Below, piece after piece: positions 1-46,548 of a stretch of 46,548 nucleotides of DNA. The notes beneath the pieces were generated by a model. That model searched no databases. It had not been told where the DNA came from and worked only from the letters and a program-made list of their open reading frames with translations. This DNA is from a virus. Its lineage: Duplodnaviria > Heunggongvirae > Uroviricota > Caudoviricetes. Position 1 is the stretch's first letter. Each line of letters begins with the position of its first letter. Made by a program: the position numbers and the translations under genes. The DNA is taken from IMG/VR virus record IMGVR_UViG_2878930440_000003. One strand, given 5' to 3'.

Positions 1-43
1 TAGTGTCTTCTTTGCTTCTGTTGCATTCATACTTCTATTTATG

Positions 44-316
44 TTAATCTAAATAGATGTTTTTATCACCTAAATCTTTTAATGCTATATCCTTACACTT
101 TTGGCAAAGAAATTTGTTTCCCATGCCTTTGTCAAAACACGCTAAAGAAATAAAATCTTCTGGTTGGAATTTGTGCCCACAGCAAAAGCAAGTCTTTTGT
201 ACTGACAAATTAGAACTCTCACGCAACTCCTTAAAATGAGCAAACGTCCCAAAGAAGTATCCTTTTTCACACCCTACCGCTTTGTAGACTTTCTTAGTTA
301 TTTTTACTACCTCCAT
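44..316 (-). CDS. Hypothetical protein with Cys pairs (CFCC...CQKC; possible Zn finger)
   Basis: ORF tightly packed in the minus-strand operon. Confidence 0.7.
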   Translation of the reverse strand: MEVVKITKKVYKAVGCEKGYFFGTFAHFKELRESSNLSVQKTCFCCGHKFQPEDFISLACFDKGMGNKFLCQKCKDIALKDLGDKNIYLD

Positions 317-318
317 AC

Positions 319-708
319 CTACACCTCCATTTTGTGATTAAGACCAAGACCGAAGAGAAGGTGCTGGAGTTGTGGAACAAACTTGACTGGACAAAGAAAC
401 ATCGAACAACATTCATTGATTATATATGCATTCTCATCCATGATTACAAGCTTTCGGTGTGGAAATTCCTTGAAATATATATCGTCCTTATGCTCCCATC
501 CATTCTTCTCTAGAATGGATGGGGTAAGAGGAATAGGAACAAACTGACCTTTTTCTACAATAAATCCATCAATGCCATTAATCGATCTTATTAACACTTT
601 ATCTATTGCTTCATAGTCAACAAACTTACAAACAACACCATTTGGTGTAAAGTTGTTTGGCTCTGTTCTTGTCATCACAAAGTCATCTTCAATATATTTC
701 TGTGCCAT
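319..708 (-). CDS. Hypothetical phage protein
   Basis: 129 aa ORF co-oriented and adjacent to its neighbours. Confidence 0.7.
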   Translation of the reverse strand: MAQKYIEDDFVMTRTEPNNFTPNGVVCKFVDYEAIDKVLIRSINGIDGFIVEKGQFVPIPLTPSILEKNGWEHKDDIYFKEFPHRKLVIMDENAYIINECCSMFLCPVKFVPQLQHLLFGLGLNHKMEV

Positions 709-713
709 ACGCT

Positions 714-1256
714 TTAATCTTTGCTATTAATGAAATCCTCATACTCACCTATCGTGATTTCCACGAAGTCTGGATTTTGCTTCTCAGCTCTAATACTATC
801 ATCGAAGTAAACGAAAATGCGTTCTTTGTGACGTAAAAGCTGGGTGATGGAGAATCGGCTGACGTGCGGAACTTCGATATTCAGTTCCTTCAATATCTTG
901 AAATGATGAGTAAAGGATTTATATGATGTAAGTACTGCTGCTATTGCCTTACCTTGCTTACTACGCTTGTTAGGCGCAATGCATACATAGTAACCGTCCT
1001 CCAATTTTACACCGTCTATCTTCTTCCACACCTTCTTATCTAGCGTATCGTAACGCTCAGAAAGAACCCATATAGCAGTAACCTCGTACTCTCTTGAGAG
1101 AGTTCTGTTAGGCTGAAAACCTTGCCATTTTTCAAACTCGAAGCCTACGGCTTCTTCCACTCTTTTCATGTAGGCTTGATACTCTTTCTCTTCAGCATCG
1201 AGAATACCTTTAATGTATTCATAAGCCTTACTTCCCTGTTTTGTTTCGTATAACAT
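714..1256 (-). CDS. Hypothetical phage protein
   Basis: 180 aa ORF in operon. Confidence 0.75.
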   Translation of the reverse strand: MLYETKQGSKAYEYIKGILDAEEKEYQAYMKRVEEAVGFEFEKWQGFQPNRTLSREYEVTAIWVLSERYDTLDKKVWKKIDGVKLEDGYYVCIAPNKRSKQGKAIAAVLTSYKSFTHHFKILKELNIEVPHVSRFSITQLLRHKERIFVYFDDSIRAEKQNPDFVEITIGEYEDFINSKD

Positions 1257-1262
1257 ATCTCT

Positions 1263-1448
1263 TTACTCCTTAACTTCTTTAAAAATTACATTTTTATGGT
1301 CTGAGCGTTCTTTGATGCTACAAGGGTATAGCTGCCATACTTCACAAAACTTCTTACTATCAAAGAAGCACCCTTTGCAAGATTCTTTATCAGTCTCAGT
1401 AACTTCAAGAGTTACTCTTTCTCCAACTTCAAACTCTTTCATAATCAA
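1263..1448 (-). CDS. Small Cys-rich hypothetical protein
   Basis: 61 aa, CxGC...C...C pattern, operon packing. Confidence 0.6.
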   Translation of the reverse strand: MIMKEFEVGERVTLEVTETDKESCKGCFFDSKKFCEVWQLYPCSIKERSDHKNVIFKEVKE

Positions 1449-1606
1449 AACGCTATTCTATAGTCCTTTCCTCTCAAAGTAGGTCTCTTTTTGAGGATGA
1501 ACTTTGTTAAATCTTCAAAATCTATCGGGAAGAGCGCACAATATTTATACTTCAATGTGCAGACAAATCTTCCGTTGAGCATAACATCAAATACAAATGT
1601 TTTCAT
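1445..1606 (-). CDS. Small hypothetical protein (MKTFVFDVMLNGRFVCTL..., 53 aa; not in ORF track)
   Basis: Manually translated; start and stop overlap both neighbours by 4 nt. Confidence 0.65.
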   Translation of the reverse strand: MKTFVFDVMLNGRFVCTLKYKYCALFPIDFEDLTKFILKKRPTLRGKDYRIAF

Positions 1607-1845
1607 TGTTCACCTCCTTCCTGCTTTGGCAGTATATCAGATAAATAAGCCCATTTGATGATTTGGCATCTGCTAATCGAATGTCTCCAAGATTCCTCTT
1701 TCCAAAGAATGGATTCTTTAAACTGTATATAAGCATCGTTATCAAAACCAAGGGTAATAATATCGCTCTTGCTCTTATCTGGCTCTTCTGTATTTGGATG
1801 CCATAAGTCCTTAAGGAACTCTTCCTTAGTTAATCTCTTTTCCAT
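1603..1845 (-). CDS. Hypothetical phage protein (LWHP...KWAYLSDILP family)
   Basis: 80 aa ORF; C-terminal WAY motif shared with 2903..3178. Confidence 0.7.
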   Translation of the reverse strand: MEKRLTKEEFLKDLWHPNTEEPDKSKSDIITLGFDNDAYIQFKESILWKEESWRHSISRCQIIKWAYLSDILPKQEGGEQ

Positions 1846-1848
1846 TTT

Positions 1849-2124
1849 TTAGTCTCCTTCACATAAAGTTTCGTTAACCTCGTCATTGTATGTATGAGTA
1901 ACCGGATTGTACTCAGAATGGGTTGCATCTACCCTACCTTTCCGGTTAGTGAAATAGATAGCATTTCCTTGGTCATAAAACCTGTACACTGTTATACTAT
2001 CAACAACAAACAATTTCTCGACATTGAATTTGTCAACAGAATCCGAGATTTAGACTCTTGTACCCTTACCTTTGCAACCTACCAAAATGGCGGCAACGGC
2101 TATTATCATTATTACCTTTTTCAT
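1849..2124 (-). CDS. Lipoprotein, DUF4884-like (91 aa; not in ORF track)
   Basis: Manual translation MKKVIMIIAVAAILVGC (lipobox Cys17)...EKLFVVDSITVYRFYD...YFTN; family assignment from memory. Confidence 0.7.
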
Positions 2125-2153
2125 ATCAACTTCTTTTCTTCTTGAAGAATACG

Positions 2154-2429
2154 TCATTCATCGTACCCTAATATACTAAAGAACTCATCCATTTTTGGAT
2201 TTAGATTGTTTGCCATTAACATATATGCCGGAACGGAGCGACCGATGTTGCACTCTAACTTCAATGCATGTATCATTACTGAAGCTTGATGGCTTGAAAT
2301 CTTAACCCTATCCAATCTGGAAAGTATTTCGCTCTGCGAATCTGCATTACGAAACACTTTCTTGATAAGAGTTTCTATGTACTTACGCTGCTTGTCCGTC
2401 ATTGCTCTTATTGTGCTCAAGAGACTCAA
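2154..2429 (-). CDS. Hypothetical protein (TDKQRKYI motif; likely starts at the internal MTDKQ)
   Basis: ORF in operon; N-terminal motif resembles 40466 ORF (TENQKKFI). Confidence 0.6.
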   Translation of the reverse strand: MSLLSTIRAMTDKQRKYIETLIKKVFRNADSQSEILSRLDRVKISSHQASVMIHALKLECNIGRSVPAYMLMANNLNPKMDEFFSILGYDE

Positions 2430-2643
2430 CCAAAGCCTTCAGACCATTGAAAGTAGCATCCACCAACTCCTTGCTATCGGAAGCATCAAAATACCAATTT
2501 CCAATAATCTTGCTATTATTTTCAGCAAACATCGTAATACTCGTATGAGTATTTGAAGACGACATCTGGATAGACTCCTTTGTTCTACCCATGAGGCTGG
2601 CAATCTTTGCCAACACCTCTACATAAACATTATTCTTTTCCAC
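2383..2643 (-). CDS. Hypothetical protein, first gene after promoter at 2714-2745
   Basis: 86 aa ORF directly downstream of a leader motif. Confidence 0.7.
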   Translation of the reverse strand: MEKNNVYVEVLAKIASLMGRTKESIQMSSSNTHTSITMFAENNSKIIGNWYFDASDSKELVDATFNGLKALVESLEHNKSNDGQAA

Positions 2644-2653
2644 TTTCTTCTTA

Positions 2654-2745
2654 CAGTTTTTATGGTGTGTCTCACCTTTTTAAAATTAGTAACCTTGTTT
2701 CTTAATTACATTGCAAAGATACAAAGAATATCTGAAATATGCAAA
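2654..2745 (-). promoter_or_regulatory. Bacteroidota sigma-A promoter (TTTG-N20-TATCTTTG) plus leader motif GGTGAGACACACC..AACTG
   Basis: Plus-strand caaa 2742-2745, caaagata 2714-2721, ggtgtgtctcacc 2664-2676. Confidence 0.8.
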
Positions 2746-2902
2746 CTTTTTAATGTGTTTCTTTTATTCTTTAATATATCATAACACATAACACCAATAA
2801 TTTACTGACGTTAACACAAAAATCCCCACCACTACATTATTATATATAGTGATGGGGCAAACATTTAAAACAAAATAGCATTATGGATTTCTACGATTAC
2901 TA

Positions 2903-3178
2903 TCAAACTAAATCGTCCACATAAGCCCATTTATAGATGGCGTTTGATTTCGTGAACCTATTCCACCATTCCTCGCCTAAGAAATTCAGATGCTTGAAAC
3001 GCTTGCGAACCTTGGTCAGACCGACAATGCGTCTGTTATACTCAGGCAGCTCTTCAACAGAATGCCAAGCACCTTCTTTTTGATATTTCATTCCCAACTC
3101 CAAGGCTTGCTTGGCTACCTGCCTTGCACCTTGACTAAAGTCTATCTTATCAATCAACAATTCTAAGTCCATAATCAA
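2903..3178 (-). CDS. Hypothetical phage protein
   Basis: 91 aa ORF, WH...KWAY motif. Confidence 0.7.
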   Translation of the reverse strand: MIMDLELLIDKIDFSQGARQVAKQALELGMKYQKEGAWHSVEELPEYNRRIVGLTKVRKRFKHLNFLGEEWWNRFTKSNAIYKWAYVDDLV

Positions 3179-3414
3179 ATAACTTTTATGTTAACTTTGT
3201 CTTCAAAAAACGCTTCTAGCACTTCCTTGGCTTTTGCATCCGCTTCATCCAAGTCTTTGCACTTGATAACCCTAACATTATAGCCTATAGGATTACGTAA
3301 CTCATAACTACCTTCAACCTTAACCAACCGGATGAAAATATCTCCACCTTTGAAGCGGTACGAATATCCTTCTGTTGCCTCGTTCCATTGTCTAACTATG
3401 TTCCTCACCGCCAT
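3175..3414 (-). CDS. Hypothetical phage protein
   Basis: 79 aa ORF overlapping neighbours. Confidence 0.65.
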   Translation of the reverse strand: MAVRNIVRQWNEATEGYSYRFKGGDIFIRLVKVEGSYELRNPIGYNVRVIKCKDLDEADAKAKEVLEAFFEDKVNIKVI

Positions 3415-3619
3415 AATATCTTTGCACTTTTAACAATGTAGCACTAGCACCCTCAATGTAGGCTGCGATAATGACATTTCTATATAGCTCACTATTTTCC
3501 TTATCAATTCCTACCAAGCCTTCTGTTGATTTCAAAGGCTCAATTGTAAATTTATAAGCCTCCTCTACTATCCAGCTAGGAACACCATTTGAAATCAAAT
3601 TCTTACAATACTCATTCAT
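3392..3619 (-). CDS. Hypothetical phage protein
   Basis: 75 aa ORF after the non-coding region. Confidence 0.65.
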   Translation of the reverse strand: MNEYCKNLISNGVPSWIVEEAYKFTIEPLKSTEGLVGIDKENSELYRNVIIAAYIEGASATLLKVQRYYGGEEHS

Positions 3620-3637
3620 GATTTTACCTTTTAAAAT

Positions 3638-3774
3638 TAGTGGATGACAAGGGATTTAAACCCTTGTTGGTGTCAACACCTCCCCAGTGACCTGGTACAC
3701 GGAATGTTTAATCAGAAAATCCGCTCCAAGTTTGCGAGGGTCGCATTGCTTTCAGTTGCCAATGCCACTCATCC
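3638..3774 (-). ncRNA. tRNA-like structured element (non-canonical)
   Basis: GGAUGA/UCAUCC acceptor-like stem, CAAGGG-UUUAAAU-CCCUUG T-arm-like hairpin, GCAUUG/CAAUGC D-like hairpin, GGUG/CACC variable arm, 3' ACUA. Confidence 0.4.
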
Positions 3775-4068
3775 GTTTGTCAGCGACAGATGCGAATTTG
3801 AAGATTGTGCACCATTCCCAACCTTGCCCAAGGGTTTCTGCCGCTGACTAATAGGCATTTGCCAATGGTTGTCGGCAAATTTTAAGTGTTCACATCTTAC
3901 GATGCGGTATTAACTATCTCCCTGCCCAAGGGAACAACCATTAGCGATAGGCTATTTGTAGTTATGAAACATTCAAATAAAGCCGTGCGACTCCTAGTTT
4001 ATCATCATGCCCCCACGCAAGGCATCACACGGCTTTGGCACGTGGGTATTTGGTAGATTATGGCTTTC
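3775..4068 (-). ncRNA. Candidate structured RNA upstream of the tRNA-like element
   Basis: No ORF on the operon strand; several 9-12 bp helices; repeated CCCUUGGGCA hairpin loop. Confidence 0.4.
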
Positions 4069-4230
4069 CTACCTCGTCTTTCTTATATCATTCCGCTGCC
4101 ATCCTGCCGCCCAGTCTACCGGAGCTGCATTACAGCAGTGAAAAGATGTATTCACATTATATAAGGCTGCTCTGAACTCATCCAATTCTTCTGCCGAGAA
4201 CGGACAATCCTTGTTTACCCGCCTTTTCAT
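4069..4230 (-). CDS. Small hypothetical protein (MKRRVNKDCPFS..., 53 aa; not in track)
   Basis: Manual translation; ATGA overlap with upstream ORF. Confidence 0.55.
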   Translation of the reverse strand: MKRRVNKDCPFSAEELDEFRAALYNVNTSFHCCNAAPVDWAAGWQRNDIRKTR

Positions 4231-4385
4231 AATTTCACTACCTTATAGCCAAGCCGACTTGCAAGATCAAGAAAAATATTAAAGTATTCCTGTGCAACTT
4301 CTGTTCCTGATACTACGCCATTTTCAAACGTGAAGTAACGCTTTGTATTGTAAAGCGTATCTTCCAAGCAATAAGTTTCTTTCAT
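4227..4385 (-). CDS. Small hypothetical protein (MKETYCLEDT..., 52 aa; not in track)
   Basis: Manual translation; starts 9 nt after the methylase stop. Confidence 0.55.
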   Translation of the reverse strand: MKETYCLEDTLYNTKRYFTFENGVVSGTEVAQEYFNIFLDLASRLGYKVVKL

Positions 4386-4394
4386 TTCTTCTTT

Positions 4395-5120
4395 CTAATC
4401 AATTGTAAACAACCTTTCGACTGGTCTCTTTGTTATATTCGGGTTAAGAGAGTTTGTTACTTCCTTTTCCCAAACACATCTGAACTCTTGGGGCATCTGA
4501 TACTCGCTGATAAATACCTTATGACCTCTTCTAGCCATTTCCATGCACCATATATAGAATCTTTCGTAATCGAAATTCTTTGATACATCATACTTTTTCG
4601 TAGCTTTGTAAGGCAAATCGCAATACACTATACTCCTATCCGGTATCACAAGTTCATCATAACTGCCGCTATAAAACTCGACACCTTTGAGAAGAGGCAC
4701 ATCACGCATTGTATTTTCTATCTGCTCCCTTATGTAATCTCTTGCCTTTCCGTTCTTGCCGACAACATTATGTCCGCTATAGCCACCATCAAAGAAACGT
4801 CCATTAAAGCTCGCCATAAAGCCAATTAGTCCGACACCTGCTTCTGTGAAGAATTTATTCTTTCCGTGATAGCAGTCTCTTGCAAAGTTATACAACGTCT
4901 TACTAATATGGTTGAAGACAAACCCATCATTCTGAAGATACTTCCACATTTCGATAAGATACCTATTCTTATCGTTGGCAATCCTTCGATACGTGTCCGG
5001 AACGTTCTCAATAACGCTACAGCCACCACAGAAAGCATCTACAAACGTATCATGCTCTTTGTCCAGCATAATCGGCAATATTTCATGCACGATTCTAGCC
5101 TTACTACCCATGTACTTCAT
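4395..5120 (-). CDS. DNA adenine methyltransferase (Dam/D12-class-like)
   Basis: KYMGSK N-terminus, DAFCGG SAM motif, NDKN, CDLPY (DPPY-like) motif. Confidence 0.85.
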   Translation of the reverse strand: MKYMGSKARIVHEILPIMLDKEHDTFVDAFCGGCSVIENVPDTYRRIANDKNRYLIEMWKYLQNDGFVFNHISKTLYNFARDCYHGKNKFFTEAGVGLIGFMASFNGRFFDGGYSGHNVVGKNGKARDYIREQIENTMRDVPLLKGVEFYSGSYDELVIPDRSIVYCDLPYKATKKYDVSKNFDYERFYIWCMEMARRGHKVFISEYQMPQEFRCVWEKEVTNSLNPNITKRPVERLFTID

Positions 5121-5374
5121 CCTATCATCTTCTTTATCATTTTAACACCTCGGTTGCCAAACTTTCGCTCGACTACCTCATTATAACTCACTCCATCAAT
5201 GGAACACTCATCCGGATAGCACTCTTCAAGCCAATCTGTGAACTTCAGCAAATTGAAGACCAACTCTTTTCTTGCTAAAAGAAACCGCATATCAACGAAC
5301 TTTCCAAAGCTTACTCCGAAGATTTTCTGAAATTCATTACCTATAGGCAAAAAATCGCTTGACTCTATCTTCAT
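5117..5374 (-). CDS. Hypothetical phage protein
   Basis: 85 aa ORF with overlapping start/stop. Confidence 0.7.
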   Translation of the reverse strand: MKIESSDFLPIGNEFQKIFGVSFGKFVDMRFLLARKELVFNLLKFTDWLEECYPDECSIDGVSYNEVVERKFGNRGVKMIKKMIG

Positions 5375-6198
5375 TAGCTAACTTTCTTGGTTGTTGTTCT
5401 TTCCAAAGGATAGCCACTCTTCATAAAGTCACTAATTCCTATGTAAGTTCGCTGTAAATCTTTCTCATCGTCCTTCAGATCTTCCGTTGCGTTGATAGCC
5501 GCCTCATTCAAAGTCTGTTCGTCAAAGACACCTTTTCTTACCTTATCGAAATAAGAAAGAATTTCTTTTGTCATCAAATGGTCAGCCAATCTCTTGAAAT
5601 CCTTATCCATCACTAATGCCATGAAATCATAAGAATTTTCAAAGGCCAAGATAGGAGCAAAGTCCTTGAACGCTTGCATTAAGTTAACGTGCAATTCTTC
5701 AAACAGCTTACGGATGATATTCTCGTAAGTTCCCAAACAAAGGTTGGTCAGATTGTACAGGATGATTGCATTTGCATAAACTCCCGATTTTTCACCAATT
5801 CCTAAGTTCTGTAACCTCACCGCAAGCTTATCTCGCAACTTGTATAAGTCTTCACTAATCTTGTCATAGAACGTCATTGCGAATTCGTTATTGAAATCTG
5901 CATTAGGAACATAAGCGTCATAATACTTAATCACCTTGCGAAGGTTCTTCTTGCAGTCTACCCACTTCTTCTTAACTTCAAACCTAACGCATTTCTTCTT
6001 CAGAATACTCTTTTCGATTTTCTGCATGAAGCACTCTGCCAACACCATTTCAACATAGACATATTGCTGAAGATAACCTCTAGTAATAACCATAACCTTG
6101 TTTACTTCTGTTTCGGTCATTCCATTCGGAACACTGATAATTATCTTCTTACCACCTACGTTCAATAAGACTCTTCGGAAACAATTTACACTAGGCAT
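5374..6198 (-). CDS. Hypothetical helical protein
   Basis: 274 aa ORF in operon. Confidence 0.8.
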   Translation of the reverse strand: MPSVNCFRRVLLNVGGKKIIISVPNGMTETEVNKVMVITRGYLQQYVYVEMVLAECFMQKIEKSILKKKCVRFEVKKKWVDCKKNLRKVIKYYDAYVPNADFNNEFAMTFYDKISEDLYKLRDKLAVRLQNLGIGEKSGVYANAIILYNLTNLCLGTYENIIRKLFEELHVNLMQAFKDFAPILAFENSYDFMALVMDKDFKRLADHLMTKEILSYFDKVRKGVFDEQTLNEAAINATEDLKDDEKDLQRTYIGISDFMKSGYPLERTTTKKVS

Positions 6199-6487
6199 GA
6201 TGCTTTCTGTTTGAATATTCTACTACCTTATTATAGCACTCCGTTCTCACCAAATCCTCGACCCGATTCAATGTGCAAGCCTCATGAGTATCATTCATAT
6301 TGACTTGTGGACAGCAAATCTGATAAAAAAACTTTGTTCTGATGGTAAAACCAAAGAACTTGATTTGCTCCTTGAATACCCGACCGGACACCACCTTATC
6401 AAGTTTCTTCTTGCCATCGAAGAGATTCAAACTCTCTTCTCTACGATATACAATATCGGTCTTAACCGAAAAAATCTTTCCGAACAT
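6191..6487 (-). CDS. Hypothetical protein
   Basis: 98 aa ORF in operon. Confidence 0.65.
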   Translation of the reverse strand: MFGKIFSVKTDIVYRREESLNLFDGKKKLDKVVSGRVFKEQIKFFGFTIRTKFFYQICCPQVNMNDTHEACTLNRVEDLVRTECYNKVVEYSNRKHHA

Positions 6488-6489
6488 AA

Positions 6490-6837
6490 CTATTCCTCCA
6501 AATTCCTAAGCGTTTCCAAACTCTCATCATTATCAACATCATAGCCGATACGATATTCGTTACCAATTCTTGCACCAATGTATACCTCTTCGGCATCCAA
6601 GATATAACGGGACATCTGTTCACGAACCTTTATCTGTTCTTCATTCAACCCAAGTACATCAAAGCACTCTTCCTGCAATGACTTATATGGTTTCGTTCCC
6701 ATATATGAGACATAAGCCAGCTTGCCTTCCTGATGCAATGGCTCCCACTTCTCCCACCAATGGTTGCGATACTCCAAGATACCTCTTTCTACTCCATCGG
6801 CACAAACATATTTAACTATTCGTATTCTCATTATCAA
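6490..6837 (-). CDS. Hypothetical protein
   Basis: 115 aa ORF in operon. Confidence 0.7.
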   Translation of the reverse strand: MIMRIRIVKYVCADGVERGILEYRNHWWEKWEPLHQEGKLAYVSYMGTKPYKSLQEECFDVLGLNEEQIKVREQMSRYILDAEEVYIGARIGNEYRIGYDVDNDESLETLRNLEE

Positions 6838-7000
6838 CCTTTTTTAAAACAACTTTAACTGTCTTTCCTTGGCACTTGAACACACGAGACTTAATCTTGT
6901 ATGTAAGATTGTTAATTACGACTTTATCCCCTACACAAGGCATAAAATGGAAATCGTAATTTTTCAAAATGATACTGCCTTCATACTCGAATTCAACCAT
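6812..7000 (-). CDS. Small hypothetical protein
   Basis: 62 aa, FMPCVGDKV motif, overlaps neighbours. Confidence 0.6.
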   Translation of the reverse strand: MVEFEYEGSIILKNYDFHFMPCVGDKVVINNLTYKIKSRVFKCQGKTVKVVLKKVDNENTNS

Positions 7001-7226
7001 TTTTCTGCTCTCCTAATGTTTCCCTATATTTATCTAACATTATTGAATTAATCTCAGACCAAAAAGTTACAATTACGCCTTCGAAATCAACATTATGTTC
7101 ATGTGCTATAAAATTTCCAGCACTGACAAAATCAAAATAGCCTTCAATCGTCTCTTGTGTACCTGTACATGTACATGTTATGCCATTCTTGACATACTTA
7201 GCCACAAAATAATAGCATTTCTTCAT
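6993..7226 (-). CDS. Hypothetical protein
   Basis: 77 aa ORF in operon. Confidence 0.6.
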   Translation of the reverse strand: MKKCYYFVAKYVKNGITCTCTGTQETIEGYFDFVSAGNFIAHEHNVDFEGVIVTFWSEINSIMLDKYRETLGEQKNG

Positions 7227-7513
7227 CGCAACAACTCCCTAATAAATTCGTTACGCATCGGCTCAACGATGCTTGTGTACAAACTCTGCTTATCTTCGGG
7301 AATGTCATCCGGTGTAATAGAGAACATCAACAAATAAGACATCGGAATCTTCAATACCTTGCATATTGCATCAATCTTACTCTTACGTGGAAACGTTCTT
7401 CCGGTCTCCATAAACAACATATTTGTCTCACTACAACCGATAGCCTTACCAAGTTGTCGTTGGGTCAAGCCCTTGCTTACCCTCATTGTCTTAATCGCCT
7501 TTCCTAAATCCAT
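7223..7513 (-). CDS. XRE/Cro-CI family HTH transcriptional regulator
   Basis: LGKAIKTMR..KGLTQRQLGKAIGCS...METGRTFP pattern. Confidence 0.85.
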   Translation of the reverse strand: MDLGKAIKTMRVSKGLTQRQLGKAIGCSETNMLFMETGRTFPRKSKIDAICKVLKIPMSYLLMFSITPDDIPEDKQSLYTSIVEPMRNEFIRELLR

Positions 7514-7521
7514 TTAACCTC

Positions 7522-7833
7522 CTATTTTAAATTTTCAAATCTATTCTTAATTGCAATCATGGCATCATTGACACCATCCTTATATCCAACAGAATACAAG
7601 GAACAATCCTCTTCGCTCGGTTTTCCGGTTTTTGATTTCAAAAACTCTTCTATCTCACGGAAACCATACTCCAAGAATCTGAGAAACATAGCGTTCTTCG
7701 TGATAGCTGGTCGTAGAACATCTTTAACCCAATCCCAGCCATCACCATAACCCAAAGTGAAACTAGAATTATTACAATATCTCACTTTCGGCTCATCCAA
7801 CCATTGTTTTATTATTTCCTTTTTTGTCATCAT
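7522..7833 (-). CDS. Hypothetical protein, first gene after promoter at ~7890-7930
   Basis: 103 aa ORF with internally repeated GYxDG motif. Confidence 0.7.
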   Translation of the reverse strand: MMTKKEIIKQWLDEPKVRYCNNSSFTLGYGDGWDWVKDVLRPAITKNAMFLRFLEYGFREIEEFLKSKTGKPSEEDCSLYSVGYKDGVNDAMIAIKNRFENLK

Positions 7834-7836
7834 TCC

Positions 7837-7955
7837 CAGTTTTTATGGTGTGTCTCACCTTTTTAAAATTAGTAACCTTGTTTCTTAATTGCAATGCAAA
7901 GATACAAAGAATATTCAAAACATGCAAGCATTTTAATGTGTTTCTTTATTTTATT
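7837..7955 (-). promoter_or_regulatory. Promoter and leader motif; near-duplicate of 2654-2775
   Basis: ggtgtgtctcacc 7847-7859, tgcaaagatac, ttttaatgtgttt all shared with the 2654 copy. Confidence 0.8.
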
Positions 7956-8241
7956 AATGTATTTTAATTATTTAATATAGTTTCTACCATTTATTTTAAA
8001 CTTTTTACATTTTTCTCTTTCTCAAACACTCTTTCTACTATCACCTTTATCCTTAATTTCGTCTTACTATGTTCTTTAACGTGTGCCTTACGCTTTGTAG
8101 TTTTTGCACCTTGCAGCAATTTCTGTCAGTCGCTTCCCTTGTACTTTCGTAGTGCTACCTTTCTTGCATATCAAGACATTTCCTATACTTGAATCTTGTA
8201 TTTCCAAGAAATGGACGCAACAAAAACAACTTCTAAAATTC

Positions 8242-8520
8242 TTATCCCTTTGACATTTCCTTTTTAAGTTTCTTTCTTTGAGCCAAAAACATAACAATCT
8301 CATCGAAATCATCGCAATTCAAGAGCATTTGTCCAACCTGCCATTCCGCTGCTTTCTGCTTGGCATCCTCCATGCCCTTTGCTAAGAATGTGATTTTCTT
8401 GTCTTGGCTTCGATTCTCTACAGTAACTTCAAGTGTACCATATTCAAGTTCGGTAGTCTTCATACTGAGACCTTCATCAAATATCCTCAACAAATGATTA
8501 AAAAGATTACTTCTTTCCAT
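8242..8520 (-). CDS. Hypothetical protein
   Basis: 92 aa ORF in operon. Confidence 0.7.
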   Translation of the reverse strand: MERSNLFNHLLRIFDEGLSMKTTELEYGTLEVTVENRSQDKKITFLAKGMEDAKQKAAEWQVGQMLLNCDDFDEIVMFLAQRKKLKKEMSKG

Positions 8521-8905
8521 GTTTCAACCTTTCGTTTTCTTGTTTCAACAAATCCTCAAACTCCTTACGCTTTGCTCGCATATTCTCGAACCATTTACTT
8601 GGTGTTATAGGACACCCCATAAGCCAATGGTCGAAGTTTGGAATAGGCAAATTGAACTCACTAGCTTCAATAGTATAATCGTACCACTTCAACAACTCTT
8701 CTTCGGGAGCTTCCTTGTCTATATCAGTTACAATAGTAGCCATATCGAAGGTAAAATCACCGCAATTGGCTATTCCTCCAACTTGGCCACCTATCCAAAA
8801 TGTCTCCGTATTATCTAATCCGTAAAACTCATGCTTCTCACAGAATGCCTTCAAGTAAGCATTGCAAGCATTCTCGTAATCATTCTTTAATTTCTCTTTA
8901 TCCAT
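8507..8905 (-). CDS. Hypothetical phage protein
   Basis: 132 aa ORF in operon. Confidence 0.75.
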   Translation of the reverse strand: MDKEKLKNDYENACNAYLKAFCEKHEFYGLDNTETFWIGGQVGGIANCGDFTFDMATIVTDIDKEAPEEELLKWYDYTIEASEFNLPIPNFDHWLMGCPITPSKWFENMRAKRKEFEDLLKQENERLKHGKK

Positions 8906-8942
8906 ATCACATATCCTTAAAAAGTTTCTTAATCTCGCTCTT

Positions 8943-9200
8943 CTACACCTTTGGATGGGAGCACATCACAACTTGCGTACTTGGGTCATGTCTTACCTGC
9001 CATTCGCAAGTATTACACCCCAAATCACCAACTTTATTAATTGCATTGGTGTATCTGCCTTTCTCACCATAGGGGCAATCGGTAGCAAAATCCTTTCGTC
9101 CCCAGATGTACTCATCTATCTTGTATGAGATAGCATTTGCTTTCTCCTTTTTCTCGTTAATATTTAAAAACATCATATCGTCAATATTTAAAATAAGCAT
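8943..9200 (-). CDS. Small Cys-containing hypothetical protein
   Basis: CP..C..C..C pattern, downstream of the methylase. Confidence 0.6.
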   Translation of the reverse strand: MLILNIDDMMFLNINEKKEKANAISYKIDEYIWGRKDFATDCPYGEKGRYTNAINKVGDLGCNTCEWQVRHDPSTQVVMCSHPKV

Positions 9201-10237
9201 AGCTGACCATCATCAGCGACCTTAACATTACTCTCAGAAAACCAAAGTTCCTTGAATATTCTCTCCATGCATGCTACGACTATAGAATTTCCAGCAGCCT
9301 TTTGAAGACTTGACTTCGACACTCCACTTTCAAGCATCTTGTCTATATATTCTTCGTCAACGTTCATTAAGCGGAAGAGTTCTCTCGGAGTCAAACGCCT
9401 AATGCGCAACCTTGTCTCTCCAAGCACAACCAAGGAGTCCTTGCTCGCAGATGTAATGGTATTGGCTATATTCTTTCCAAGCTCGACCTTTGGACTATGT
9501 ATTTCGCCTTTTATCCACTTCCCTTCAGAGCGAGTTCTTATAGCTGCACTCATAGGCTCTTTCCATTCATTTGACACAAATTTCTCTTTACATAGCAGAG
9601 CATCGCTCATAAAGTACTTTTCGTCCACATTTTCCTCCAAGACATCTACCAAATGTTTCTTCAGCTTTGTCTTTCTCGGAAAATGATAATCTATCTTATC
9701 ACCATCATTTCGTATAGAGAGCATGAAGACACGCTTTCTGTTCTGAGGAACACCGCAATCTGCAGCATTTATCACCTTTGCGTAGTTGACATATCCATAG
9801 GATTCCAACTCCTTGCGCCACTTGTTAAAGAACCCAATAAACTTTGTTTGAACCAAAGCCTCTACATTCTCCATCAAGAGGTATTTCGGTCTCTTGGTAA
9901 TAATGGCGTTTCTTGTAAACCAAAGGATAGAGGAACGTGTATTGCTTCCCTCCTCTATTCCTTTCTGCTTTCCGGCTTGCGAAACAGACTGACAAGGTGT
10001 TGAATACGTCAGTAAGTCAAAGTCTTTAACCTTACTCCAATCTATCGTTGTCATATCACCGAAATTCTTGCCAGACAGACTAGGAAAGCAAGCATTATGC
10101 AAGGCTATTGCACTTGGCTCTATCTCAGACCATCCGATACACTCGTAATCGAAATCAGAATATTTCTTCTTCAGTCGCTCCAAAGCCATCAGTTGAGAGT
10201 CATATCCGGCACATAGTTCAAATGTCTGTATCTTCAT
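9188..10237 (-). CDS. DNA (cytosine-5)-methyltransferase
   Basis: Motif I FELCAG, catalytic TPCQ, ENV, QNRKRVF, LTPRE, AGNSIV. Confidence 0.95.
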   Translation of the reverse strand: MKIQTFELCAGYDSQLMALERLKKKYSDFDYECIGWSEIEPSAIALHNACFPSLSGKNFGDMTTIDWSKVKDFDLLTYSTPCQSVSQAGKQKGIEEGSNTRSSILWFTRNAIITKRPKYLLMENVEALVQTKFIGFFNKWRKELESYGYVNYAKVINAADCGVPQNRKRVFMLSIRNDGDKIDYHFPRKTKLKKHLVDVLEENVDEKYFMSDALLCKEKFVSNEWKEPMSAAIRTRSEGKWIKGEIHSPKVELGKNIANTITSASKDSLVVLGETRLRIRRLTPRELFRLMNVDEEYIDKMLESGVSKSSLQKAAGNSIVVACMERIFKELWFSESNVKVADDGQLCLF

Positions 10238-10241
10238 TTCT

Positions 10242-10967
10242 CTAAGCTTTTGAATTAACTCTTAACCCTGCCTTAATCTCGGCAGCTATTCTACCTTCGT
10301 TTGCCAATCTGTCGCAAAGCTCATTGTACTCTACTCCTGTATGGCTCTTCACCTTGCGCCAAGTGATGTGTGCTACATGAGCGGAATGCTTTCTAAACTT
10401 CTCCATCAAGTCTAAGTTCTTGTGTGCAGAATAAACACCGCTCAAAGTCTTAAGTGCATATTGGCTATCACTATGAACCTTAACAACCGCACCTTGCGGG
10501 CAATGACCGACACCACAGATGATTGCCAAAAGCTCCATACGGCTTATTGTCGTGTCAATTGTTCCATAGTTACCCTGCTTATACACCTTGCCTTCGTGTA
10601 AAATCACATAAGCAGCACCACCAGTGTACTTTCTTCGCTTGGTATCAGTCCGAAGAACCGCAGAACCATCAGTCCACACTTCATAGCAGTCGTGCATCTT
10701 TTCTTCCTTGGTCTTGAACTTGAAACCATGCTTGCGGTATGTCTGGCTCGGATTCTTCAAGGAATTCCATTTCTTGACCAAATCCTCCCATTTCTTAGGG
10801 ACTTTACCGCTTGGCAGCAACCATCCGACATCATCAAATCGACCATAAAGCCACTTTAGGTTGTCTTTCATAAAACCTGCCATCGAGCAATACATTGCAA
10901 ACTCTTCATAAGTTGGTTTTGCAACGTTTCTGTGCTCATCGCCCTCTTTCTGTTTTCTTTCTCCCAT
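10242..10967 (-). CDS. Ribonuclease HI-like protein with N-terminal extension
   Basis: WTDGSA, RMELLAI, HSDSQY, KVKSHTG, YNELCDRLA RNase H motifs. Confidence 0.9.
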   Translation of the reverse strand: MGERKQKEGDEHRNVAKPTYEEFAMYCSMAGFMKDNLKWLYGRFDDVGWLLPSGKVPKKWEDLVKKWNSLKNPSQTYRKHGFKFKTKEEKMHDCYEVWTDGSAVLRTDTKRRKYTGGAAYVILHEGKVYKQGNYGTIDTTISRMELLAIICGVGHCPQGAVVKVHSDSQYALKTLSGVYSAHKNLDLMEKFRKHSAHVAHITWRKVKSHTGVEYNELCDRLANEGRIAAEIKAGLRVNSKA

Positions 10968-11118
10968 AGCTTCTTTCTTTTCTTAGTTTCTTTAATCAAC
11001 CTCACAACACATACGAGTAGTTTATATACATAAGTGAAATATACTTCGTATATTCCCCTTAACTCTACAAGCTCCCTTACGCACGCAGGTTATTTATAGA
11101 TTCTCTCGTCTACTATTA

Positions 11119-11943
11119 TTACGTTCGATTTTTTACCCACTTCATCTTTCGCTCAATAATTTTTGGGTTTGTTCCACTCTTCGACTTAGATACTTGGCTT
11201 TTTAGGACTTTGTATTTGTTAGCGCATCGCAGTTGACCCTTTCGATATTTTGCCGAAATGATGATAAGATTTCCGAACGCATCATAATAATGCCAATTGT
11301 TAGTACAAGCACATGCGTCTACTCCGACTTCTGTACATTGGACTATTTTTTTTACCGCACCAGACTTAACAAGCTTCTTGATAGTCTTCCCAACTTGGTA
11401 TCTAGTTGAACAGGTATCTTTCATCATGCTGGTGTATGAATAACTTGTGTACTTTTCATTGAATGGTCTTTCCAACATACGAGCTTCCGTTTTTTTGGCA
11501 CTACGTACACTTTTAATCGTATTTCCATTGACGGCTCTACAATGCGTATTGGAGACATTTTCAATGACATTGATTTTATTACTCACAACGACATCACACA
11601 AAAGACTTCTCAACTGAGGCAAGGTAAGTTTAGCTATCTCGCAGCGTCTTGTCTTGTAACTGTATTGGAAACTGTCATGCAACTTGTTCGCTATGATTCT
11701 CTTCACACCGAACTTGTTAGTTTCAATTCTACAATATCCAAATTTAACTGATAAATCCAAATATTGTTTGAAATCTTTCTTGTTGTAGCCCATCACTTTA
11801 GCTGCTTGGTTTGTAGATCTAAAATGAAGGTCTGATGCACGGAATAGAAATTTTATCTTTAAGGCAAAACAAAATCCCACCAAGCGATTCTTATCGCCTA
11901 GTGCAATTTTAGCTTGCTTGATACCAATTCTAATCTGATGCAT
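11119..11943 (-). CDS. Putative DNA-binding/replication protein (basic, winged-helix-like)
   Basis: Lys/Arg-rich 274 aa; STRYQVGKTIKKLVKSG wHTH-like segment; heads the RNase H/methylase operon (function inferred). Confidence 0.5.
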   Translation of the reverse strand: MHQIRIGIKQAKIALGDKNRLVGFCFALKIKFLFRASDLHFRSTNQAAKVMGYNKKDFKQYLDLSVKFGYCRIETNKFGVKRIIANKLHDSFQYSYKTRRCEIAKLTLPQLRSLLCDVVVSNKINVIENVSNTHCRAVNGNTIKSVRSAKKTEARMLERPFNEKYTSYSYTSMMKDTCSTRYQVGKTIKKLVKSGAVKKIVQCTEVGVDACACTNNWHYYDAFGNLIIISAKYRKGQLRCANKYKVLKSQVSKSKSGTNPKIIERKMKWVKNRT

Positions 11944-12054
11944 AATAACTCGTTTCCTTATTTGTTTAACTTATCTGTGTTTCGCCTACTCCAACAATTA
12001 TTGCCCATTGCTAACCTAGAGCAATCTAAGAATGTTTCGACTCAAAACAAGGAT

Positions 12055-12190
12055 TCTAAAAAGAAATCCTTACCCTTCATTCGTCTGACACCGAAATCTA
12101 GGTAAGGATTATCGTGATGTGGCTTTCGCCACGGAAAATCTTATTGATTCTTGTAAGCGTGTCAGCACCAACAAAGCACGCTGCAAAGAT
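12055..12190 (-). promoter_or_regulatory. Promoter with structured, attenuator-like leader
   Basis: TATCTTTG at ~12184-12191; GUGGC-GAAA-GCCAC hairpin; AAUCCUUACC/GGUAAGGAUU stem followed by UCUUUUU. Confidence 0.55.
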
Positions 12191-12347
12191 ACTAATTTAT
12201 TTTCAAACTGCAAGGGTTTTAATGTGTTCTTCTGCTCTTATTGCGCATTTTTAACACACAACACAATTTTAGTTACGTATATAAAACTACAAATACATTA
12301 AACCGCTTGCAAATTTAACATTTAATACTCTAAGGCATTTTCAAGAC

Positions 12348-12383
12348 AAAAAAAAGAGCAACCACCATCACTGGCAGCTGCTC
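12348..12383 (-). terminator. Intrinsic terminator after the spanin-like gene
   Basis: GAGCAGC..CCA/UGG..GUUGCUC stem followed by U8. Confidence 0.7.
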
Positions 12384-12434
12384 CATAAGTTGTTACCTTA
12401 AACCAATCTAAAACCTTAATAACTAAAAACCAAC

Positions 12435-13028
12435 CTAATAAAATAACTTTTTCTTATATTTTACCGTGAGAAAGAAAATCATTGTAACCAGCATCAAGGA
12501 AACGACCCAAAAGGAAATCATACCGAATTTCCAATAGAACAAATCCCATCCCTCCAAGTCTTTCTCAATATATTCCTTTTTGGTCTGGGCGATACTCAAT
12601 TCTCTATTTATGCTATCCCTCTGAGCCTTGTATATACTCGCTCGCTCTGCTATCTCCTTATAATGAATAAGGCTATCACGAACCTTGGATAGTTCCTTGC
12701 TGTCCCTGTATCTAATCTCTATATGAGTAGAATCCTTACATAGAACCTTACCACTCTCATCTACCCTTGTCTTGACATCATCCTTGATGTAAGTGGAATC
12801 CTTAACCTGCTTTTCGGTCTGCTCCCAATGGTAAGATAGCAAGCTATCCCGAATAAGCTTGACCCTTTCGTTGACAATTGAGTCCCAGTGAGCATAAGTA
12901 GTAGTGTCTCGCACCACCTTTTCCACTTCTACATATCTCGTTGTCCGGCATCCGTACATCATCAGCATGATGAAGAAACCTACCAATATGGTAACGAGCC
13001 AACGCCACCAATCAAATCTTAGTTGCAT
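12435..13028 (-). CDS. u-spanin/Rz-like lysis lipoprotein
   Basis: N-terminal signal with lipobox MYGC, coiled middle, C-terminal TM helix; near lysis genes. Confidence 0.65.
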   Translation of the reverse strand: MQLRFDWWRWLVTILVGFFIMLMMYGCRTTRYVEVEKVVRDTTTYAHWDSIVNERVKLIRDSLLSYHWEQTEKQVKDSTYIKDDVKTRVDESGKVLCKDSTHIEIRYRDSKELSKVRDSLIHYKEIAERASIYKAQRDSINRELSIAQTKKEYIEKDLEGWDLFYWKFGMISFWVVSLMLVTMIFFLTVKYKKKLFY

Positions 13029-13231
13029 ATCAACCTCCTTTTTGAGTGCAAAGGTACAAATTATATTATATATGACACAAAAAGAGCCATTTGGGTTATT
13101 TCCAAAACCCGAATAAGTGAAAAACTAGCCATTTTCTGTTAACGAATGTAATCAAGCCTACTATTATAGCCAAAAGACGTTAAAGCAAAGAAAATGATTT
13201 GATTTTTTATTGCATATTTCAAATATTCTTT

Positions 13232-13279
13232 GTATCTTTGTAACAGAATTAGAAAGGTGAGACACACCTTCAGAAACTG
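13232..13279 (+). promoter_or_regulatory. Promoter (-7 TATCTTTG) plus leader motif GGTGAGACACACC..AACTG
   Basis: Motif at 13256-13268. Confidence 0.75.
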
Positions 13280-13326
13280 TATTATTAACAATTAAGCCCT
13301 ATCGCATCACGGCAAGCGAAAAGAAT

Positions 13327-13527
13327 ATGGCAACAACTAATAAAAAAAGAATGCGTGAGTTCTTCGAGTTCGGATTTGAGCAAGTTCAAGCTAAGTCCAT
13401 CATTTAGGAGTGTAACTTCATTGCAGATGCTAAGGAGTTCGCAAAATGTGGCAAGTTCGAGCGCTTCGCAGACTACACAAGAGAGCGTTTCGAGAACGAG
13501 TTTCAATGTGCCCTTTTGTTCGCATAA
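13327..13527 (+). pseudogene. Small gene with in-frame TAG (MATTNKKRMREFFEFGFEQVQAKSII*ECNFIADAKEF...CALLFA)
   Basis: TAG at 13405-13407; frame stays open to TAA 13525-13527; first ORF after the promoter. Confidence 0.55.
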
Positions 13528-13548
13528 TAACCATTTAAACTTACGGAT

Positions 13549-13866
13549 ATGAAAGAATTAAGCTTGACAACAGATTTGATGTTTAATCGCATTCTCGCTA
13601 AAAACAATTTTAAGTATGAGGATGAAGAAACAGCCAAAGAAGAAATAACTAAAATGCTATCTGATACAGACCTCACTGTAGTTGAGAGTAGATGCAAGGC
13701 TATAGAGATGGTCAATCCAGACAAGAGCCTAGAAGTACAAAAGTCTATTATAGCAGAAGGTTATCTATTCTTAAAAAACGAATATGCAATCTCTATGCAA
13801 CTTATCCAATATAACGCCTATGGTACGATGAAGTTCGCATACGTTGTAAAAAGCATAACTATTTAG
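13549..13866 (+). CDS. Hypothetical protein
   Basis: 105 aa ORF in plus-strand island. Confidence 0.7.
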   Translation: MKELSLTTDLMFNRILAKNNFKYEDEETAKEEITKMLSDTDLTVVESRCKAIEMVNPDKSLEVQKSIIAEGYLFLKNEYAISMQLIQYNAYGTMKFAYVVKSITI

Positions 13867-13905
13867 ATTTACGGACATGAAAGAGATTCAAAAACTATTA
13901 ATAAA

Positions 13906-14121
13906 ATGAGCAAAGAATATTATATCGGAGATAGTGATTTTTGGGGCAATAATAGCCCAAACGATAAGTTTAACAAAGAGCTTGTTCCGCTTTTAAAAAA
14001 GTTAGGAGTTAAGTCGGAAACTGACTTAGACAAGATAGCAAACATAGTAAAAGATATTAGTTCTATGAGCTACGAAAACGGATATGATAATTGTGAAAAA
14101 GAAAATCAAGAATATTCATAA
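13906..14121 (+). CDS. Hypothetical protein
   Basis: 71 aa ORF. Confidence 0.65.
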   Translation: MSKEYYIGDSDFWGNNSPNDKFNKELVPLLKKLGVKSETDLDKIANIVKDISSMSYENGYDNCEKENQEYS

Positions 14122-14124
14122 GTT

Positions 14125-14511
14125 ATGGAGCATAAAAACATTCTATCCTACATAGCCAAGGATATACAGAAGACTTGTGAGAGACTTGGTATTTACGCTC
14201 AGTTCACACCAAAGGACGAAAAGCACATCGTAAGTTCCGATTTCAAGATGGAGCCTGCAATCTTCAAGAGCATTCATGTTGAGGCTGACCTCCACATTCA
14301 CCCATCAGAAGTATCTGGAGAAGATGATGTGCTTGACATAGACGTTAGCTTGCATTATCGCTACTACCATTGGGAAGGTGGCGAGAATGGTTGCAACATC
14401 GGTTGGATGAAATACCAAATACAACAAGCCCACTTCAATAAGGACAAAGTGTATATTGATAATTTCGAGAGTCTTTGTACCATCAAGAGATGGCGAGGTA
14501 TTGAACTTTAA
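14125..14511 (+). CDS. Hypothetical protein
   Basis: 128 aa ORF. Confidence 0.7.
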   Translation: MEHKNILSYIAKDIQKTCERLGIYAQFTPKDEKHIVSSDFKMEPAIFKSIHVEADLHIHPSEVSGEDDVLDIDVSLHYRYYHWEGGENGCNIGWMKYQIQQAHFNKDKVYIDNFESLCTIKRWRGIEL

Positions 14512-14522
14512 AATAAAACTAT

Positions 14523-14840
14523 ATGAGTAAGACAAAAAACAATATTCCGTATGAGAGGCAGATGCTTCCCATTCTTCGCAACTACGACAAGCTGGTAGAA
14601 GAAAACAAAGCAATGAAAGCTATTATAGCGAACATAAGCAAAGTTTGTAAGCCCGAAGATACTGTCCTCCAATTCAAGAAACTAGATGGACAAATCAAAG
14701 ACTTAACGAACAGACTTAATGTATGCAAGAAAAAATTGGGAGAAATAGACAATTTGGTTAGGGATAAATTAGAACGAGAGCACTTTTTCGTTTCCAATAG
14801 AAGTACCACCCTAGCAAACGTAAGGCTCTTAACAAAATAG
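14523..14840 (+). CDS. Coiled-coil hypothetical protein
   Basis: 105 aa, heptad-rich. Confidence 0.7.
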   Translation: MSKTKNNIPYERQMLPILRNYDKLVEENKAMKAIIANISKVCKPEDTVLQFKKLDGQIKDLTNRLNVCKKKLGEIDNLVRDKLEREHFFVSNRSTTLANVRLLTK

Positions 14841-14842
14841 AT

Positions 14843-15019
14843 ATGGATAACAAGAAAAGTAACAGAGGAGGTGCAAGGGCTGGAAGCGGACGAAAGAAAG
14901 GGAACAACGTGAACCTTTGCATAAGGATGCCAAAGGAAACCGTGGACTATATAAAGCAGAAGTCCAAGGAGGAAAATGTTCCTATAGGCTCTTGGATAAC
15001 CACCAAGCTAGGACTTTAA
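14843..15019 (+). CDS. Small DNA-binding protein (GGARxGSGRK plus ribbon-helix-helix-like; 58 aa; not in track)
   Basis: Manual translation MDNKKSNRGGARAGSGRKKGNNVNLCIRMPKETVDYIKQK... Confidence 0.65.
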   Translation: MDNKKSNRGGARAGSGRKKGNNVNLCIRMPKETVDYIKQKSKEENVPIGSWITTKLGL

Positions 15020-15065
15020 CGAAGATAGCCCCACCGACTAGAACGATGGAGCTATTTTTGTGTTA

Positions 15066-15632
15066 TTAGCTGTTTATTACACGTCCATCATTGCAGACGA
15101 GCTTTCCGTACTTGATGTTCCCGACACGTCTGAGCCAACCCTTCAGATTTACCTCTTGCTTAGGGTCGTTCTTCACGATGTCGTTAAGGTAGGTAATCCT
15201 AGCGACCTTCAGACTGTCGAACAAGACCCACTGTCCTTGTTTAAAGTTATTGATAGCCGCCAAGGTGTTCTTGCCCATGATTCCGTCCACCTTTGTTCCT
15301 ACAACTTTCTGTATCTTCTGGATAGCCTTTGAACAGCCGCTATTGTAGGCGAAGTCCACTAGGAGGTTCGCCACCGATTGGTTGTTTAGCTTGTCAGCCA
15401 TGCAAACATCCCAGTAGTTCCTCTTGAACAGCCGATCATAATCTGCCTTGGTAAGCAACTTCACATCCTCGGCATTGATTACCCCATCACCATTCTTGTC
15501 ATATCCAACCTTCTTCCAAGTAGCGAGCGTGATTCCGTATTTTGTCGCTCCACCCCTATCACTCTTCTTGTTTGTATACTTAGATGATTCCCAACTAAGT
15601 ACGAACTCGCTTAAAATGTCCGATTTAGCCAT
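15066..15632 (-). CDS. Endolysin, glycoside hydrolase family 108 with peptidoglycan-binding tail
   Basis: E..(WESSKY)..DRGGATKYGIT, YW, DFAYNSG, KVDGIMG, KGWLRRV. Confidence 0.9.
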   Translation of the reverse strand: MAKSDILSEFVLSWESSKYTNKKSDRGGATKYGITLATWKKVGYDKNGDGVINAEDVKLLTKADYDRLFKRNYWDVCMADKLNNQSVANLLVDFAYNSGCSKAIQKIQKVVGTKVDGIMGKNTLAAINNFKQGQWVLFDSLKVARITYLNDIVKNDPKQEVNLKGWLRRVGNIKYGKLVCNDGRVINS

Positions 15633-15909
15633 TGTCTTTTTCCTCCAACTTTAAGTTATTGTGTTCGCCACGTTCCCCTATCGTCTTGGTAATGCCAGCC
15701 GTGACGAACAAACTAGCCACACTACCAACAAATGCACTTAACCCCATCAAATCGGTCTTGATAGTCCCATAAGTTACCACTTCCCACACTAAGATAAAGC
15801 AGACAACCAGGAGCATCAAGAGACCTATCAGAGTAACGGACACTAAGAAGAATGCCTTGCTTGAATGTCCGCTATTAACTTGTATGAGTAATTTCAGATA
15901 CTTAACCAT
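15625..15909 (-). CDS. Putative holin (2 TM)
   Basis: Two hydrophobic helices, charged C-terminus, overlaps the endolysin start. Confidence 0.65.
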   Translation of the reverse strand: MVKYLKLLIQVNSGHSSKAFFLVSVTLIGLLMLLVVCFILVWEVVTYGTIKTDLMGLSAFVGSVASLFVTAGITKTIGERGEHNNLKLEEKDNG

Positions 15910-15912
15910 ATT

Positions 15913-16341
15913 TTAATCCTCCCTGTCACGATATATCTCATTTTCTTCCTTTTCAACCAACGTTTCTAAGGATTCTCGCTTTCTTGGTGGGGTTCTAAGT
16001 TGGCATCCATCCTTGATGCATCTGTTCCATTGTGCCTCATGCAAGGCAAGCTTCAAATCGTTCTTCTCATCCCTTAGATTGCGTATGGTAATACGATACT
16101 GATTGATTTCCTCATACAATTCATCTACTTTACTATTAAGATTAACGACCGACTCGTTGGAACGTTCATAGAGAGCCTTCCACTCATCGGCATATGATGA
16201 AATAGTCTTATTCTCTTCCTGTGATGCGAGTGCCGCCTCCTTTCGTTTTCTACTATTATAGTACAGCAACGTGGAGATAACTCCCGATGCGCAAAGAAGA
16301 TTAATTCCCGTCTGTATTAATTGAATAGTTTCCGCTGTCAT
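15913..16341 (-). CDS. Holin-like/lysis-associated protein (N-terminal TM plus coiled coil)
   Basis: Hydrophobic N-terminus, heptads, first gene of the lysis cassette. Confidence 0.55.
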   Translation of the reverse strand: MTAETIQLIQTGINLLCASGVISTLLYYNSRKRKEAALASQEENKTISSYADEWKALYERSNESVVNLNSKVDELYEEINQYRITIRNLRDEKNDLKLALHEAQWNRCIKDGCQLRTPPRKRESLETLVEKEENEIYRDRED

Positions 16342-16501
16342 TTCCTTATGTTTTTTGTTGCAAAGATAGCTATTTATATATAATAATGTGAAAATAGCCG
16401 AGTCAGAAAACTACACAATTAATTTTTGTGCAAATAATTAAATATTTCCTTAAACAAAGTTATAACACATTAAATTATTTGCTCTATCAATAAAATCTCA
16501 T

Positions 16502-16541
16502 TACCTTTGCAAATACAGGTGAGTCACACCATAAAAAACTG
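16502..16541 (+). promoter_or_regulatory. Promoter (TACCTTTG) plus leader motif variant GGTGAGTCACACC..AACTG
   Basis: Motif at 16518-16530. Confidence 0.75.
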
Positions 16542-16548
16542 AATAAAA

Positions 16549-17190
16549 ATGAAGATAATAGAACAAGATACAATAGACATCATTAAGGCGCACATAAATG
16601 AACGACCAAGATACAAGTTGGCACAAAGAATGGGTGTCAGCGTGAAATTCTTGTATAAGATTCTACATGATTGCAATTGTAAAATCGAACATAAAAGACC
16701 TGTTCCGAAACCCAACAAGAAGCGTGATGAACAAATTGCAAAGCTTTACACCAACCATTCAGTCAAAGAGATTGCCGAGATTGTAGGGTGTCATCCGTCT
16801 ACAGTAGGAAAGGCGGTAAAAAGACTAAAGCTTACTCATTCGAATGAAACTATCGAAAGACTTAAAAAGAATAGTTTGGCAAATTTAAAGAAAGCGTATG
16901 AGAAAGCAACAATAAGTAAAAGGGTAAAAAGCTGGCAAAGAACCATGCAGATGGAGAAATTCAGAGTTATATCCTGCATTCCGCAACAGACAAGATTCAA
17001 ATTTGCGGATATGCCTATAAAAGCATATCATGCAAAGTACAATCTCATAACAAAGCATGGATATTTCGCTTTCGAAGGTGAGCCATACACCATAGGTTAT
17101 GACCGGAATACTCATAGGATGGATGAAGAATACTATAAGAACAAATATGGATTTTCTTTTGAGGAGGATGAAGAATGCCAAGAAGATTAA
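16549..17190 (+). CDS. Multi-HTH DNA-binding protein (paralogue 1)
   Basis: Two HTH-like units (RYKLAQRMGVS, VKEIAEIVGCHPSTV); C-terminal GEPY..YD..EEYY..KYGFSF. Confidence 0.75.
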   Translation: MKIIEQDTIDIIKAHINERPRYKLAQRMGVSVKFLYKILHDCNCKIEHKRPVPKPNKKRDEQIAKLYTNHSVKEIAEIVGCHPSTVGKAVKRLKLTHSNETIERLKKNSLANLKKAYEKATISKRVKSWQRTMQMEKFRVISCIPQQTRFKFADMPIKAYHAKYNLITKHGYFAFEGEPYTIGYDRNTHRMDEEYYKNKYGFSFEEDEECQED

Positions 17191-17792
17191 CAAAAGAACA
17201 GATAGACTATATTAAAGTCCACATCAATGACTACCCACGAAAGGAAGTAGCCAAGGCTGCTGGTGTTACACTACACACCTTATATAAATATATCACTATT
17301 TTAGGTGGCACAAAAATAGACAACAAGTTGAGTAAAGAAACCATCAGCCAAATTTCCGTCATGTACCAAACGATGACAGCAAGGGAAATTTCCGAAGTGT
17401 TGAATATTCCTCAATCTACAATATTAGGACAAGTCAGTAAGCTTGGTTTAAAACACAATGTAGAAACGATAAATAGAATTCGTAAAGAGCGAAACAAGTC
17501 TCTAAGAAACTATTGGAATAAAGAAAGATATGCAAGTAAAGGAAGAAAACTTCACATGCAATACAAAATGGATGAACTTAGAGTTATGTCGGGCAAGCCG
17601 CAAGAGACAAAGTTGAGGATAAGAAAGCTCTCCTCAAAGGCTTTGAATGCTAAGATGTATTTGCGAAAGTCTTATAACTATTTCTACTCTAAGGGTGAGC
17701 CGTTCATTCTCTGCTATGACTCCGAGACAAAAAGACACCCTAAAGAGGAATACTATACTGAAAAGTTTGGTTTCAAGTTCGTGTGTGCTTAA
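17175..17792 (+). CDS. Multi-HTH DNA-binding protein (paralogue 2)
   Basis: RKEVAKAAGVT, AREISEVLNIPQST; C-terminal GEPF..YD..EEYY..KFGFKF. Confidence 0.75.
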   Translation: MPRRLTKEQIDYIKVHINDYPRKEVAKAAGVTLHTLYKYITILGGTKIDNKLSKETISQISVMYQTMTAREISEVLNIPQSTILGQVSKLGLKHNVETINRIRKERNKSLRNYWNKERYASKGRKLHMQYKMDELRVMSGKPQETKLRIRKLSSKALNAKMYLRKSYNYFYSKGEPFILCYDSETKRHPKEEYYTEKFGFKFVCA

Positions 17793-17796
17793 TTTC

Positions 17797-17849
17797 TGTT
17801 TGCTGTTCCGTTTGCATTTTTCGTTTTCTGCAAACGGAATTTGCAAACA
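17797..17849. repeat. Inverted repeat TTCCGTTTGCA/TGCAAACGGAA (terminator or cruciform)
   Basis: Arms at 17806-17816 and 17829-17839, extended by TGTTTGC/GCAAACA. Confidence 0.7.
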
Positions 17850-17967
17850 AGCCTTTGATTTCCATGCATCCGGAAGTATGATATTACCTCCTATCACCTT
17901 AACTGCTTGATTATTAGCGATTAAAAGAAAGTTTGATAGAGTTATTTAATCTTATCCTTATTATTCG

Positions 17968-17990
17968 TAACTTTGCAGCCGTAACGTTAC
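17968..17990 (+). promoter_or_regulatory. Promoter -7 element TAACTTTG plus perfect palindrome GTAACGTTAC (operator candidate)
   Basis: 17968-17975 and 17981-17990, upstream of the six-gene operon. Confidence 0.6.
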
Positions 17991-18034
17991 ATAGAGTTAG
18001 TTTAATTAAGGTTTAACACAAAAAGATTATTCTT

Positions 18035-19018
18035 ATGGAGACATCAAAAACTTATGTTTTTAATCCAGAGGGTTCAGGTAACAATGGAGGAATGATGAGC
18101 TTGATAGCTCCTTTGCTCCAACAGAGAGGCGTTGATCCAAACGTTCTTCTTGCGATGAAGGGTAATAACGGATTCGGCAATGGTGATGGTTCTTGGTTCA
18201 TTTGGCTGCTCTTTATCCTTTGCTTCTGTGGTTGGGGCGGTAATGGTTTCGGCTTTGGTGGTCGTGGTAATGGCGCAGGTCTTGCCAATGAAATCAACAA
18301 TGACTATGGTCGTTCCTTGCTTATGGATGCTATCGGTGGCAATCGTAATGCACTCAGTAATCTCGCAACTCAGCTCAATTGTACTGAAGGACAGATTCAG
18401 CAAGCTATCTCTGCCTTGACAACCCAAGTCCAGAACGTGGGCAACCAAGTAGGCATGAGCGGAATGCAAACTATCAACGCTCTTCAACAAGGTAATATGC
18501 AGATTGCATCACAACTCGCTGATTGCTGCTGCCGTGTAAATAATAATATTACGGCTATGGACGGAAACGTCAAGTTGGCTATGTGTCAGCAGACTGGCAC
18601 TTTGCAGAATGCCATCAACAATGTAGCCGTAGGACAGGAGCGTGGCTTCTCTAACGTGGCCTACGAGACCCAGCGCCAGACTTGTGACTTGCACAACGCT
18701 ATCAAGGAGAGCACTCAGACCATCGTTGACGGTCAGAAGCAGGCTGAGATGCGTGAGATGCAGAACAAGATTGATTCTCTTCGTGAGGAGAACAGTACCT
18801 TCAAGTCTTCCGCTATGACATCACAGATTGTGGGTCAGGCTGTAGCACCTATCAATGCGGTATTGGCTGGCTTGCAGAGTGAGGTGGCTGGTATCAAGTG
18901 TAAGTTGCCAGAGACGGTAACTACTCCTTACAGCCCATTTACTGCGGTTCCTAATTGTGTCGCTTATCAGGCTGGTCTGTATGGTTTGAATGCTGCCAAC
19001 AACGGATTCTGGGGTTAA
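18035..19018 (+). CDS. Gly/Trp-rich TM segment plus Gln/Asn-rich helical protein with DCCC motif; function unknown
   Basis: GFGNGDGSWFIWLLFILCFCGWGGNGFGFGG; long Q/N heptads; LADCCC. Confidence 0.85.
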   Translation: METSKTYVFNPEGSGNNGGMMSLIAPLLQQRGVDPNVLLAMKGNNGFGNGDGSWFIWLLFILCFCGWGGNGFGFGGRGNGAGLANEINNDYGRSLLMDAIGGNRNALSNLATQLNCTEGQIQQAISALTTQVQNVGNQVGMSGMQTINALQQGNMQIASQLADCCCRVNNNITAMDGNVKLAMCQQTGTLQNAINNVAVGQERGFSNVAYETQRQTCDLHNAIKESTQTIVDGQKQAEMREMQNKIDSLREENSTFKSSAMTSQIVGQAVAPINAVLAGLQSEVAGIKCKLPETVTTPYSPFTAVPNCVAYQAGLYGLNAANNGFWG

Positions 19019-19033
19019 AGAAAGGAGGCTGCT

Positions 19034-19378
19034 ATGTTATGGATGAGACCTTTTGCATGGGTTAATCGTAACGGCTCGGCAGCTATCGCATCTACAGGCG
19101 TGGTGGTGAACACCGAAAATGTCGTTTTCTCGTTCAGAAACCACGCCTTCGTGAATGCTAACTATAGGGGAACTATCTTTGTGAACCTACATCAAGCTAT
19201 TCCGACTGGTACGACAAATACGCTGCCAATCCTTTTCGAGACCAATGGCGTAACCCAAGCTGTGACTAAGTTCAACGGCAATCCTTTGACGGTAGCCGAC
19301 ATTGCAGGAACTGGAGTTTATCAGTTTTGGTTCGAGCGAGATACTAACACCCTTCAGCTAATGACGGGTATTGTTTAA
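19034..19378 (+). CDS. Hypothetical beta-rich protein (operon gene 2)
   Basis: 114 aa; AAAGGAGG ribosome-binding-like sequence upstream. Confidence 0.8.
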   Translation: MLWMRPFAWVNRNGSAAIASTGVVVNTENVVFSFRNHAFVNANYRGTIFVNLHQAIPTGTTNTLPILFETNGVTQAVTKFNGNPLTVADIAGTGVYQFWFERDTNTLQLMTGIV

Positions 19379-19397
19379 CAATTAACATTACAAAGCT

Positions 19398-19916
19398 ATG
19401 TTTCAAGGACTTCGACCTAACAGCATATTCTATGTGCTTGACAAGGGTGAAAACCCAAGTCTTAAAATCGGACAGGTTGTATCGGTCAGTAACCCACAAC
19501 CTAAGTTCCCAACATATACTCCTGGGCAATTCAACCCACAACCAATGGAGACTACCGTTGATGTTGTCGTAAAATTGCCTAATGAACAAATGGAGTTCAA
19601 ACAACTCCCATCCAATATGCAAATTGCAAATTCGGAAAACCTCGTGGTTTCTGGAAGCCGTGAAGCTATGGATGCGGAAGTTGAGGCTATGTATCGGCAT
19701 TCTAAGGAGATTGTGGAAAGCGAGCCATACCACAAAAAGGTTATGGAAGAGTGCGCAAAGATGCGTGCCGTATTGAATCCACAAATAGCCAAAGACAGAC
19801 AACAGGAAGAAGACATCAATAACCTCAAAAGCGAGGTTAGCGGAATGAAGGGAACTTTGACTGATATTAAGTCTATGTTGTCAGTGGCTTTGGAAAAAGT
19901 TAATACAAAAAAGTAA
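19398..19916 (+). CDS. Hypothetical protein, beta-rich N-terminus plus C-terminal coiled coil (operon gene 3)
   Basis: 172 aa ORF. Confidence 0.8.
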   Translation: MFQGLRPNSIFYVLDKGENPSLKIGQVVSVSNPQPKFPTYTPGQFNPQPMETTVDVVVKLPNEQMEFKQLPSNMQIANSENLVVSGSREAMDAEVEAMYRHSKEIVESEPYHKKVMEECAKMRAVLNPQIAKDRQQEEDINNLKSEVSGMKGTLTDIKSMLSVALEKVNTKK

Positions 19917-19922
19917 ATCATT

Positions 19923-20159
19923 ATGGGATACATGATAGAAATTACCGAAAACAAGGTAAATGAAATGTCAGAACTTGTAGAGAAGATGCTTAAGTATGGT
20001 GGTAAACTCATGCACTGCATTGATGAAATGGGGGATGACAAGTATGGACGAATGGGTCACAGAAATCCAATGCCGGATTACCGAGACAATTGGGATGACG
20101 ATGATGACCGCTATGGTGAAAGACATGGTGGTCGCAGAGGTGGCGGTTATCGCTATTAG
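19923..20159 (+). CDS. Small protein with acidic and RG/Y-rich low-complexity tail (operon gene 4)
   Basis: DDDDDRYGERHGGRRGGGYRY C-terminus. Confidence 0.8.
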   Translation: MGYMIEITENKVNEMSELVEKMLKYGGKLMHCIDEMGDDKYGRMGHRNPMPDYRDNWDDDDDRYGERHGGRRGGGYRY

Positions 20160-20211
20160 TATTACACTTTGAGGTGGGGAGAAATCTCCACCTCCTTTAA
20201 AAGCTTTTATT

Positions 20212-20640
20212 ATGGGAAGATACAAAATACCACTTGACGCATACGATATGAAGCCGGAAGGGATGATTGCATACCTTCGCTACAATGGCTGGCACTTCAA
20301 TAAAAAGATGTGCGACTGGGCTATTACCTTAATGCGCAAGACAAACGCAACAACTGGTAAGCTCGAAAAAGTTGAACCGACAGAAAAAGATACAGTCGAG
20401 GAACTTCTTAAAGTCAACAACGTAAAGTTGGAGAATGCCGACAATTACGATTTCGTTTATGTCGCAAACATGGCTAGAGCCGATTTCTTTAAGTCTTCTT
20501 TAAAAGACGAAGCTGCTTTGGCTCAATTCATTAAGGATATGGTGGATGACCCAGACCAAGCGGACGGATTTATTTTCAATAGATTTTATGCCGATTGCAA
20601 CCATAATGGTATCGGCATTCCATGGGATGATGTATTATGA
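20212..20640 (+). CDS. Hypothetical helical protein (operon gene 5)
   Basis: 142 aa, YLRYNGWHFNKKMC motif. Confidence 0.8.
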   Translation: MGRYKIPLDAYDMKPEGMIAYLRYNGWHFNKKMCDWAITLMRKTNATTGKLEKVEPTEKDTVEELLKVNNVKLENADNYDFVYVANMARADFFKSSLKDEAALAQFIKDMVDDPDQADGFIFNRFYADCNHNGIGIPWDDVL

Positions 20641-21005
20641 TTAAACAAGAAATTTACTTGGAGAAATACGATTGGAATGTGATTGTATGTCATATAGCTA
20701 ATCAAGAAGATGTTGACGAAGCTATGGACTTACTAAGTTCCATTGATTGTAAGGGGCAACCATTATTGGATGCATACGACCACATTTCAACCGATTCTTC
20801 AAACAAAGGATTGACATACACAAATGTTTCAAAGAAAACAAGTGTTGTGCTCATTTGCAAATCTACTTCTGAAGGTGAGTATATAAATAGTCTCACACAT
20901 GAAATGTTTCATGTAGTAGCACATATATGCAACCATCTGGGAATAGATATGCAAGGCGAAGAACCATGCTATCTTATGGGATGGCTCTGTCAGTCGATAT
21001 TATAG
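20637..21005 (+). CDS. Small zincin-like metallopeptidase domain protein (operon gene 6)
   Basis: THEMFH (HExxH) with downstream GEEPCY; 4-nt overlap with gene 5. Confidence 0.65.
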   Translation: MIKQEIYLEKYDWNVIVCHIANQEDVDEAMDLLSSIDCKGQPLLDAYDHISTDSSNKGLTYTNVSKKTSVVLICKSTSEGEYINSLTHEMFHVVAHICNHLGIDMQGEEPCYLMGWLCQSIL

Positions 21006-21081
21006 AAGATTTCCTTATAAGTTTAACTTGGCGGGCAGACCTTGGATTTTTCCATCTGCCCTCCTATAAAATTACAAGAAT

Positions 21082-21426
21082 ATGAGTTGTTCGAAAATCA
21101 AAAATTACCTTTATGAACGTTTTAATGAGGATTTTAACGTTCTATCTGAGAATGAAAATCGAGTTATCATTACATTTGATGATAATGACTTGTCGGTACT
21201 CGTAAACAAGATGGAGAATAAATTATTCATTCTCGTTCCGCTAACTAATATGCATTCGTTTGAACATCATCCGGATTGGATCTTGGTAGATGGCGAACGC
21301 ATCAATAGCAACCTATTTTGGAAGGAATGCGGCAACCAAGTGATAGAATATCAAGGTGATGCCCCTATAGCTATCAAGCAAGACACCATAGAGAGAATTG
21401 TTAATGATTTCATTAAAAACAGATAA
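21082..21426 (+). CDS. Hypothetical protein
   Basis: 114 aa ORF after a stem-loop at 21033-21061. Confidence 0.7.
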   Translation: MSCSKIKNYLYERFNEDFNVLSENENRVIITFDDNDLSVLVNKMENKLFILVPLTNMHSFEHHPDWILVDGERINSNLFWKECGNQVIEYQGDAPIAIKQDTIERIVNDFIKNR

Positions 21427-21474
21427 CGTTTTAAAATTTGCATTAATTTATTTGCAAAGCCATCTTTTTTGTCG

Positions 21475-21520
21475 TATCTTTGCATTGTAATAAAAATGGT
21501 GAGACACACCGAAACAACTG
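21475..21520 (+). promoter_or_regulatory. Promoter (TATCTTTG) plus leader motif GGTGAGACACACC-GAAAC-AACTG
   Basis: Motif at 21498-21510. Confidence 0.75.
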
Positions 21521-21585
21521 TGTTTTACAAACTTAATTTTCGTAGATAAAGATATTAATATATCAATATAGAAAAAAGCAAAATT

Positions 21586-22095
21586 ATGACAGAAAAAGGA
21601 TATTTAATCAAGAAAAAAGTATTATTCATTGATTTAGATGACACGATTATTACAACTATATCAGGAAACACCTTTCCTACAGATGTAACAGATTTCAAAA
21701 TCCGTAAAGAGGTTTTGGATAAGATTGTAGATGCATTCCCTACTCTTTACTATGTTGAAATAGTCTCAAACCAAGGAGGCATCCCTCAATTTGTTGACGA
21801 ACAGGATTTTATCGGCAAGATTAAGGCTATTGAAAGCTTTATGCAAAAATATCTTCGCAATCATACCGGACGAAATATCTTCGTCAACTCTATGTATTGT
21901 CCATCGAATGCAGAAATAGATATGCGAAAGCCAAATACAGGAATGCTAGAATCATATTCTTCTTGGGAAAAAAGAGAGTTGATAATGATAGGCGATGCTA
22001 GTGGAAAAGAAGGTGACTTCTCGGACTCCGACAAACAATGTGCGGAGAATTTCGGTATTGAGTACATAGATATAGAAGACTTCTTGAAAATGTAA
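21586..22095 (+). CDS. HAD-IIIA phosphatase, polynucleotide/DNA 3'-phosphatase-like
   Basis: FIDLDDT (DxDxT), SNQGG, RKPNTGM, GDASG..SDSD..A. Confidence 0.85.
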   Translation: MTEKGYLIKKKVLFIDLDDTIITTISGNTFPTDVTDFKIRKEVLDKIVDAFPTLYYVEIVSNQGGIPQFVDEQDFIGKIKAIESFMQKYLRNHTGRNIFVNSMYCPSNAEIDMRKPNTGMLESYSSWEKRELIMIGDASGKEGDFSDSDKQCAENFGIEYIDIEDFLKM

Positions 22096-22166
22096 AAACA
22101 AAAAAAAGGAAAGTCAGAGTGATTGTTGCAAAAATTGCAACGTCACTCACGCAAACTGAAACAAAA

Positions 22167-22192
22167 AAGAGAGGCAATCACTTACCTCTCTT
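22167..22192. terminator. Bidirectional terminator candidate
   Basis: AAGAGAGG/CCTCTCTT stem with A-tract on the left. Confidence 0.6.
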
Positions 22193-22243
22193 ACTCAACT
22201 TGTAAGGAACACTTACATGTTCAACTATTAGGATAGAAGTAGA

Positions 22244-22340
22244 AGCAAAATTCCCCTATACTATTGGCGTAGTATAGGGGAATATTACATTCCTGCTCGG
22301 AAATGCGATGCTCTTAAAAGTGCTGCTCTAAAAAGCACTG
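22244..22340 (-). ncRNA. Candidate ~95-nt small RNA
   Basis: Consensus promoter TTTG(22372-22369)-N20-TATATTTG(22348-22341); no ORF; ends in a 14-bp perfect hairpin 22250-22283 plus U-tract. Confidence 0.5.
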
Positions 22341-22382
22341 CAAATATAGACAAAAATTCCGAAACCACCAAATTTTTCATCA

Positions 22383-22580
22383 TTAATTTGTTAGATACAG
22401 ATACAATCCTTCCACGAACCACATTATCAATATCATAGTTGATGATGTCACCCAAGCCATGAAGAACTTATCTATCGTTTTATACTTATAGGAAAGATAC
22501 AGGTAAGCAATGAACGTGCTGTTGATGATTACCAGTATCGCTACTATAATCAAAGTACAAAACATATAATCCATACTCAT
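22383..22580 (-). CDS. Small 2-TM membrane protein
   Basis: 65 aa, two hydrophobic helices. Confidence 0.65.
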   Translation of the reverse strand: MSMDYMFCTLIIVAILVIINSTFIAYLYLSYKYKTIDKFFMAWVTSSTMILIMWFVEGLYLYLTN

Positions 22581-22619
22581 ACATGCTCGCTTATCCGTGA
22601 TGCGATAGGGCTTAATACA

Positions 22620-22964
22620 TTATGATTTTCTCTTACTCTTAATGAAGTGCAGTATATCCCACTTCTTAAAATATCGGGTGTGTCCTCGTTTTTTGCACAC
22701 GCCATTCGGAATGTCGCCCCTTGCAACCATCCTGTTAAGGGTAGCATCAGAAACGTGAAGCTTCTCCTTGACTTCCTCGGTAGATAGCATCGGATTGAGA
22801 GCATACGGCAGATAGTTCTCACAAAGGTCTTCTATCTCATCGCTACTCATTCCGCAAGCAGTTACCTTCTCCCCTCTCTTCTCTTGCTCGTCTGCTCGAA
22901 AACAAGAATCCGATAACGATTTTAATAACACTCCCAAGGTGTGATAACCAAATAACTTTCCCAT
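22620..22964 (-). CDS. AlpA/excisionase-like HTH DNA-binding protein
   Basis: LSTEEVKEKLHVSDATLNRMVARGDIP...RYF pattern. Confidence 0.75.
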   Translation of the reverse strand: MGKLFGYHTLGVLLKSLSDSCFRADEQEKRGEKVTACGMSSDEIEDLCENYLPYALNPMLSTEEVKEKLHVSDATLNRMVARGDIPNGVCKKRGHTRYFKKWDILHFIKSKRKS

Positions 22965-22968
22965 ATCA

Positions 22969-23520
22969 TTATAATCTAGAGATTAAACTTTGACAGCCCT
23001 TGCCTGAGAAATACTTATCGGCAAAACCATATACATAAAATATAATGGTCATTACAAGTATTACAACATTAGCTTCCACCATTTCGTTGGTGGTAAAAAC
23101 ATTCCAGTATACGATATGAATAGCATTTATCCCAAATAGGTAGATGATCATCGGAATACGCCATCTGTAGCAGAGCCAAAAGAATCTGCTCGCAATTATA
23201 AGTACAAGCGGATGGATGTAAACGGAAAAATAGATAAATGCTGCCGATACCCAATTCTCCTTAAACCATACGCACATTTCTTTGTCATGAGACGCAAATG
23301 TTACCATGCATGCAATATGAAAAAGCATGATAAACAGAGGCATCACTTCACAATAATACTTAAACCAAGTGAGTAGCTTTATGCTGTAGCCTCTACCTGC
23401 AAGGATAATGACGTTTATCATTTCGCTAACGTCCATGTCCTTAAACATTACTCTTGACAACTGTACAACACCGACTGATTGAACTAACCGATGGACTTCA
23501 TCTTCTTCCTCTTTAGTCAT
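22969..23520 (-). CDS. Multi-pass membrane protein (~4 TM)
   Basis: Four hydrophobic segments in the C-terminal two-thirds. Confidence 0.75.
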   Translation of the reverse strand: MTKEEEDEVHRLVQSVGVVQLSRVMFKDMDVSEMINVIILAGRGYSIKLLTWFKYYCEVMPLFIMLFHIACMVTFASHDKEMCVWFKENWVSAAFIYFSVYIHPLVLIIASRFFWLCYRWRIPMIIYLFGINAIHIVYWNVFTTNEMVEANVVILVMTIIFYVYGFADKYFSGKGCQSLISRL

Positions 23521-23716
23521 AAGCTGTTATATTTTAGTTGATTTAAAAGATTGATGCCGCAAAGGTACGCATCTTCTAATAAAAGTAATTGGTTTTTGAT
23601 TGATTTTTGTGTTAAACTTTATAAAATGTAACAATCTGAAAGTAGATGGCTACAAAAATAGCGTTAGAACGGCTTTCTTGCCAAATTCTAACGCTATTAT
23701 TATATCTACACTGGTA

Positions 23717-24181
23717 TTATCCTATCACAACATCAAGGGTCTCCATATCAGCGAACTTCAAGCCGCAATCCTTAGCAGCTTTGAACAGCTCCTTCTCGTC
23801 AACTTCCTCAATGGCTACCTCTACCTCCTTGTCGGCAAGTTCCTTGAAATACTTTTCGGTCTTCTGCTTCTGATTGAAGAAGTACTCATTGACCTCAGCG
23901 AACTTGGCTGAGTCGTCCTTGGTGTATTCGTAGCCTTCATCGGCGTGCTTCTGCTCCAACTGCTGGCACTCCTGAAGCTTGCACTGCATCTCCTCGAACT
24001 TATCGTCCTTCAGGCTCTCCTGCGCTTCCTTCACATCCTTGTCGTAAGTATCGGCTACTTGGCGCAGTGCCTTCATATTCTTCCAAACTCGCATAGCGGC
24101 ATCATCACTCATTGATGATGTCTTCAATGCCTTCAATGTTCTGTAGGCATCAACTGCCTCAATTGTCTTAATCTTTTTCAT
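23717..24181 (-). CDS. Coiled-coil acidic protein downstream of tail genes (possible fibre chaperone)
   Basis: 154 aa helical; own TAACTTTG promoter near 24260; function inferred from position. Confidence 0.7.
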   Translation of the reverse strand: MKKIKTIEAVDAYRTLKALKTSSMSDDAAMRVWKNMKALRQVADTYDKDVKEAQESLKDDKFEEMQCKLQECQQLEQKHADEGYEYTKDDSAKFAEVNEYFFNQKQKTEKYFKELADKEVEVAIEEVDEKELFKAAKDCGLKFADMETLDVVIG

Positions 24182-24433
24182 AATTGTTTCTTTATTTTTA
24201 TGTTATACAATATTCTTCGCCAGATTGCCATAGCAGAATACCTTTCCTATTAACAGTGCAAAGTTAAGAAAATAATTCCGAATAACAATGCAGGAGGAGC
24301 AAAATTTACGAATTTTAAAAACAGCTTCCCCACGTTGGATAATCACTAGGACGTAATGTGTCTGCTTTCTCGGTGAGAACGTAAACCACAAATACATTTC
24401 TAGCATATTTGTTATATTAAGAACATCTGCTTT

Positions 24434-25720
24434 TTAATGCATAATATAACTACCACCTGGAGGAACTTGTTTCCATCCACCATCTATATTAATTTCAAAA
24501 GATAATTGACACATTTGTCCATAATAACCTCCTTCATAAACATTATCAAATCTTATATATATATCAACATAATCTGTTCTATCACCTTCAGGAATAGTTA
24601 CAGAACCTGTAATTTGACCAGAGCTATTAGATACATAACCTCTTCCGTATGTTGTCTTATTGTTACCATAAGCACAAACACTTCTAAATATACCATCAGT
24701 AATTGTAATTGTAGCATCAGGAAGTTTATATATTCTAGCTTTACAAATACAACTAGCACCAACTAATTCTCTCAACGATGAGAAATCAACAAAACCACTA
24801 GAACCACTTTTAATACTTTCCATATTAATTTGTCTAGGATAATATTTAAAAGTAATAGCACCCGGAAGAGATATAAAAATTATTTTTGTATTATCATATA
24901 AAGTTGCATTACGAGTATATGCTAAAAAAGGCACAATATCAATAAACTTATCTCCACTGCCTATATCAAAAGTTATTTCTTTACTAGCGTATACAAAATC
25001 TGTTGGTTTTTTGCAATTACCGACATAATAATTTTTATAAATCTTATCATTAACATTATATGGTGAATCATAACGAATTTGAATCCAAAAAGACCAACCT
25101 AAAGATAAATCAGGTATTATATCATCCATAGTAACATTTGTATTATTATCCACATTTCCTTTCTTATATAGAACACAATTAAATTTAGGAGTTGAAGAAT
25201 AATAAATTTCAACGTTATGAAATTGAGGAATAGAAGTCAGAAATACATTACTTATTGCTTTACTACTATAGTTTCTAAAATCACTTAATCTATAAGGAGA
25301 ATTAGCACCACCTTTTGGAAAATGTTTTCCTGATACACTTGTACTTGTGTTATCACTAATATAACCATTATTACCATATACATTATTTTTATGAAGATTT
25401 TTACATGCTTCAATTGCAAAACCTTCTTCTCCATAATTATTACGTAAGTTCTTATAAGTGTCCATAGGTATATTCATACCACAACGAACAACACAGGTAT
25501 ATCTACTATATGAAGAATTTACTATTTCCTCAGAGTCTTCTCTAATAGGATATTCTTTAAATTCACCTTTACAACTAATAGGTTTATACTTACTCCATAT
25601 ATTTATATTTTCACTCTTACAAAGAGTAGCAAGGTCATTGCTACTCTCTCCAAGAGCTCGTTTAACATCATCAATGCTAACAGGAGCACTAATAATTCCA
25701 CTATCACTATTGTAAGACAT
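24434..25720 (-). CDS. Tail-associated virion protein with AT-rich variable body
   Basis: N-terminal APVSIDDVKRALG..SNDLATLC..NINIWSKYKP; follows the tail fibre. Confidence 0.7.
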   Translation of the reverse strand: MSYNSDSGIISAPVSIDDVKRALGESSNDLATLCKSENINIWSKYKPISCKGEFKEYPIREDSEEIVNSSYSRYTCVVRCGMNIPMDTYKNLRNNYGEEGFAIEACKNLHKNNVYGNNGYISDNTSTSVSGKHFPKGGANSPYRLSDFRNYSSKAISNVFLTSIPQFHNVEIYYSSTPKFNCVLYKKGNVDNNTNVTMDDIIPDLSLGWSFWIQIRYDSPYNVNDKIYKNYYVGNCKKPTDFVYASKEITFDIGSGDKFIDIVPFLAYTRNATLYDNTKIIFISLPGAITFKYYPRQINMESIKSGSSGFVDFSSLRELVGASCICKARIYKLPDATITITDGIFRSVCAYGNNKTTYGRGYVSNSSGQITGSVTIPEGDRTDYVDIYIRFDNVYEGGYYGQMCQLSFEINIDGGWKQVPPGGSYIMH

Positions 25721-25838
25721 AATCTTTATTTTTTAAATATTCAACTTTAGTTTCTAATTCTGTTACAACTTCTTTAGTAACAACTCGCTCTACTGTTACA
25801 TTGAACACTTTCGCAAGCTATAATATAAATCGTTCCAT
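25707..25838 (-). pseudogene. Small gene with in-frame TAG (MERFIL*LAKVFNVTVERVV...)
   Basis: TAG at 25818-25820 (codon 7); frame open to 25707 and overlaps the start of the next gene. Confidence 0.5.
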
Positions 25839-25904
25839 ACGCTAATCTTTAGAACTTAAAACACTAGGCAAGGCAGCTCTATAAGAGCCACCCTGCGTTA
25901 ATAC

Positions 25905-26210
25905 TTACTCTGCTGCCTCGCTTGCAATATTAGCGGCGATAGCGGAATTAACCTCCTTAATCAATGCTGATACCTCACTGAGCTTGCTCTGCGGAACACC
26001 GCTGATGTTGTAGGTCAGCTCGCTGCCGTTGTAGCTTGCGTTCGCATTGCCGAGATAGTTACCATTTGGGTCACCATAGATACTCATATTGATGCTCTCG
26101 ATGTTGCCACCCGTCTTGTCAACATTGTAGGTGATTTCTACTCGATAGCCGCCCTTGGTATAAGTGGCGGTTGTCTGTTCACTCTTCTTGTTAATCTTTA
26201 AATTCTCCAT
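25905..26210 (-). CDS. Hypothetical tail-module protein
   Basis: 101 aa directly after the tail fibre. Confidence 0.7.
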   Translation of the reverse strand: MENLKINKKSEQTTATYTKGGYRVEITYNVDKTGGNIESINMSIYGDPNGNYLGNANASYNGSELTYNISGVPQSKLSEVSALIKEVNSAIAANIASEAAE

Positions 26211-26218
26211 TTTCTAAT

Positions 26219-29200
26219 CTAATTTAATGAATTAATATTCTTGTTATCTAATCTCTTCTTGTTGCAGTCTTCCTTATCTCCACTCAATCGCAGAACCTCT
26301 GATTCAAGGAAGACCACCCGAGCCTTCAATCTGCTGACCTCATCGCCCACCTGCTCGATAGCACCGAATGCCGTTGCAATCAGCTTCGGAGACCAGTAGT
26401 TAATCTTGTAGTAGCCCTTCTCGTCAGTCTCCACGATGTCCTTTAAGTGAGGGTTACACAAGACGTGTTGGGCAATCCAACCGATAGACCTTGTGTTGTC
26501 CTTCTTCCAAGCAAAGCTGAACGTGCCACCCATTGCCTTGATGATACCCAAGTAGTCCAGCTTCCGCAAATCCTGCTTCAAGCGGATGTCAGAAGATTGA
26601 TAAGCTGTAACTCCACCTTTAGCAAGAATGCTATTAGGGAAGTAAGTATTCATATTATAATCAAAGTTATATATATGACCTGTATGACCCATAAATCTAT
26701 CAGTAGGAAATGAATACTTAGTAAAAGCAAATATTCGTATTCTATTTATTGAAGTATTACGTAAAGCAGTAGTATTTTGGTCGTGTTTAAATTTAAAACG
26801 AATATATCTTCTATTATTGTTTCCTACAGGAAAACCTTCGTTACCATTAGATAGATTTATATAATTAAATTGATTCCATCCAGTCATATGTTTAGTAAAA
26901 GTATTAGTTATAACACCATCACTATTTATAAATTCTACAGTACAAATAGTATTAATACCATTTGACATATCAACACTAGCAAAATAAATTTGAGAATAAC
27001 AATTATTAAGAACTTCAAATGTAAACATTGATTGGTTCTTTTTTACTTGAGCTAATTTCTCAGCATCATTATTACCAGTAATAACATTATTACCTAAATT
27101 AATACTATAGTGTTCTGGAACATTAGCATATAGTTTAAATTTATTATTATCTGACATCTCATATCTAGTCCAATTATTACCATTATCGTTAGAATAGTGT
27201 ATATCTACATTTGTAACGGGTATACTATCAGTAATAGCAGTAATTCCAGAACATAAAGCATCAGCTGAAACAAAACAACTAATTCCTTTATTATTAACTT
27301 CATAATTTGTAGGTAATATACCTTTATTATTTATTAAACCGTTAACTGATAAATTACCAGCAATAACAGCATTTTTACTAACACTAATACTATCACAACT
27401 AATAACATCATTAACAGTAAGACTTTTAAACGTAGCACTACCATATTGTGTTATGTTCCAATAACTACTATTTACTTGACTACATATATCTTGTACATAT
27501 ACCCAACTACGATTATTAGCATTACCTAAATATAAATCACCACCACTACCTCCAATTCTAACTCCACTATCAGGAGTTATAGTTGTAATACCTGGAAATT
27601 TAAGTGTACCATTACGTTGTGCACTATTAGCCTCAAACACAGAACCATCAGCTATACCAAGATAAATAGTTTTATTAGAATGAGTATATTTAAGTCCAGC
27701 CCATTGATTCCAATCCCAGTTTGTCTCGCCAAAGCGAATAGCCGCACCTGTGTTGAAAATAACTTGCGCATCAATGGCACTAATAGGAGTTAACTTGTTG
27801 CCAATCTTAAGCGCACCATTCTGCAAGGTGGTACTGATGGTGTTGCTTGCGCTGATGGTGGTCGCACCGCTCAAAGCACCGCTCACGTTAGCCGTTCCGT
27901 TGAACGACTGTCCCCAGATGGTTCTTGCCGTTACAAGTTGGTCTGCTTGATTCACGATGCCAATTCTCGTAGCACCATCAAGCAAGGTGTAAGGGCTATC
28001 CCCTGTGGTTGCTGGCAAGCTTTGAGCCGCAGAGAACGATGTATTTGTCACCAAAGTTCCTTGGCTTGTGAAATCGGCAGACGTGCGTCCTGTCTTCTTG
28101 ATGATTGTGTAAGACAGACTTCCATATTGACGTTGGCAATTTCCCCAAAGTTGAACATTGCCAGTTGCATTGTTGTAGTACACACGCAACCTTGAAGACA
28201 TGTTTCCAACCAACTCACGCAAGGATATGATAAAGTTATATGCCCCAGAGTCCTTCGCTCCATTCTGACGGATTCTCAACACGACAACCGAAAAGGTATC
28301 GTTAAATCCGTTGGAGAAGAGGAACGTGAAATTTCTATCATCATATTGGTTGCCTGTGACGGTAATGTCAAACAACTTCGCCCAATAGTGGGAAAGGCTT
28401 GCGGTGTTGCTGCTTACCGCTCCCGACCATACGATGTTGTTTTTGTGCCAACCATCGAGCAAATCCGCATTGAGGTTTGTCCATTGTGCGGTAGTCGAAG
28501 CTATGTGATTCAAGCCGTTGTAACCGAATCGCATACCTCCCTTGCCGAACTTCACCATTCCTGCGTTGTTGTTGCCAACGCCCATCAAGCCGATAGTGTT
28601 GCCAAAGTTACAATCACCAATGTAGCAATCATCGCCAATGCGCAATCCATTGTAAGCACCATTCAATGCGCTAGCTTCAATCTTAAGCTGACCTGTGAGC
28701 GTTCCACCTGTCAAAGGCAAGTACTTTGCGGCGATAGTATCCACCTGTGACTTCGTATAAGCATCAGTAATGCCATACCCACTTATCGTTGTCGGCTTGC
28801 TTGTGAGTTCTGAGAAGGCAAGGCTGTTCTTGATTGCAAACGAGCCGAAAGCACCCTTGTTGCAATAGGCGAGGTTTGAACTAGTGCCACTATATGCTCC
28901 GTTCCAGTAAGCTATGAAGCTCATGTCAGGAATGATGTTGCCATCGATCGATGCGTTAGTCCATCCCGAAGTGCCCACCGTAGAAAGGCTCTTCTTCGTG
29001 TAGCTCTTGGTGTAGGTGATGGCTGTTCCACTGGTGGATATGCCAGTCACGAACACATTGCTTCCACTTGGCTGAGTAACCGAGCGCAAGCCATCCGTAA
29101 TGCCAAATCCCGACAAAGTGGTTGGCTTGTTGGTGATATAGCTCCACGCAAGGTTTCCTTGGAACGCCGTGAGTGCCTTGATGTGTGGAGCGATGAAGTA

Positions 29201-32200
29201 AGCATCGCCTTGGTTCGTAACGAAAGAAAGGCTTACACCTGCTCCTATAGTGTCATGGTCAGTATAAACCAATGCAGCCGATTGAACGCCACTTGCATCA
29301 GGGTTATCGCTAGTTGAGAAAACCAATTGCGGACCGCCATCGCCATAGGACAGCTTCCCAGCCGACTTGATGTAGTTTGCATCGTTGCCATAGGTAGTTC
29401 CATAAATCACCAAGCGATTCTGCTCTGCCTTGTAACTTGTGTTGACGGTGACACTAGCCTTTGACAACTTCAAGATGTTGTCTATCTTGGTGATTCCTGT
29501 CAAGGCTTGCTCGGCACTGCTGCCCTGCACCTGTGTCGTTCCCACATAATGAGTATGGTTAGACAAGCTGAAAGAACTACCCTTCGTCAAGGTCAAGGTA
29601 TGCCCACTGATAGATGCGGTTGTTATCGCATTCCCAGAACCTGTTACGCTAACGGCATTCACACCGTCTGTGATACCATATCCGCTGAGACTTGTTGGCT
29701 TAGAGGTCAAACTTGCAAAAGTATGTGTATGCCCATTGAGCGAGAATGTAGAGCCTTTTGTGAAGGTGATGGTCTTGCCGCTCTTTGTAACGGCAGTAAC
29801 GGCATTTCCACTTCCGCTAACTGCTATCGCATTCACGTAACCATCGAGCGATTGGTGTGCGGTAAGGTAGTTTCCCTTCGGTTGATACAAGCTGGCAGCG
29901 TCAGTCTTAGTAAGGTAGCTCGCAAGGCTCTGATGTGAAGTCAAGAACGTTGTTCCCTTTGTCACGATGATAGTCGTTCCGCTCTTACTGATGGCTGTCA
30001 CTGCGTTTCCACTACCGCTAACACTAACGTCCATAGCCGAGCCTCCTTCTAGGCTAGAGATACGAGAATCAAGAGCCTTGATGGAGTAGGCAGAGGCAAT
30101 CTCACTCAGCGATTCTGATGTAAGCTTCAAGGCATCTGAATATTTCTTCACACTGCCGTTCAAGCCGCCACCACCGCCAGTGGTAGATGCTCCTGCTCCG
30201 TATGCCGTGATACCACCTGTGGCATAGAGATTACCATCAATCTTGATAGCCTTATTGGTTGCATCATACGTTATCTTAATGCCATGGAAGGAGATTGCGC
30301 CTTCGAATGTAGCATCGCCCGATACACCAAGTTTAGAGAATGGTGCGTTTGGCTTCAAAGACACAAGGTCAGCAACGCTCGTTCCTGCACTTCCTTCCTT
30401 CCAAGTCGGCTCGAAGAAGGTGAGGTATGCGCCAAGATTCTTTTCGCTGATGATAAACGATGTAGGGTCTGCGTGAACCTTTCCGCTCACATCCCACCAG
30501 ATAGCACCATTGGCAAGATAACCCGAGCCATCGAAGCGGATGAGGGAGGTTGCAGGGGTAAGATTTCCGCTATTATAGTCCTTATCCACCATCTGACCGC
30601 CCCACCATGTTGCGATACTCTTCTTTCCTCTATTCGGGTCTATTGCTCCGTTGATACCGCTCTGAACGTTTCCGTCTCCGTCTCTCAGCGCAAGGAGCGT
30701 TGTCATTACAAGACCACCGTCAACATATGTAGTCTGACCGAGCGCATCCTTGAGATACTTGTAACCTGCGAGGTCTGTGATATTCTGCTTCAAGTCACCA
30801 TATATCTTGCTAGTGATATAGGCATTAGCCAAACCAAGTTTGTCATAGAATGCGCTGTATGCGGACTGAAAGTTGGTGAACTTCGTTCCCACGGCAGAGA
30901 CGATAGCAGCCTTGCCGTTAGTATCAGCCTTATTGTAATTTGTAGATATATCTGAGAGATACGTAACGAGTTCCGTCTTGGCAGTAGAGAGAGTAGTGAA
31001 AGCAGTATTAAGATCGGTGAGTTCTTTTGTACTCTTTAACACCTCTGCTCCCTTCACTTCATTGTACGACTTCTCGGCAGCTGCGAAAGCATCTTCAAGT
31101 CGCTTGGAATCCTGCGCCATTGCAGCAATCTCAGAAGGCTCTAGGTAGCCATCTTTGACGTAGCTGTCGAACGTCTTTTTGTTTTCGGTAACAGTCGTTC
31201 CGAGGGCGTTCAAGTTGCTCTGTGTCGTCTTAATCTCTTCTTGCGCCTTCTCAGCAGCTTTCTTGGCTTCCTCTGCCTTCGTGTCATCGGTATACTTGCT
31301 AGCCAATTTCCAATCGGCAATATCGAACTTTTCGCCTTCTGCCTTGGCGGTGGAACACTTCAAGATTTCGTTCTTGTAAGTGCTACCATCGTTCGGATAG
31401 GTTGCGTTCACCCACATATCGTTCACATCGTATGGTGGAACTGGCTGAGAGCCGAAGATGCGTCTCTTGGTGTTGGCGGTAGCTTGCGCTCCATTAGCCT
31501 TCTTATCCGCAGCGGCTGCATCTTTGAGTGCTTGGCTTGAATCTTTGAGTGCCTTGGTCAGCTCCGTATCTGTGATGATAATCCACTCATAGGTAGAGCC
31601 ATCCTTGGCAAAGCGGTATGCCTTGCCCGTCTTGTTGTCATAGTAGAGGTCTCCCAAGTGGGTTTTCTTATCATTGTCGGTAGTCCACCCAATGGCAGGT
31701 GCGTTGGATAGGGTAGGAACGCCGTCATAGAACCAAGTCTCAATAGCTCCGTCTATCTGGTTTTGAAGGTCGATAATCGTCTGCGATTTCTTGATAATGG
31801 TCTCAACGGCATTCTTATCCAAGCTCTTCTCGGTGATGTACTTATCCAAGGTTTTGCCATCATAGGTGGACTTAATATCCAAGTCTCCCTTGATGGTTAC
31901 TTTCTTCTTGTCGCTATCATACTTGACGTAGGAATCACCCTCGTAGTTATTGGCACTAGTAGGTCGGTCTCCGAAGTACATATCTCCGTAGACGTGGAAG
32001 AAAGCCTTGCCTGTAGAATGGTTCACACCATAGTCAACATATTCCTTGTTATTGAAAGTATAACCATTCACTCCGTGATAGAGCGTAACACTTGGCGAAT
32101 AGGTATCAACGGCAGAGAACACCAAGCAACTCTGCCTAGCGTTGTCTATTCTGCTACCAACTTGGTTCAACACATCGTCTACCATTGGAATATCACTGCT

Positions 32201-34564
32201 TGTATCCTTGTCTATGTCCGACAAGTCCACATAGTGATAGTTCTTTCCCTCTATCTCAACGGTTTCTGTAGACACACCGATGACTAGTCGCCAATAGTAG
32301 TGATTGCCGGCATTGTGAAATTTCCCTTGTGTGAGATTGAAACTCTTGCTTCTCGCTTGGTCTCCAACCTTCCATTTATTCTCCACCTTTGAGCCATCTT
32401 GCTCACCAAGGAAGTAGCATCTGTAAGCATTCTGACTAACACCATCATAGGTAACATTCACCTCTTCAACCTTCAATATTCGGTTACTGCCTACTGTGGT
32501 AATGAACAATTCACCACCCAAGGTGTCCGTATGCAATATCTCCAAGGTCTCGAAGATAGCCTTCATCCTAACATTAAGGTAGTCGGTCGTCAGATGACTT
32601 CTGAAAAGCTCGTCTAAAGACCAATCGCCCCCACTTAAAGCCGAATAGTCCCCAACTTGAAGCCCTCGCAAGAACTTAATCAAGAAGTTTGCCGCATCCG
32701 TCTTATCCTTATGAAGATAGGAGTTTTCAACCCTCTTGGCTGAAAATACATTGAAGTCTGTAGGTTGAACAGTTGTGTCATAGCTCTTAATGATATAGAT
32801 ACTATTTCCACTACCTCCCTTATTGAGATAGCTTTGCCCATTGAAAACAAGTTCCTCAATCTGTGAGGACATCGCATTGAGCCTAGAGTAAGCAGGTTTC
32901 TCACCTACAGTATACTTTACGCTATCAAAGGGAACGTCAAGATGTAACTCATAGCCGATAATTCTAGATGCTCTAAAGCTCATATCATATCCCTTGTTGA
33001 ATAGGTTCACCCTATCGCCCTCAAAATGGAATTGTCCCTTGCCGTCATTGTATGAGTAATCAGACGCAGCCGTGCAAGTATAGGTCGTAGGGTCTATCAT
33101 TGACTTCTTCAAGTTCTTGATGGCATCGGTCAAGAGCTCGTTGGAGGAAGATGTCACCAAGGTATTGCCCAACTTCGTTGAGTCCCAATTGTAGAGTACA
33201 AAGGTATCTCCGTCTTTCGGATGCAGAACCGTGTCTGGCAAGAATCGTCCGTAGTCCTCGTTTGCAACAATCTCAAAGACCTGTGCCGCTGGATTTATCT
33301 GTTCCTTGCCATCCTTCAGTATAGGGCTACCATTAGCATCTCTCAAAATCTCGGACTCACCATCGGGATTGAACTGACACTCGAAATCCATTCCATTCAA
33401 CGAACCACTTTGGAAGATAATATGCAAGGTCTTTCCACTGAGGATGTAGGAACTTCTGAAAGCCATGTCCCCTGTCTTGTTTCCGTCTGCGTCTACGATG
33501 GTCAGTCCCTTTACTCGATAGAAAGTCCTCTTGATATAGTCGCCCTCCTCGGGTGTGCTCTCGTCCTCAACATCCTTCTCATAATAGGTAACATTAGAAG
33601 TCTTGATTAAGTTCCTTGGATAAATGTCATCATTGGTGGTAACGCCCTCTACATACTCGTCTTCGGTAAGTCCCTTGACTTGCAAGCAGCCATTCTTCAA
33701 CTCAAAGCCGTTATCTTCCAAGAGTTTCTTGTTCTCAGCGGAGCACTCTTCTAAAGTAGGGAGCATAAGCCTCTTCTCCACCACTCCGTTCTTTGTAACG
33801 TCAGCGGAAGAGTTCTGCTTATATCCACTAGGTAAGTTCCTAGCCGCTCCAAAGGCATATACCCTGTTGGCATAGCTTGCTTGGCTCTGCGAGCTTGACA
33901 TTGAAACAATGTTTTCGCCATCCTTGAAGTCTACAACCTCATTGGTATTCTCGCAAGTACCAAAATGCACGAGGTTTCCCTCTACCCACCATTCGCACTC
34001 AAAGGTCTGTGCGATATTAGCGATAGCATCAAGAATGCTAGAATTGGAATAGGTGATTACCTTGGACTTAGTACTGTCAACGCTAGCATCCACCACGAAT
34101 GTGTAATCGCTACCTTTTCCCGTGTAATTCGGGTCATAGAGATACGACTTGCTAGCCTTAGCCAAGAAATCCAAGTTATCCTTGATGATGTTTGCATGTG
34201 TAATGATATTCGAGGTAAGCGTGAATGTGCCCTCTGGAGAACCAGAGTTAGGCATATATTTCAGTCTCTTGTTCTTCCATTTCCTATAGTAAGCATCAAA
34301 CTCCAACTCATAGGAATATCCAAGAGTGCCATCGTCCTTTGGCTTTACGTTATCAACCAACTCAAACCTTCCATAGTCAGTAACGATGAAATCTCCCATC
34401 TTGAAGTATATCGCACTGCCAAGCTTAAAGGATAGCTTGCAATAGTGGGACTGCATCAACTCGAAGTGCACCAACGCATCCTCCGTTACGGGAACGGAGC
34501 ACCTTACGTGTACGTCTCCCTTTGTGTCGTAATACTTAACCTCTATATCCTTGTATGTCCTCAT
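26219..34564 (-). CDS. Large tail tip/tail fibre protein with C-terminal intramolecular chaperone (peptidase S74-like)
   Basis: 2781 aa; tail-hub-like N-terminus, coiled coils, GSGNAVT and KPTTxSGYGITD repeats, GGVTAYQSSDIRLK start of chaperone domain. Confidence 0.9.
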   Translation of the reverse strand: MRTYKDIEVKYYDTKGDVHVRCSVPVTEDALVHFELMQSHYCKLSFKLGSAIYFKMGDFIVTDYGRFELVDNVKPKDDGTLGYSYELEFDAYYRKWKNKRLKYMPNSGSPEGTFTLTSNIITHANIIKDNLDFLAKASKSYLYDPNYTGKGSDYTFVVDASVDSTKSKVITYSNSSILDAIANIAQTFECEWWVEGNLVHFGTCENTNEVVDFKDGENIVSMSSSQSQASYANRVYAFGAARNLPSGYKQNSSADVTKNGVVEKRLMLPTLEECSAENKKLLEDNGFELKNGCLQVKGLTEDEYVEGVTTNDDIYPRNLIKTSNVTYYEKDVEDESTPEEGDYIKRTFYRVKGLTIVDADGNKTGDMAFRSSYILSGKTLHIIFQSGSLNGMDFECQFNPDGESEILRDANGSPILKDGKEQINPAAQVFEIVANEDYGRFLPDTVLHPKDGDTFVLYNWDSTKLGNTLVTSSSNELLTDAIKNLKKSMIDPTTYTCTAASDYSYNDGKGQFHFEGDRVNLFNKGYDMSFRASRIIGYELHLDVPFDSVKYTVGEKPAYSRLNAMSSQIEELVFNGQSYLNKGGSGNSIYIIKSYDTTVQPTDFNVFSAKRVENSYLHKDKTDAANFLIKFLRGLQVGDYSALSGGDWSLDELFRSHLTTDYLNVRMKAIFETLEILHTDTLGGELFITTVGSNRILKVEEVNVTYDGVSQNAYRCYFLGEQDGSKVENKWKVGDQARSKSFNLTQGKFHNAGNHYYWRLVIGVSTETVEIEGKNYHYVDLSDIDKDTSSDIPMVDDVLNQVGSRIDNARQSCLVFSAVDTYSPSVTLYHGVNGYTFNNKEYVDYGVNHSTGKAFFHVYGDMYFGDRPTSANNYEGDSYVKYDSDKKKVTIKGDLDIKSTYDGKTLDKYITEKSLDKNAVETIIKKSQTIIDLQNQIDGAIETWFYDGVPTLSNAPAIGWTTDNDKKTHLGDLYYDNKTGKAYRFAKDGSTYEWIIITDTELTKALKDSSQALKDAAAADKKANGAQATANTKRRIFGSQPVPPYDVNDMWVNATYPNDGSTYKNEILKCSTAKAEGEKFDIADWKLASKYTDDTKAEEAKKAAEKAQEEIKTTQSNLNALGTTVTENKKTFDSYVKDGYLEPSEIAAMAQDSKRLEDAFAAAEKSYNEVKGAEVLKSTKELTDLNTAFTTLSTAKTELVTYLSDISTNYNKADTNGKAAIVSAVGTKFTNFQSAYSAFYDKLGLANAYITSKIYGDLKQNITDLAGYKYLKDALGQTTYVDGGLVMTTLLALRDGDGNVQSGINGAIDPNRGKKSIATWWGGQMVDKDYNSGNLTPATSLIRFDGSGYLANGAIWWDVSGKVHADPTSFIISEKNLGAYLTFFEPTWKEGSAGTSVADLVSLKPNAPFSKLGVSGDATFEGAISFHGIKITYDATNKAIKIDGNLYATGGITAYGAGASTTGGGGGLNGSVKKYSDALKLTSESLSEIASAYSIKALDSRISSLEGGSAMDVSVSGSGNAVTAISKSGTTIIVTKGTTFLTSHQSLASYLTKTDAASLYQPKGNYLTAHQSLDGYVNAIAVSGSGNAVTAVTKSGKTITFTKGSTFSLNGHTHTFASLTSKPTSLSGYGITDGVNAVSVTGSGNAITTASISGHTLTLTKGSSFSLSNHTHYVGTTQVQGSSAEQALTGITKIDNILKLSKASVTVNTSYKAEQNRLVIYGTTYGNDANYIKSAGKLSYGDGGPQLVFSTSDNPDASGVQSAALVYTDHDTIGAGVSLSFVTNQGDAYFIAPHIKALTAFQGNLAWSYITNKPTTLSGFGITDGLRSVTQPSGSNVFVTGISTSGTAITYTKSYTKKSLSTVGTSGWTNASIDGNIIPDMSFIAYWNGAYSGTSSNLAYCNKGAFGSFAIKNSLAFSELTSKPTTISGYGITDAYTKSQVDTIAAKYLPLTGGTLTGQLKIEASALNGAYNGLRIGDDCYIGDCNFGNTIGLMGVGNNNAGMVKFGKGGMRFGYNGLNHIASTTAQWTNLNADLLDGWHKNNIVWSGAVSSNTASLSHYWAKLFDITVTGNQYDDRNFTFLFSNGFNDTFSVVVLRIRQNGAKDSGAYNFIISLRELVGNMSSRLRVYYNNATGNVQLWGNCQRQYGSLSYTIIKKTGRTSADFTSQGTLVTNTSFSAAQSLPATTGDSPYTLLDGATRIGIVNQADQLVTARTIWGQSFNGTANVSGALSGATTISASNTISTTLQNGALKIGNKLTPISAIDAQVIFNTGAAIRFGETNWDWNQWAGLKYTHSNKTIYLGIADGSVFEANSAQRNGTLKFPGITTITPDSGVRIGGSGGDLYLGNANNRSWVYVQDICSQVNSSYWNITQYGSATFKSLTVNDVISCDSISVSKNAVIAGNLSVNGLINNKGILPTNYEVNNKGISCFVSADALCSGITAITDSIPVTNVDIHYSNDNGNNWTRYEMSDNNKFKLYANVPEHYSINLGNNVITGNNDAEKLAQVKKNQSMFTFEVLNNCYSQIYFASVDMSNGINTICTVEFINSDGVITNTFTKHMTGWNQFNYINLSNGNEGFPVGNNNRRYIRFKFKHDQNTTALRNTSINRIRIFAFTKYSFPTDRFMGHTGHIYNFDYNMNTYFPNSILAKGGVTAYQSSDIRLKQDLRKLDYLGIIKAMGGTFSFAWKKDNTRSIGWIAQHVLCNPHLKDIVETDEKGYYKINYWSPKLIATAFGAIEQVGDEVSRLKARVVFLESEVLRLSGDKEDCNKKRLDNKNINSLN

Positions 34565-35040
34565 TGTAAATCCTCAAATTCCTTCATGTTAAACTTCTCC
34601 ATATCATCGCTTGTGAGCGCACCCCTGTTCTTCGGGTCATACTCAACGAACTTAATGCTCTTCTTCCCGATAGCTCCTCCCTTTCCTCGGGAATAGCTAG
34701 TGGACTTCCTAGAGCAGAAGAGCCTGTAAATGTCAGACTTGGAAGACGGAACTTGTATAGTTACGAATCCATTATCCATCAGCGCATCGAAAGCCGCCAA
34801 CCTCTTGTTATAGTCATTGTGGTCTCTGCCTACAATCGTAAACTCCAAGGTTACGTTCCGCTCCGCCTTCTTCGGTCGTATCAGTATGACCCTCGTTCCG
34901 TCCTCTGTGCGCACGGAGTTGGTGATGTAGTCCTTGTTGTCAGCATCCGCTTCCAAGGCATCAAGAAAACCGCTGCCCATCTTGATACGATAGGTAGCCC
35001 ATGCGTCTTGTCCGTTTATGATAAGTTCATTCGTGTTCAT
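34561..35040 (-). CDS. Distal-tail (Dit)-like protein
   Basis: 159 aa; LIINGQDAWATY..., overlaps the start of the tail tip gene; role inferred from position. Confidence 0.6.
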   Translation of the reverse strand: MNTNELIINGQDAWATYRIKMGSGFLDALEADADNKDYITNSVRTEDGTRVILIRPKKAERNVTLEFTIVGRDHNDYNKRLAAFDALMDNGFVTIQVPSSKSDIYRLFCSRKSTSYSRGKGGAIGKKSIKFVEYDPKNRGALTSDDMEKFNMKEFEDLQ

Positions 35041-35045
35041 GCCAA

Positions 35046-35114
35046 CAAAGTTAAAAACAAAATGAGGAATAATATTATATTATTATCATAATGCTTTCAC
35101 TTAAAATTTAAGTG
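35046..35114 (-). promoter_or_regulatory. Late promoter: TAACTTTG with CACTT-N7-AAGTG box 44 nt upstream
   Basis: caaagtta 35046-35053; box 35098-35114. Confidence 0.7.
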
Positions 35115-35115
35115 C

Positions 35116-35154
35116 AAAAAGGGCGCAAATCCTAAAAGGAAATGCGCCCAAAAA
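35116..35154 (-). terminator. Intrinsic terminator after the portal gene
   Basis: GGGCGCA..TCCT/AGGA..TGCGCCC stem with A/T tracts on both sides. Confidence 0.8.
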
Positions 35155-35170
35155 CAATAAGCTTTTAAAA

Positions 35171-36604
35171 TTATGAAGTTGTGTTTTCGTTTCCCTTTAC
35201 CTTTGCAGCTAACGCTACTTTATCTTCTGCATCCTTGCGTATCTTTTCAATTTCTTCAGCAGGAGCGTCAGTTAGAGCCAGCATTTGTACAGCAGTCTCT
35301 AAAGAAAGTACGCCTTGATTATATAGTTCCGCTATTACTTTCCACTTATCCTTTTTGTCATCCTCGAAAGGTTCGGCAAAATCGAATTCGACCTCCAACT
35401 TATCCAACTTGCTTCTCATCTCAGGATATAGTTCCTTCATTACGGCTATAATCACATGCGATAATCTACCGACAAGTTCTTCATAGATTTCCATTCGGTT
35501 CGCTCGCTTGATGTAACCCAATACCAACGCTCGTTTTATGCCGACACTAGTAAGCGTACTCATAGCTTTCATTAGTTCCGGTGACATATCCGGTGTAAAC
35601 GTATCAAACAATATAGACTGAGCCAAGTCTTCTTTCTCTGCCTTGCGGATTTCGGAATTCTGAGGTGGGTTGATATATTCAAACCTAGAGTTCTTGCCTG
35701 TAAGTTGTATGAGTTTACCTGGCTTGTTCCGCTTAGGGATTGATTGTATCACGTCAGCAGTAGCAGCGGCAATAGGGTCAGCAAAGTAGTTGTTAGTATC
35801 TCCAACCTTGGAATCAAGCATCTCTTCACGTTCCATTCTTGGCTCTGCACCATCCCATGCTTTAGGTTGGCGAAAGTAGATGCCGTTAATCTTTCCTGTC
35901 GGATTAGGATACTTATACACTTTCCACCCAAAGCCACCACGTTCACAATGATAGTTAAAAACGGATGTCAATATATCCCAACATTCGATAGTCTTTGACT
36001 CTCGCTTTAAGGAATAGCCTACAGCAAAAGCAAGCATGTTTCCGTATTGGTCAAACAACTCTCTCATCTTATGTCCCTTTGAGCGAGCTGCAACATACAC
36101 ATCAACATGCATCTTTCCGTTTTTTTGCGAAAAATTAAAAACAAAACCGCTTTCGGTTTCTGCTCCGGCAAGTCGCTTGCATTGACGTAGCTTGGTATTG
36201 AAGTATATATCCTTCAAGTATTTTTTATATAGTTCAAAGGCTTCATCGTCACCTTCTACTTTCTTCCACATTATCGGATTACCTAACAAGAAGAACAACT
36301 CTACCTCATTGATGTATCTCTGCCTTGTCCTTGCCAACTTCTCCGTCCTATATGGTTTTTCTCCCTTTACCCATTTATCCTCACGGCTCATCACCTTGTG
36401 AGTTTGCGGATTATATTCCGAAATGGCATTATCCACATCGAAATCATGTTGTTCCATCATGTTTACGACAGAATCAACATCATTATCTTCCAAACGTTCG
36501 AAGATATTTCTCTCCACACCCAACGCATTGAGCGTGAGGTTTCGAAAATATGTCTTTATCTGAATAATTGAATCTACAAACATCCTTATAACTTTTTGAA
36601 GCAA
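35171..36604 (-). CDS. Phage portal protein (SPP1-like); likely start MFVDS at 36583
   Basis: Size, position after TerL, YINEVELFFLLGNPI, TPDMS, LSLETAV patterns. Confidence 0.85.
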   Translation of the reverse strand: MLQKVIRMFVDSIIQIKTYFRNLTLNALGVERNIFERLEDNDVDSVVNMMEQHDFDVDNAISEYNPQTHKVMSREDKWVKGEKPYRTEKLARTRQRYINEVELFFLLGNPIMWKKVEGDDEAFELYKKYLKDIYFNTKLRQCKRLAGAETESGFVFNFSQKNGKMHVDVYVAARSKGHKMRELFDQYGNMLAFAVGYSLKRESKTIECWDILTSVFNYHCERGGFGWKVYKYPNPTGKINGIYFRQPKAWDGAEPRMEREEMLDSKVGDTNNYFADPIAAATADVIQSIPKRNKPGKLIQLTGKNSRFEYINPPQNSEIRKAEKEDLAQSILFDTFTPDMSPELMKAMSTLTSVGIKRALVLGYIKRANRMEIYEELVGRLSHVIIAVMKELYPEMRSKLDKLEVEFDFAEPFEDDKKDKWKVIAELYNQGVLSLETAVQMLALTDAPAEEIEKIRKDAEDKVALAAKVKGNENTTS

Positions 36605-36670
36605 AGGTAATAATAAACATGGTTTCTACACGCTTTAATCTACGTATGCCTTTCACTTAGTTTTTAAGTG
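36602..36670 (-). promoter_or_regulatory. Late promoter: TACCTTTG with CACTT-N7-AAGTG box 44 nt upstream
   Basis: caaaggta 36602-36609; box 36654-36670. Confidence 0.7.
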
Positions 36671-36826
36671 AATAAAAAAGACTATTTACTAAAGAATCTA
36701 TCTTTATTTAGTAAACAATCTTTTTTATTTACACTAGACTTTTATTCACCCTTATAGAGTACTTATACTAACTATCTAATAGTTAAATATTTGTATTTTT
36801 GTTACAAAAGTAATTATATTTGTCGT

Positions 36827-38110
36827 TTAGTACACTCCTAAGTCTGATTTTGATGCTTTCCTTGGCTTCATCACCTTACCGAGCAATACAGCAAGAATAT
36901 AATACCTAGCAGCATCTATTAAATGATTGTCATGGTCTTCTGGAACATTGATATAATTACCATCCTTATCTTTTGACCACACATATTTACGAAACTCGCT
37001 CTGTAAATGGACTGATTGCCTAGTAGTGAATATTTCGAATGTCTGCATCTTGTCAATACCAGCCAATATAGAACCAGCCCCCTTTTGTGCTCCATATATG
37101 ACTATTCCACCAAGAGCTACCTCATCTATAAGTCTAGGGTCAGCACTATCCGCATACACAAACAAACCTTCTTCCGCATAAGGACGCAAGAATTTTATAA
37201 TATCACTGGATAACATTTCCGTTCTATAGCAAAGTTCCTCTATGTATAGGCGATTATCTACGATACCACACTTCACAATAGCAGTATAGTCTTTCGAATA
37301 TCCCCAGTCTACCCCGATGGCTACTTTCCTTGCGTTGCTAGGGAACTTGTCAACGATACCTACATGCTTGAATATAGCACCTTCAGAAACATCTGACCAT
37401 CTGCCTATCATTATATGAGCATATTTCTCCGGTTCATTCTCCTTCATTTCCAACACCTCATTAAGGAACTCCGGTGACAAATGCTTTATGTTATCAAGAT
37501 ATGTAGTATGTATATGAAGTACTCTTGGGTCTGTGCTGATCTGGACAGGAACACCATCAAAATACACCTCTTTATGCGTCTTTTCGATGAAACGCTTATA
37601 TACCCAATGATTGGAATCACATGGGTTCATAATGATTATTACTCGGTTGTGCAAGCCTTTCTGACGGATTGAAAGCATGATGCGCTCAAAATCCTCCTCA
37701 CTCGTCCATTCCTCAGCCTCATCAACGACAAACGTAGTTACACCATGGATTGACTTTAACTTCGCAGTCTGATTACCACTAGAAGTATTGATACCACGGA
37801 ACATGATTTCGGCTCCTGTCATTTTGTTGACTATATCGGTCTTCGTGTTCTTGAAGTAATCCTGTGTGCCATCAATCTCTATCTTCTCTTTAACCTCTGG
37901 AATTACGGAAATAGCTGCACTCACCATCGTATAACGTGTATAAAGAATCTTATGCGCTATCTTTCTTTCCGCATTGTATTCGAAGGTTAGTCTTTCGATA
38001 AATTGAGAGGCAGAGAAACTTTTTCCTGACGCACGACTTCCTGTAATAAGGTAAATGAAATGCGTCTTATCATTATACAACGGATAATAAACGGAATGTG
38101 TTTTTGTCAT
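36827..38110 (-). CDS. terL: Terminase large subunit (PBSX-like)
   Basis: Walker A GSRASGKS, Walker B FVVDEAEE, MNP, nuclease GVDWG and HLIDAARY. Confidence 0.95.
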   Translation of the reverse strand: MTKTHSVYYPLYNDKTHFIYLITGSRASGKSFSASQFIERLTFEYNAERKIAHKILYTRYTMVSAAISVIPEVKEKIEIDGTQDYFKNTKTDIVNKMTGAEIMFRGINTSSGNQTAKLKSIHGVTTFVVDEAEEWTSEEDFERIMLSIRQKGLHNRVIIIMNPCDSNHWVYKRFIEKTHKEVYFDGVPVQISTDPRVLHIHTTYLDNIKHLSPEFLNEVLEMKENEPEKYAHIMIGRWSDVSEGAIFKHVGIVDKFPSNARKVAIGVDWGYSKDYTAIVKCGIVDNRLYIEELCYRTEMLSSDIIKFLRPYAEEGLFVYADSADPRLIDEVALGGIVIYGAQKGAGSILAGIDKMQTFEIFTTRQSVHLQSEFRKYVWSKDKDGNYINVPEDHDNHLIDAARYYILAVLLGKVMKPRKASKSDLGVY

Positions 38111-38688
38111 TATTCATCCTCCTTTTGCTCTTCAGCTTCCTGCTCTATCTCTCTTTCTATCCACTTGTTGACGGATATACCTTTCTTAGGGTCAAAAGGA
38201 ATGCCCTTTTCCTCTTCATCCTTCTTACCTCTCTGTATCTCTCTCCAAGTCATATCGTAATGGAATAACCAAGTAGAAAGAGCTTGTACGTTAGGTGGAG
38301 TCTCCTGCTCGGTTTCTCTAGTTTCCACTACTATATCATCTGTCATAACTCCATCTACAACCATATGTCTTTTGGTGGTTGTCTTGCCTTTTACCTTGAC
38401 ACCTCCAAGGGCGCATTTAAGGAATCTTCCACGCACGATTGCATTGATAAACTCTCTGCCACGCACGAGGGATTGAGTTATCCTTTCGCCTCTTTCCGCA
38501 TTTTCGTCTTCATTCCAATTCTCGTATTTTCCGTTTTTCATTCGGTTGAAGACCTGTGGATTTAGGTCAACCCCAAACTTCAAACCAAGGGCGTAAGCAA
38601 TTTCAGAATCCTTCTGACCTTGCTTTGCAAGCTGTTCTATCTCATCGTAGAAAGCATCGCCATTGTAATCAAATTTCGGTTTTGCCAT
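38110..38688 (-). CDS. terS: Terminase small subunit (putative)
   Basis: N-terminal HTH (DSEIAYALG), NVQALSTWL, immediately upstream of TerL. Confidence 0.7.
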   Translation of the reverse strand: MAKPKFDYNGDAFYDEIEQLAKQGQKDSEIAYALGLKFGVDLNPQVFNRMKNGKYENWNEDENAERGERITQSLVRGREFINAIVRGRFLKCALGGVKVKGKTTTKRHMVVDGVMTDDIVVETRETEQETPPNVQALSTWLFHYDMTWREIQRGKKDEEEKGIPFDPKKGISVNKWIEREIEQEAEEQKEDE

Positions 38689-38734
38689 TTTCTTGTATTT
38701 ATTATTGTTTCGCTATATATTGGGCAGATGGGAT

Positions 38735-38860
38735 TTATACCTTGCCTCTAATTTTGTTATACATATAGAAAGGAACGGCTAGTATGAACATCGGTATTGC
38801 CAATACCATAGCTATAGCCAAGTTCGCAATCTTCATTAATCTTTTTCCGTTTGCCTTCAT
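38735..38860 (-). CDS. Small single-TM protein (41 aa; not in track)
   Basis: Manual translation MKANGKRLMKIANLAIAMVLAIPMFILAVPFY... Confidence 0.5.
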   Translation of the reverse strand: MKANGKRLMKIANLAIAMVLAIPMFILAVPFYMYNKIRGKV

Positions 38861-38873
38861 AATCTTTCGATAT

Positions 38874-39056
38874 TTATGAGTTGACCAATTGTCCTACCTT
38901 GTTTATCAAAGGAGTAAAGAGCCACGACACCCATATATTGAACGCTTTCTTTCTCCTTTTTTCGAGAAACATAGAAACAATCATAAATGGAATGAGCATA
39001 CCTATTGTTATTGCCGCTATTATGTACCCTAGTAATATTCTTATAATCTTTTTCAT
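38874..39056 (-). CDS. Small membrane protein
   Basis: 60 aa with a hydrophobic helix. Confidence 0.6.
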   Translation of the reverse strand: MKKIIRILLGYIIAAITIGMLIPFMIVSMFLEKRRKKAFNIWVSWLFTPLINKVGQLVNS

Positions 39057-39067
39057 TGCTTATTCGT

Positions 39068-39874
39068 TTATATTCGTTTTGCTACTTTCATAAGCATTTC
39101 TCCCTTGATTACCTTGTCGGTTTCGATAAAGCCAAAGGTGCTCATAAAACGTTCCTTGTTCTCTATATTATCAAAGGAAAGCATGACGTAAGACTCGGCT
39201 TCTAAAGCTTTTTCCGCTGCCTTGGTATTTACCTCTTTCTTTACCTGTTGCATACGTTCTTTATTCGCTTGATATTGAGCCTCTTGCTGCTGATTGGCTA
39301 TAATTTGATTTTGTTCTATCTGTCGTCTCTGCTCTTCTTGCACTTCCTTTGGTGCTTGTACTTTTCTGTTTTCGCTTTCTTGGGCAAATGGGTCTAGTAA
39401 GGAATTAAGTTCTTTACCTAGCTCATCTTCGCCTTCAGTCTTTACCATTGCATCATAGCCGAACAGGGATAAGTCTTCTTCCGTTAATCCGGCATCCATA
39501 TAGTTTATGTCCGGAAGTAACTCACGGACTTTCATGTCATCCCATTCTCCATGAGCATTCTCGGAATTAAGCATGAAATTCAGTTCAACTTCGGTCTTGT
39601 AATCCATATTTACAGCCTCAGCCAAAAGAGTATAATCCTTTTCGGGATAGCCCATAATCTCATCCACGATGGTTACTTTTTGGTTGCCGCCTACGATGGT
39701 CATTGTTTGCTTATTGACGGTTATACCACCAACAACGCCATATTTTCTTATGGAACGTTTCAATGTAGCTTTCTGCTGCGGTGAAATCTTCCTTGGATTA
39801 TATGGTGCTATCTGCACTTCGGAGCGTTTGAACTCTTCTTGCTTGCCTGTGAAATAATCTCTTGGTTTCGTCAT
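39068..39874 (-). CDS. ParB/Srx-like domain protein (paralogue B) with Gln-rich insertion
   Basis: APYNPRKIS..LKRSIRKYG..GITVN..IVGGNQK. Confidence 0.8.
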   Translation of the reverse strand: MTKPRDYFTGKQEEFKRSEVQIAPYNPRKISPQQKATLKRSIRKYGVVGGITVNKQTMTIVGGNQKVTIVDEIMGYPEKDYTLLAEAVNMDYKTEVELNFMLNSENAHGEWDDMKVRELLPDINYMDAGLTEEDLSLFGYDAMVKTEGEDELGKELNSLLDPFAQESENRKVQAPKEVQEEQRRQIEQNQIIANQQQEAQYQANKERMQQVKKEVNTKAAEKALEAESYVMLSFDNIENKERFMSTFGFIETDKVIKGEMLMKVAKRI

Positions 39875-39896
39875 CTTATCAACTCATTGTTTCTTG

Positions 39897-39966
39897 CAAA
39901 GGTATGAATAATAATTGTTTAAGAGAAATGTTTACTTGCGTGTCTTTTCACTTTGTCTTTTAAGTG
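39897..39966 (-). promoter_or_regulatory. Late promoter: TACCTTTG with CACTT-N8-AAGTG box 44 nt upstream
   Basis: caaaggta 39897-39904; box 39949-39966. Confidence 0.7.
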
Positions 39967-40031
39967 AAATAACATATCGCAACAATATATCAATTGGCTT
40001 GCATTTTGGTTAATTTTGCATAAAAAAAGAT

Positions 40032-40250
40032 ATGGGAGACGTTGGTAATAATGGGGCATATGCTAGGCTGAGAGCACAAGCTACCTCTATGCGGAGAAAA
40101 GCCGAGTCGGTTGGTAACAAGCTACAAGCTATAGCTGAAGGTATAGCTAAGAAGTATGGAGCAAGGGTCACTCCTATCAATTACAAGAGTGTTGACTCCA
40201 TTGTACGCAAGGCTAAGGGCGAGGCTAATGGTATTAAAGACATTATCTAA
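40032..40250 (+). pseudogene. Truncated RelA/SpoT-like nucleotidyltransferase N-terminal fragment
   Basis: KSVDSIVRKAK...GIKDI then stop; own TAATTTTG promoter at 40011-40018. Confidence 0.45.
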
Positions 40251-40466
40251 AGCCTCATCGCAATATGCCGTACTAGTTACATATGCGCCTCTAGAAATCG
40301 CCTTGTAACAATCTCTAAGACCAAGCAAACCACCAATAAGCTTAGATGCATCATAGCAAGTAAACTTATTCAAGTCCAATGCATCAATAGCATTAATACC
40401 ATTTTCTGTAATAACACCTTTAATATCATTGATGAACTTCTTCTGATTTTCGGTAATCATCTTCAT
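40122..40466 (-). CDS. Hypothetical protein; C-terminal ~40 aa probably read through a deletion junction
   Basis: After ALDNVFNTI the sequence is the antisense of the 40032 ORF. Confidence 0.5.
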   Translation of the reverse strand: MKMITENQKKFINDIKGVITENGINAIDALDLNKFTCYDASKLIGGLLGLRDCYKAISRGAYVTSTAYCDEALDNVFNTISLALSLAYNGVNTLVIDRSDPCSILLSYTFSYSL

Positions 40467-40739
40467 AACAATTGTGCTAGTTTTTAACGTGCTCGCTCTG
40501 CACTATCTTGCAAGAAACTTGTCTTGCGGCAAATCTTCAAGTATCTCTTAAATACATTGCAAAGATACAAATTTATTTTCTAACTTGCAAATGTTTTATG
40601 GTTTTTCTTTATTTATTTAACCTTTCTTTACTTATAACGTTTCTATATTACATACATTAACAATAAAGGCAGACTTTCACAAGCCTGCCAATACATATAA
40701 AGAAGATAATACATTATTATATATAAATTAAAAAGAACA

Positions 40740-41474
40740 TTATCTGTTGTCATATCTGTAGAGTATTACCCTACTTTGTGGAAATACCTTATATATACGT
40801 TCTAAGTCTTCGGGTGCATTATCCCTTAGCCATGCAAAACAATCCAAGTCCAAAGACAAACCGCCCGACGCATTCCCAACCTCTGCATTCTCAGAGCGCA
40901 ATGCTCTGGAGTACATTATCGGCTTAGGCAGATGCCGATGTTTCATATATTGCAAGATTTGCTTTTGAGTAAAATCAGCAAGAGGATAACAATTTCCACC
41001 ATGAATGTAATTTTCATCCTCATACGACTTCAACATAAGACTTCGGTTCATCGAGTCTGCTTTCTTCATACCAAAGAATACGTATTCTATTCCGAAACGC
41101 TTTTTTAAGGCTTTTACTACCATAGAAAGATTAAGAACCTTTACTTTTGGATTCGGAACGCAATAAACTCCATAATGAAGATTGTATGTTGTATTCCAAT
41201 GTGGTATCTGCTCGAACTCTATCTTCGGGTATCTAGCCTTCAGCCAGTTTATCCATCATTGTATATGCTCTAAGTCTTTTACAAGATACATAAATACACA
41301 TACTATCCGCTCAAACTTATCATATAATAAGTCCAATGTAACAATGGAGTCCTTGCCAAGTGACATCATAACAATGCAATCCGGACTCTGTTCCCTAGCC
41401 ATATCAATTACCATATTGGCAACATCTATAGGGTTCTTCCTAACAACTAGAGGCTTTATTCGCTTGCGTCCCAT
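40740..41474 (-). pseudogene. PAPS-reductase/PP-loop-like protein (paralogue B) with one in-frame TGA
   Basis: MSLGKDS PP-loop; KDLEHIQ-TGA(41256-41258)-WINWLKARYP is in frame with 40740..41123; the paralogue has Arg at that position. Confidence 0.8.
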
Positions 41475-41476
41475 AT

Positions 41477-42256
41477 TTACAACAAACCTAAAATCTGACT
41501 TCCGGAAATACGCATAGAGTTAGCGGCTTCCATGTGCAACATATCACAGAAAAGCCGTTTTTGCTCAAAACTTTCGAAATCAATGAAAATGAAGTTATCA
41601 ATATCTTCCTTTCTTTTCTTTCCGACATCAGTACAATGCTGTTTCTGATCCTTGACATCTTCCTTTGTCATCTTTGGCTTAGCTGCGTGCTCGGCTACAA
41701 TCTCTTCAGATGTTTTTTCGATGTTGGGTAATTCGGTCATTGGCGTTGGGGTAGTAACTGAAATTATAGGTTCATTCAAGAAATCCTCGCTAAAGTCATC
41801 CATGCCCGAATCCTTCAATGATGCTTCCAAATCATCTTGCAACATCTTGATTTGTTCAGTATCCTGTTCCGTGAAGCCAGCAGCCTTGAAGTCTATTTCA
41901 TCTATGCTAAAGTTCTTGGCAACCAAGTTGTAATCTATCGGGTCTTGCGACTTCGCCATAAACAACAATTGCTCTTTCTCGGTCTTTTCGTCAAAATCAA
42001 CGGCTTCTACCTTGATGTCATAATCAGTTTCGGGAGTACCATCATAACCTTGGATAAGGTCAACGCTCATCACTCGTTTATGCCCATCTATGAGATTTCC
42101 AGTTGTCTCATTCCATTGAATACCCCCAATGAGACCAACTTTCTTAATATTGGCTTTTTGCTGTTTAATGTCCGCATCGGTATGTACCTTCGGGTTGCAA
42201 GGGTTCAAGTTTATTTGAGACCTCTTGATTATCTTTGTTTCACTTCCTTTTTTCAT
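41477..42256 (-). CDS. ParB/Srx-like domain protein (paralogue A)
   Basis: NPCNPKVH..ANIKKVGLIGGIQWN..LIDGHKRV. Confidence 0.85.
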   Translation of the reverse strand: MKKGSETKIIKRSQINLNPCNPKVHTDADIKQQKANIKKVGLIGGIQWNETTGNLIDGHKRVMSVDLIQGYDGTPETDYDIKVEAVDFDEKTEKEQLLFMAKSQDPIDYNLVAKNFSIDEIDFKAAGFTEQDTEQIKMLQDDLEASLKDSGMDDFSEDFLNEPIISVTTPTPMTELPNIEKTSEEIVAEHAAKPKMTKEDVKDQKQHCTDVGKKRKEDIDNFIFIDFESFEQKRLFCDMLHMEAANSMRISGSQILGLL

Positions 42257-42957
42257 TTCAGTTCCTCCTTGTTTTTATCAGCTTTCAACAGAACTATCCT
42301 TGCCATTGGGAATACCTTGTATATTTTCTCTAAATCTGCCGGATAAAACTCTTTGAGAAATTTCTGATACTCAATATCCTCAACATCAACTCCTGAACTT
42401 TGTTTATTCGTTCCATTTGCTTCTGGGTTCTTTAAACGATGGTCAAGAATATAATTCATTATTTCCTGGTTTTTATATGTAGATAAAGGATAGAATTTCT
42501 TCGTCTTCCAATTGATAGCTTCCTTTCCATCCGTATAACTTCTAAGCATAAGCCGTCTGTTCAAAGAATCGGATTGTTTAAATCCATAACAAGCCCACTC
42601 TACACCAAGTCTCTTCCTGAGTTTTTCGGTTATATCAGCTAAAGTCCATTGTCTTTGCTTAGGGTCTTGTTTTATTCCCATATATCCGGTTTTTATATCA
42701 TAAAATAAAGCATAATGAGGAACTTGAACAAACTCAATGTTCGGGTACTTGGTTTTAGCGTAATTATAGTAACGCATAATATGTTCCAAGTCTTTTACTA
42801 TATACATGAATACTACCACAACTCTCTTGAACTTCTTGTAGCATAAGTCAAGCAATACGATAGAATCCTTTCCACTCAGAGAATGGAAAAGTAATATACT
42901 ATCTGTCTCCTTGGAAACATCATCAATGATTTCTCTTGCTCTTTTTAGTTCTTGCAT
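42253..42957 (-). CDS. PAPS-reductase/PP-loop-like protein (paralogue A)
   Basis: HSLSGKDS PP-loop, GFKQSDSLNRRLML, FYPLSTY. Confidence 0.85.
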   Translation of the reverse strand: MQELKRAREIIDDVSKETDSILLFHSLSGKDSIVLLDLCYKKFKRVVVVFMYIVKDLEHIMRYYNYAKTKYPNIEFVQVPHYALFYDIKTGYMGIKQDPKQRQWTLADITEKLRKRLGVEWACYGFKQSDSLNRRLMLRSYTDGKEAINWKTKKFYPLSTYKNQEIMNYILDHRLKNPEANGTNKQSSGVDVEDIEYQKFLKEFYPADLEKIYKVFPMARIVLLKADKNKEELK

Positions 42958-42971
42958 ACATTATTCTCCTT

Positions 42972-43011
42972 AAAAACAAGGGGTGAATGAAAGTTAATTC
43001 ATTCTACCCCT
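42972..43011 (-). terminator. Intrinsic terminator after the Arg-rich gene
   Basis: GGGGU-GAAUGAA/UUCAUUC-ACCCC stem followed by UUGUUUUU. Confidence 0.7.
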
Positions 43012-43019
43012 CTTGACTT

Positions 43020-43244
43020 TTAACCTCTTCTAAGTCTGCGGTTTACACGTTCTGTGACATTGTTAGCTGCGGTACGTGCTGCCAAAGTACGCATAGCACC
43101 ACCATAAGTAGTTCCTTGTGCGCCTGTGTTTCGGTACTCAACATTTCTGCCACGTTCACGTCTTTCACCAGCCCTAAGACCAGTTGTACGATTTGTTACC
43201 GCTCTCCATTGAGAATAACGATAACCTTTTGATGCCTCTGACAT
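43020..43244 (-). CDS. Small Arg-rich basic protein
   Basis: 16 Arg in 74 aa. Confidence 0.7.
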   Translation of the reverse strand: MSEASKGYRYSQWRAVTNRTTGLRAGERRERGRNVEYRNTGAQGTTYGGAMRTLAARTAANNVTERVNRRLRRG

Positions 43245-43322
43245 AGTTGTAACGTTTTAAGTCCACGAATCATAAACTACTCCCCTTGGGGAATTATCTA
43301 GGCTCGGTGGACTTACGCCCAC

Positions 43323-43838
43323 CTACTTTAGAGTCGTTTCTGTTACCTTGTCAATAACAAAGAAGAAAAACAAAGGACGCTCTTTTTCCTTTTTAAGCTC
43401 CAACGCTTCGTACATTTCATCCAAATCATGGCTATCATACTTTTCGTGAAGAAAATCAATATCTTCTTTCATAACGATACAAGTATCATTCACCAAAACA
43501 TCACAATCAAGATACCACGAGTTGTTATAATCATGGAAGTGGATTGTCTTTACTACTCGCAAAGGGTCAACAATACCATCCTCCTGCGCTTTGATAACAT
43601 CCTCTTCTTCACCATGCTTCTTAAGGAACTCCAAAACATCCTTGTCGAACAAACGACCAATATAATGGTCTGTATAGGCTCGATACTCAACTTGCTTCTT
43701 TCCTTCAAGAATCTCCTTGGCATTCTTTCTTGTCATAATCAAGTTAAGAACTTCAATAGCCTTGGCTGGCTTGAAATCGGGATACTTCTCTTTAAATGCG
43801 CTTACCTGCGCATCAAAATCTTCTTTGTTATTACTCAT
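43323..43838 (-). CDS. ASCH/PUA-like domain protein
   Basis: LNLIM...AKEILEGKKQVEYR motif (GxKxxExR) typical of ASCH. Confidence 0.65.
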   Translation of the reverse strand: MSNNKEDFDAQVSAFKEKYPDFKPAKAIEVLNLIMTRKNAKEILEGKKQVEYRAYTDHYIGRLFDKDVLEFLKKHGEEEDVIKAQEDGIVDPLRVVKTIHFHDYNNSWYLDCDVLVNDTCIVMKEDIDFLHEKYDSHDLDEMYEALELKKEKERPLFFFFVIDKVTETTLK

Positions 43839-43938
43839 AATTAATTATTTCAAGGAACGCAATGCAAAGATAGCATAATTCTTCCATCCAAGCAAATGCG
43901 TTCGGGTTATTAAACTCACTTTTAATAAATGGTGAAAA

Positions 43939-44307
43939 TTACTTGTTCTCTAAAGGTTTGGTTGCCTTATTAATTTGCATCCGTTCCTTTTTGCTAAACA
44001 TATCTTTGTAATTCTGAGAATCATCAATGACAAACTTTTCTTCTTTCTTCATATTCATATCTCCTATATGTTTTAGATAATCATTCTTAATCTTTCTCCA
44101 GCAATGCTCGCATCTTGAAGACTTCGTGAACTCTGTCGGCTCGCAAGGGTCAACATCTTTCAAAGAATCAAACTCATGTGGCAGTACCTTAAACACGTTC
44201 TCAAAATGTTCTTTATTGTATCTTAAAGCTTCGTCACGATAACGAAACCAAGTACAACATTCTTGAATGCTTGTGTTCTTGCTGAAAATCAAATATGCTT
44301 TATTCAT
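43939..44307 (-). CDS. Hypothetical protein
   Basis: 122 aa, first gene after the leader motif. Confidence 0.7.
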   Translation of the reverse strand: MNKAYLIFSKNTSIQECCTWFRYRDEALRYNKEHFENVFKVLPHEFDSLKDVDPCEPTEFTKSSRCEHCWRKIKNDYLKHIGDMNMKKEEKFVIDDSQNYKDMFSKKERMQINKATKPLENK

Positions 44308-44316
44308 AATCCGATA

Positions 44317-44390
44317 CAGTTGTTTCGGTGTGTCTCACCTTTTTATATTACGATGCAAAGATAAGAATAACACCTTAATTTTGCAAATTT
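44317..44390 (-). promoter_or_regulatory. Promoter (TATCTTTG) plus leader motif GGTGAGACACACC-GAAAC-AACTG
   Basis: ggtgtgtctcacc 44327-44339. Confidence 0.75.
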
Positions 44391-44442
44391 TTTAATGCTT
44401 TTATTTCTGTATTTAAACATATTTCATATATCGAAAGAACTT

Positions 44443-44883
44443 TTAATTCTTCATCACCTCAAAATGGGCATCCATAGCCTCAACAATATTACATAACGTA
44501 TCAATATCGGCATTAAAACGCCCCATCTCAATATTACGAATGTTGTTAGGCTTATAACCGGACTTTTCTGCCAGTTCCTCCAATGTTATACCACTAAGTT
44601 CTCTAACCTCTTTAATCTTCTGCCCCATTATATAGCGATAGAGATTTCGATTACGATGTTTCTTGTCATCATCGGGGTTTCTTCTTTGCTCTAAATAAGC
44701 AATTTCAAAGTTCCTTACCTTCAGACAATTAACCATGTTACCAAATATCTTATGCTTAGGGGGAAGAGGAAAACCATCGGCATCTTCTTTTACAAGTTCT
44801 ATTTCGCCACCTTCAGTAGCTTGTATGTACTGAGCGAAGCGCACCGCATCATCGTAGTACATTTCCGTAAATCTTTGTATCAT
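44443..44883 (-). CDS. XRE-family HTH regulator (C-terminal HTH); candidate repressor
   Basis: GQKIKEVRELSGITLEELAEKSG..NIRNIEMGRFN..IDTL; divergent promoter region 44884-45000. Confidence 0.8.
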   Translation of the reverse strand: MIQRFTEMYYDDAVRFAQYIQATEGGEIELVKEDADGFPLPPKHKIFGNMVNCLKVRNFEIAYLEQRRNPDDDKKHRNRNLYRYIMGQKIKEVRELSGITLEELAEKSGYKPNNIRNIEMGRFNADIDTLCNIVEAMDAHFEVMKN

Positions 44884-44987
44884 ATTTTAAGAATTTTCTG
44901 CAAAGGTACACAAAATAACTCACATTTGGTCAAACTTGAAACATACAAATAGGTTTTATTTGGTATTTTTAAGACTTCGCTGTACTT

Positions 44988-45326
44988 TTGCACAATAGGA
45001 ATAAAAATAATTTAAATCATATAATTATGTGGGTATATAGCGAAAAACAAAAGACGTGGGTCAACCTTGAACAAGTTCAGCGAATTGCTAGCGATGGGCA
45101 AGGTGGGTATCTGTTAATCAGTCAAGATGGCAAGAAAACATCCGTCGACCAAACTTGGTATGACAAGGCTATGCGTTGGGTTGACCCTGACTGGTGGGAG
45201 AAACACCCTAATGGCGGTAAGGACTCCTTGAACTTCGAAGATGCTCTGAAGGCTATTATGAAAGCTACAGGTGCAAAAATGGACAAAAAGGATAAGGATA
45301 ACAACAAGAAAGAGGGGGAAGATTAA
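44988..45326 (+). CDS. Hypothetical protein (likely start MWVYSE, ~45027)
   Basis: Downstream of a TTTG-N20-TACTTTTG promoter; convergent with the integrase. Confidence 0.7.
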   Translation: MHNRNKNNLNHIIMWVYSEKQKTWVNLEQVQRIASDGQGGYLLISQDGKKTSVDQTWYDKAMRWVDPDWWEKHPNGGKDSLNFEDALKAIMKATGAKMDKKDKDNNKKEGED

Positions 45327-45348
45327 TATTTCCCCTCTCTCTAAAGAA

Positions 45349-46548
45349 TCAAGCATCGTTCTTCGTTTTTTTTATCAATTCCGTTACATATTCAACAACC
45401 TTTTCGTTTGCCTTATTGATATTCGTAAAGTCCTTTTGAATATAAATATCAGTAACATCTAACTGCGAAACGTGATTGAGTGCTTCGTGAATGGTATACT
45501 TATCAATACCTAGTTTATTTCTTGCTATAGATGCCCAAGTATGACGGGCTGAGTAGAAATCGAAACGAGGAATGCCCAGTTCGTCAGCTATGAAATGCAA
45601 TCCCTTATTTATATGCTTATTGAAATTGGCTGCATTGCTATATTTCTGATAGAAATCAAAGACCCTTGATGTTCCCTTATATTTCCGGAATAAAGGTTTG
45701 ATGATGTCAGGTACGACAATTTCTATGTGGGCATTATCATTTCTCCTATCTCTAGTTTTAGCTCTATCGTAGGCGAGTACGCCCTTATTATAGCTGACAC
45801 ATTCATATATATCAACAGAATTCATTCCCATAAGAAAGAACGAGAGTACATAACAATCCCTTGCCATACCTACACGTCTAGTCCCCTTGAAATTAAATAC
45901 TCTTACAAGGTTCTCTTCACTGATTACCCTATCTTTTGTCTGCGGAATATCCCTCGGAACGGAGAATTTATCAAAAGGATTACTTTGGATAATATTATTT
46001 CCATTCGTATTATATTCTTTAATAGCTTCATTGAAGATATGCCGCATATTGCCCAAGTATAAGGATTGCGCCCTAGGATGACCATCTAGGAATTTCTTAT
46101 ATCCGTTAAGGAATCTGTAGTCTATGAGAGAAAACGGCAGCTTACGGCAACCATTATAGCGTGCAAGGGAATTGAGCATAATCAGATAATTCTTCTTTCC
46201 CTTATTGTCGGATTTCTCAACCCACTCTTCGGTAAAGGAAAAGAAGTCTAAATCCTCTGTCTTGTTGCCTATATCAATCAAATGCTCACATATCCAATCA
46301 ATATCCACATCTTTACCTAGCAAGTCTACCTCTAAGTCATAGAGTGCATCCTTCATAACATTCATTTTATCTTCTATCATCTTCAATATCTTACGTGAAG
46401 AAATCTTTCCGGATCTAGACAAGTCTGAGTCGGAAACAACTATATTGGTAGGAAATCTTTTTCTCTGTCCCTTATGAGAAAGAACAATAGACACCTTTCT
46501 TGTCTTGTCTTGCTTTGGTTTTCCAAGCTCGTATGTTATTGTAGCCAT
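45349..46548 (-). CDS. int: Tyrosine recombinase/integrase (Bacteroidota type with arm-binding N-terminus)
   Basis: GMNSVDI, YDRAKT, FYSARHTWASIA, ALNH, TDIYI motifs. Confidence 0.93.
   Translation of the reverse strand: MATITYELGKPKQDKTRKVSIVLSHKGQRKRFPTNIVVSDSDLSRSGKISSRKILKMIEDKMNVMKDALYDLEVDLLGKDVDIDWICEHLIDIGNKTEDLDFFSFTEEWVEKSDNKGKKNYLIMLNSLARYNGCRKLPFSLIDYRFLNGYKKFLDGHPRAQSLYLGNMRHIFNEAIKEYNTNGNNIIQSNPFDKFSVPRDIPQTKDRVISEENLVRVFNFKGTRRVGMARDCYVLSFFLMGMNSVDIYECVSYNKGVLAYDRAKTRDRRNDNAHIEIVVPDIIKPLFRKYKGTSRVFDFYQKYSNAANFNKHINKGLHFIADELGIPRFDFYSARHTWASIARNKLGIDKYTIHEALNHVSQLDVTDIYIQKDFTNINKANEKVVEYVTELIKKTKNDA

Follow-up and report, generated by a model that had tools for sequence, protein, structure and literature searches.

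The leader unit described here has traits in common with several known regulatory elements. The nut sites of phages lambda and P22 (boxA plus boxB, bound by N) and the put sites of HK022 likewise combine a small leader hairpin carrying a fixed pentaloop with a single-stranded box, are oriented with transcription and occur at several operons of a phage. The UpxY opsX and RfaH ops sites resemble it as a leader element in Bacteroidota that joins a nascent hairpin to downstream sequence; class-2 opsX sites of B. fragilis feature a pause hairpin and a start codon at +9 (PMC11685472). The operators of T4 RegA and gp43 and the MS2 coat-protein hairpin are similarly short, sequence-specific sites at the ribosome-binding region and, as with the unit, one T4 operator type is common to many messages. 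The stoperators of mycobacteriophage L5 are 13-nt asymmetric sites that are also intergenic, present in many copies and held in a single orientation relative to transcription. Finally, very small size and a position next to the ribosome-binding site are shared with preQ1-I, a hairpin followed by an A-rich tail and CU(A/G), and with guanidine-II (mini-ykkC), a tandem of mini-hairpins with fixed loops.

We analyzed a stretch of 46,548 nucleotides (the window), which makes up about 40% of a ~116-kb Segatella (Prevotella) copri phage encoding an integrase and several HTH proteins. The motif GGTGAGWCACACC occurs six times in the window, with no copies expected by chance and no matches in 100 dinucleotide shuffles. 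When two mismatches were allowed, the opposite strands of these six sites were the only further matches. A previous sequence-only reading had placed the copies at 2664-2676(-), 7847-7859(-), 13256-13268(+), 16518-16530(+), 21498-21510(+) and 44327-44339(-), and all coordinates and strands proved exact; the copy at 16518-16530(+) is a variant with T as the third loop base (AGTCA). That reading had also described a promoter 5′ of each copy, a trailing AACTG and a shared orientation with transcription. Indeed, TTTG/TTGC-N19-20-TAnnTTTG precedes all six copies, AACTG follows every one after 5-6 nt, and all six units point in the direction of the downstream genes (Table 1). Its placement of the copies upstream of the first gene holds at all sites, but the spacing is variable: the start codon lies 3-10 nt past AACTG at four sites (GTG at 2643, ATG at 7833/7830, 16549 and 44307) and 46-65 nt past it at the other two (13327 and 21586). 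The distance from the end of the -7 box to the motif is 37, 37, 15, 8, 15 and 16 nt for units 1-6, respectively. The promoter and leader of unit 1 are part of a ~100-nt cassette reused at several loci. Overall, the window holds roughly 18-20 consensus host-type promoters, only about one third of which carry a unit. In five of the six window leaders, fold prediction favors the hairpin over other structures, its surroundings being otherwise unstructured and A-rich, and unit 5 has an alternative pairing partner in the downstream sequence TGTGTTTTAC.

Table 1. Leader units of the window with their promoters, downstream genes and a neighboring terminator
Feature	Position	Strand	Description
Unit 1	2654..2676	-	GGTG-AGACA-CACC hairpin + ATAAA + AACTG; 38.8 bits; stem pair probability 0.95
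Gene after unit 1	2383-2643	-	86-aa ORF; GTG start 10 nt downstream
Promoter of unit 1	2714..2745	-	Bacteroidota-type, TTTG-N20-TATCTTTG; -7 box ends 37 nt before unit
Unit 2	7837..7859	-	GGTG-AGACA-CACC hairpin + ATAAA + AACTG; ATGs 3 and 6 nt downstream
Genes after unit 2	7522-7833, then 7223-7513	-	103-aa ORF, then XRE-type HTH gene
Promoter of unit 2	7897..7927	-	TTGC-N19-TATCTTTG, 37 nt before unit; cassette type as at unit 1
Unit 3	13256..13279	+	Hairpin + TTCAGA + AACTG; stem extendable to 6 bp, AAGGTG/CACCTT
Gene after unit 3	first ATG 13327	+	Start 46-47 nt downstream
Promoter of unit 3	13210..13240	+	TTGC-N19-TATCTTTG, 15 nt before unit
Unit 4	16518..16541	+	GGTG-AGTCA-CACC + ATAAAA + AACTG
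Gene after unit 4	ATG 16549	+	Start 7 nt downstream; 213-aa HTH_23 protein
Promoter of unit 4	16478..16509	+	TTTG-N20-TACCTTTG, 8 nt before unit
Unit 5	21498..21520	+	Hairpin + GAAAC + AACTG
First gene after unit 5	21586-22095	+	PNK 3′-phosphatase; start 65 nt downstream
Promoter of unit 5	21451..21482	+	TTTG-N20-TATCTTTG, 15 nt before unit
Unit 6	44317..44339	-	Hairpin + GAAAC + AACTG
Gene after unit 6	43939-44307	-	122-aa ORF; ATG 44307, 9 nt downstream
Promoter of unit 6	44356..44387	-	TTTG-N20-TATCTTTG, 16 nt before unit
Strong intrinsic terminator	2824..2857	-	14-bp stem + T run; ends unit 2-led operon, just upstream of unit 1 promoter

The unit is not confined to this phage. Unrelated Bacteroidota proviruses carry single units, as do a few host genes, namely the endoribonuclease gene yicC, whose own leader contains a unit in four uncultured species of Bacteroidales, and a murQ-like gene. 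In Bacillota siphophages, two or three tandem units stand directly before the Shine-Dalgarno sequence of the head-scaffolding gene. Such arrays were present at 79 of 80 Bacillota scaffold loci chosen by protein alone, and the 230 kb around these genes contained just one antisense match and two stray sense matches. The genes served include those for head scaffolding and the major capsid protein, both of which are expected to need very high expression. In both Javan351 and the carrier record G003, a small conserved gene immediately precedes the array. One Lachnospiraceae phage lineage has loop (NGACA) and tail (AACGG/AAUGG) variants, a hint that the partner may be specific to the lineage and co-evolve with the unit instead of being universal. 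Among 101 family genomes, three had a unit match, in each case on a phage contig or mobile DNA; this near-absence from host genomes would be odd if a housekeeping factor read the unit.

Both strand and position follow clear rules. In the nearest full record, a 116-kb relative, all 15 units are co-oriented with their own genes. Across 28 unrelated downstream gene families, most genes start 6-11 nt past AACTG, with a mode of 9-10 nt, and the start codon is 40-150 nt away in about a quarter of the families, including two of the six window sites. At ten independent Bacteroidota loci from other taxa, all starts fall 6-11 nt past AACTG. In Bacillota, 15-16 nt separate the end of the last unit from the ATG, and this gap contains the Shine-Dalgarno sequence. 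A promoter is not obligatory, as units also follow stop codons inside operons, or terminators, and several can succeed one another along one operon. Moreover, the order of terminator-like hairpin, some 15-25 nt of A-rich sequence, unit and start codon recurs in both phyla without a recognizable promoter in between. Unit position follows start codons rather than promoters. Many promoters place the start of the hairpin no more than about 10 nt from where transcription is expected to begin, and in the commonest cassette the unit is ~30 nt from the expected 5′ end.

The unit, 23-27 nt in total, consists of a 3-4 bp stem closed by G-C, a fixed AGNCA pentaloop, an A-rich linker of 3-8 nt and an AACNG box. 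Covariation was assessed on units chosen by G-AGNCA-C plus AACTG alone, leaving the other stem positions unconstrained. Among the 225 unique units, Watson-Crick pairs were found at stem pairs 2, 3 and 4 in 222, 217 and 177 cases, respectively (97-99% for pairs 2-3), and the arms change as base pairs, giving 42 stem types on a constant loop and tail. Among mismatches, G.U exceeds A.C (10 versus 4), a bias that fits sense-strand RNA. Likewise, non-anchor 'AGACA...AACTG' matches had a stem of at least 3 bp in 42 of 55 cases, compared with one of nine in reversed-sequence controls. The loop, the tail and the G-N-G stem arm are sequence-specific. Taken together, compensatory stem changes, strict strand bias and leader position make an RNA hairpin, followed by a single-stranded box as the sequence-only reading had suggested, a well-supported prediction.

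Next, we looked for a possible partner and for earlier descriptions. A phmmer comparison of nine phage proteomes revealed no family common to the carriers yet absent from the non-carrier BS-TP2; generic HTH proteins occur in most carriers but also in BS-TP2, and none of these families is carrier-specific. No NusG paralog (PF02357) was detected in five carrier records (G002, G003, G004, G006 and G007), with controls positive, and ten small ORFs of unit-led operons had no Pfam match. There was no convincing case for complementarity of the unit to accessible 16S rRNA, a counterpoint to its being read by the host. Scanning the window with Rfam 15 at gathering thresholds gave no match; at nine array loci, the arrays were without a match and the sole hit was an unrelated skipping-rope RNA. 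Scans by E-value returned only noise, the best sub-threshold match in a 91-nt search being PreQ1 (RF00522) at 13.3 bits against a cut-off of 39 (E = 1.1). No paper describing the hairpin plus AACNG motif was found either, in agreement with the sequence-only reading, which cited no description of it. In a terminator scan of positions 1-40000, strong terminators were located only at operon ends (2857-2824, 12384-12355, 22283-22250 and others) and none inside unit-led operons; each of these operons ends at a terminator and the next restarts from its own promoter.

To account for the observed motif, hairpin, strand and position rules and distribution, we tentatively propose a portable, start-codon-proximal leader RNA module that is read by conserved host machinery and sets translation or message stability, a reading we consider a serious possibility, if somewhat short of an even chance. 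It is suggested by the identical loops and tails before unrelated genes in two phyla with no specific shared protein. On this view, every copy represents a single unit of a small RNA element that acts in cis and would be transcribed as part of the 5′ leader; it sits at the upstream edge of the ribosome-binding region. Bacteroidota rarely use Shine-Dalgarno sequences; there, AACUG is typically located 6-11 nt before the AUG, and in Bacillota it is immediately adjacent to the Shine-Dalgarno sequence. Either the 30S subunit during initiation or a universal RNA-binding factor may be the reader, and the module would act on translation and/or stability of the downstream message, most likely in a positive direction. 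In the Segatella phage, it might provide a common post-transcriptional handle for one set of host-promoter-driven operons. A bolder version, which we regard as rather doubtful, sees the AGNCA-loop hairpin with its AACNG box as an autonomous expression signal, previously undescribed, that works across phyla; 30S or a universal factor, for instance NusA or S1, would bind it directly, and phages of both Shine-Dalgarno-poor Bacteroidota and Shine-Dalgarno-using Bacillota would use it to drive or time key proteins (early gene products, scaffold, capsid).

It is also conceivable, though unlikely, that the hairpin and AACNG act on RNA polymerase, either directly in the manner of HK022 put or through NusA, so that a pause or modification ~10 nt before the start codon would lead to processive antitermination or transcription-translation coupling. 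The leader position and strict orientation agree with such a signal, as do the frequent location of units just past terminator-like hairpins and the possibility of several units per operon. RNA polymerase and NusA are universal, which fits cross-phylum conservation, and NusA KH domains bind AACU-containing boxC RNA in M. tuberculosis. In addition, a hairpin with C-U-G some 8-12 nt later resembles a hairpin-stabilized pause, and the AACUG-N9/10-AUG arrangement is close to that of class-2 opsX, where the start codon is 9 nt downstream (PMC11685472). On the other hand, the linker varies in length, and position -10 is C, whereas the consensus pause has G. UpxY and RfaH ops need a specialized NusG paralog, which was not found in the five carrier records; opsX is ~40 bp and locus-specific, whereas the 23-27-nt unit is identical across loci and phyla, and the non-template DNA hairpin of ops, GCG..AGC (consensus from PMC11685472), is present neither in nor beside the units. 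The analogy to lambda nut, drawn by the sequence-only reading, breaks down in several respects. The boxB loop is GNRA-like (GAAAA/GACAA), whereas that of the unit is A-G-N-C-A throughout; boxA (CGCUCUUA-like) is 5′ of boxB, whereas the unit is preceded by an A run and its only conserved box, AACNG, is 3′ of the hairpin. Unlike nut, the unit also tracks start codons and crosses phyla without a shared N-like protein. The analogy to antitermination is likewise not supported: nut has terminators to bypass, whereas the unit-led operons of the window (positions 1-40000) lack strong internal ones and have promoters of their own, some units are located within operons or immediately behind terminators, and the single array of Bacillota phages is downstream, not upstream, of a terminator.

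An operator for a phage-encoded RNA-binding protein that binds loop and tail and represses or times translation of a set of messages, in the style of T4 RegA, MS2 coat protein or lambda N, seems improbable. The position near the ribosome-binding site, the sequence-specific elements and the restriction to a subset of window promoters would suit it, the variant loop and tail sets of the Lachnospiraceae lineage are as expected for co-evolving pairs, and the conserved gene upstream of the array in Javan351 and G003 also counts in its favor; in Bacillota phages, it could represent autoregulation of scaffold synthesis. However, the Segatella phage lacks the scaffold family, the phmmer comparison gave no carrier-only family, and a few host genes carry the unit. 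Unlike the T4 and MS2 operators, the unit is upstream of the Shine-Dalgarno sequence or AUG without overlap, can be tandem and has no identified cognate phage protein. Since nucleotide-identical loops and tails recur in unrelated phages of Bacteroidota and Bacillota without a specific shared protein, a private phage-encoded binder is unlikely; the 'phage regulon' proposed earlier is supported in that the unit marks a set of operons in this phage. Similarly low is the probability of an RNA processing or stability signal, in which a host endoribonuclease would cut the A-rich stretch beside the hairpin, or the hairpin would be a 5′ stabilizer, producing stable, separately expressed message segments. 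The recurrent order of elements in both phyla, the hairpins near expected transcription starts and the unit in the yicC leader are in line with this idea, but a plain 5′ stabilizer needs no fixed loop or tail, and the commonest cassette places the unit away from the expected 5′ end. A preprint reports that YicC prefers small, partly structured RNAs and in its available text names no recognition motif (10.64898/2026.03.25.714237). We consider very unlikely an asymmetric DNA operator or 'stoperator' for a phage repressor that, as in L5, blocks transcription depending on orientation, even though the 13-bp core is intergenic, repeated and uniformly oriented and the phage has an integrase and HTH proteins. 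L5 stoperators are fixed duplex-DNA sites for one repressor, whereas the arms of the unit co-vary around a fixed loop and tail, a pairing that a duplex-DNA reader would not demand; this disfavors the DNA operator that the sequence-only reading had kept as an alternative. Moreover, the unit is found in two phyla, in unrelated phages that have no repressor in common, and follows start codons, not promoters. There is equally little to be expected of a miniature ligand-sensing RNA gating the ribosome-binding site, whether a preQ1-I-like H-type pseudoknot or guanidine-II-like paired hairpins. The hairpin, A-rich tail and CUG do resemble preQ1-I in outline, PreQ1 was the best sub-threshold Rfam match, tandem small hairpins beside Shine-Dalgarno sequences recall mini-ykkC, and a universal ligand would explain conservation across phyla. 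Yet the score is far under the cut-off, and the preQ1-I fold calls for a loop longer than 5 nt. That fold also needs loop-tail P2 pairing, whereas tail position 4 of the unit (U/G/A) varies independently of loop position 1 and AGACA loops co-occur with both AACAG and AAUGG tails. Guanidine-II has two ACGR-tetraloop hairpins, whereas the unit has AGNCA pentaloops and occurs singly in Bacteroidota, and its functionally unrelated downstream genes show no metabolic association.

Little is settled about the way in which Bacteroidota initiate translation in the absence of Shine-Dalgarno pairing, or about the programming of gene expression by their phages. Here, a portable leader module of 25 nt precedes at least 28 unrelated gene families, and hundreds of gut Bacillota phages have its tandem form ahead of their scaffold and capsid genes. 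The module thus offers a compact, directly testable handle on both questions. Should the unit boost expression on its own, the engineering of gut Bacteroidales and Lachnospiraceae would gain a useful part; should its reader be a phage factor, the unit would define a new phage regulatory circuit. Direct reading by 30S or a universal factor, if true, would place it in a new class of bacterial elements, portable and serving translation initiation or coupling.

It turned out that the pattern GGTGAGWCACACC has six exact copies in the 46.5-kb window and no match in 100 dinucleotide-preserving shuffles; when two mismatches were allowed, the only extra matches were the opposite strands of the same six sites. 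This motif search bore out exactly the coordinates and strands that the sequence-only reading had assigned to the six copies, together with its AACTG box, which lies 5–6 nt after the hairpin at every copy. The same reading had placed a promoter ahead of each copy, and all six indeed have one of the textbook Bacteroidota type (TTTG/TTGC-N19-20-TAnnTTTG); it was also right about orientation, as all six are co-directional with the genes downstream. The distance from the end of the −7 box to the unit (hairpin, linker and AACTG box) is 37, 37, 15, 8, 15 and 16 nt for the six copies in order. At four of the six units a start codon (2643, 7833/7830, 16549 and 44307) lies 3–10 nt 3′ of AACTG, and at the other two (13327 and 21586) it lies 46 and 65 nt away. 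About 18–20 promoter-like sites of the TAnnTTTG type are present in the window, with a unit at only six. Since consensus promoters without a unit exist (see the table), the unit labels some transcription units and not others; the late structural operons are among those without it.

Unit-less promoters of the window and individual loci in the window and other phage sequences
Feature	Record or locus	Position	Strand
Consensus host-type promoter without unit	window	12184-12213	-
Consensus host-type promoter without unit	window	13049-13081	-
Consensus host-type promoter without unit	window	16361-16393	-
Consensus host-type promoter without unit	window	22341-22372	-
Consensus host-type promoter without unit	window	40560-40591	-
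Consensus host-type promoter without unit	window	43865-43896	-
Paralogous HTH genes led by unit 4	window	16549-17792	+
Unit 5 and competing helix	window	21498-21545	+
Unit with G.U outer pair, no ORF	G002 (L020)	66764-66776	-
Array within longer conserved leader	L221	3085-3240	
Array within longer conserved leader	L245	2250-2395	
Small conserved protein 5′ of array	Javan351 (L341)	21225-21539	
Small conserved protein 5′ of array	G003	12758-13108	
Skipping-rope RNA 5′ of array	L173	380-475	

The sequence-only reading had proposed an RNA-type hairpin followed by a single-stranded box, and the variation among units agrees with this, with compensatory stems surrounding a constant loop and tail. 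In related copies, the outer stem pair changes from GGTG/CACC to CGTG/CACG, TGTG/CACA and, in one case, a G.U pair. At unrelated loci the stems are GGG/CCC, CGG/CCG, GAG/CTC, ATGG/CCAT, GTGC/GCAC and others, while the loop is unchanged. As a guard against circularity, units were re-collected by G-AGNCA-C and a nearby AACTG alone. Among the 225 unique units obtained in this way, which represent 42 stem types, pairs 2, 3 and 4 of the stem are Watson–Crick in 222, 217 and 177 units, respectively, and the mismatches include 10 G.U versus 4 A.C. Extra matches to AGACA-N4-13-AACTG in 575 kb of anchor-selected loci had a stem of at least 3 bp in 42 of 55 cases, compared with one of nine in reversed-sequence controls. 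In a 63-unit alignment the pair counts exceeded those of all shuffles and all slid registers, these units having been picked for having stems. The resulting consensus is N-G-N-G-[A-G-N-C-A]-C-N′-C-N′, an A-rich linker of 3–8 nt and A-A-C-N-G; the G-rich 5′ arm (G-N-G) means that stem sequence is constrained to some extent. According to ViennaRNA, the hairpin forms with a probability of at least 0.94 in five of the six window leaders, which are otherwise unstructured, the exception being the copy at 21498.

That exception, unit 5, is the sole window site with a competing helix: GUGAGACACA can pair with UGUGUUUUAC downstream in a 10-bp helix (MFE −10.6) that beats the unit hairpin. Its start codon is the one 65 nt away. 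Unit 5 could be a switch. Unit 4 leads two neighboring paralogous genes for HTH proteins of 213 and 205 aa (HTH_23 / sigma-70 region-4-like), relatives of which are found in provirus G007 and in an Anaerostipes phage.

The window has a GC content of 39% and encodes TerL, a portal protein, a 2781-aa tail-type protein, an integrase, a GH108 lysin, methylases and several HTH proteins. About 50 kb of G002, an IMG/VR record of 116 kb, aligned to it at 94–99% identity, and the phage contigs in the bin of a Segatella copri MAG (G001) have words in common with it. G001 contains 12 units and G002 contains 15, all of the latter intergenic and co-oriented with the local gene block (p ~3e-5 under random orientation). 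No unit was found in Bacteroides phage BS-TP2, the nearest cultured relative by TerL. At one G002 locus, a TAccTTTG promoter is followed by a unit whose outer pair is G.U (GGTGAGACACACT) and immediately by a terminator-like hairpin; this may be a small RNA of about 70 nt bearing the unit, for example a decoy or sponge. On G001 contig C241 (L011/L190), a promoter and unit precede a 378-aa gene inside the phage, with the start codon 16 nt after AACTG; judged by its N-terminal sequence, the product looks like TnpB (IS605 OrfB type).

An exact-pattern scan of IMG/VR returned at least 107 stretches, mostly relatives of the window phage; six loci among the matches listed have no DNA in common with it and show the same geometry (unit, N8-11, ATG). 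Three tandem units are present in the Bacillota carrier G003, and a single one in each of the proviruses G004–G007. When one genome per species was scanned, 82 stretches matched, about as many as chance would give for 18 fixed bases in 596 Gb; about a dozen of them, from GC-rich taxa such as Streptomyces, Nitrospirales and Panacagrimonas, appear to be chance matches. Genuine matches were told apart by context, namely arrays and start-codon spacing, which left no doubt for the remaining stretches. Single units 6–11 nt before an ATG were seen in Prevotella/Segatella, Phocaeicola, Hoylesella, Rikenellaceae, Chitinophagaceae, Lentimicrobiaceae and Ignavibacteria. The Segatella-phage leader cassette, together with TAnnTTTG promoters of the Bacteroidota type, also turns up on several contigs assigned to Waltera intestinalis or Lachnospiraceae bins (L169, L171, L176, L222, L223, L225 and L240); these contigs probably come from phages and were binned wrongly.

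Bacillota, among them Lachnospiraceae, Erysipelotrichaceae, Ruminococcus, Blautia and Eubacterium, have arrays of two to four units with differing stems, which stand immediately before the Shine-Dalgarno (SD) sequence of a gene for a head scaffolding protein of about 200 aa (phrog_2303); the major capsid gene comes next. We sampled scaffold loci by the protein alone, independently of the motif. Among the best 80 loci (49 distinct leaders) from 505 IMG/VR stretches encoding relatives, 79 have units within 160 nt 5′ of the scaffold start, 74 of these 79 have two or three, and the last unit ends 15–16 nt before the ATG. Stray matches around scaffold genes amounted to two sense and one antisense in 230 kb. 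Streptococcus phage Javan351 has the same scaffold leader with units, and Anaerostipes phage AC844P2 and a few IMG/VR relatives have variant NGACA loops and AACGG/AAUGG tails.

The Bacillota arrays lie within a longer conserved leader (L221, L245 and the upstream regions of L247–L326), composed of an intrinsic terminator, a mini hairpin GYC-CGAA-GRC (or a longer CAAACACGA loop), AAACUAC or AAAGGUGCGUG, two or three units and the SD. The stretch from terminator to units has no recognizable sigma-A promoter. Just 5′ of the array, Javan351 and G003, both Bacillota phages of the canonical type, encode a small conserved protein (about 85–115 aa, motif VW.SKTLQN.KAL.ST), to which phmmer found no match in the variant-type Anaerostipes phage. 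In a Lachnospiraceae prophage, a skipping-rope RNA (RF02924, 44 bits) lies about 200 nt 5′ of the scaffold-gene array.

A covariance model of the unit (R1) detected it in 3 of 101 host-family genomes, on phage contigs or mobile DNA, and in five carrier genomes gave clear matches only at loci already known, plus one weak extra (E = 0.28). Units in host genes are exceptions: a murQ-like gene and yicC, encoding a host endoribonuclease, in four uncultured Bacteroidales species. The yicC leaders (L192, L205, L209 and L232) read −7 box, unit, N6-8, ATG, which hints at possible autoregulation or at YicC as a possible reader. The abstract of a preprint on YicC (10.64898/2026.03.25.714237) does not name a recognition motif.

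Known signals did not account for the unit. Rfam has no family for it, whether at gathering scores or under relaxed settings, where the best match, PreQ1, was noise at 13 bits versus a cut-off of 39, and literature searches on motif strings gave nothing relevant, in line with the earlier impression that the motif had not been described. The suggested analogy to lambda nut did not hold with regard to loop type, boxA, box order or the need for antitermination: over positions 1–40000, window operons have a strong terminator at their end, no strong internal ones, and restart from their own promoters. A NusG paralog was not found in five carrier records. A T7- or N4-like hairpin promoter for a phage RNA polymerase was rejected because consensus host promoters precede most units and linker length varies. 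The 2781-aa window protein, checked as an RNA polymerase candidate, matched tail-type PHROGs and had no PDB relative; no full-length RNA polymerase is annotated in the 35-kb Bacillota carriers, and Javan351 has only a 76-aa ORF labeled as a putative RNAP fragment. A loop–tail pseudoknot, suggested by Anaerostipes phage variants, was discarded as other variants break the covariation.

What, then, reads the unit? Its steadiest relationship is with the start codon, not the promoter. Genes of 28 unrelated families follow it, most starting 6–11 nt after AACTG, and units without a nearby promoter exist, after stop codons within operons and after terminators. Phages of two phyla with no specific protein in common have one and the same loop and tail. 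The scaffold and capsid genes served by units would be expected to rank with the most strongly expressed genes of a phage. Taken together, these three observations favor a host-read portable RNA module. We tentatively propose that it lies at the 5′ edge of the ribosome-binding region and sets translation and/or message stability, a reading we consider plausible though short of probable. We know of no accessible 16S rRNA segment that could be argued to be complementary to AACUG or the loop.

The main rival, which we judge unlikely, is a signal for pausing or elongation that acts on RNAP/NusA; it has a real precedent in the class-2 opsX sites of B. fragilis, which combine a pause hairpin with a start codon at +9 (PMC11685472). 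An RNA-binding repressor encoded by the phage would fit the variant loop/tail lineage and the marking of only a subset of promoters. The phage-protein reader raised earlier did not emerge, as all-against-all BLASTP and phmmer comparisons of nine phage proteomes returned generic families only (TerL, methylases, tail, HTH). An HTH_23-type family of 205–234 aa is common to G002, G007 and the Anaerostipes phage and absent from other carriers, and the scaffold protein was dismissed as a binder for want of a homolog in the Segatella phage. We regard such a repressor as doubtful, and a processing or stabilizer signal as rather improbable. A DNA operator, the alternative in the sequence-only reading, would leave the compensatory arms unexplained on duplex DNA and is very improbable; a riboswitch-like sensor appears just as remote.

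If the host-read module is the right reading, conserved host machinery would recognize the unit, and the unit would set translation and/or message stability of the gene downstream. We rate it as a new family among small cis-acting leader RNA signals.

Follow-up and report, generated by a model that had tools for sequence, protein, structure and literature searches.

A mobile, fixed-order six-gene cassette of Bacteroidales phages and its possible role in host cell lysis

We found that six consecutive genes in a phage genome form a very widespread, accessory, horizontally mobile, fixed-order block of Bacteroidales phages, crAss-like phages included. The block was identified in a 46,548-nucleotide stretch of DNA from a virus of the Caudoviricetes (IMG/VR record IMGVR_UViG_2878930440_000003), referred to here as the window. 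Because this cassette adjoins lysis genes far more often than expected by chance, its most likely place of action is the cell envelope late in infection. We tentatively propose, with a probability of roughly 0.4, that it is a lysis-associated module acting on the host envelope together with the lysis genes.

Gene content, order and mobility of the cassette

Six plus-strand open reading frames, g1 to g6, were confirmed in the window, spanning positions 18035-21005. All six are under purifying selection with median dN/dS values of 0.04-0.12, which excludes chance reading frames; they are real genes. The features of the region are as follows.

15066-16341, minus strand: lysis operon, divergent from the block of HTH genes and cassette
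15066-15632, minus strand: endolysin (phrog_315, E 1e-37)
15625-15909, minus strand: two-TM holin-like protein, read directly from the sequence
15913-16341, minus strand: Rz/LysB-like protein with TM and coiled coil, read directly from the sequence
16549-17792, plus strand: two paralogous HTH genes of 213 and 205 aa (HTH_23, E 3e-8; phrog_323, E 2e-10)
17968-17975, plus strand: TAACTTTG, predicted Bacteroides-type -7 promoter box (TAnnTTTG), 67 nt upstream of g1
17981-17990, unstranded: perfect 10-bp palindrome GTAACGTTAC, just downstream of the -7 box
18035-19018, plus strand: g1, lead protein of 327 aa (phrog_16490, E 2e-53)
19034-19378, plus strand: g2, beta-sandwich protein of 114 aa (phrog_31654, E 4e-27)
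19398-19916, plus strand: g3, 172 aa (phrog_28898, E 3e-39)
19923-20159, plus strand: g4, 78 aa, N-terminal helix followed by an Asp-rich and then Arg/Gly/Tyr-rich disordered tail
20212-20640, plus strand: g5, helical protein of 142 aa (Pfam DUF7841, E 1e-24)
20637-21005, plus strand: g6, minimal zincin metallopeptidase of 122 aa
21030-21064, plus strand: GC-rich hairpin closing the conserved block (-21.8 kcal/mol, z -2.7)

The paralogous HTH pair is lineage-specific (40 loci) and occupies the place of a small HTH gene, "g0", which heads the cassette in other lineages and encodes a 97-aa DnaA_C-like HTH protein or an excisionase/TerS-like HTH protein. A hairpin read from the sequence at 17808-17837 comes after the second HTH gene. 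Downstream of the cassette, the same-strand genes at 21082-21426 and 21586-22095, the latter encoding a PNK3P phosphatase, occur only in close relatives.

The cassette of the window is transcribed against the direction of the virion genes from a predicted host-type promoter. The promoter box and palindrome named in the original prediction are both present, and of 29 de-replicated loci, 12 have a TAnnTTTG box at a distance of 48-100 nt before g1. The palindrome GTAACGTTAC is a possible operator: a GTAA-N(0-4)-TTAC palindrome occupies the same place in three of 29 loci (the window, cr116_1 and the L156 cluster) against a background of 0.8% (P ~2e-3), a recurrence which is only suggestive because the pattern was chosen post hoc. 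The hairpin at 21030-21064 closes the block; it has no T-run, the terminator scan gave no call, and it is not a canonical intrinsic terminator.

Across approximately 270 fetched loci, the genes follow the fixed order g1-g2-g3-[g4 slot]-g5-g6, and this order is canonical in 34/34 de-replicated clusters. Genes g1, g2, g3 and g5 are found together in 36-37 of 39 deep clusters with completely different flanks. The cassette is carried by three Crassvirales families, other gut phages, and prophages of cultured Bacteroides, Parabacteroides and Paraprevotella. The original prediction of a self-contained six-gene unit with its own promoter, and the statement that such gene strings are found repeatedly in gut phages, are both borne out. 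The statement that more than one phylum is involved is not, since all cultured hosts are Bacteroidota and the other host labels come from MAG bins.

The genes flanking the cassette differ between loci, and PhiCrAss001 lacks it at the exact site where its relative cr116_1 carries it, which identifies the cassette as an accessory, mobile unit. Mosaic recombination was also observed within the cassette. The identity to the window is 83-88% for g1 and g2 versus 38-62% for g3-g6 in the loci L042-L056, and 91% for g1 versus 99-100% for g2-g6 in L017. In cr4_1 and cr53_1, g5 has moved upstream of g1; vir215 contains g1 alone, and PD691P6 and BF503P2 have reduced gene sets.

Architecture of the six proteins

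The protein features described originally hold for all six genes: a Gly-rich hydrophobic segment, Q/N-rich helices and a DCCC motif in g1, a beta protein (g2), a beta domain with helices (g3), the g4 tail, a helical g5 and HExxH in g6. Searches against known families found no defence, spanin, holin, virion or replication family that fits any of the proteins, in agreement with the original claim for replication and defence. As a known anti-phage defence system the cassette was rejected: among the PADLOC-DB 2.0 profiles only g1 gave a match, to the coiled-coil tail of ZorA (E 1.3e-4), and g2-g6 gave none.

The exact g1 protein is found on at least 1000 contigs, and its dN/dS is 0.07. It consists of a conserved N-terminal tail with a DPN motif, a Gly-zipper segment, a Gly/Asn-rich linker, about 200 residues of Q/N-rich helices (22% Q+N), and a Pro/aromatic/Cys-rich C-terminal tail. 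Residues 54-67 form a single very hydrophobic Gly-zipper segment with the core WFIWLLFILCFCGW inside Gly-rich runs. The CCC of the DCCC motif (residues 164-166) is invariant, and C116 and C289 are near-invariant (alignments A1 and A7). The monomer model of g1 is all-helical, at low confidence. We detected no homology to solved proteins; matches to HR1 of the coronavirus S2 (spike) protein (E 0.03-0.1) are compositional and not significant, and GenBank homologues carry HHpred-style "spike/fiber" labels. A weak match links g1 to phrog_1327, "Rz-like spanin" (E 1.1e-3), and hhalign gave probabilities below 1%, with no homology detected, against the Rz-like protein of the window and gp27 of PhiCrAss001.

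For g2, g3 and g5, we relied on AF2 models of an 85%-identical homologue. The g2 model is all-beta (pLDDT ~90) and resembles one bead of the trimeric shaft of phage tail fibres: it aligns to bead III of the Pa193 tail fibre gp47 (Z 5.4, rmsd 4.0 Å over 96 residues) and to internal domains of tail-collar/tail-fibre proteins in AFDB (E 3e-4 to 5e-4; rmsd 4.1 over 105 residues for the tail-collar fibre at E 3e-4), both middling similarities. Unlike these beads, g2 is a free-standing protein of 114 residues outside any fibre polypeptide; in the window it has no cysteine. The g3 model (pLDDT ~90) combines an N-terminal SH3/KOW-like beta-barrel with two long coiled-coil-type helices. The similarity of the barrel to EF-P domain I, Tudor and chromo domains is generic (Z 5-6.4), the C-terminal helix gave sequence matches to trimeric coiled coils, and a PHROG annotated as "virion structural protein" matched weakly (E 5e-4).

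The AF2 model of g4 shows a helix followed by disorder. Its slot is conserved by composition, with a similar protein of 70-130 residues in nearly every lineage, and its dN/dS is 0.08. The originally predicted nucleic-acid-binding-like character is weakened, its sole supports being the charged g4 tail and, in g3, a generic SH3/KOW/Tudor-like barrel (Z ~6). The g5 protein scores well above the gathering threshold of DUF7841 (87.4 bits versus a cutoff of 25.2), contains a conserved acidic DDxDxxDG loop, and is modelled as helical with a pLDDT of 95-98; fold searches returned matches confined to its own family. Clustering at 50% identity divides DUF7841 into 932 groups, of which the best 150 representatives are all small stand-alone proteins of 80-196 residues, with none inside a large polyvalent protein. 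In PD691P6 and in the AFDB entry A0A2A7B6L8, g4 is fused to DUF7841.

The start of g6 overlaps the end of g5 by 4 nt, which we read as translational coupling. H88, E89, H92 and E108 are invariant in 29 diverse homologues down to 26% identity, and g6 has HExxH with a third zinc ligand, Glu, 16 residues on; it is very probably an active zincin. It matches phrog_1365 (E 3e-10), and a homologue in C3_41T2LP is annotated as "PolyVal metallopeptidase". None of the curated Pfam families SprT-like, Peptidase_M78 and DUF4157/eCIS_core exceeds its gathering score: the SprT-like match is weak (E 0.04, 14.2 bits versus a cutoff of 25.6), Peptidase_M78 matches 2 of the 29 members (E 6e-4), and eCIS_core matches one of 29. 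The protein thus shares its catalytic motif with the minimal zincins of mobile elements, namely the PolyVal MPTase (Iyer et al., 2017), SprT-like, ImmA/IrrE (M78) and DUF4157 families, and differs from them as a stand-alone protein of 122 residues paired with DUF7841 instead of an Xre repressor or a polyvalent protein. Neither g5 nor g6 is embedded in a large multidomain polypeptide with MPTase hubs, and an assignment to polyvalent head-packaged injected proteins (P1 Dar-like) was discarded. The gene g6 is present in 28 of 39 clusters versus 36-37 for g1, g2, g3 and g5. Its absence from about a quarter of the lineages that keep these four genes indicates that processing by g6 is not essential to the core function and weakens the earlier idea of a protease-matured assembly.

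Linkage to lysis genes and a possible envelope function

The earlier statement that the operon fits no lysis category is weakened by its gene neighbours. In at least 15 of 43 de-replicated clusters, no more than 3 kb separate the cassette from a holin or endolysin gene, and in at least 11 no more than 1.5 kb; both counts are lower bounds from a small seed set. Compared with random placement, this proximity is significant (P 1e-3 to 1e-8), and 12 of the 16 nearest lysis genes are co-directional with the cassette. For about 55% of the clusters, no lysis gene was recognised in the flanking sequence that was fetched. In the window, the HTH genes and cassette stand back-to-back with the Rz-like/holin/endolysin operon. 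The order is holin(-LysB-like)-DUF7841-g1-g2-g3 in cr4_1 and cr53_1, and holin-M15 endolysin-x-HTH-cassette in a P. segnis prophage; an endolysin follows the cassette in cr273_1, and in cr116_1 the cassette follows a holin/carboxypeptidase. The cultured phage PD691P6 has a single operon in which a g1-like protein, g3 and the g4-g5 fusion directly precede holin, endolysin and Rz-like genes; the relationship of its g1-like protein to g1 is weak (hhalign probability 29%). In BF503P2, DUF7841 immediately precedes the holin. The end of the late operon is a zone where morons accumulate, so the proximity may reflect genome architecture instead of function.

In the lysis-associated reading, we infer that the genes are expressed late and that g1 enters the inner membrane through its single Gly-zipper segment. 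It would oligomerise through its long helices rich in Q/N, which are similar to heptad-repeat-1 (HR1) in viral fusion proteins, and the invariant CCC and the other cysteines could staple these helices into a stalk in or across the periplasm. The fibre-bead beta-sandwich g2, which is tightly coupled to g1 and inherited together with it, might serve as an oligomeric partner, as might g3 with its SH3-like barrel and coiled coil. Since g4 and g5 are fused in some phages, they presumably act as one unit, and g6, coupled to g5, may be an optional processing or regulatory zincin. As a net effect, lysis would be timed or completed, for example by breaking the outer membrane. We found no lipoprotein (o-spanin) reading frame near the Rz-like gene of the window, which leaves the outer-membrane step of this phage unaccounted for.

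An N-terminal hydrophobic anchor, a long coiled coil, cysteines and a Pro-rich C-terminal tail are the design of i-spanins and of class I fusion proteins. With one hydrophobic segment followed by about 200 residues of helices, g1 fits the i-spanin architecture, a likeness of architecture only. Together with the linkage to holin and endolysin genes, it recalls the spanins and accessory lysis genes of lambda (Rz/Rz1), P2 (lysA/lysB/lysC) and T4 (t-rI-rIII). However, g1 is twice the usual size of an i-spanin, and five cytoplasmic partners including a zincin have no counterpart in those systems. In PMC6139136, o-spanins are defined as small outer-membrane lipoproteins whose lipobox-bearing genes are embedded in, overlap or adjoin the i-spanin gene; a lipobox reading frame starting anywhere from g1 to g3 was found in 0 of 26 de-replicated loci. 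A unimolecular spanin of the T1 gp11 type, which unites an N-terminal lipoprotein signal and a C-terminal TM domain in a single chain, was also rejected for g1, the hydrophobic segment being internal and N-proximal, without a lipobox or C-terminal TM segment. As regards holin/antiholin systems, functionally defined small membrane proteins that govern the access of the endolysin, g1 is predicted to be single-pass and lies beside lysis genes, and separate holin-like genes are present in the window and PD691P6.

Apart from the missing lipoprotein partner, other observations count against a lysis role. Genes g2-g6 lack signal peptides, so that their products would be cytoplasmic. The phage already has holin, endolysin and Rz-like genes, and lysis proceeds in relatives that lack the cassette. 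Nor is it evident why lysis should call for a fibre-bead domain, an SH3-like barrel, a charged disordered protein and a zincin.

Competing explanations

Some of these features would be expected of a set of virion accessory proteins, a reading we consider rather unlikely. Here, g1-g3 would build a trimeric fibre, needle or pilot-type ejection structure whose Gly-zipper enters the host membrane at infection, as for PhiX174 H or the P22 tail needle, with g4-g6 as packaged or assembly helpers and g6 as a PolyVal-type processing peptidase. The bead-like g2, the trimeric coiled-coil and PHROG matches of g3 and the "spike/fiber" labels agree with it, as does the location of the cassette within the structural block in Crassvirales, co-oriented and, in cr4_1, cr53_1 and ctcc615, directly upstream of tail-tubular genes. 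The zincin type of g6 is frequent among head-packaged polyvalent proteins (PMC5512222). The layout of g1 also parallels that of the DNA pilot protein H (327 versus 328 residues), both combining an N-terminal hydrophobic glycine-zipper helix with a Q/N-rich coiled coil in the centre and an aromatic C-terminus. Yet homology to H or VP2 was rejected (hhalign probability 0.24%; no Pfam Microviridae match at E up to 0.1), and g1 has no microvirus context. The resemblance to class I viral fusion proteins and P22 gp26, a Gly/aromatic-rich hydrophobic segment before Q/N/A-rich heptads with a Cys cluster after the first helical region and further helices that could fold back, is compositional and not significant, and the monomer model is of low confidence. 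The fold similarities are middling (Z 5-6), and none of the best 150 of the 932 DUF7841 representatives lies inside a large polyvalent protein. The same cassette occurs in phages whose architectures clearly differ, namely crAss-like podoviruses and prophages with tail-fibre and large tail genes; a docking fibre would need a matching site on the virion. PhiCrAss001, with a virion homologous to that of cr116_1, lacks the cassette. This distribution is more in keeping with an accessory that acts on the cell than with a component of the virion, and the cassette of the window, with its predicted host-type promoter, runs opposite to the virion genes.

The host-type promoter, the operator-like palindrome and the closing hairpin would suit a phage-borne competition moron, that is, a superinfection-exclusion, abortive-infection or host-modulating system under an HTH regulator, in which g1 would act at the membrane as effector or gate, with g2-g6 as sensors or regulators in the cytoplasm. 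An HTH gene leads the block in many lineages, the flanks vary, relatives carry it patchily, the cassette is mosaic, and in a Paraprevotella clara prophage it sits in the moron zone beside a Fic/DOC gene; a domain like that of tail fibres might decoy or sense parts of incoming phages. We nevertheless judge this reading unlikely. The only PADLOC match is that of the g1 coiled coil to the ZorA tail, no nuclease, ATPase, NADase or other usual effector is found among the genes, and the cassette is common in virulent Crassvirales, where the copies of cr4_1 and cr53_1 reside inside the late structural/lysis operon without a regulator of their own. It would also leave the association with lysis genes unexplained.

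The cassette could also be a composite of two or three sub-modules (g1-g2, g3-g4-g5 and g6), each with its own role, joined by operon inertia and co-transfer. The discordant identities along the cassette, the relocated g5, the absence of g6 from about a quarter of lineages, the solitary g1 and the reduced gene sets described above point this way. Such a composite is improbable, given the joint occurrence of g1, g2, g3 and g5 and their canonical order in 34 of 34 clusters despite completely different flanks; together with strong purifying selection on every member, this is the signature of a functional unit.

The cassette could, although we regard this as rather doubtful, be a previously unrecognised envelope machine specific to Bacteroidota phages, among them the abundant crAss-like phages. 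It would be either a lipoprotein-independent device breaking or fusing the outer membrane or a gate for the timing of lysis, built from a membrane-anchored, cysteine-stapled g1 stalk, fibre-like g2 and g3, and a DUF7841-zincin control pair.

Gene content, order and carriers of the cassette

The window contains six consecutive plus-strand ORFs (g1-g6), all located where the original prediction placed them. Its claim of an own promoter also held at the sequence level, as a candidate box and a perfect palindrome lie at the cassette start. The predicted closing stem-loop stands as a GC-rich hairpin; however, the hairpin lacks a T-run, and the terminator scan gave no call there.

Features of the cassette in the window
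17968-17975, TAACTTTG, Bacteroides-type -7 box of a putative promoter
17981-17990, perfect palindrome GTAACGTTAC
18035-19018, + strand, g1
19034-19378, + strand, g2
19398-19916, + strand, g3
19923-20159, + strand, g4
20212-20640, + strand, g5
20637-21005, + strand, g6, overlapping g5 by 4 nt
21030-21064, GC-rich hairpin closing the block (-21.8 kcal/mol, z -2.7)

Loci surrounding g1 homologues (~270) were collected from IMG/VR, GenBank phages and GTDB genomes and covered by tblastn and iterative HMM searches. The string g1-g2-g3-[g4 slot]-g5-g6 recurs on one strand among these loci, and gene neighbourhoods and profile searches agree with the proposed self-contained operon in that the cassette is a conserved, co-occurring unit in gut phages. 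De-replication at 60% g1 identity gave 39 clusters with enough downstream sequence, of which 36 contain g2, 36 g3, 37 g5, 28 g6 and 16 a g4 recognizable by homology. The g4 slot is nearly always occupied by a protein of 70-130 aa with an N-terminal helix, a D/E/R/G/Y-rich tail and an Arg-rich end. The gene order was canonical in 34/34 clusters. Purifying selection is strong on all six genes, including the low-complexity g4 (median dN/dS 0.04-0.12; 48-71 pairs per gene). A TAnnTTTG box is found 48-100 nt 5' of g1 in 12/29 clusters, followed in three deep lineages by a GTAA-N-TTAC palindrome (P ~2e-3 for a pattern picked post hoc).

Often, the block starts with a small HTH gene, whose product is DnaA_C-like (97 aa) in prophages and excisionase/TerS-like in the crAss-like phages cr116_1 and ctcc615. 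In the window, two overlapping paralogous HTH genes (16549-17792, + strand; 213 and 205 aa; HTH_23, phrog_323 "D5-like transcriptional regulator") fill this position, an arrangement limited to close relatives, and a hairpin follows them at 17808-17837. Also common to close relatives only, and outside the conserved block, are a family-less 114-aa ORF and a PNK3P-family polynucleotide 3'-phosphatase (E 7e-21) located 3' of the cassette (21082-22095, + strand).

The carriers among Crassvirales belong to the Steigviridae (cr116_1), Suoliviridae (cr4_1, cr53_1, cr273_1, cr7_1) and Intestiviridae (ctcc615). The cassette also resides, in full, in the cultured Bacteroides phage C3_41T2LP, which grows on B. 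uniformis MB20-41, and in prophage regions of the cultured hosts Bacteroides gallinarum, Paraprevotella clara and xylaniphila, and Parabacteroides segnis, hominis and leei. At least 1000 contigs encode the exact g1 protein, and the g1 homologue search returned near-identical, nameless copies only; homologues of g1 number in the thousands, and DUF7841, the family of g5, comprises 932 clusters at 50% identity. We also found g1-g2-g3 on a 2272-bp contig of a Vibrio olivae CECT 8064 assembly (L264), which, given its size and gut-phage content, is more likely a contaminant than part of a Vibrio phage.

Across lineages, only the cassette genes are shared while their flanks differ, and PhiCrAss001 has a 236-bp gap exactly at the site that the block occupies in cr116_1, a relative from its subfamily. 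Judged from these sequences, the cassette is therefore an accessory, movable unit. In the prophage of Paraprevotella clara YIT 11840, the tail-fibre gene and the cassette are separated by a Fic/DOC-family gene (L250:5648-6802, E 1e-17), a typical position for a moron. The cassette itself is mosaic relative to the window: g1 and g2 are 83-88% identical and g3-g6 38-62% in one group of loci (L042-L056), and g1 is 91% but g2-g6 are 99-100% identical in two others (L017 and L212). Such discordant identities point to putative recombination breakpoints in or adjacent to g1 and at the g2-g3 boundary.

Several loci (L213, L219, L230, L233, L188-L190) contain insertions of ~0.8-1 kb between g1 and g2, which may be of the homing-endonuclease type; in L219, the insertion carries an opposite-strand ORF of 223 aa (5418-6098). 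An I-HmuI-like endonuclease is located just 5' of g1 in C3_41T2LP. Translation with table 11 splits cassette genes into several ORFs in eleven loci (L085, L088, L003, L110, L114, L119, L220, L225, L226, L229 and L270), likely due to stop-codon reassignment, which occurs in some crAss-like and related gut phages.

Predicted architectures of the cassette proteins

The g1 protein (phrog_16490) has a conserved N-terminal tail with an invariant D34-P35, followed by a single Gly-zipper segment of very high hydrophobicity, a linker rich in Gly and Asn, and the motif NNDxGRELLMxAIxGN. The subsequent ~200 residues form Q/N-rich helices, in which CCC is invariant and C116 and C289 are near-invariant, and the C-terminal tail is rich in Pro, aromatic residues and Cys. 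All outside similarities of g1 are of the coiled-coil type (coronavirus S2 HR1, the Rz-like phrog_1327 at E 1e-3, the ZorA tail and XaxA), which accounts for the loose names given in GenBank ("spike protein/glycoprotein", "outer capsid protein/viral fiber"). The AF2 model of the g1 monomer is all-helical with a low confidence (mean pLDDT 52), as expected for an oligomeric coiled coil, and was for this reason kept out of the fold searches. The positive-inside rule gave no usable bias for the topology of g1. In size and layout, g1 strikingly resembles the H protein of PhiX174; homology between the two was, however, not detectable by hhalign, and we rejected this relationship.

For g2-g5, we modeled the natural read-through chain of a close relative (L048), whose g2, g3, g4 and g5 happen to share one frame, from an alignment in which 12 comparable natural fusions served as anchors. 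The model was confident in every globular part. It predicts a β-sandwich for g2, with structural matches to bead III of gp47, the Pa193 tail fibre (Z 5.4), and to domains inside tail-collar and tail-fibre proteins (E ~3e-4). The g3 protein is modeled as an SH3/KOW-like barrel followed by two long helices; the barrel resembles EF-P domain I, Tudor and chromo domains at generic levels (Z 5-6.4), and the helix sequence matches trimeric coiled coils. The predicted g4 comprises one helix followed by disorder. The g5 protein belongs to Pfam DUF7841 (87 bits). Its domain is modeled as compact and helical (pLDDT 95-98), and fold matches were confined to this family; as g3 filled the PDB match lists, we make no claim of a new fold. 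A g4-g5 fusion exists in the cultured Parabacteroides phage PD691P6 and in one AFDB entry. In PD691P6, this equivalent is a His/Asp/Glu-rich disordered segment naturally fused to DUF7841 (L276:4755-5393).

The original prediction of an HExxH zincin-like peptidase was substantiated for g6, where all 29 homologues, with identities as low as 26%, keep H88-E89-x-x-H92 and E108. Because of this invariance, g6 is very probably an active minimal zincin; it scores under the threshold of every curated family. We also considered g5 and g6 as parts of polyvalent proteins and rejected this origin, as the best 150 of the 932 representative DUF7841 clusters are all small stand-alone proteins.

Profile searches of the PDB with g1, g2, g3, g5 and g6 yielded generic coiled-coil or chance matches only, Foldseek found no PDB match at E <=1e-3, the fold search against Swiss-Prot returned nothing meaningful, and a feature-based protein atlas search led to unnamed viral clusters only. 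NCBIfam and PADLOC searches gave nothing specific; no PADLOC system fits the cassette, which speaks against a known defence system and accords with the earlier claim that it belongs to no known defence category. The cassette families are so far PHROGs or DUFs of unknown function only. We found no published description of the cassette, nor any literature on "DUF7841" or "C3_41T2LP"; a 2026 paper on gut-phage adhesins deals with Ig-like Hoc-type proteins, a different family.

Linkage to lysis genes and candidate roles

In the window, a complete lysis operon lies divergent from the block formed by the HTH genes and the cassette.

Lysis operon of the window (15066-16341, - strand)
within 15066-16341, - strand, Rz/LysB-like protein of 142 aa, N-terminal TM and coiled coil
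within 15066-16341, - strand, holin-like protein of 94 aa, two TMs
within 15066-16341, - strand, endolysin, phrog_315

Comparable neighbourhoods occur in other carriers: Holin(-LysB-like)-DUF7841-g1-g2-g3 in cr4_1 and cr53_1, an endolysin after the cassette in cr273_1, the cassette after holin/carboxypeptidase in cr116_1, and holin, M15 endolysin, one ORF, HTH gene and cassette in the P. segnis prophage. In PD691P6, a short g1-like protein, g3 and the g4-g5 fusion are encoded directly 5' of the holin, endolysin and Rz-like genes; this g1-like protein contains a Gly-zipper and DCCCE, with weak homology to g1 (hhalign 29%). In the cultured phage BF503P2, DUF7841 adjoins the holin and the full g1 is absent. 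An 80-aa Cys/Gly-rich ORF of BF503P2 (L275:3170-3412; DCCGCG...GCGCGG) recalls the CCC and GCGC tail motifs of g1. Counted with 13 seed proteins, a holin or endolysin lies within 3 kb of the cassette in 15/43 clusters and within 1.5 kb in 11/43, mostly co-directional. Random placement would give this with P 1e-3 if genomes are 40 kb long and with a much smaller P if they are larger, with the caveat that the end of late operons also collects morons.

A canonical spanin was ruled out for g1 due to the lack of a lipoprotein partner, as no lipobox ORF was found in or after g1 (0/26 loci). A simple lipobox scan of 14900-16560 in the window likewise detected no o-spanin partner for the Rz-like gene, and hhalign showed no relationship of g1 with the Rz-like protein of the window or gp27 of PhiCrAss001.

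We favour, with a probability of roughly 0.4, a role as accessory module that acts on the envelope in concert with the lysis genes. Beyond the architectures, conservation and linkage described above, the mechanism is inferred: g1 would form a Cys-stapled coiled-coil stalk anchored in the membrane, with g2 and g3 as oligomeric partners, g4-g5 as a single working unit and g6 as an optional protease. With a smaller but real probability, the cassette is a novel type of envelope machine confined to phages of Bacteroidota. The fold predicted for g2, the coiled coil of g3 and a location within crAss-like structural blocks would also suit a virion fibre or ejection set, a rather doubtful assignment given that the cassette spans different virion types and that PhiCrAss001 is without it.

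An unlikely role is that of an exclusion, defence or host-modulating moron, for which the putative promoter, the HTH gene, the patchy distribution and the mosaicism argue, whereas the cassette has no defence-type domain and, in virulent phages, lies embedded in late operons. A split into separate sub-modules, as the mosaicism and a relocated g5 could imply, is improbable in view of the fixed order and the co-occurrence in 36-37/39 clusters.

In the human gut, crAss-like phages are more abundant than any other viruses, and how Bacteroidota phages, crAss-like phages included, pass and exit the cell envelope is poorly understood. The cassette is extremely common, strongly selected and moves between unrelated phages. 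As it is present in the cultured phages C3_41T2LP, PD691P6 and BF503P2 and in type-strain prophages, its role is directly testable. Once this role is known, six PHROG/DUF families would gain a function together, and it could explain differences among gut phages in lysis, persistence or competition.
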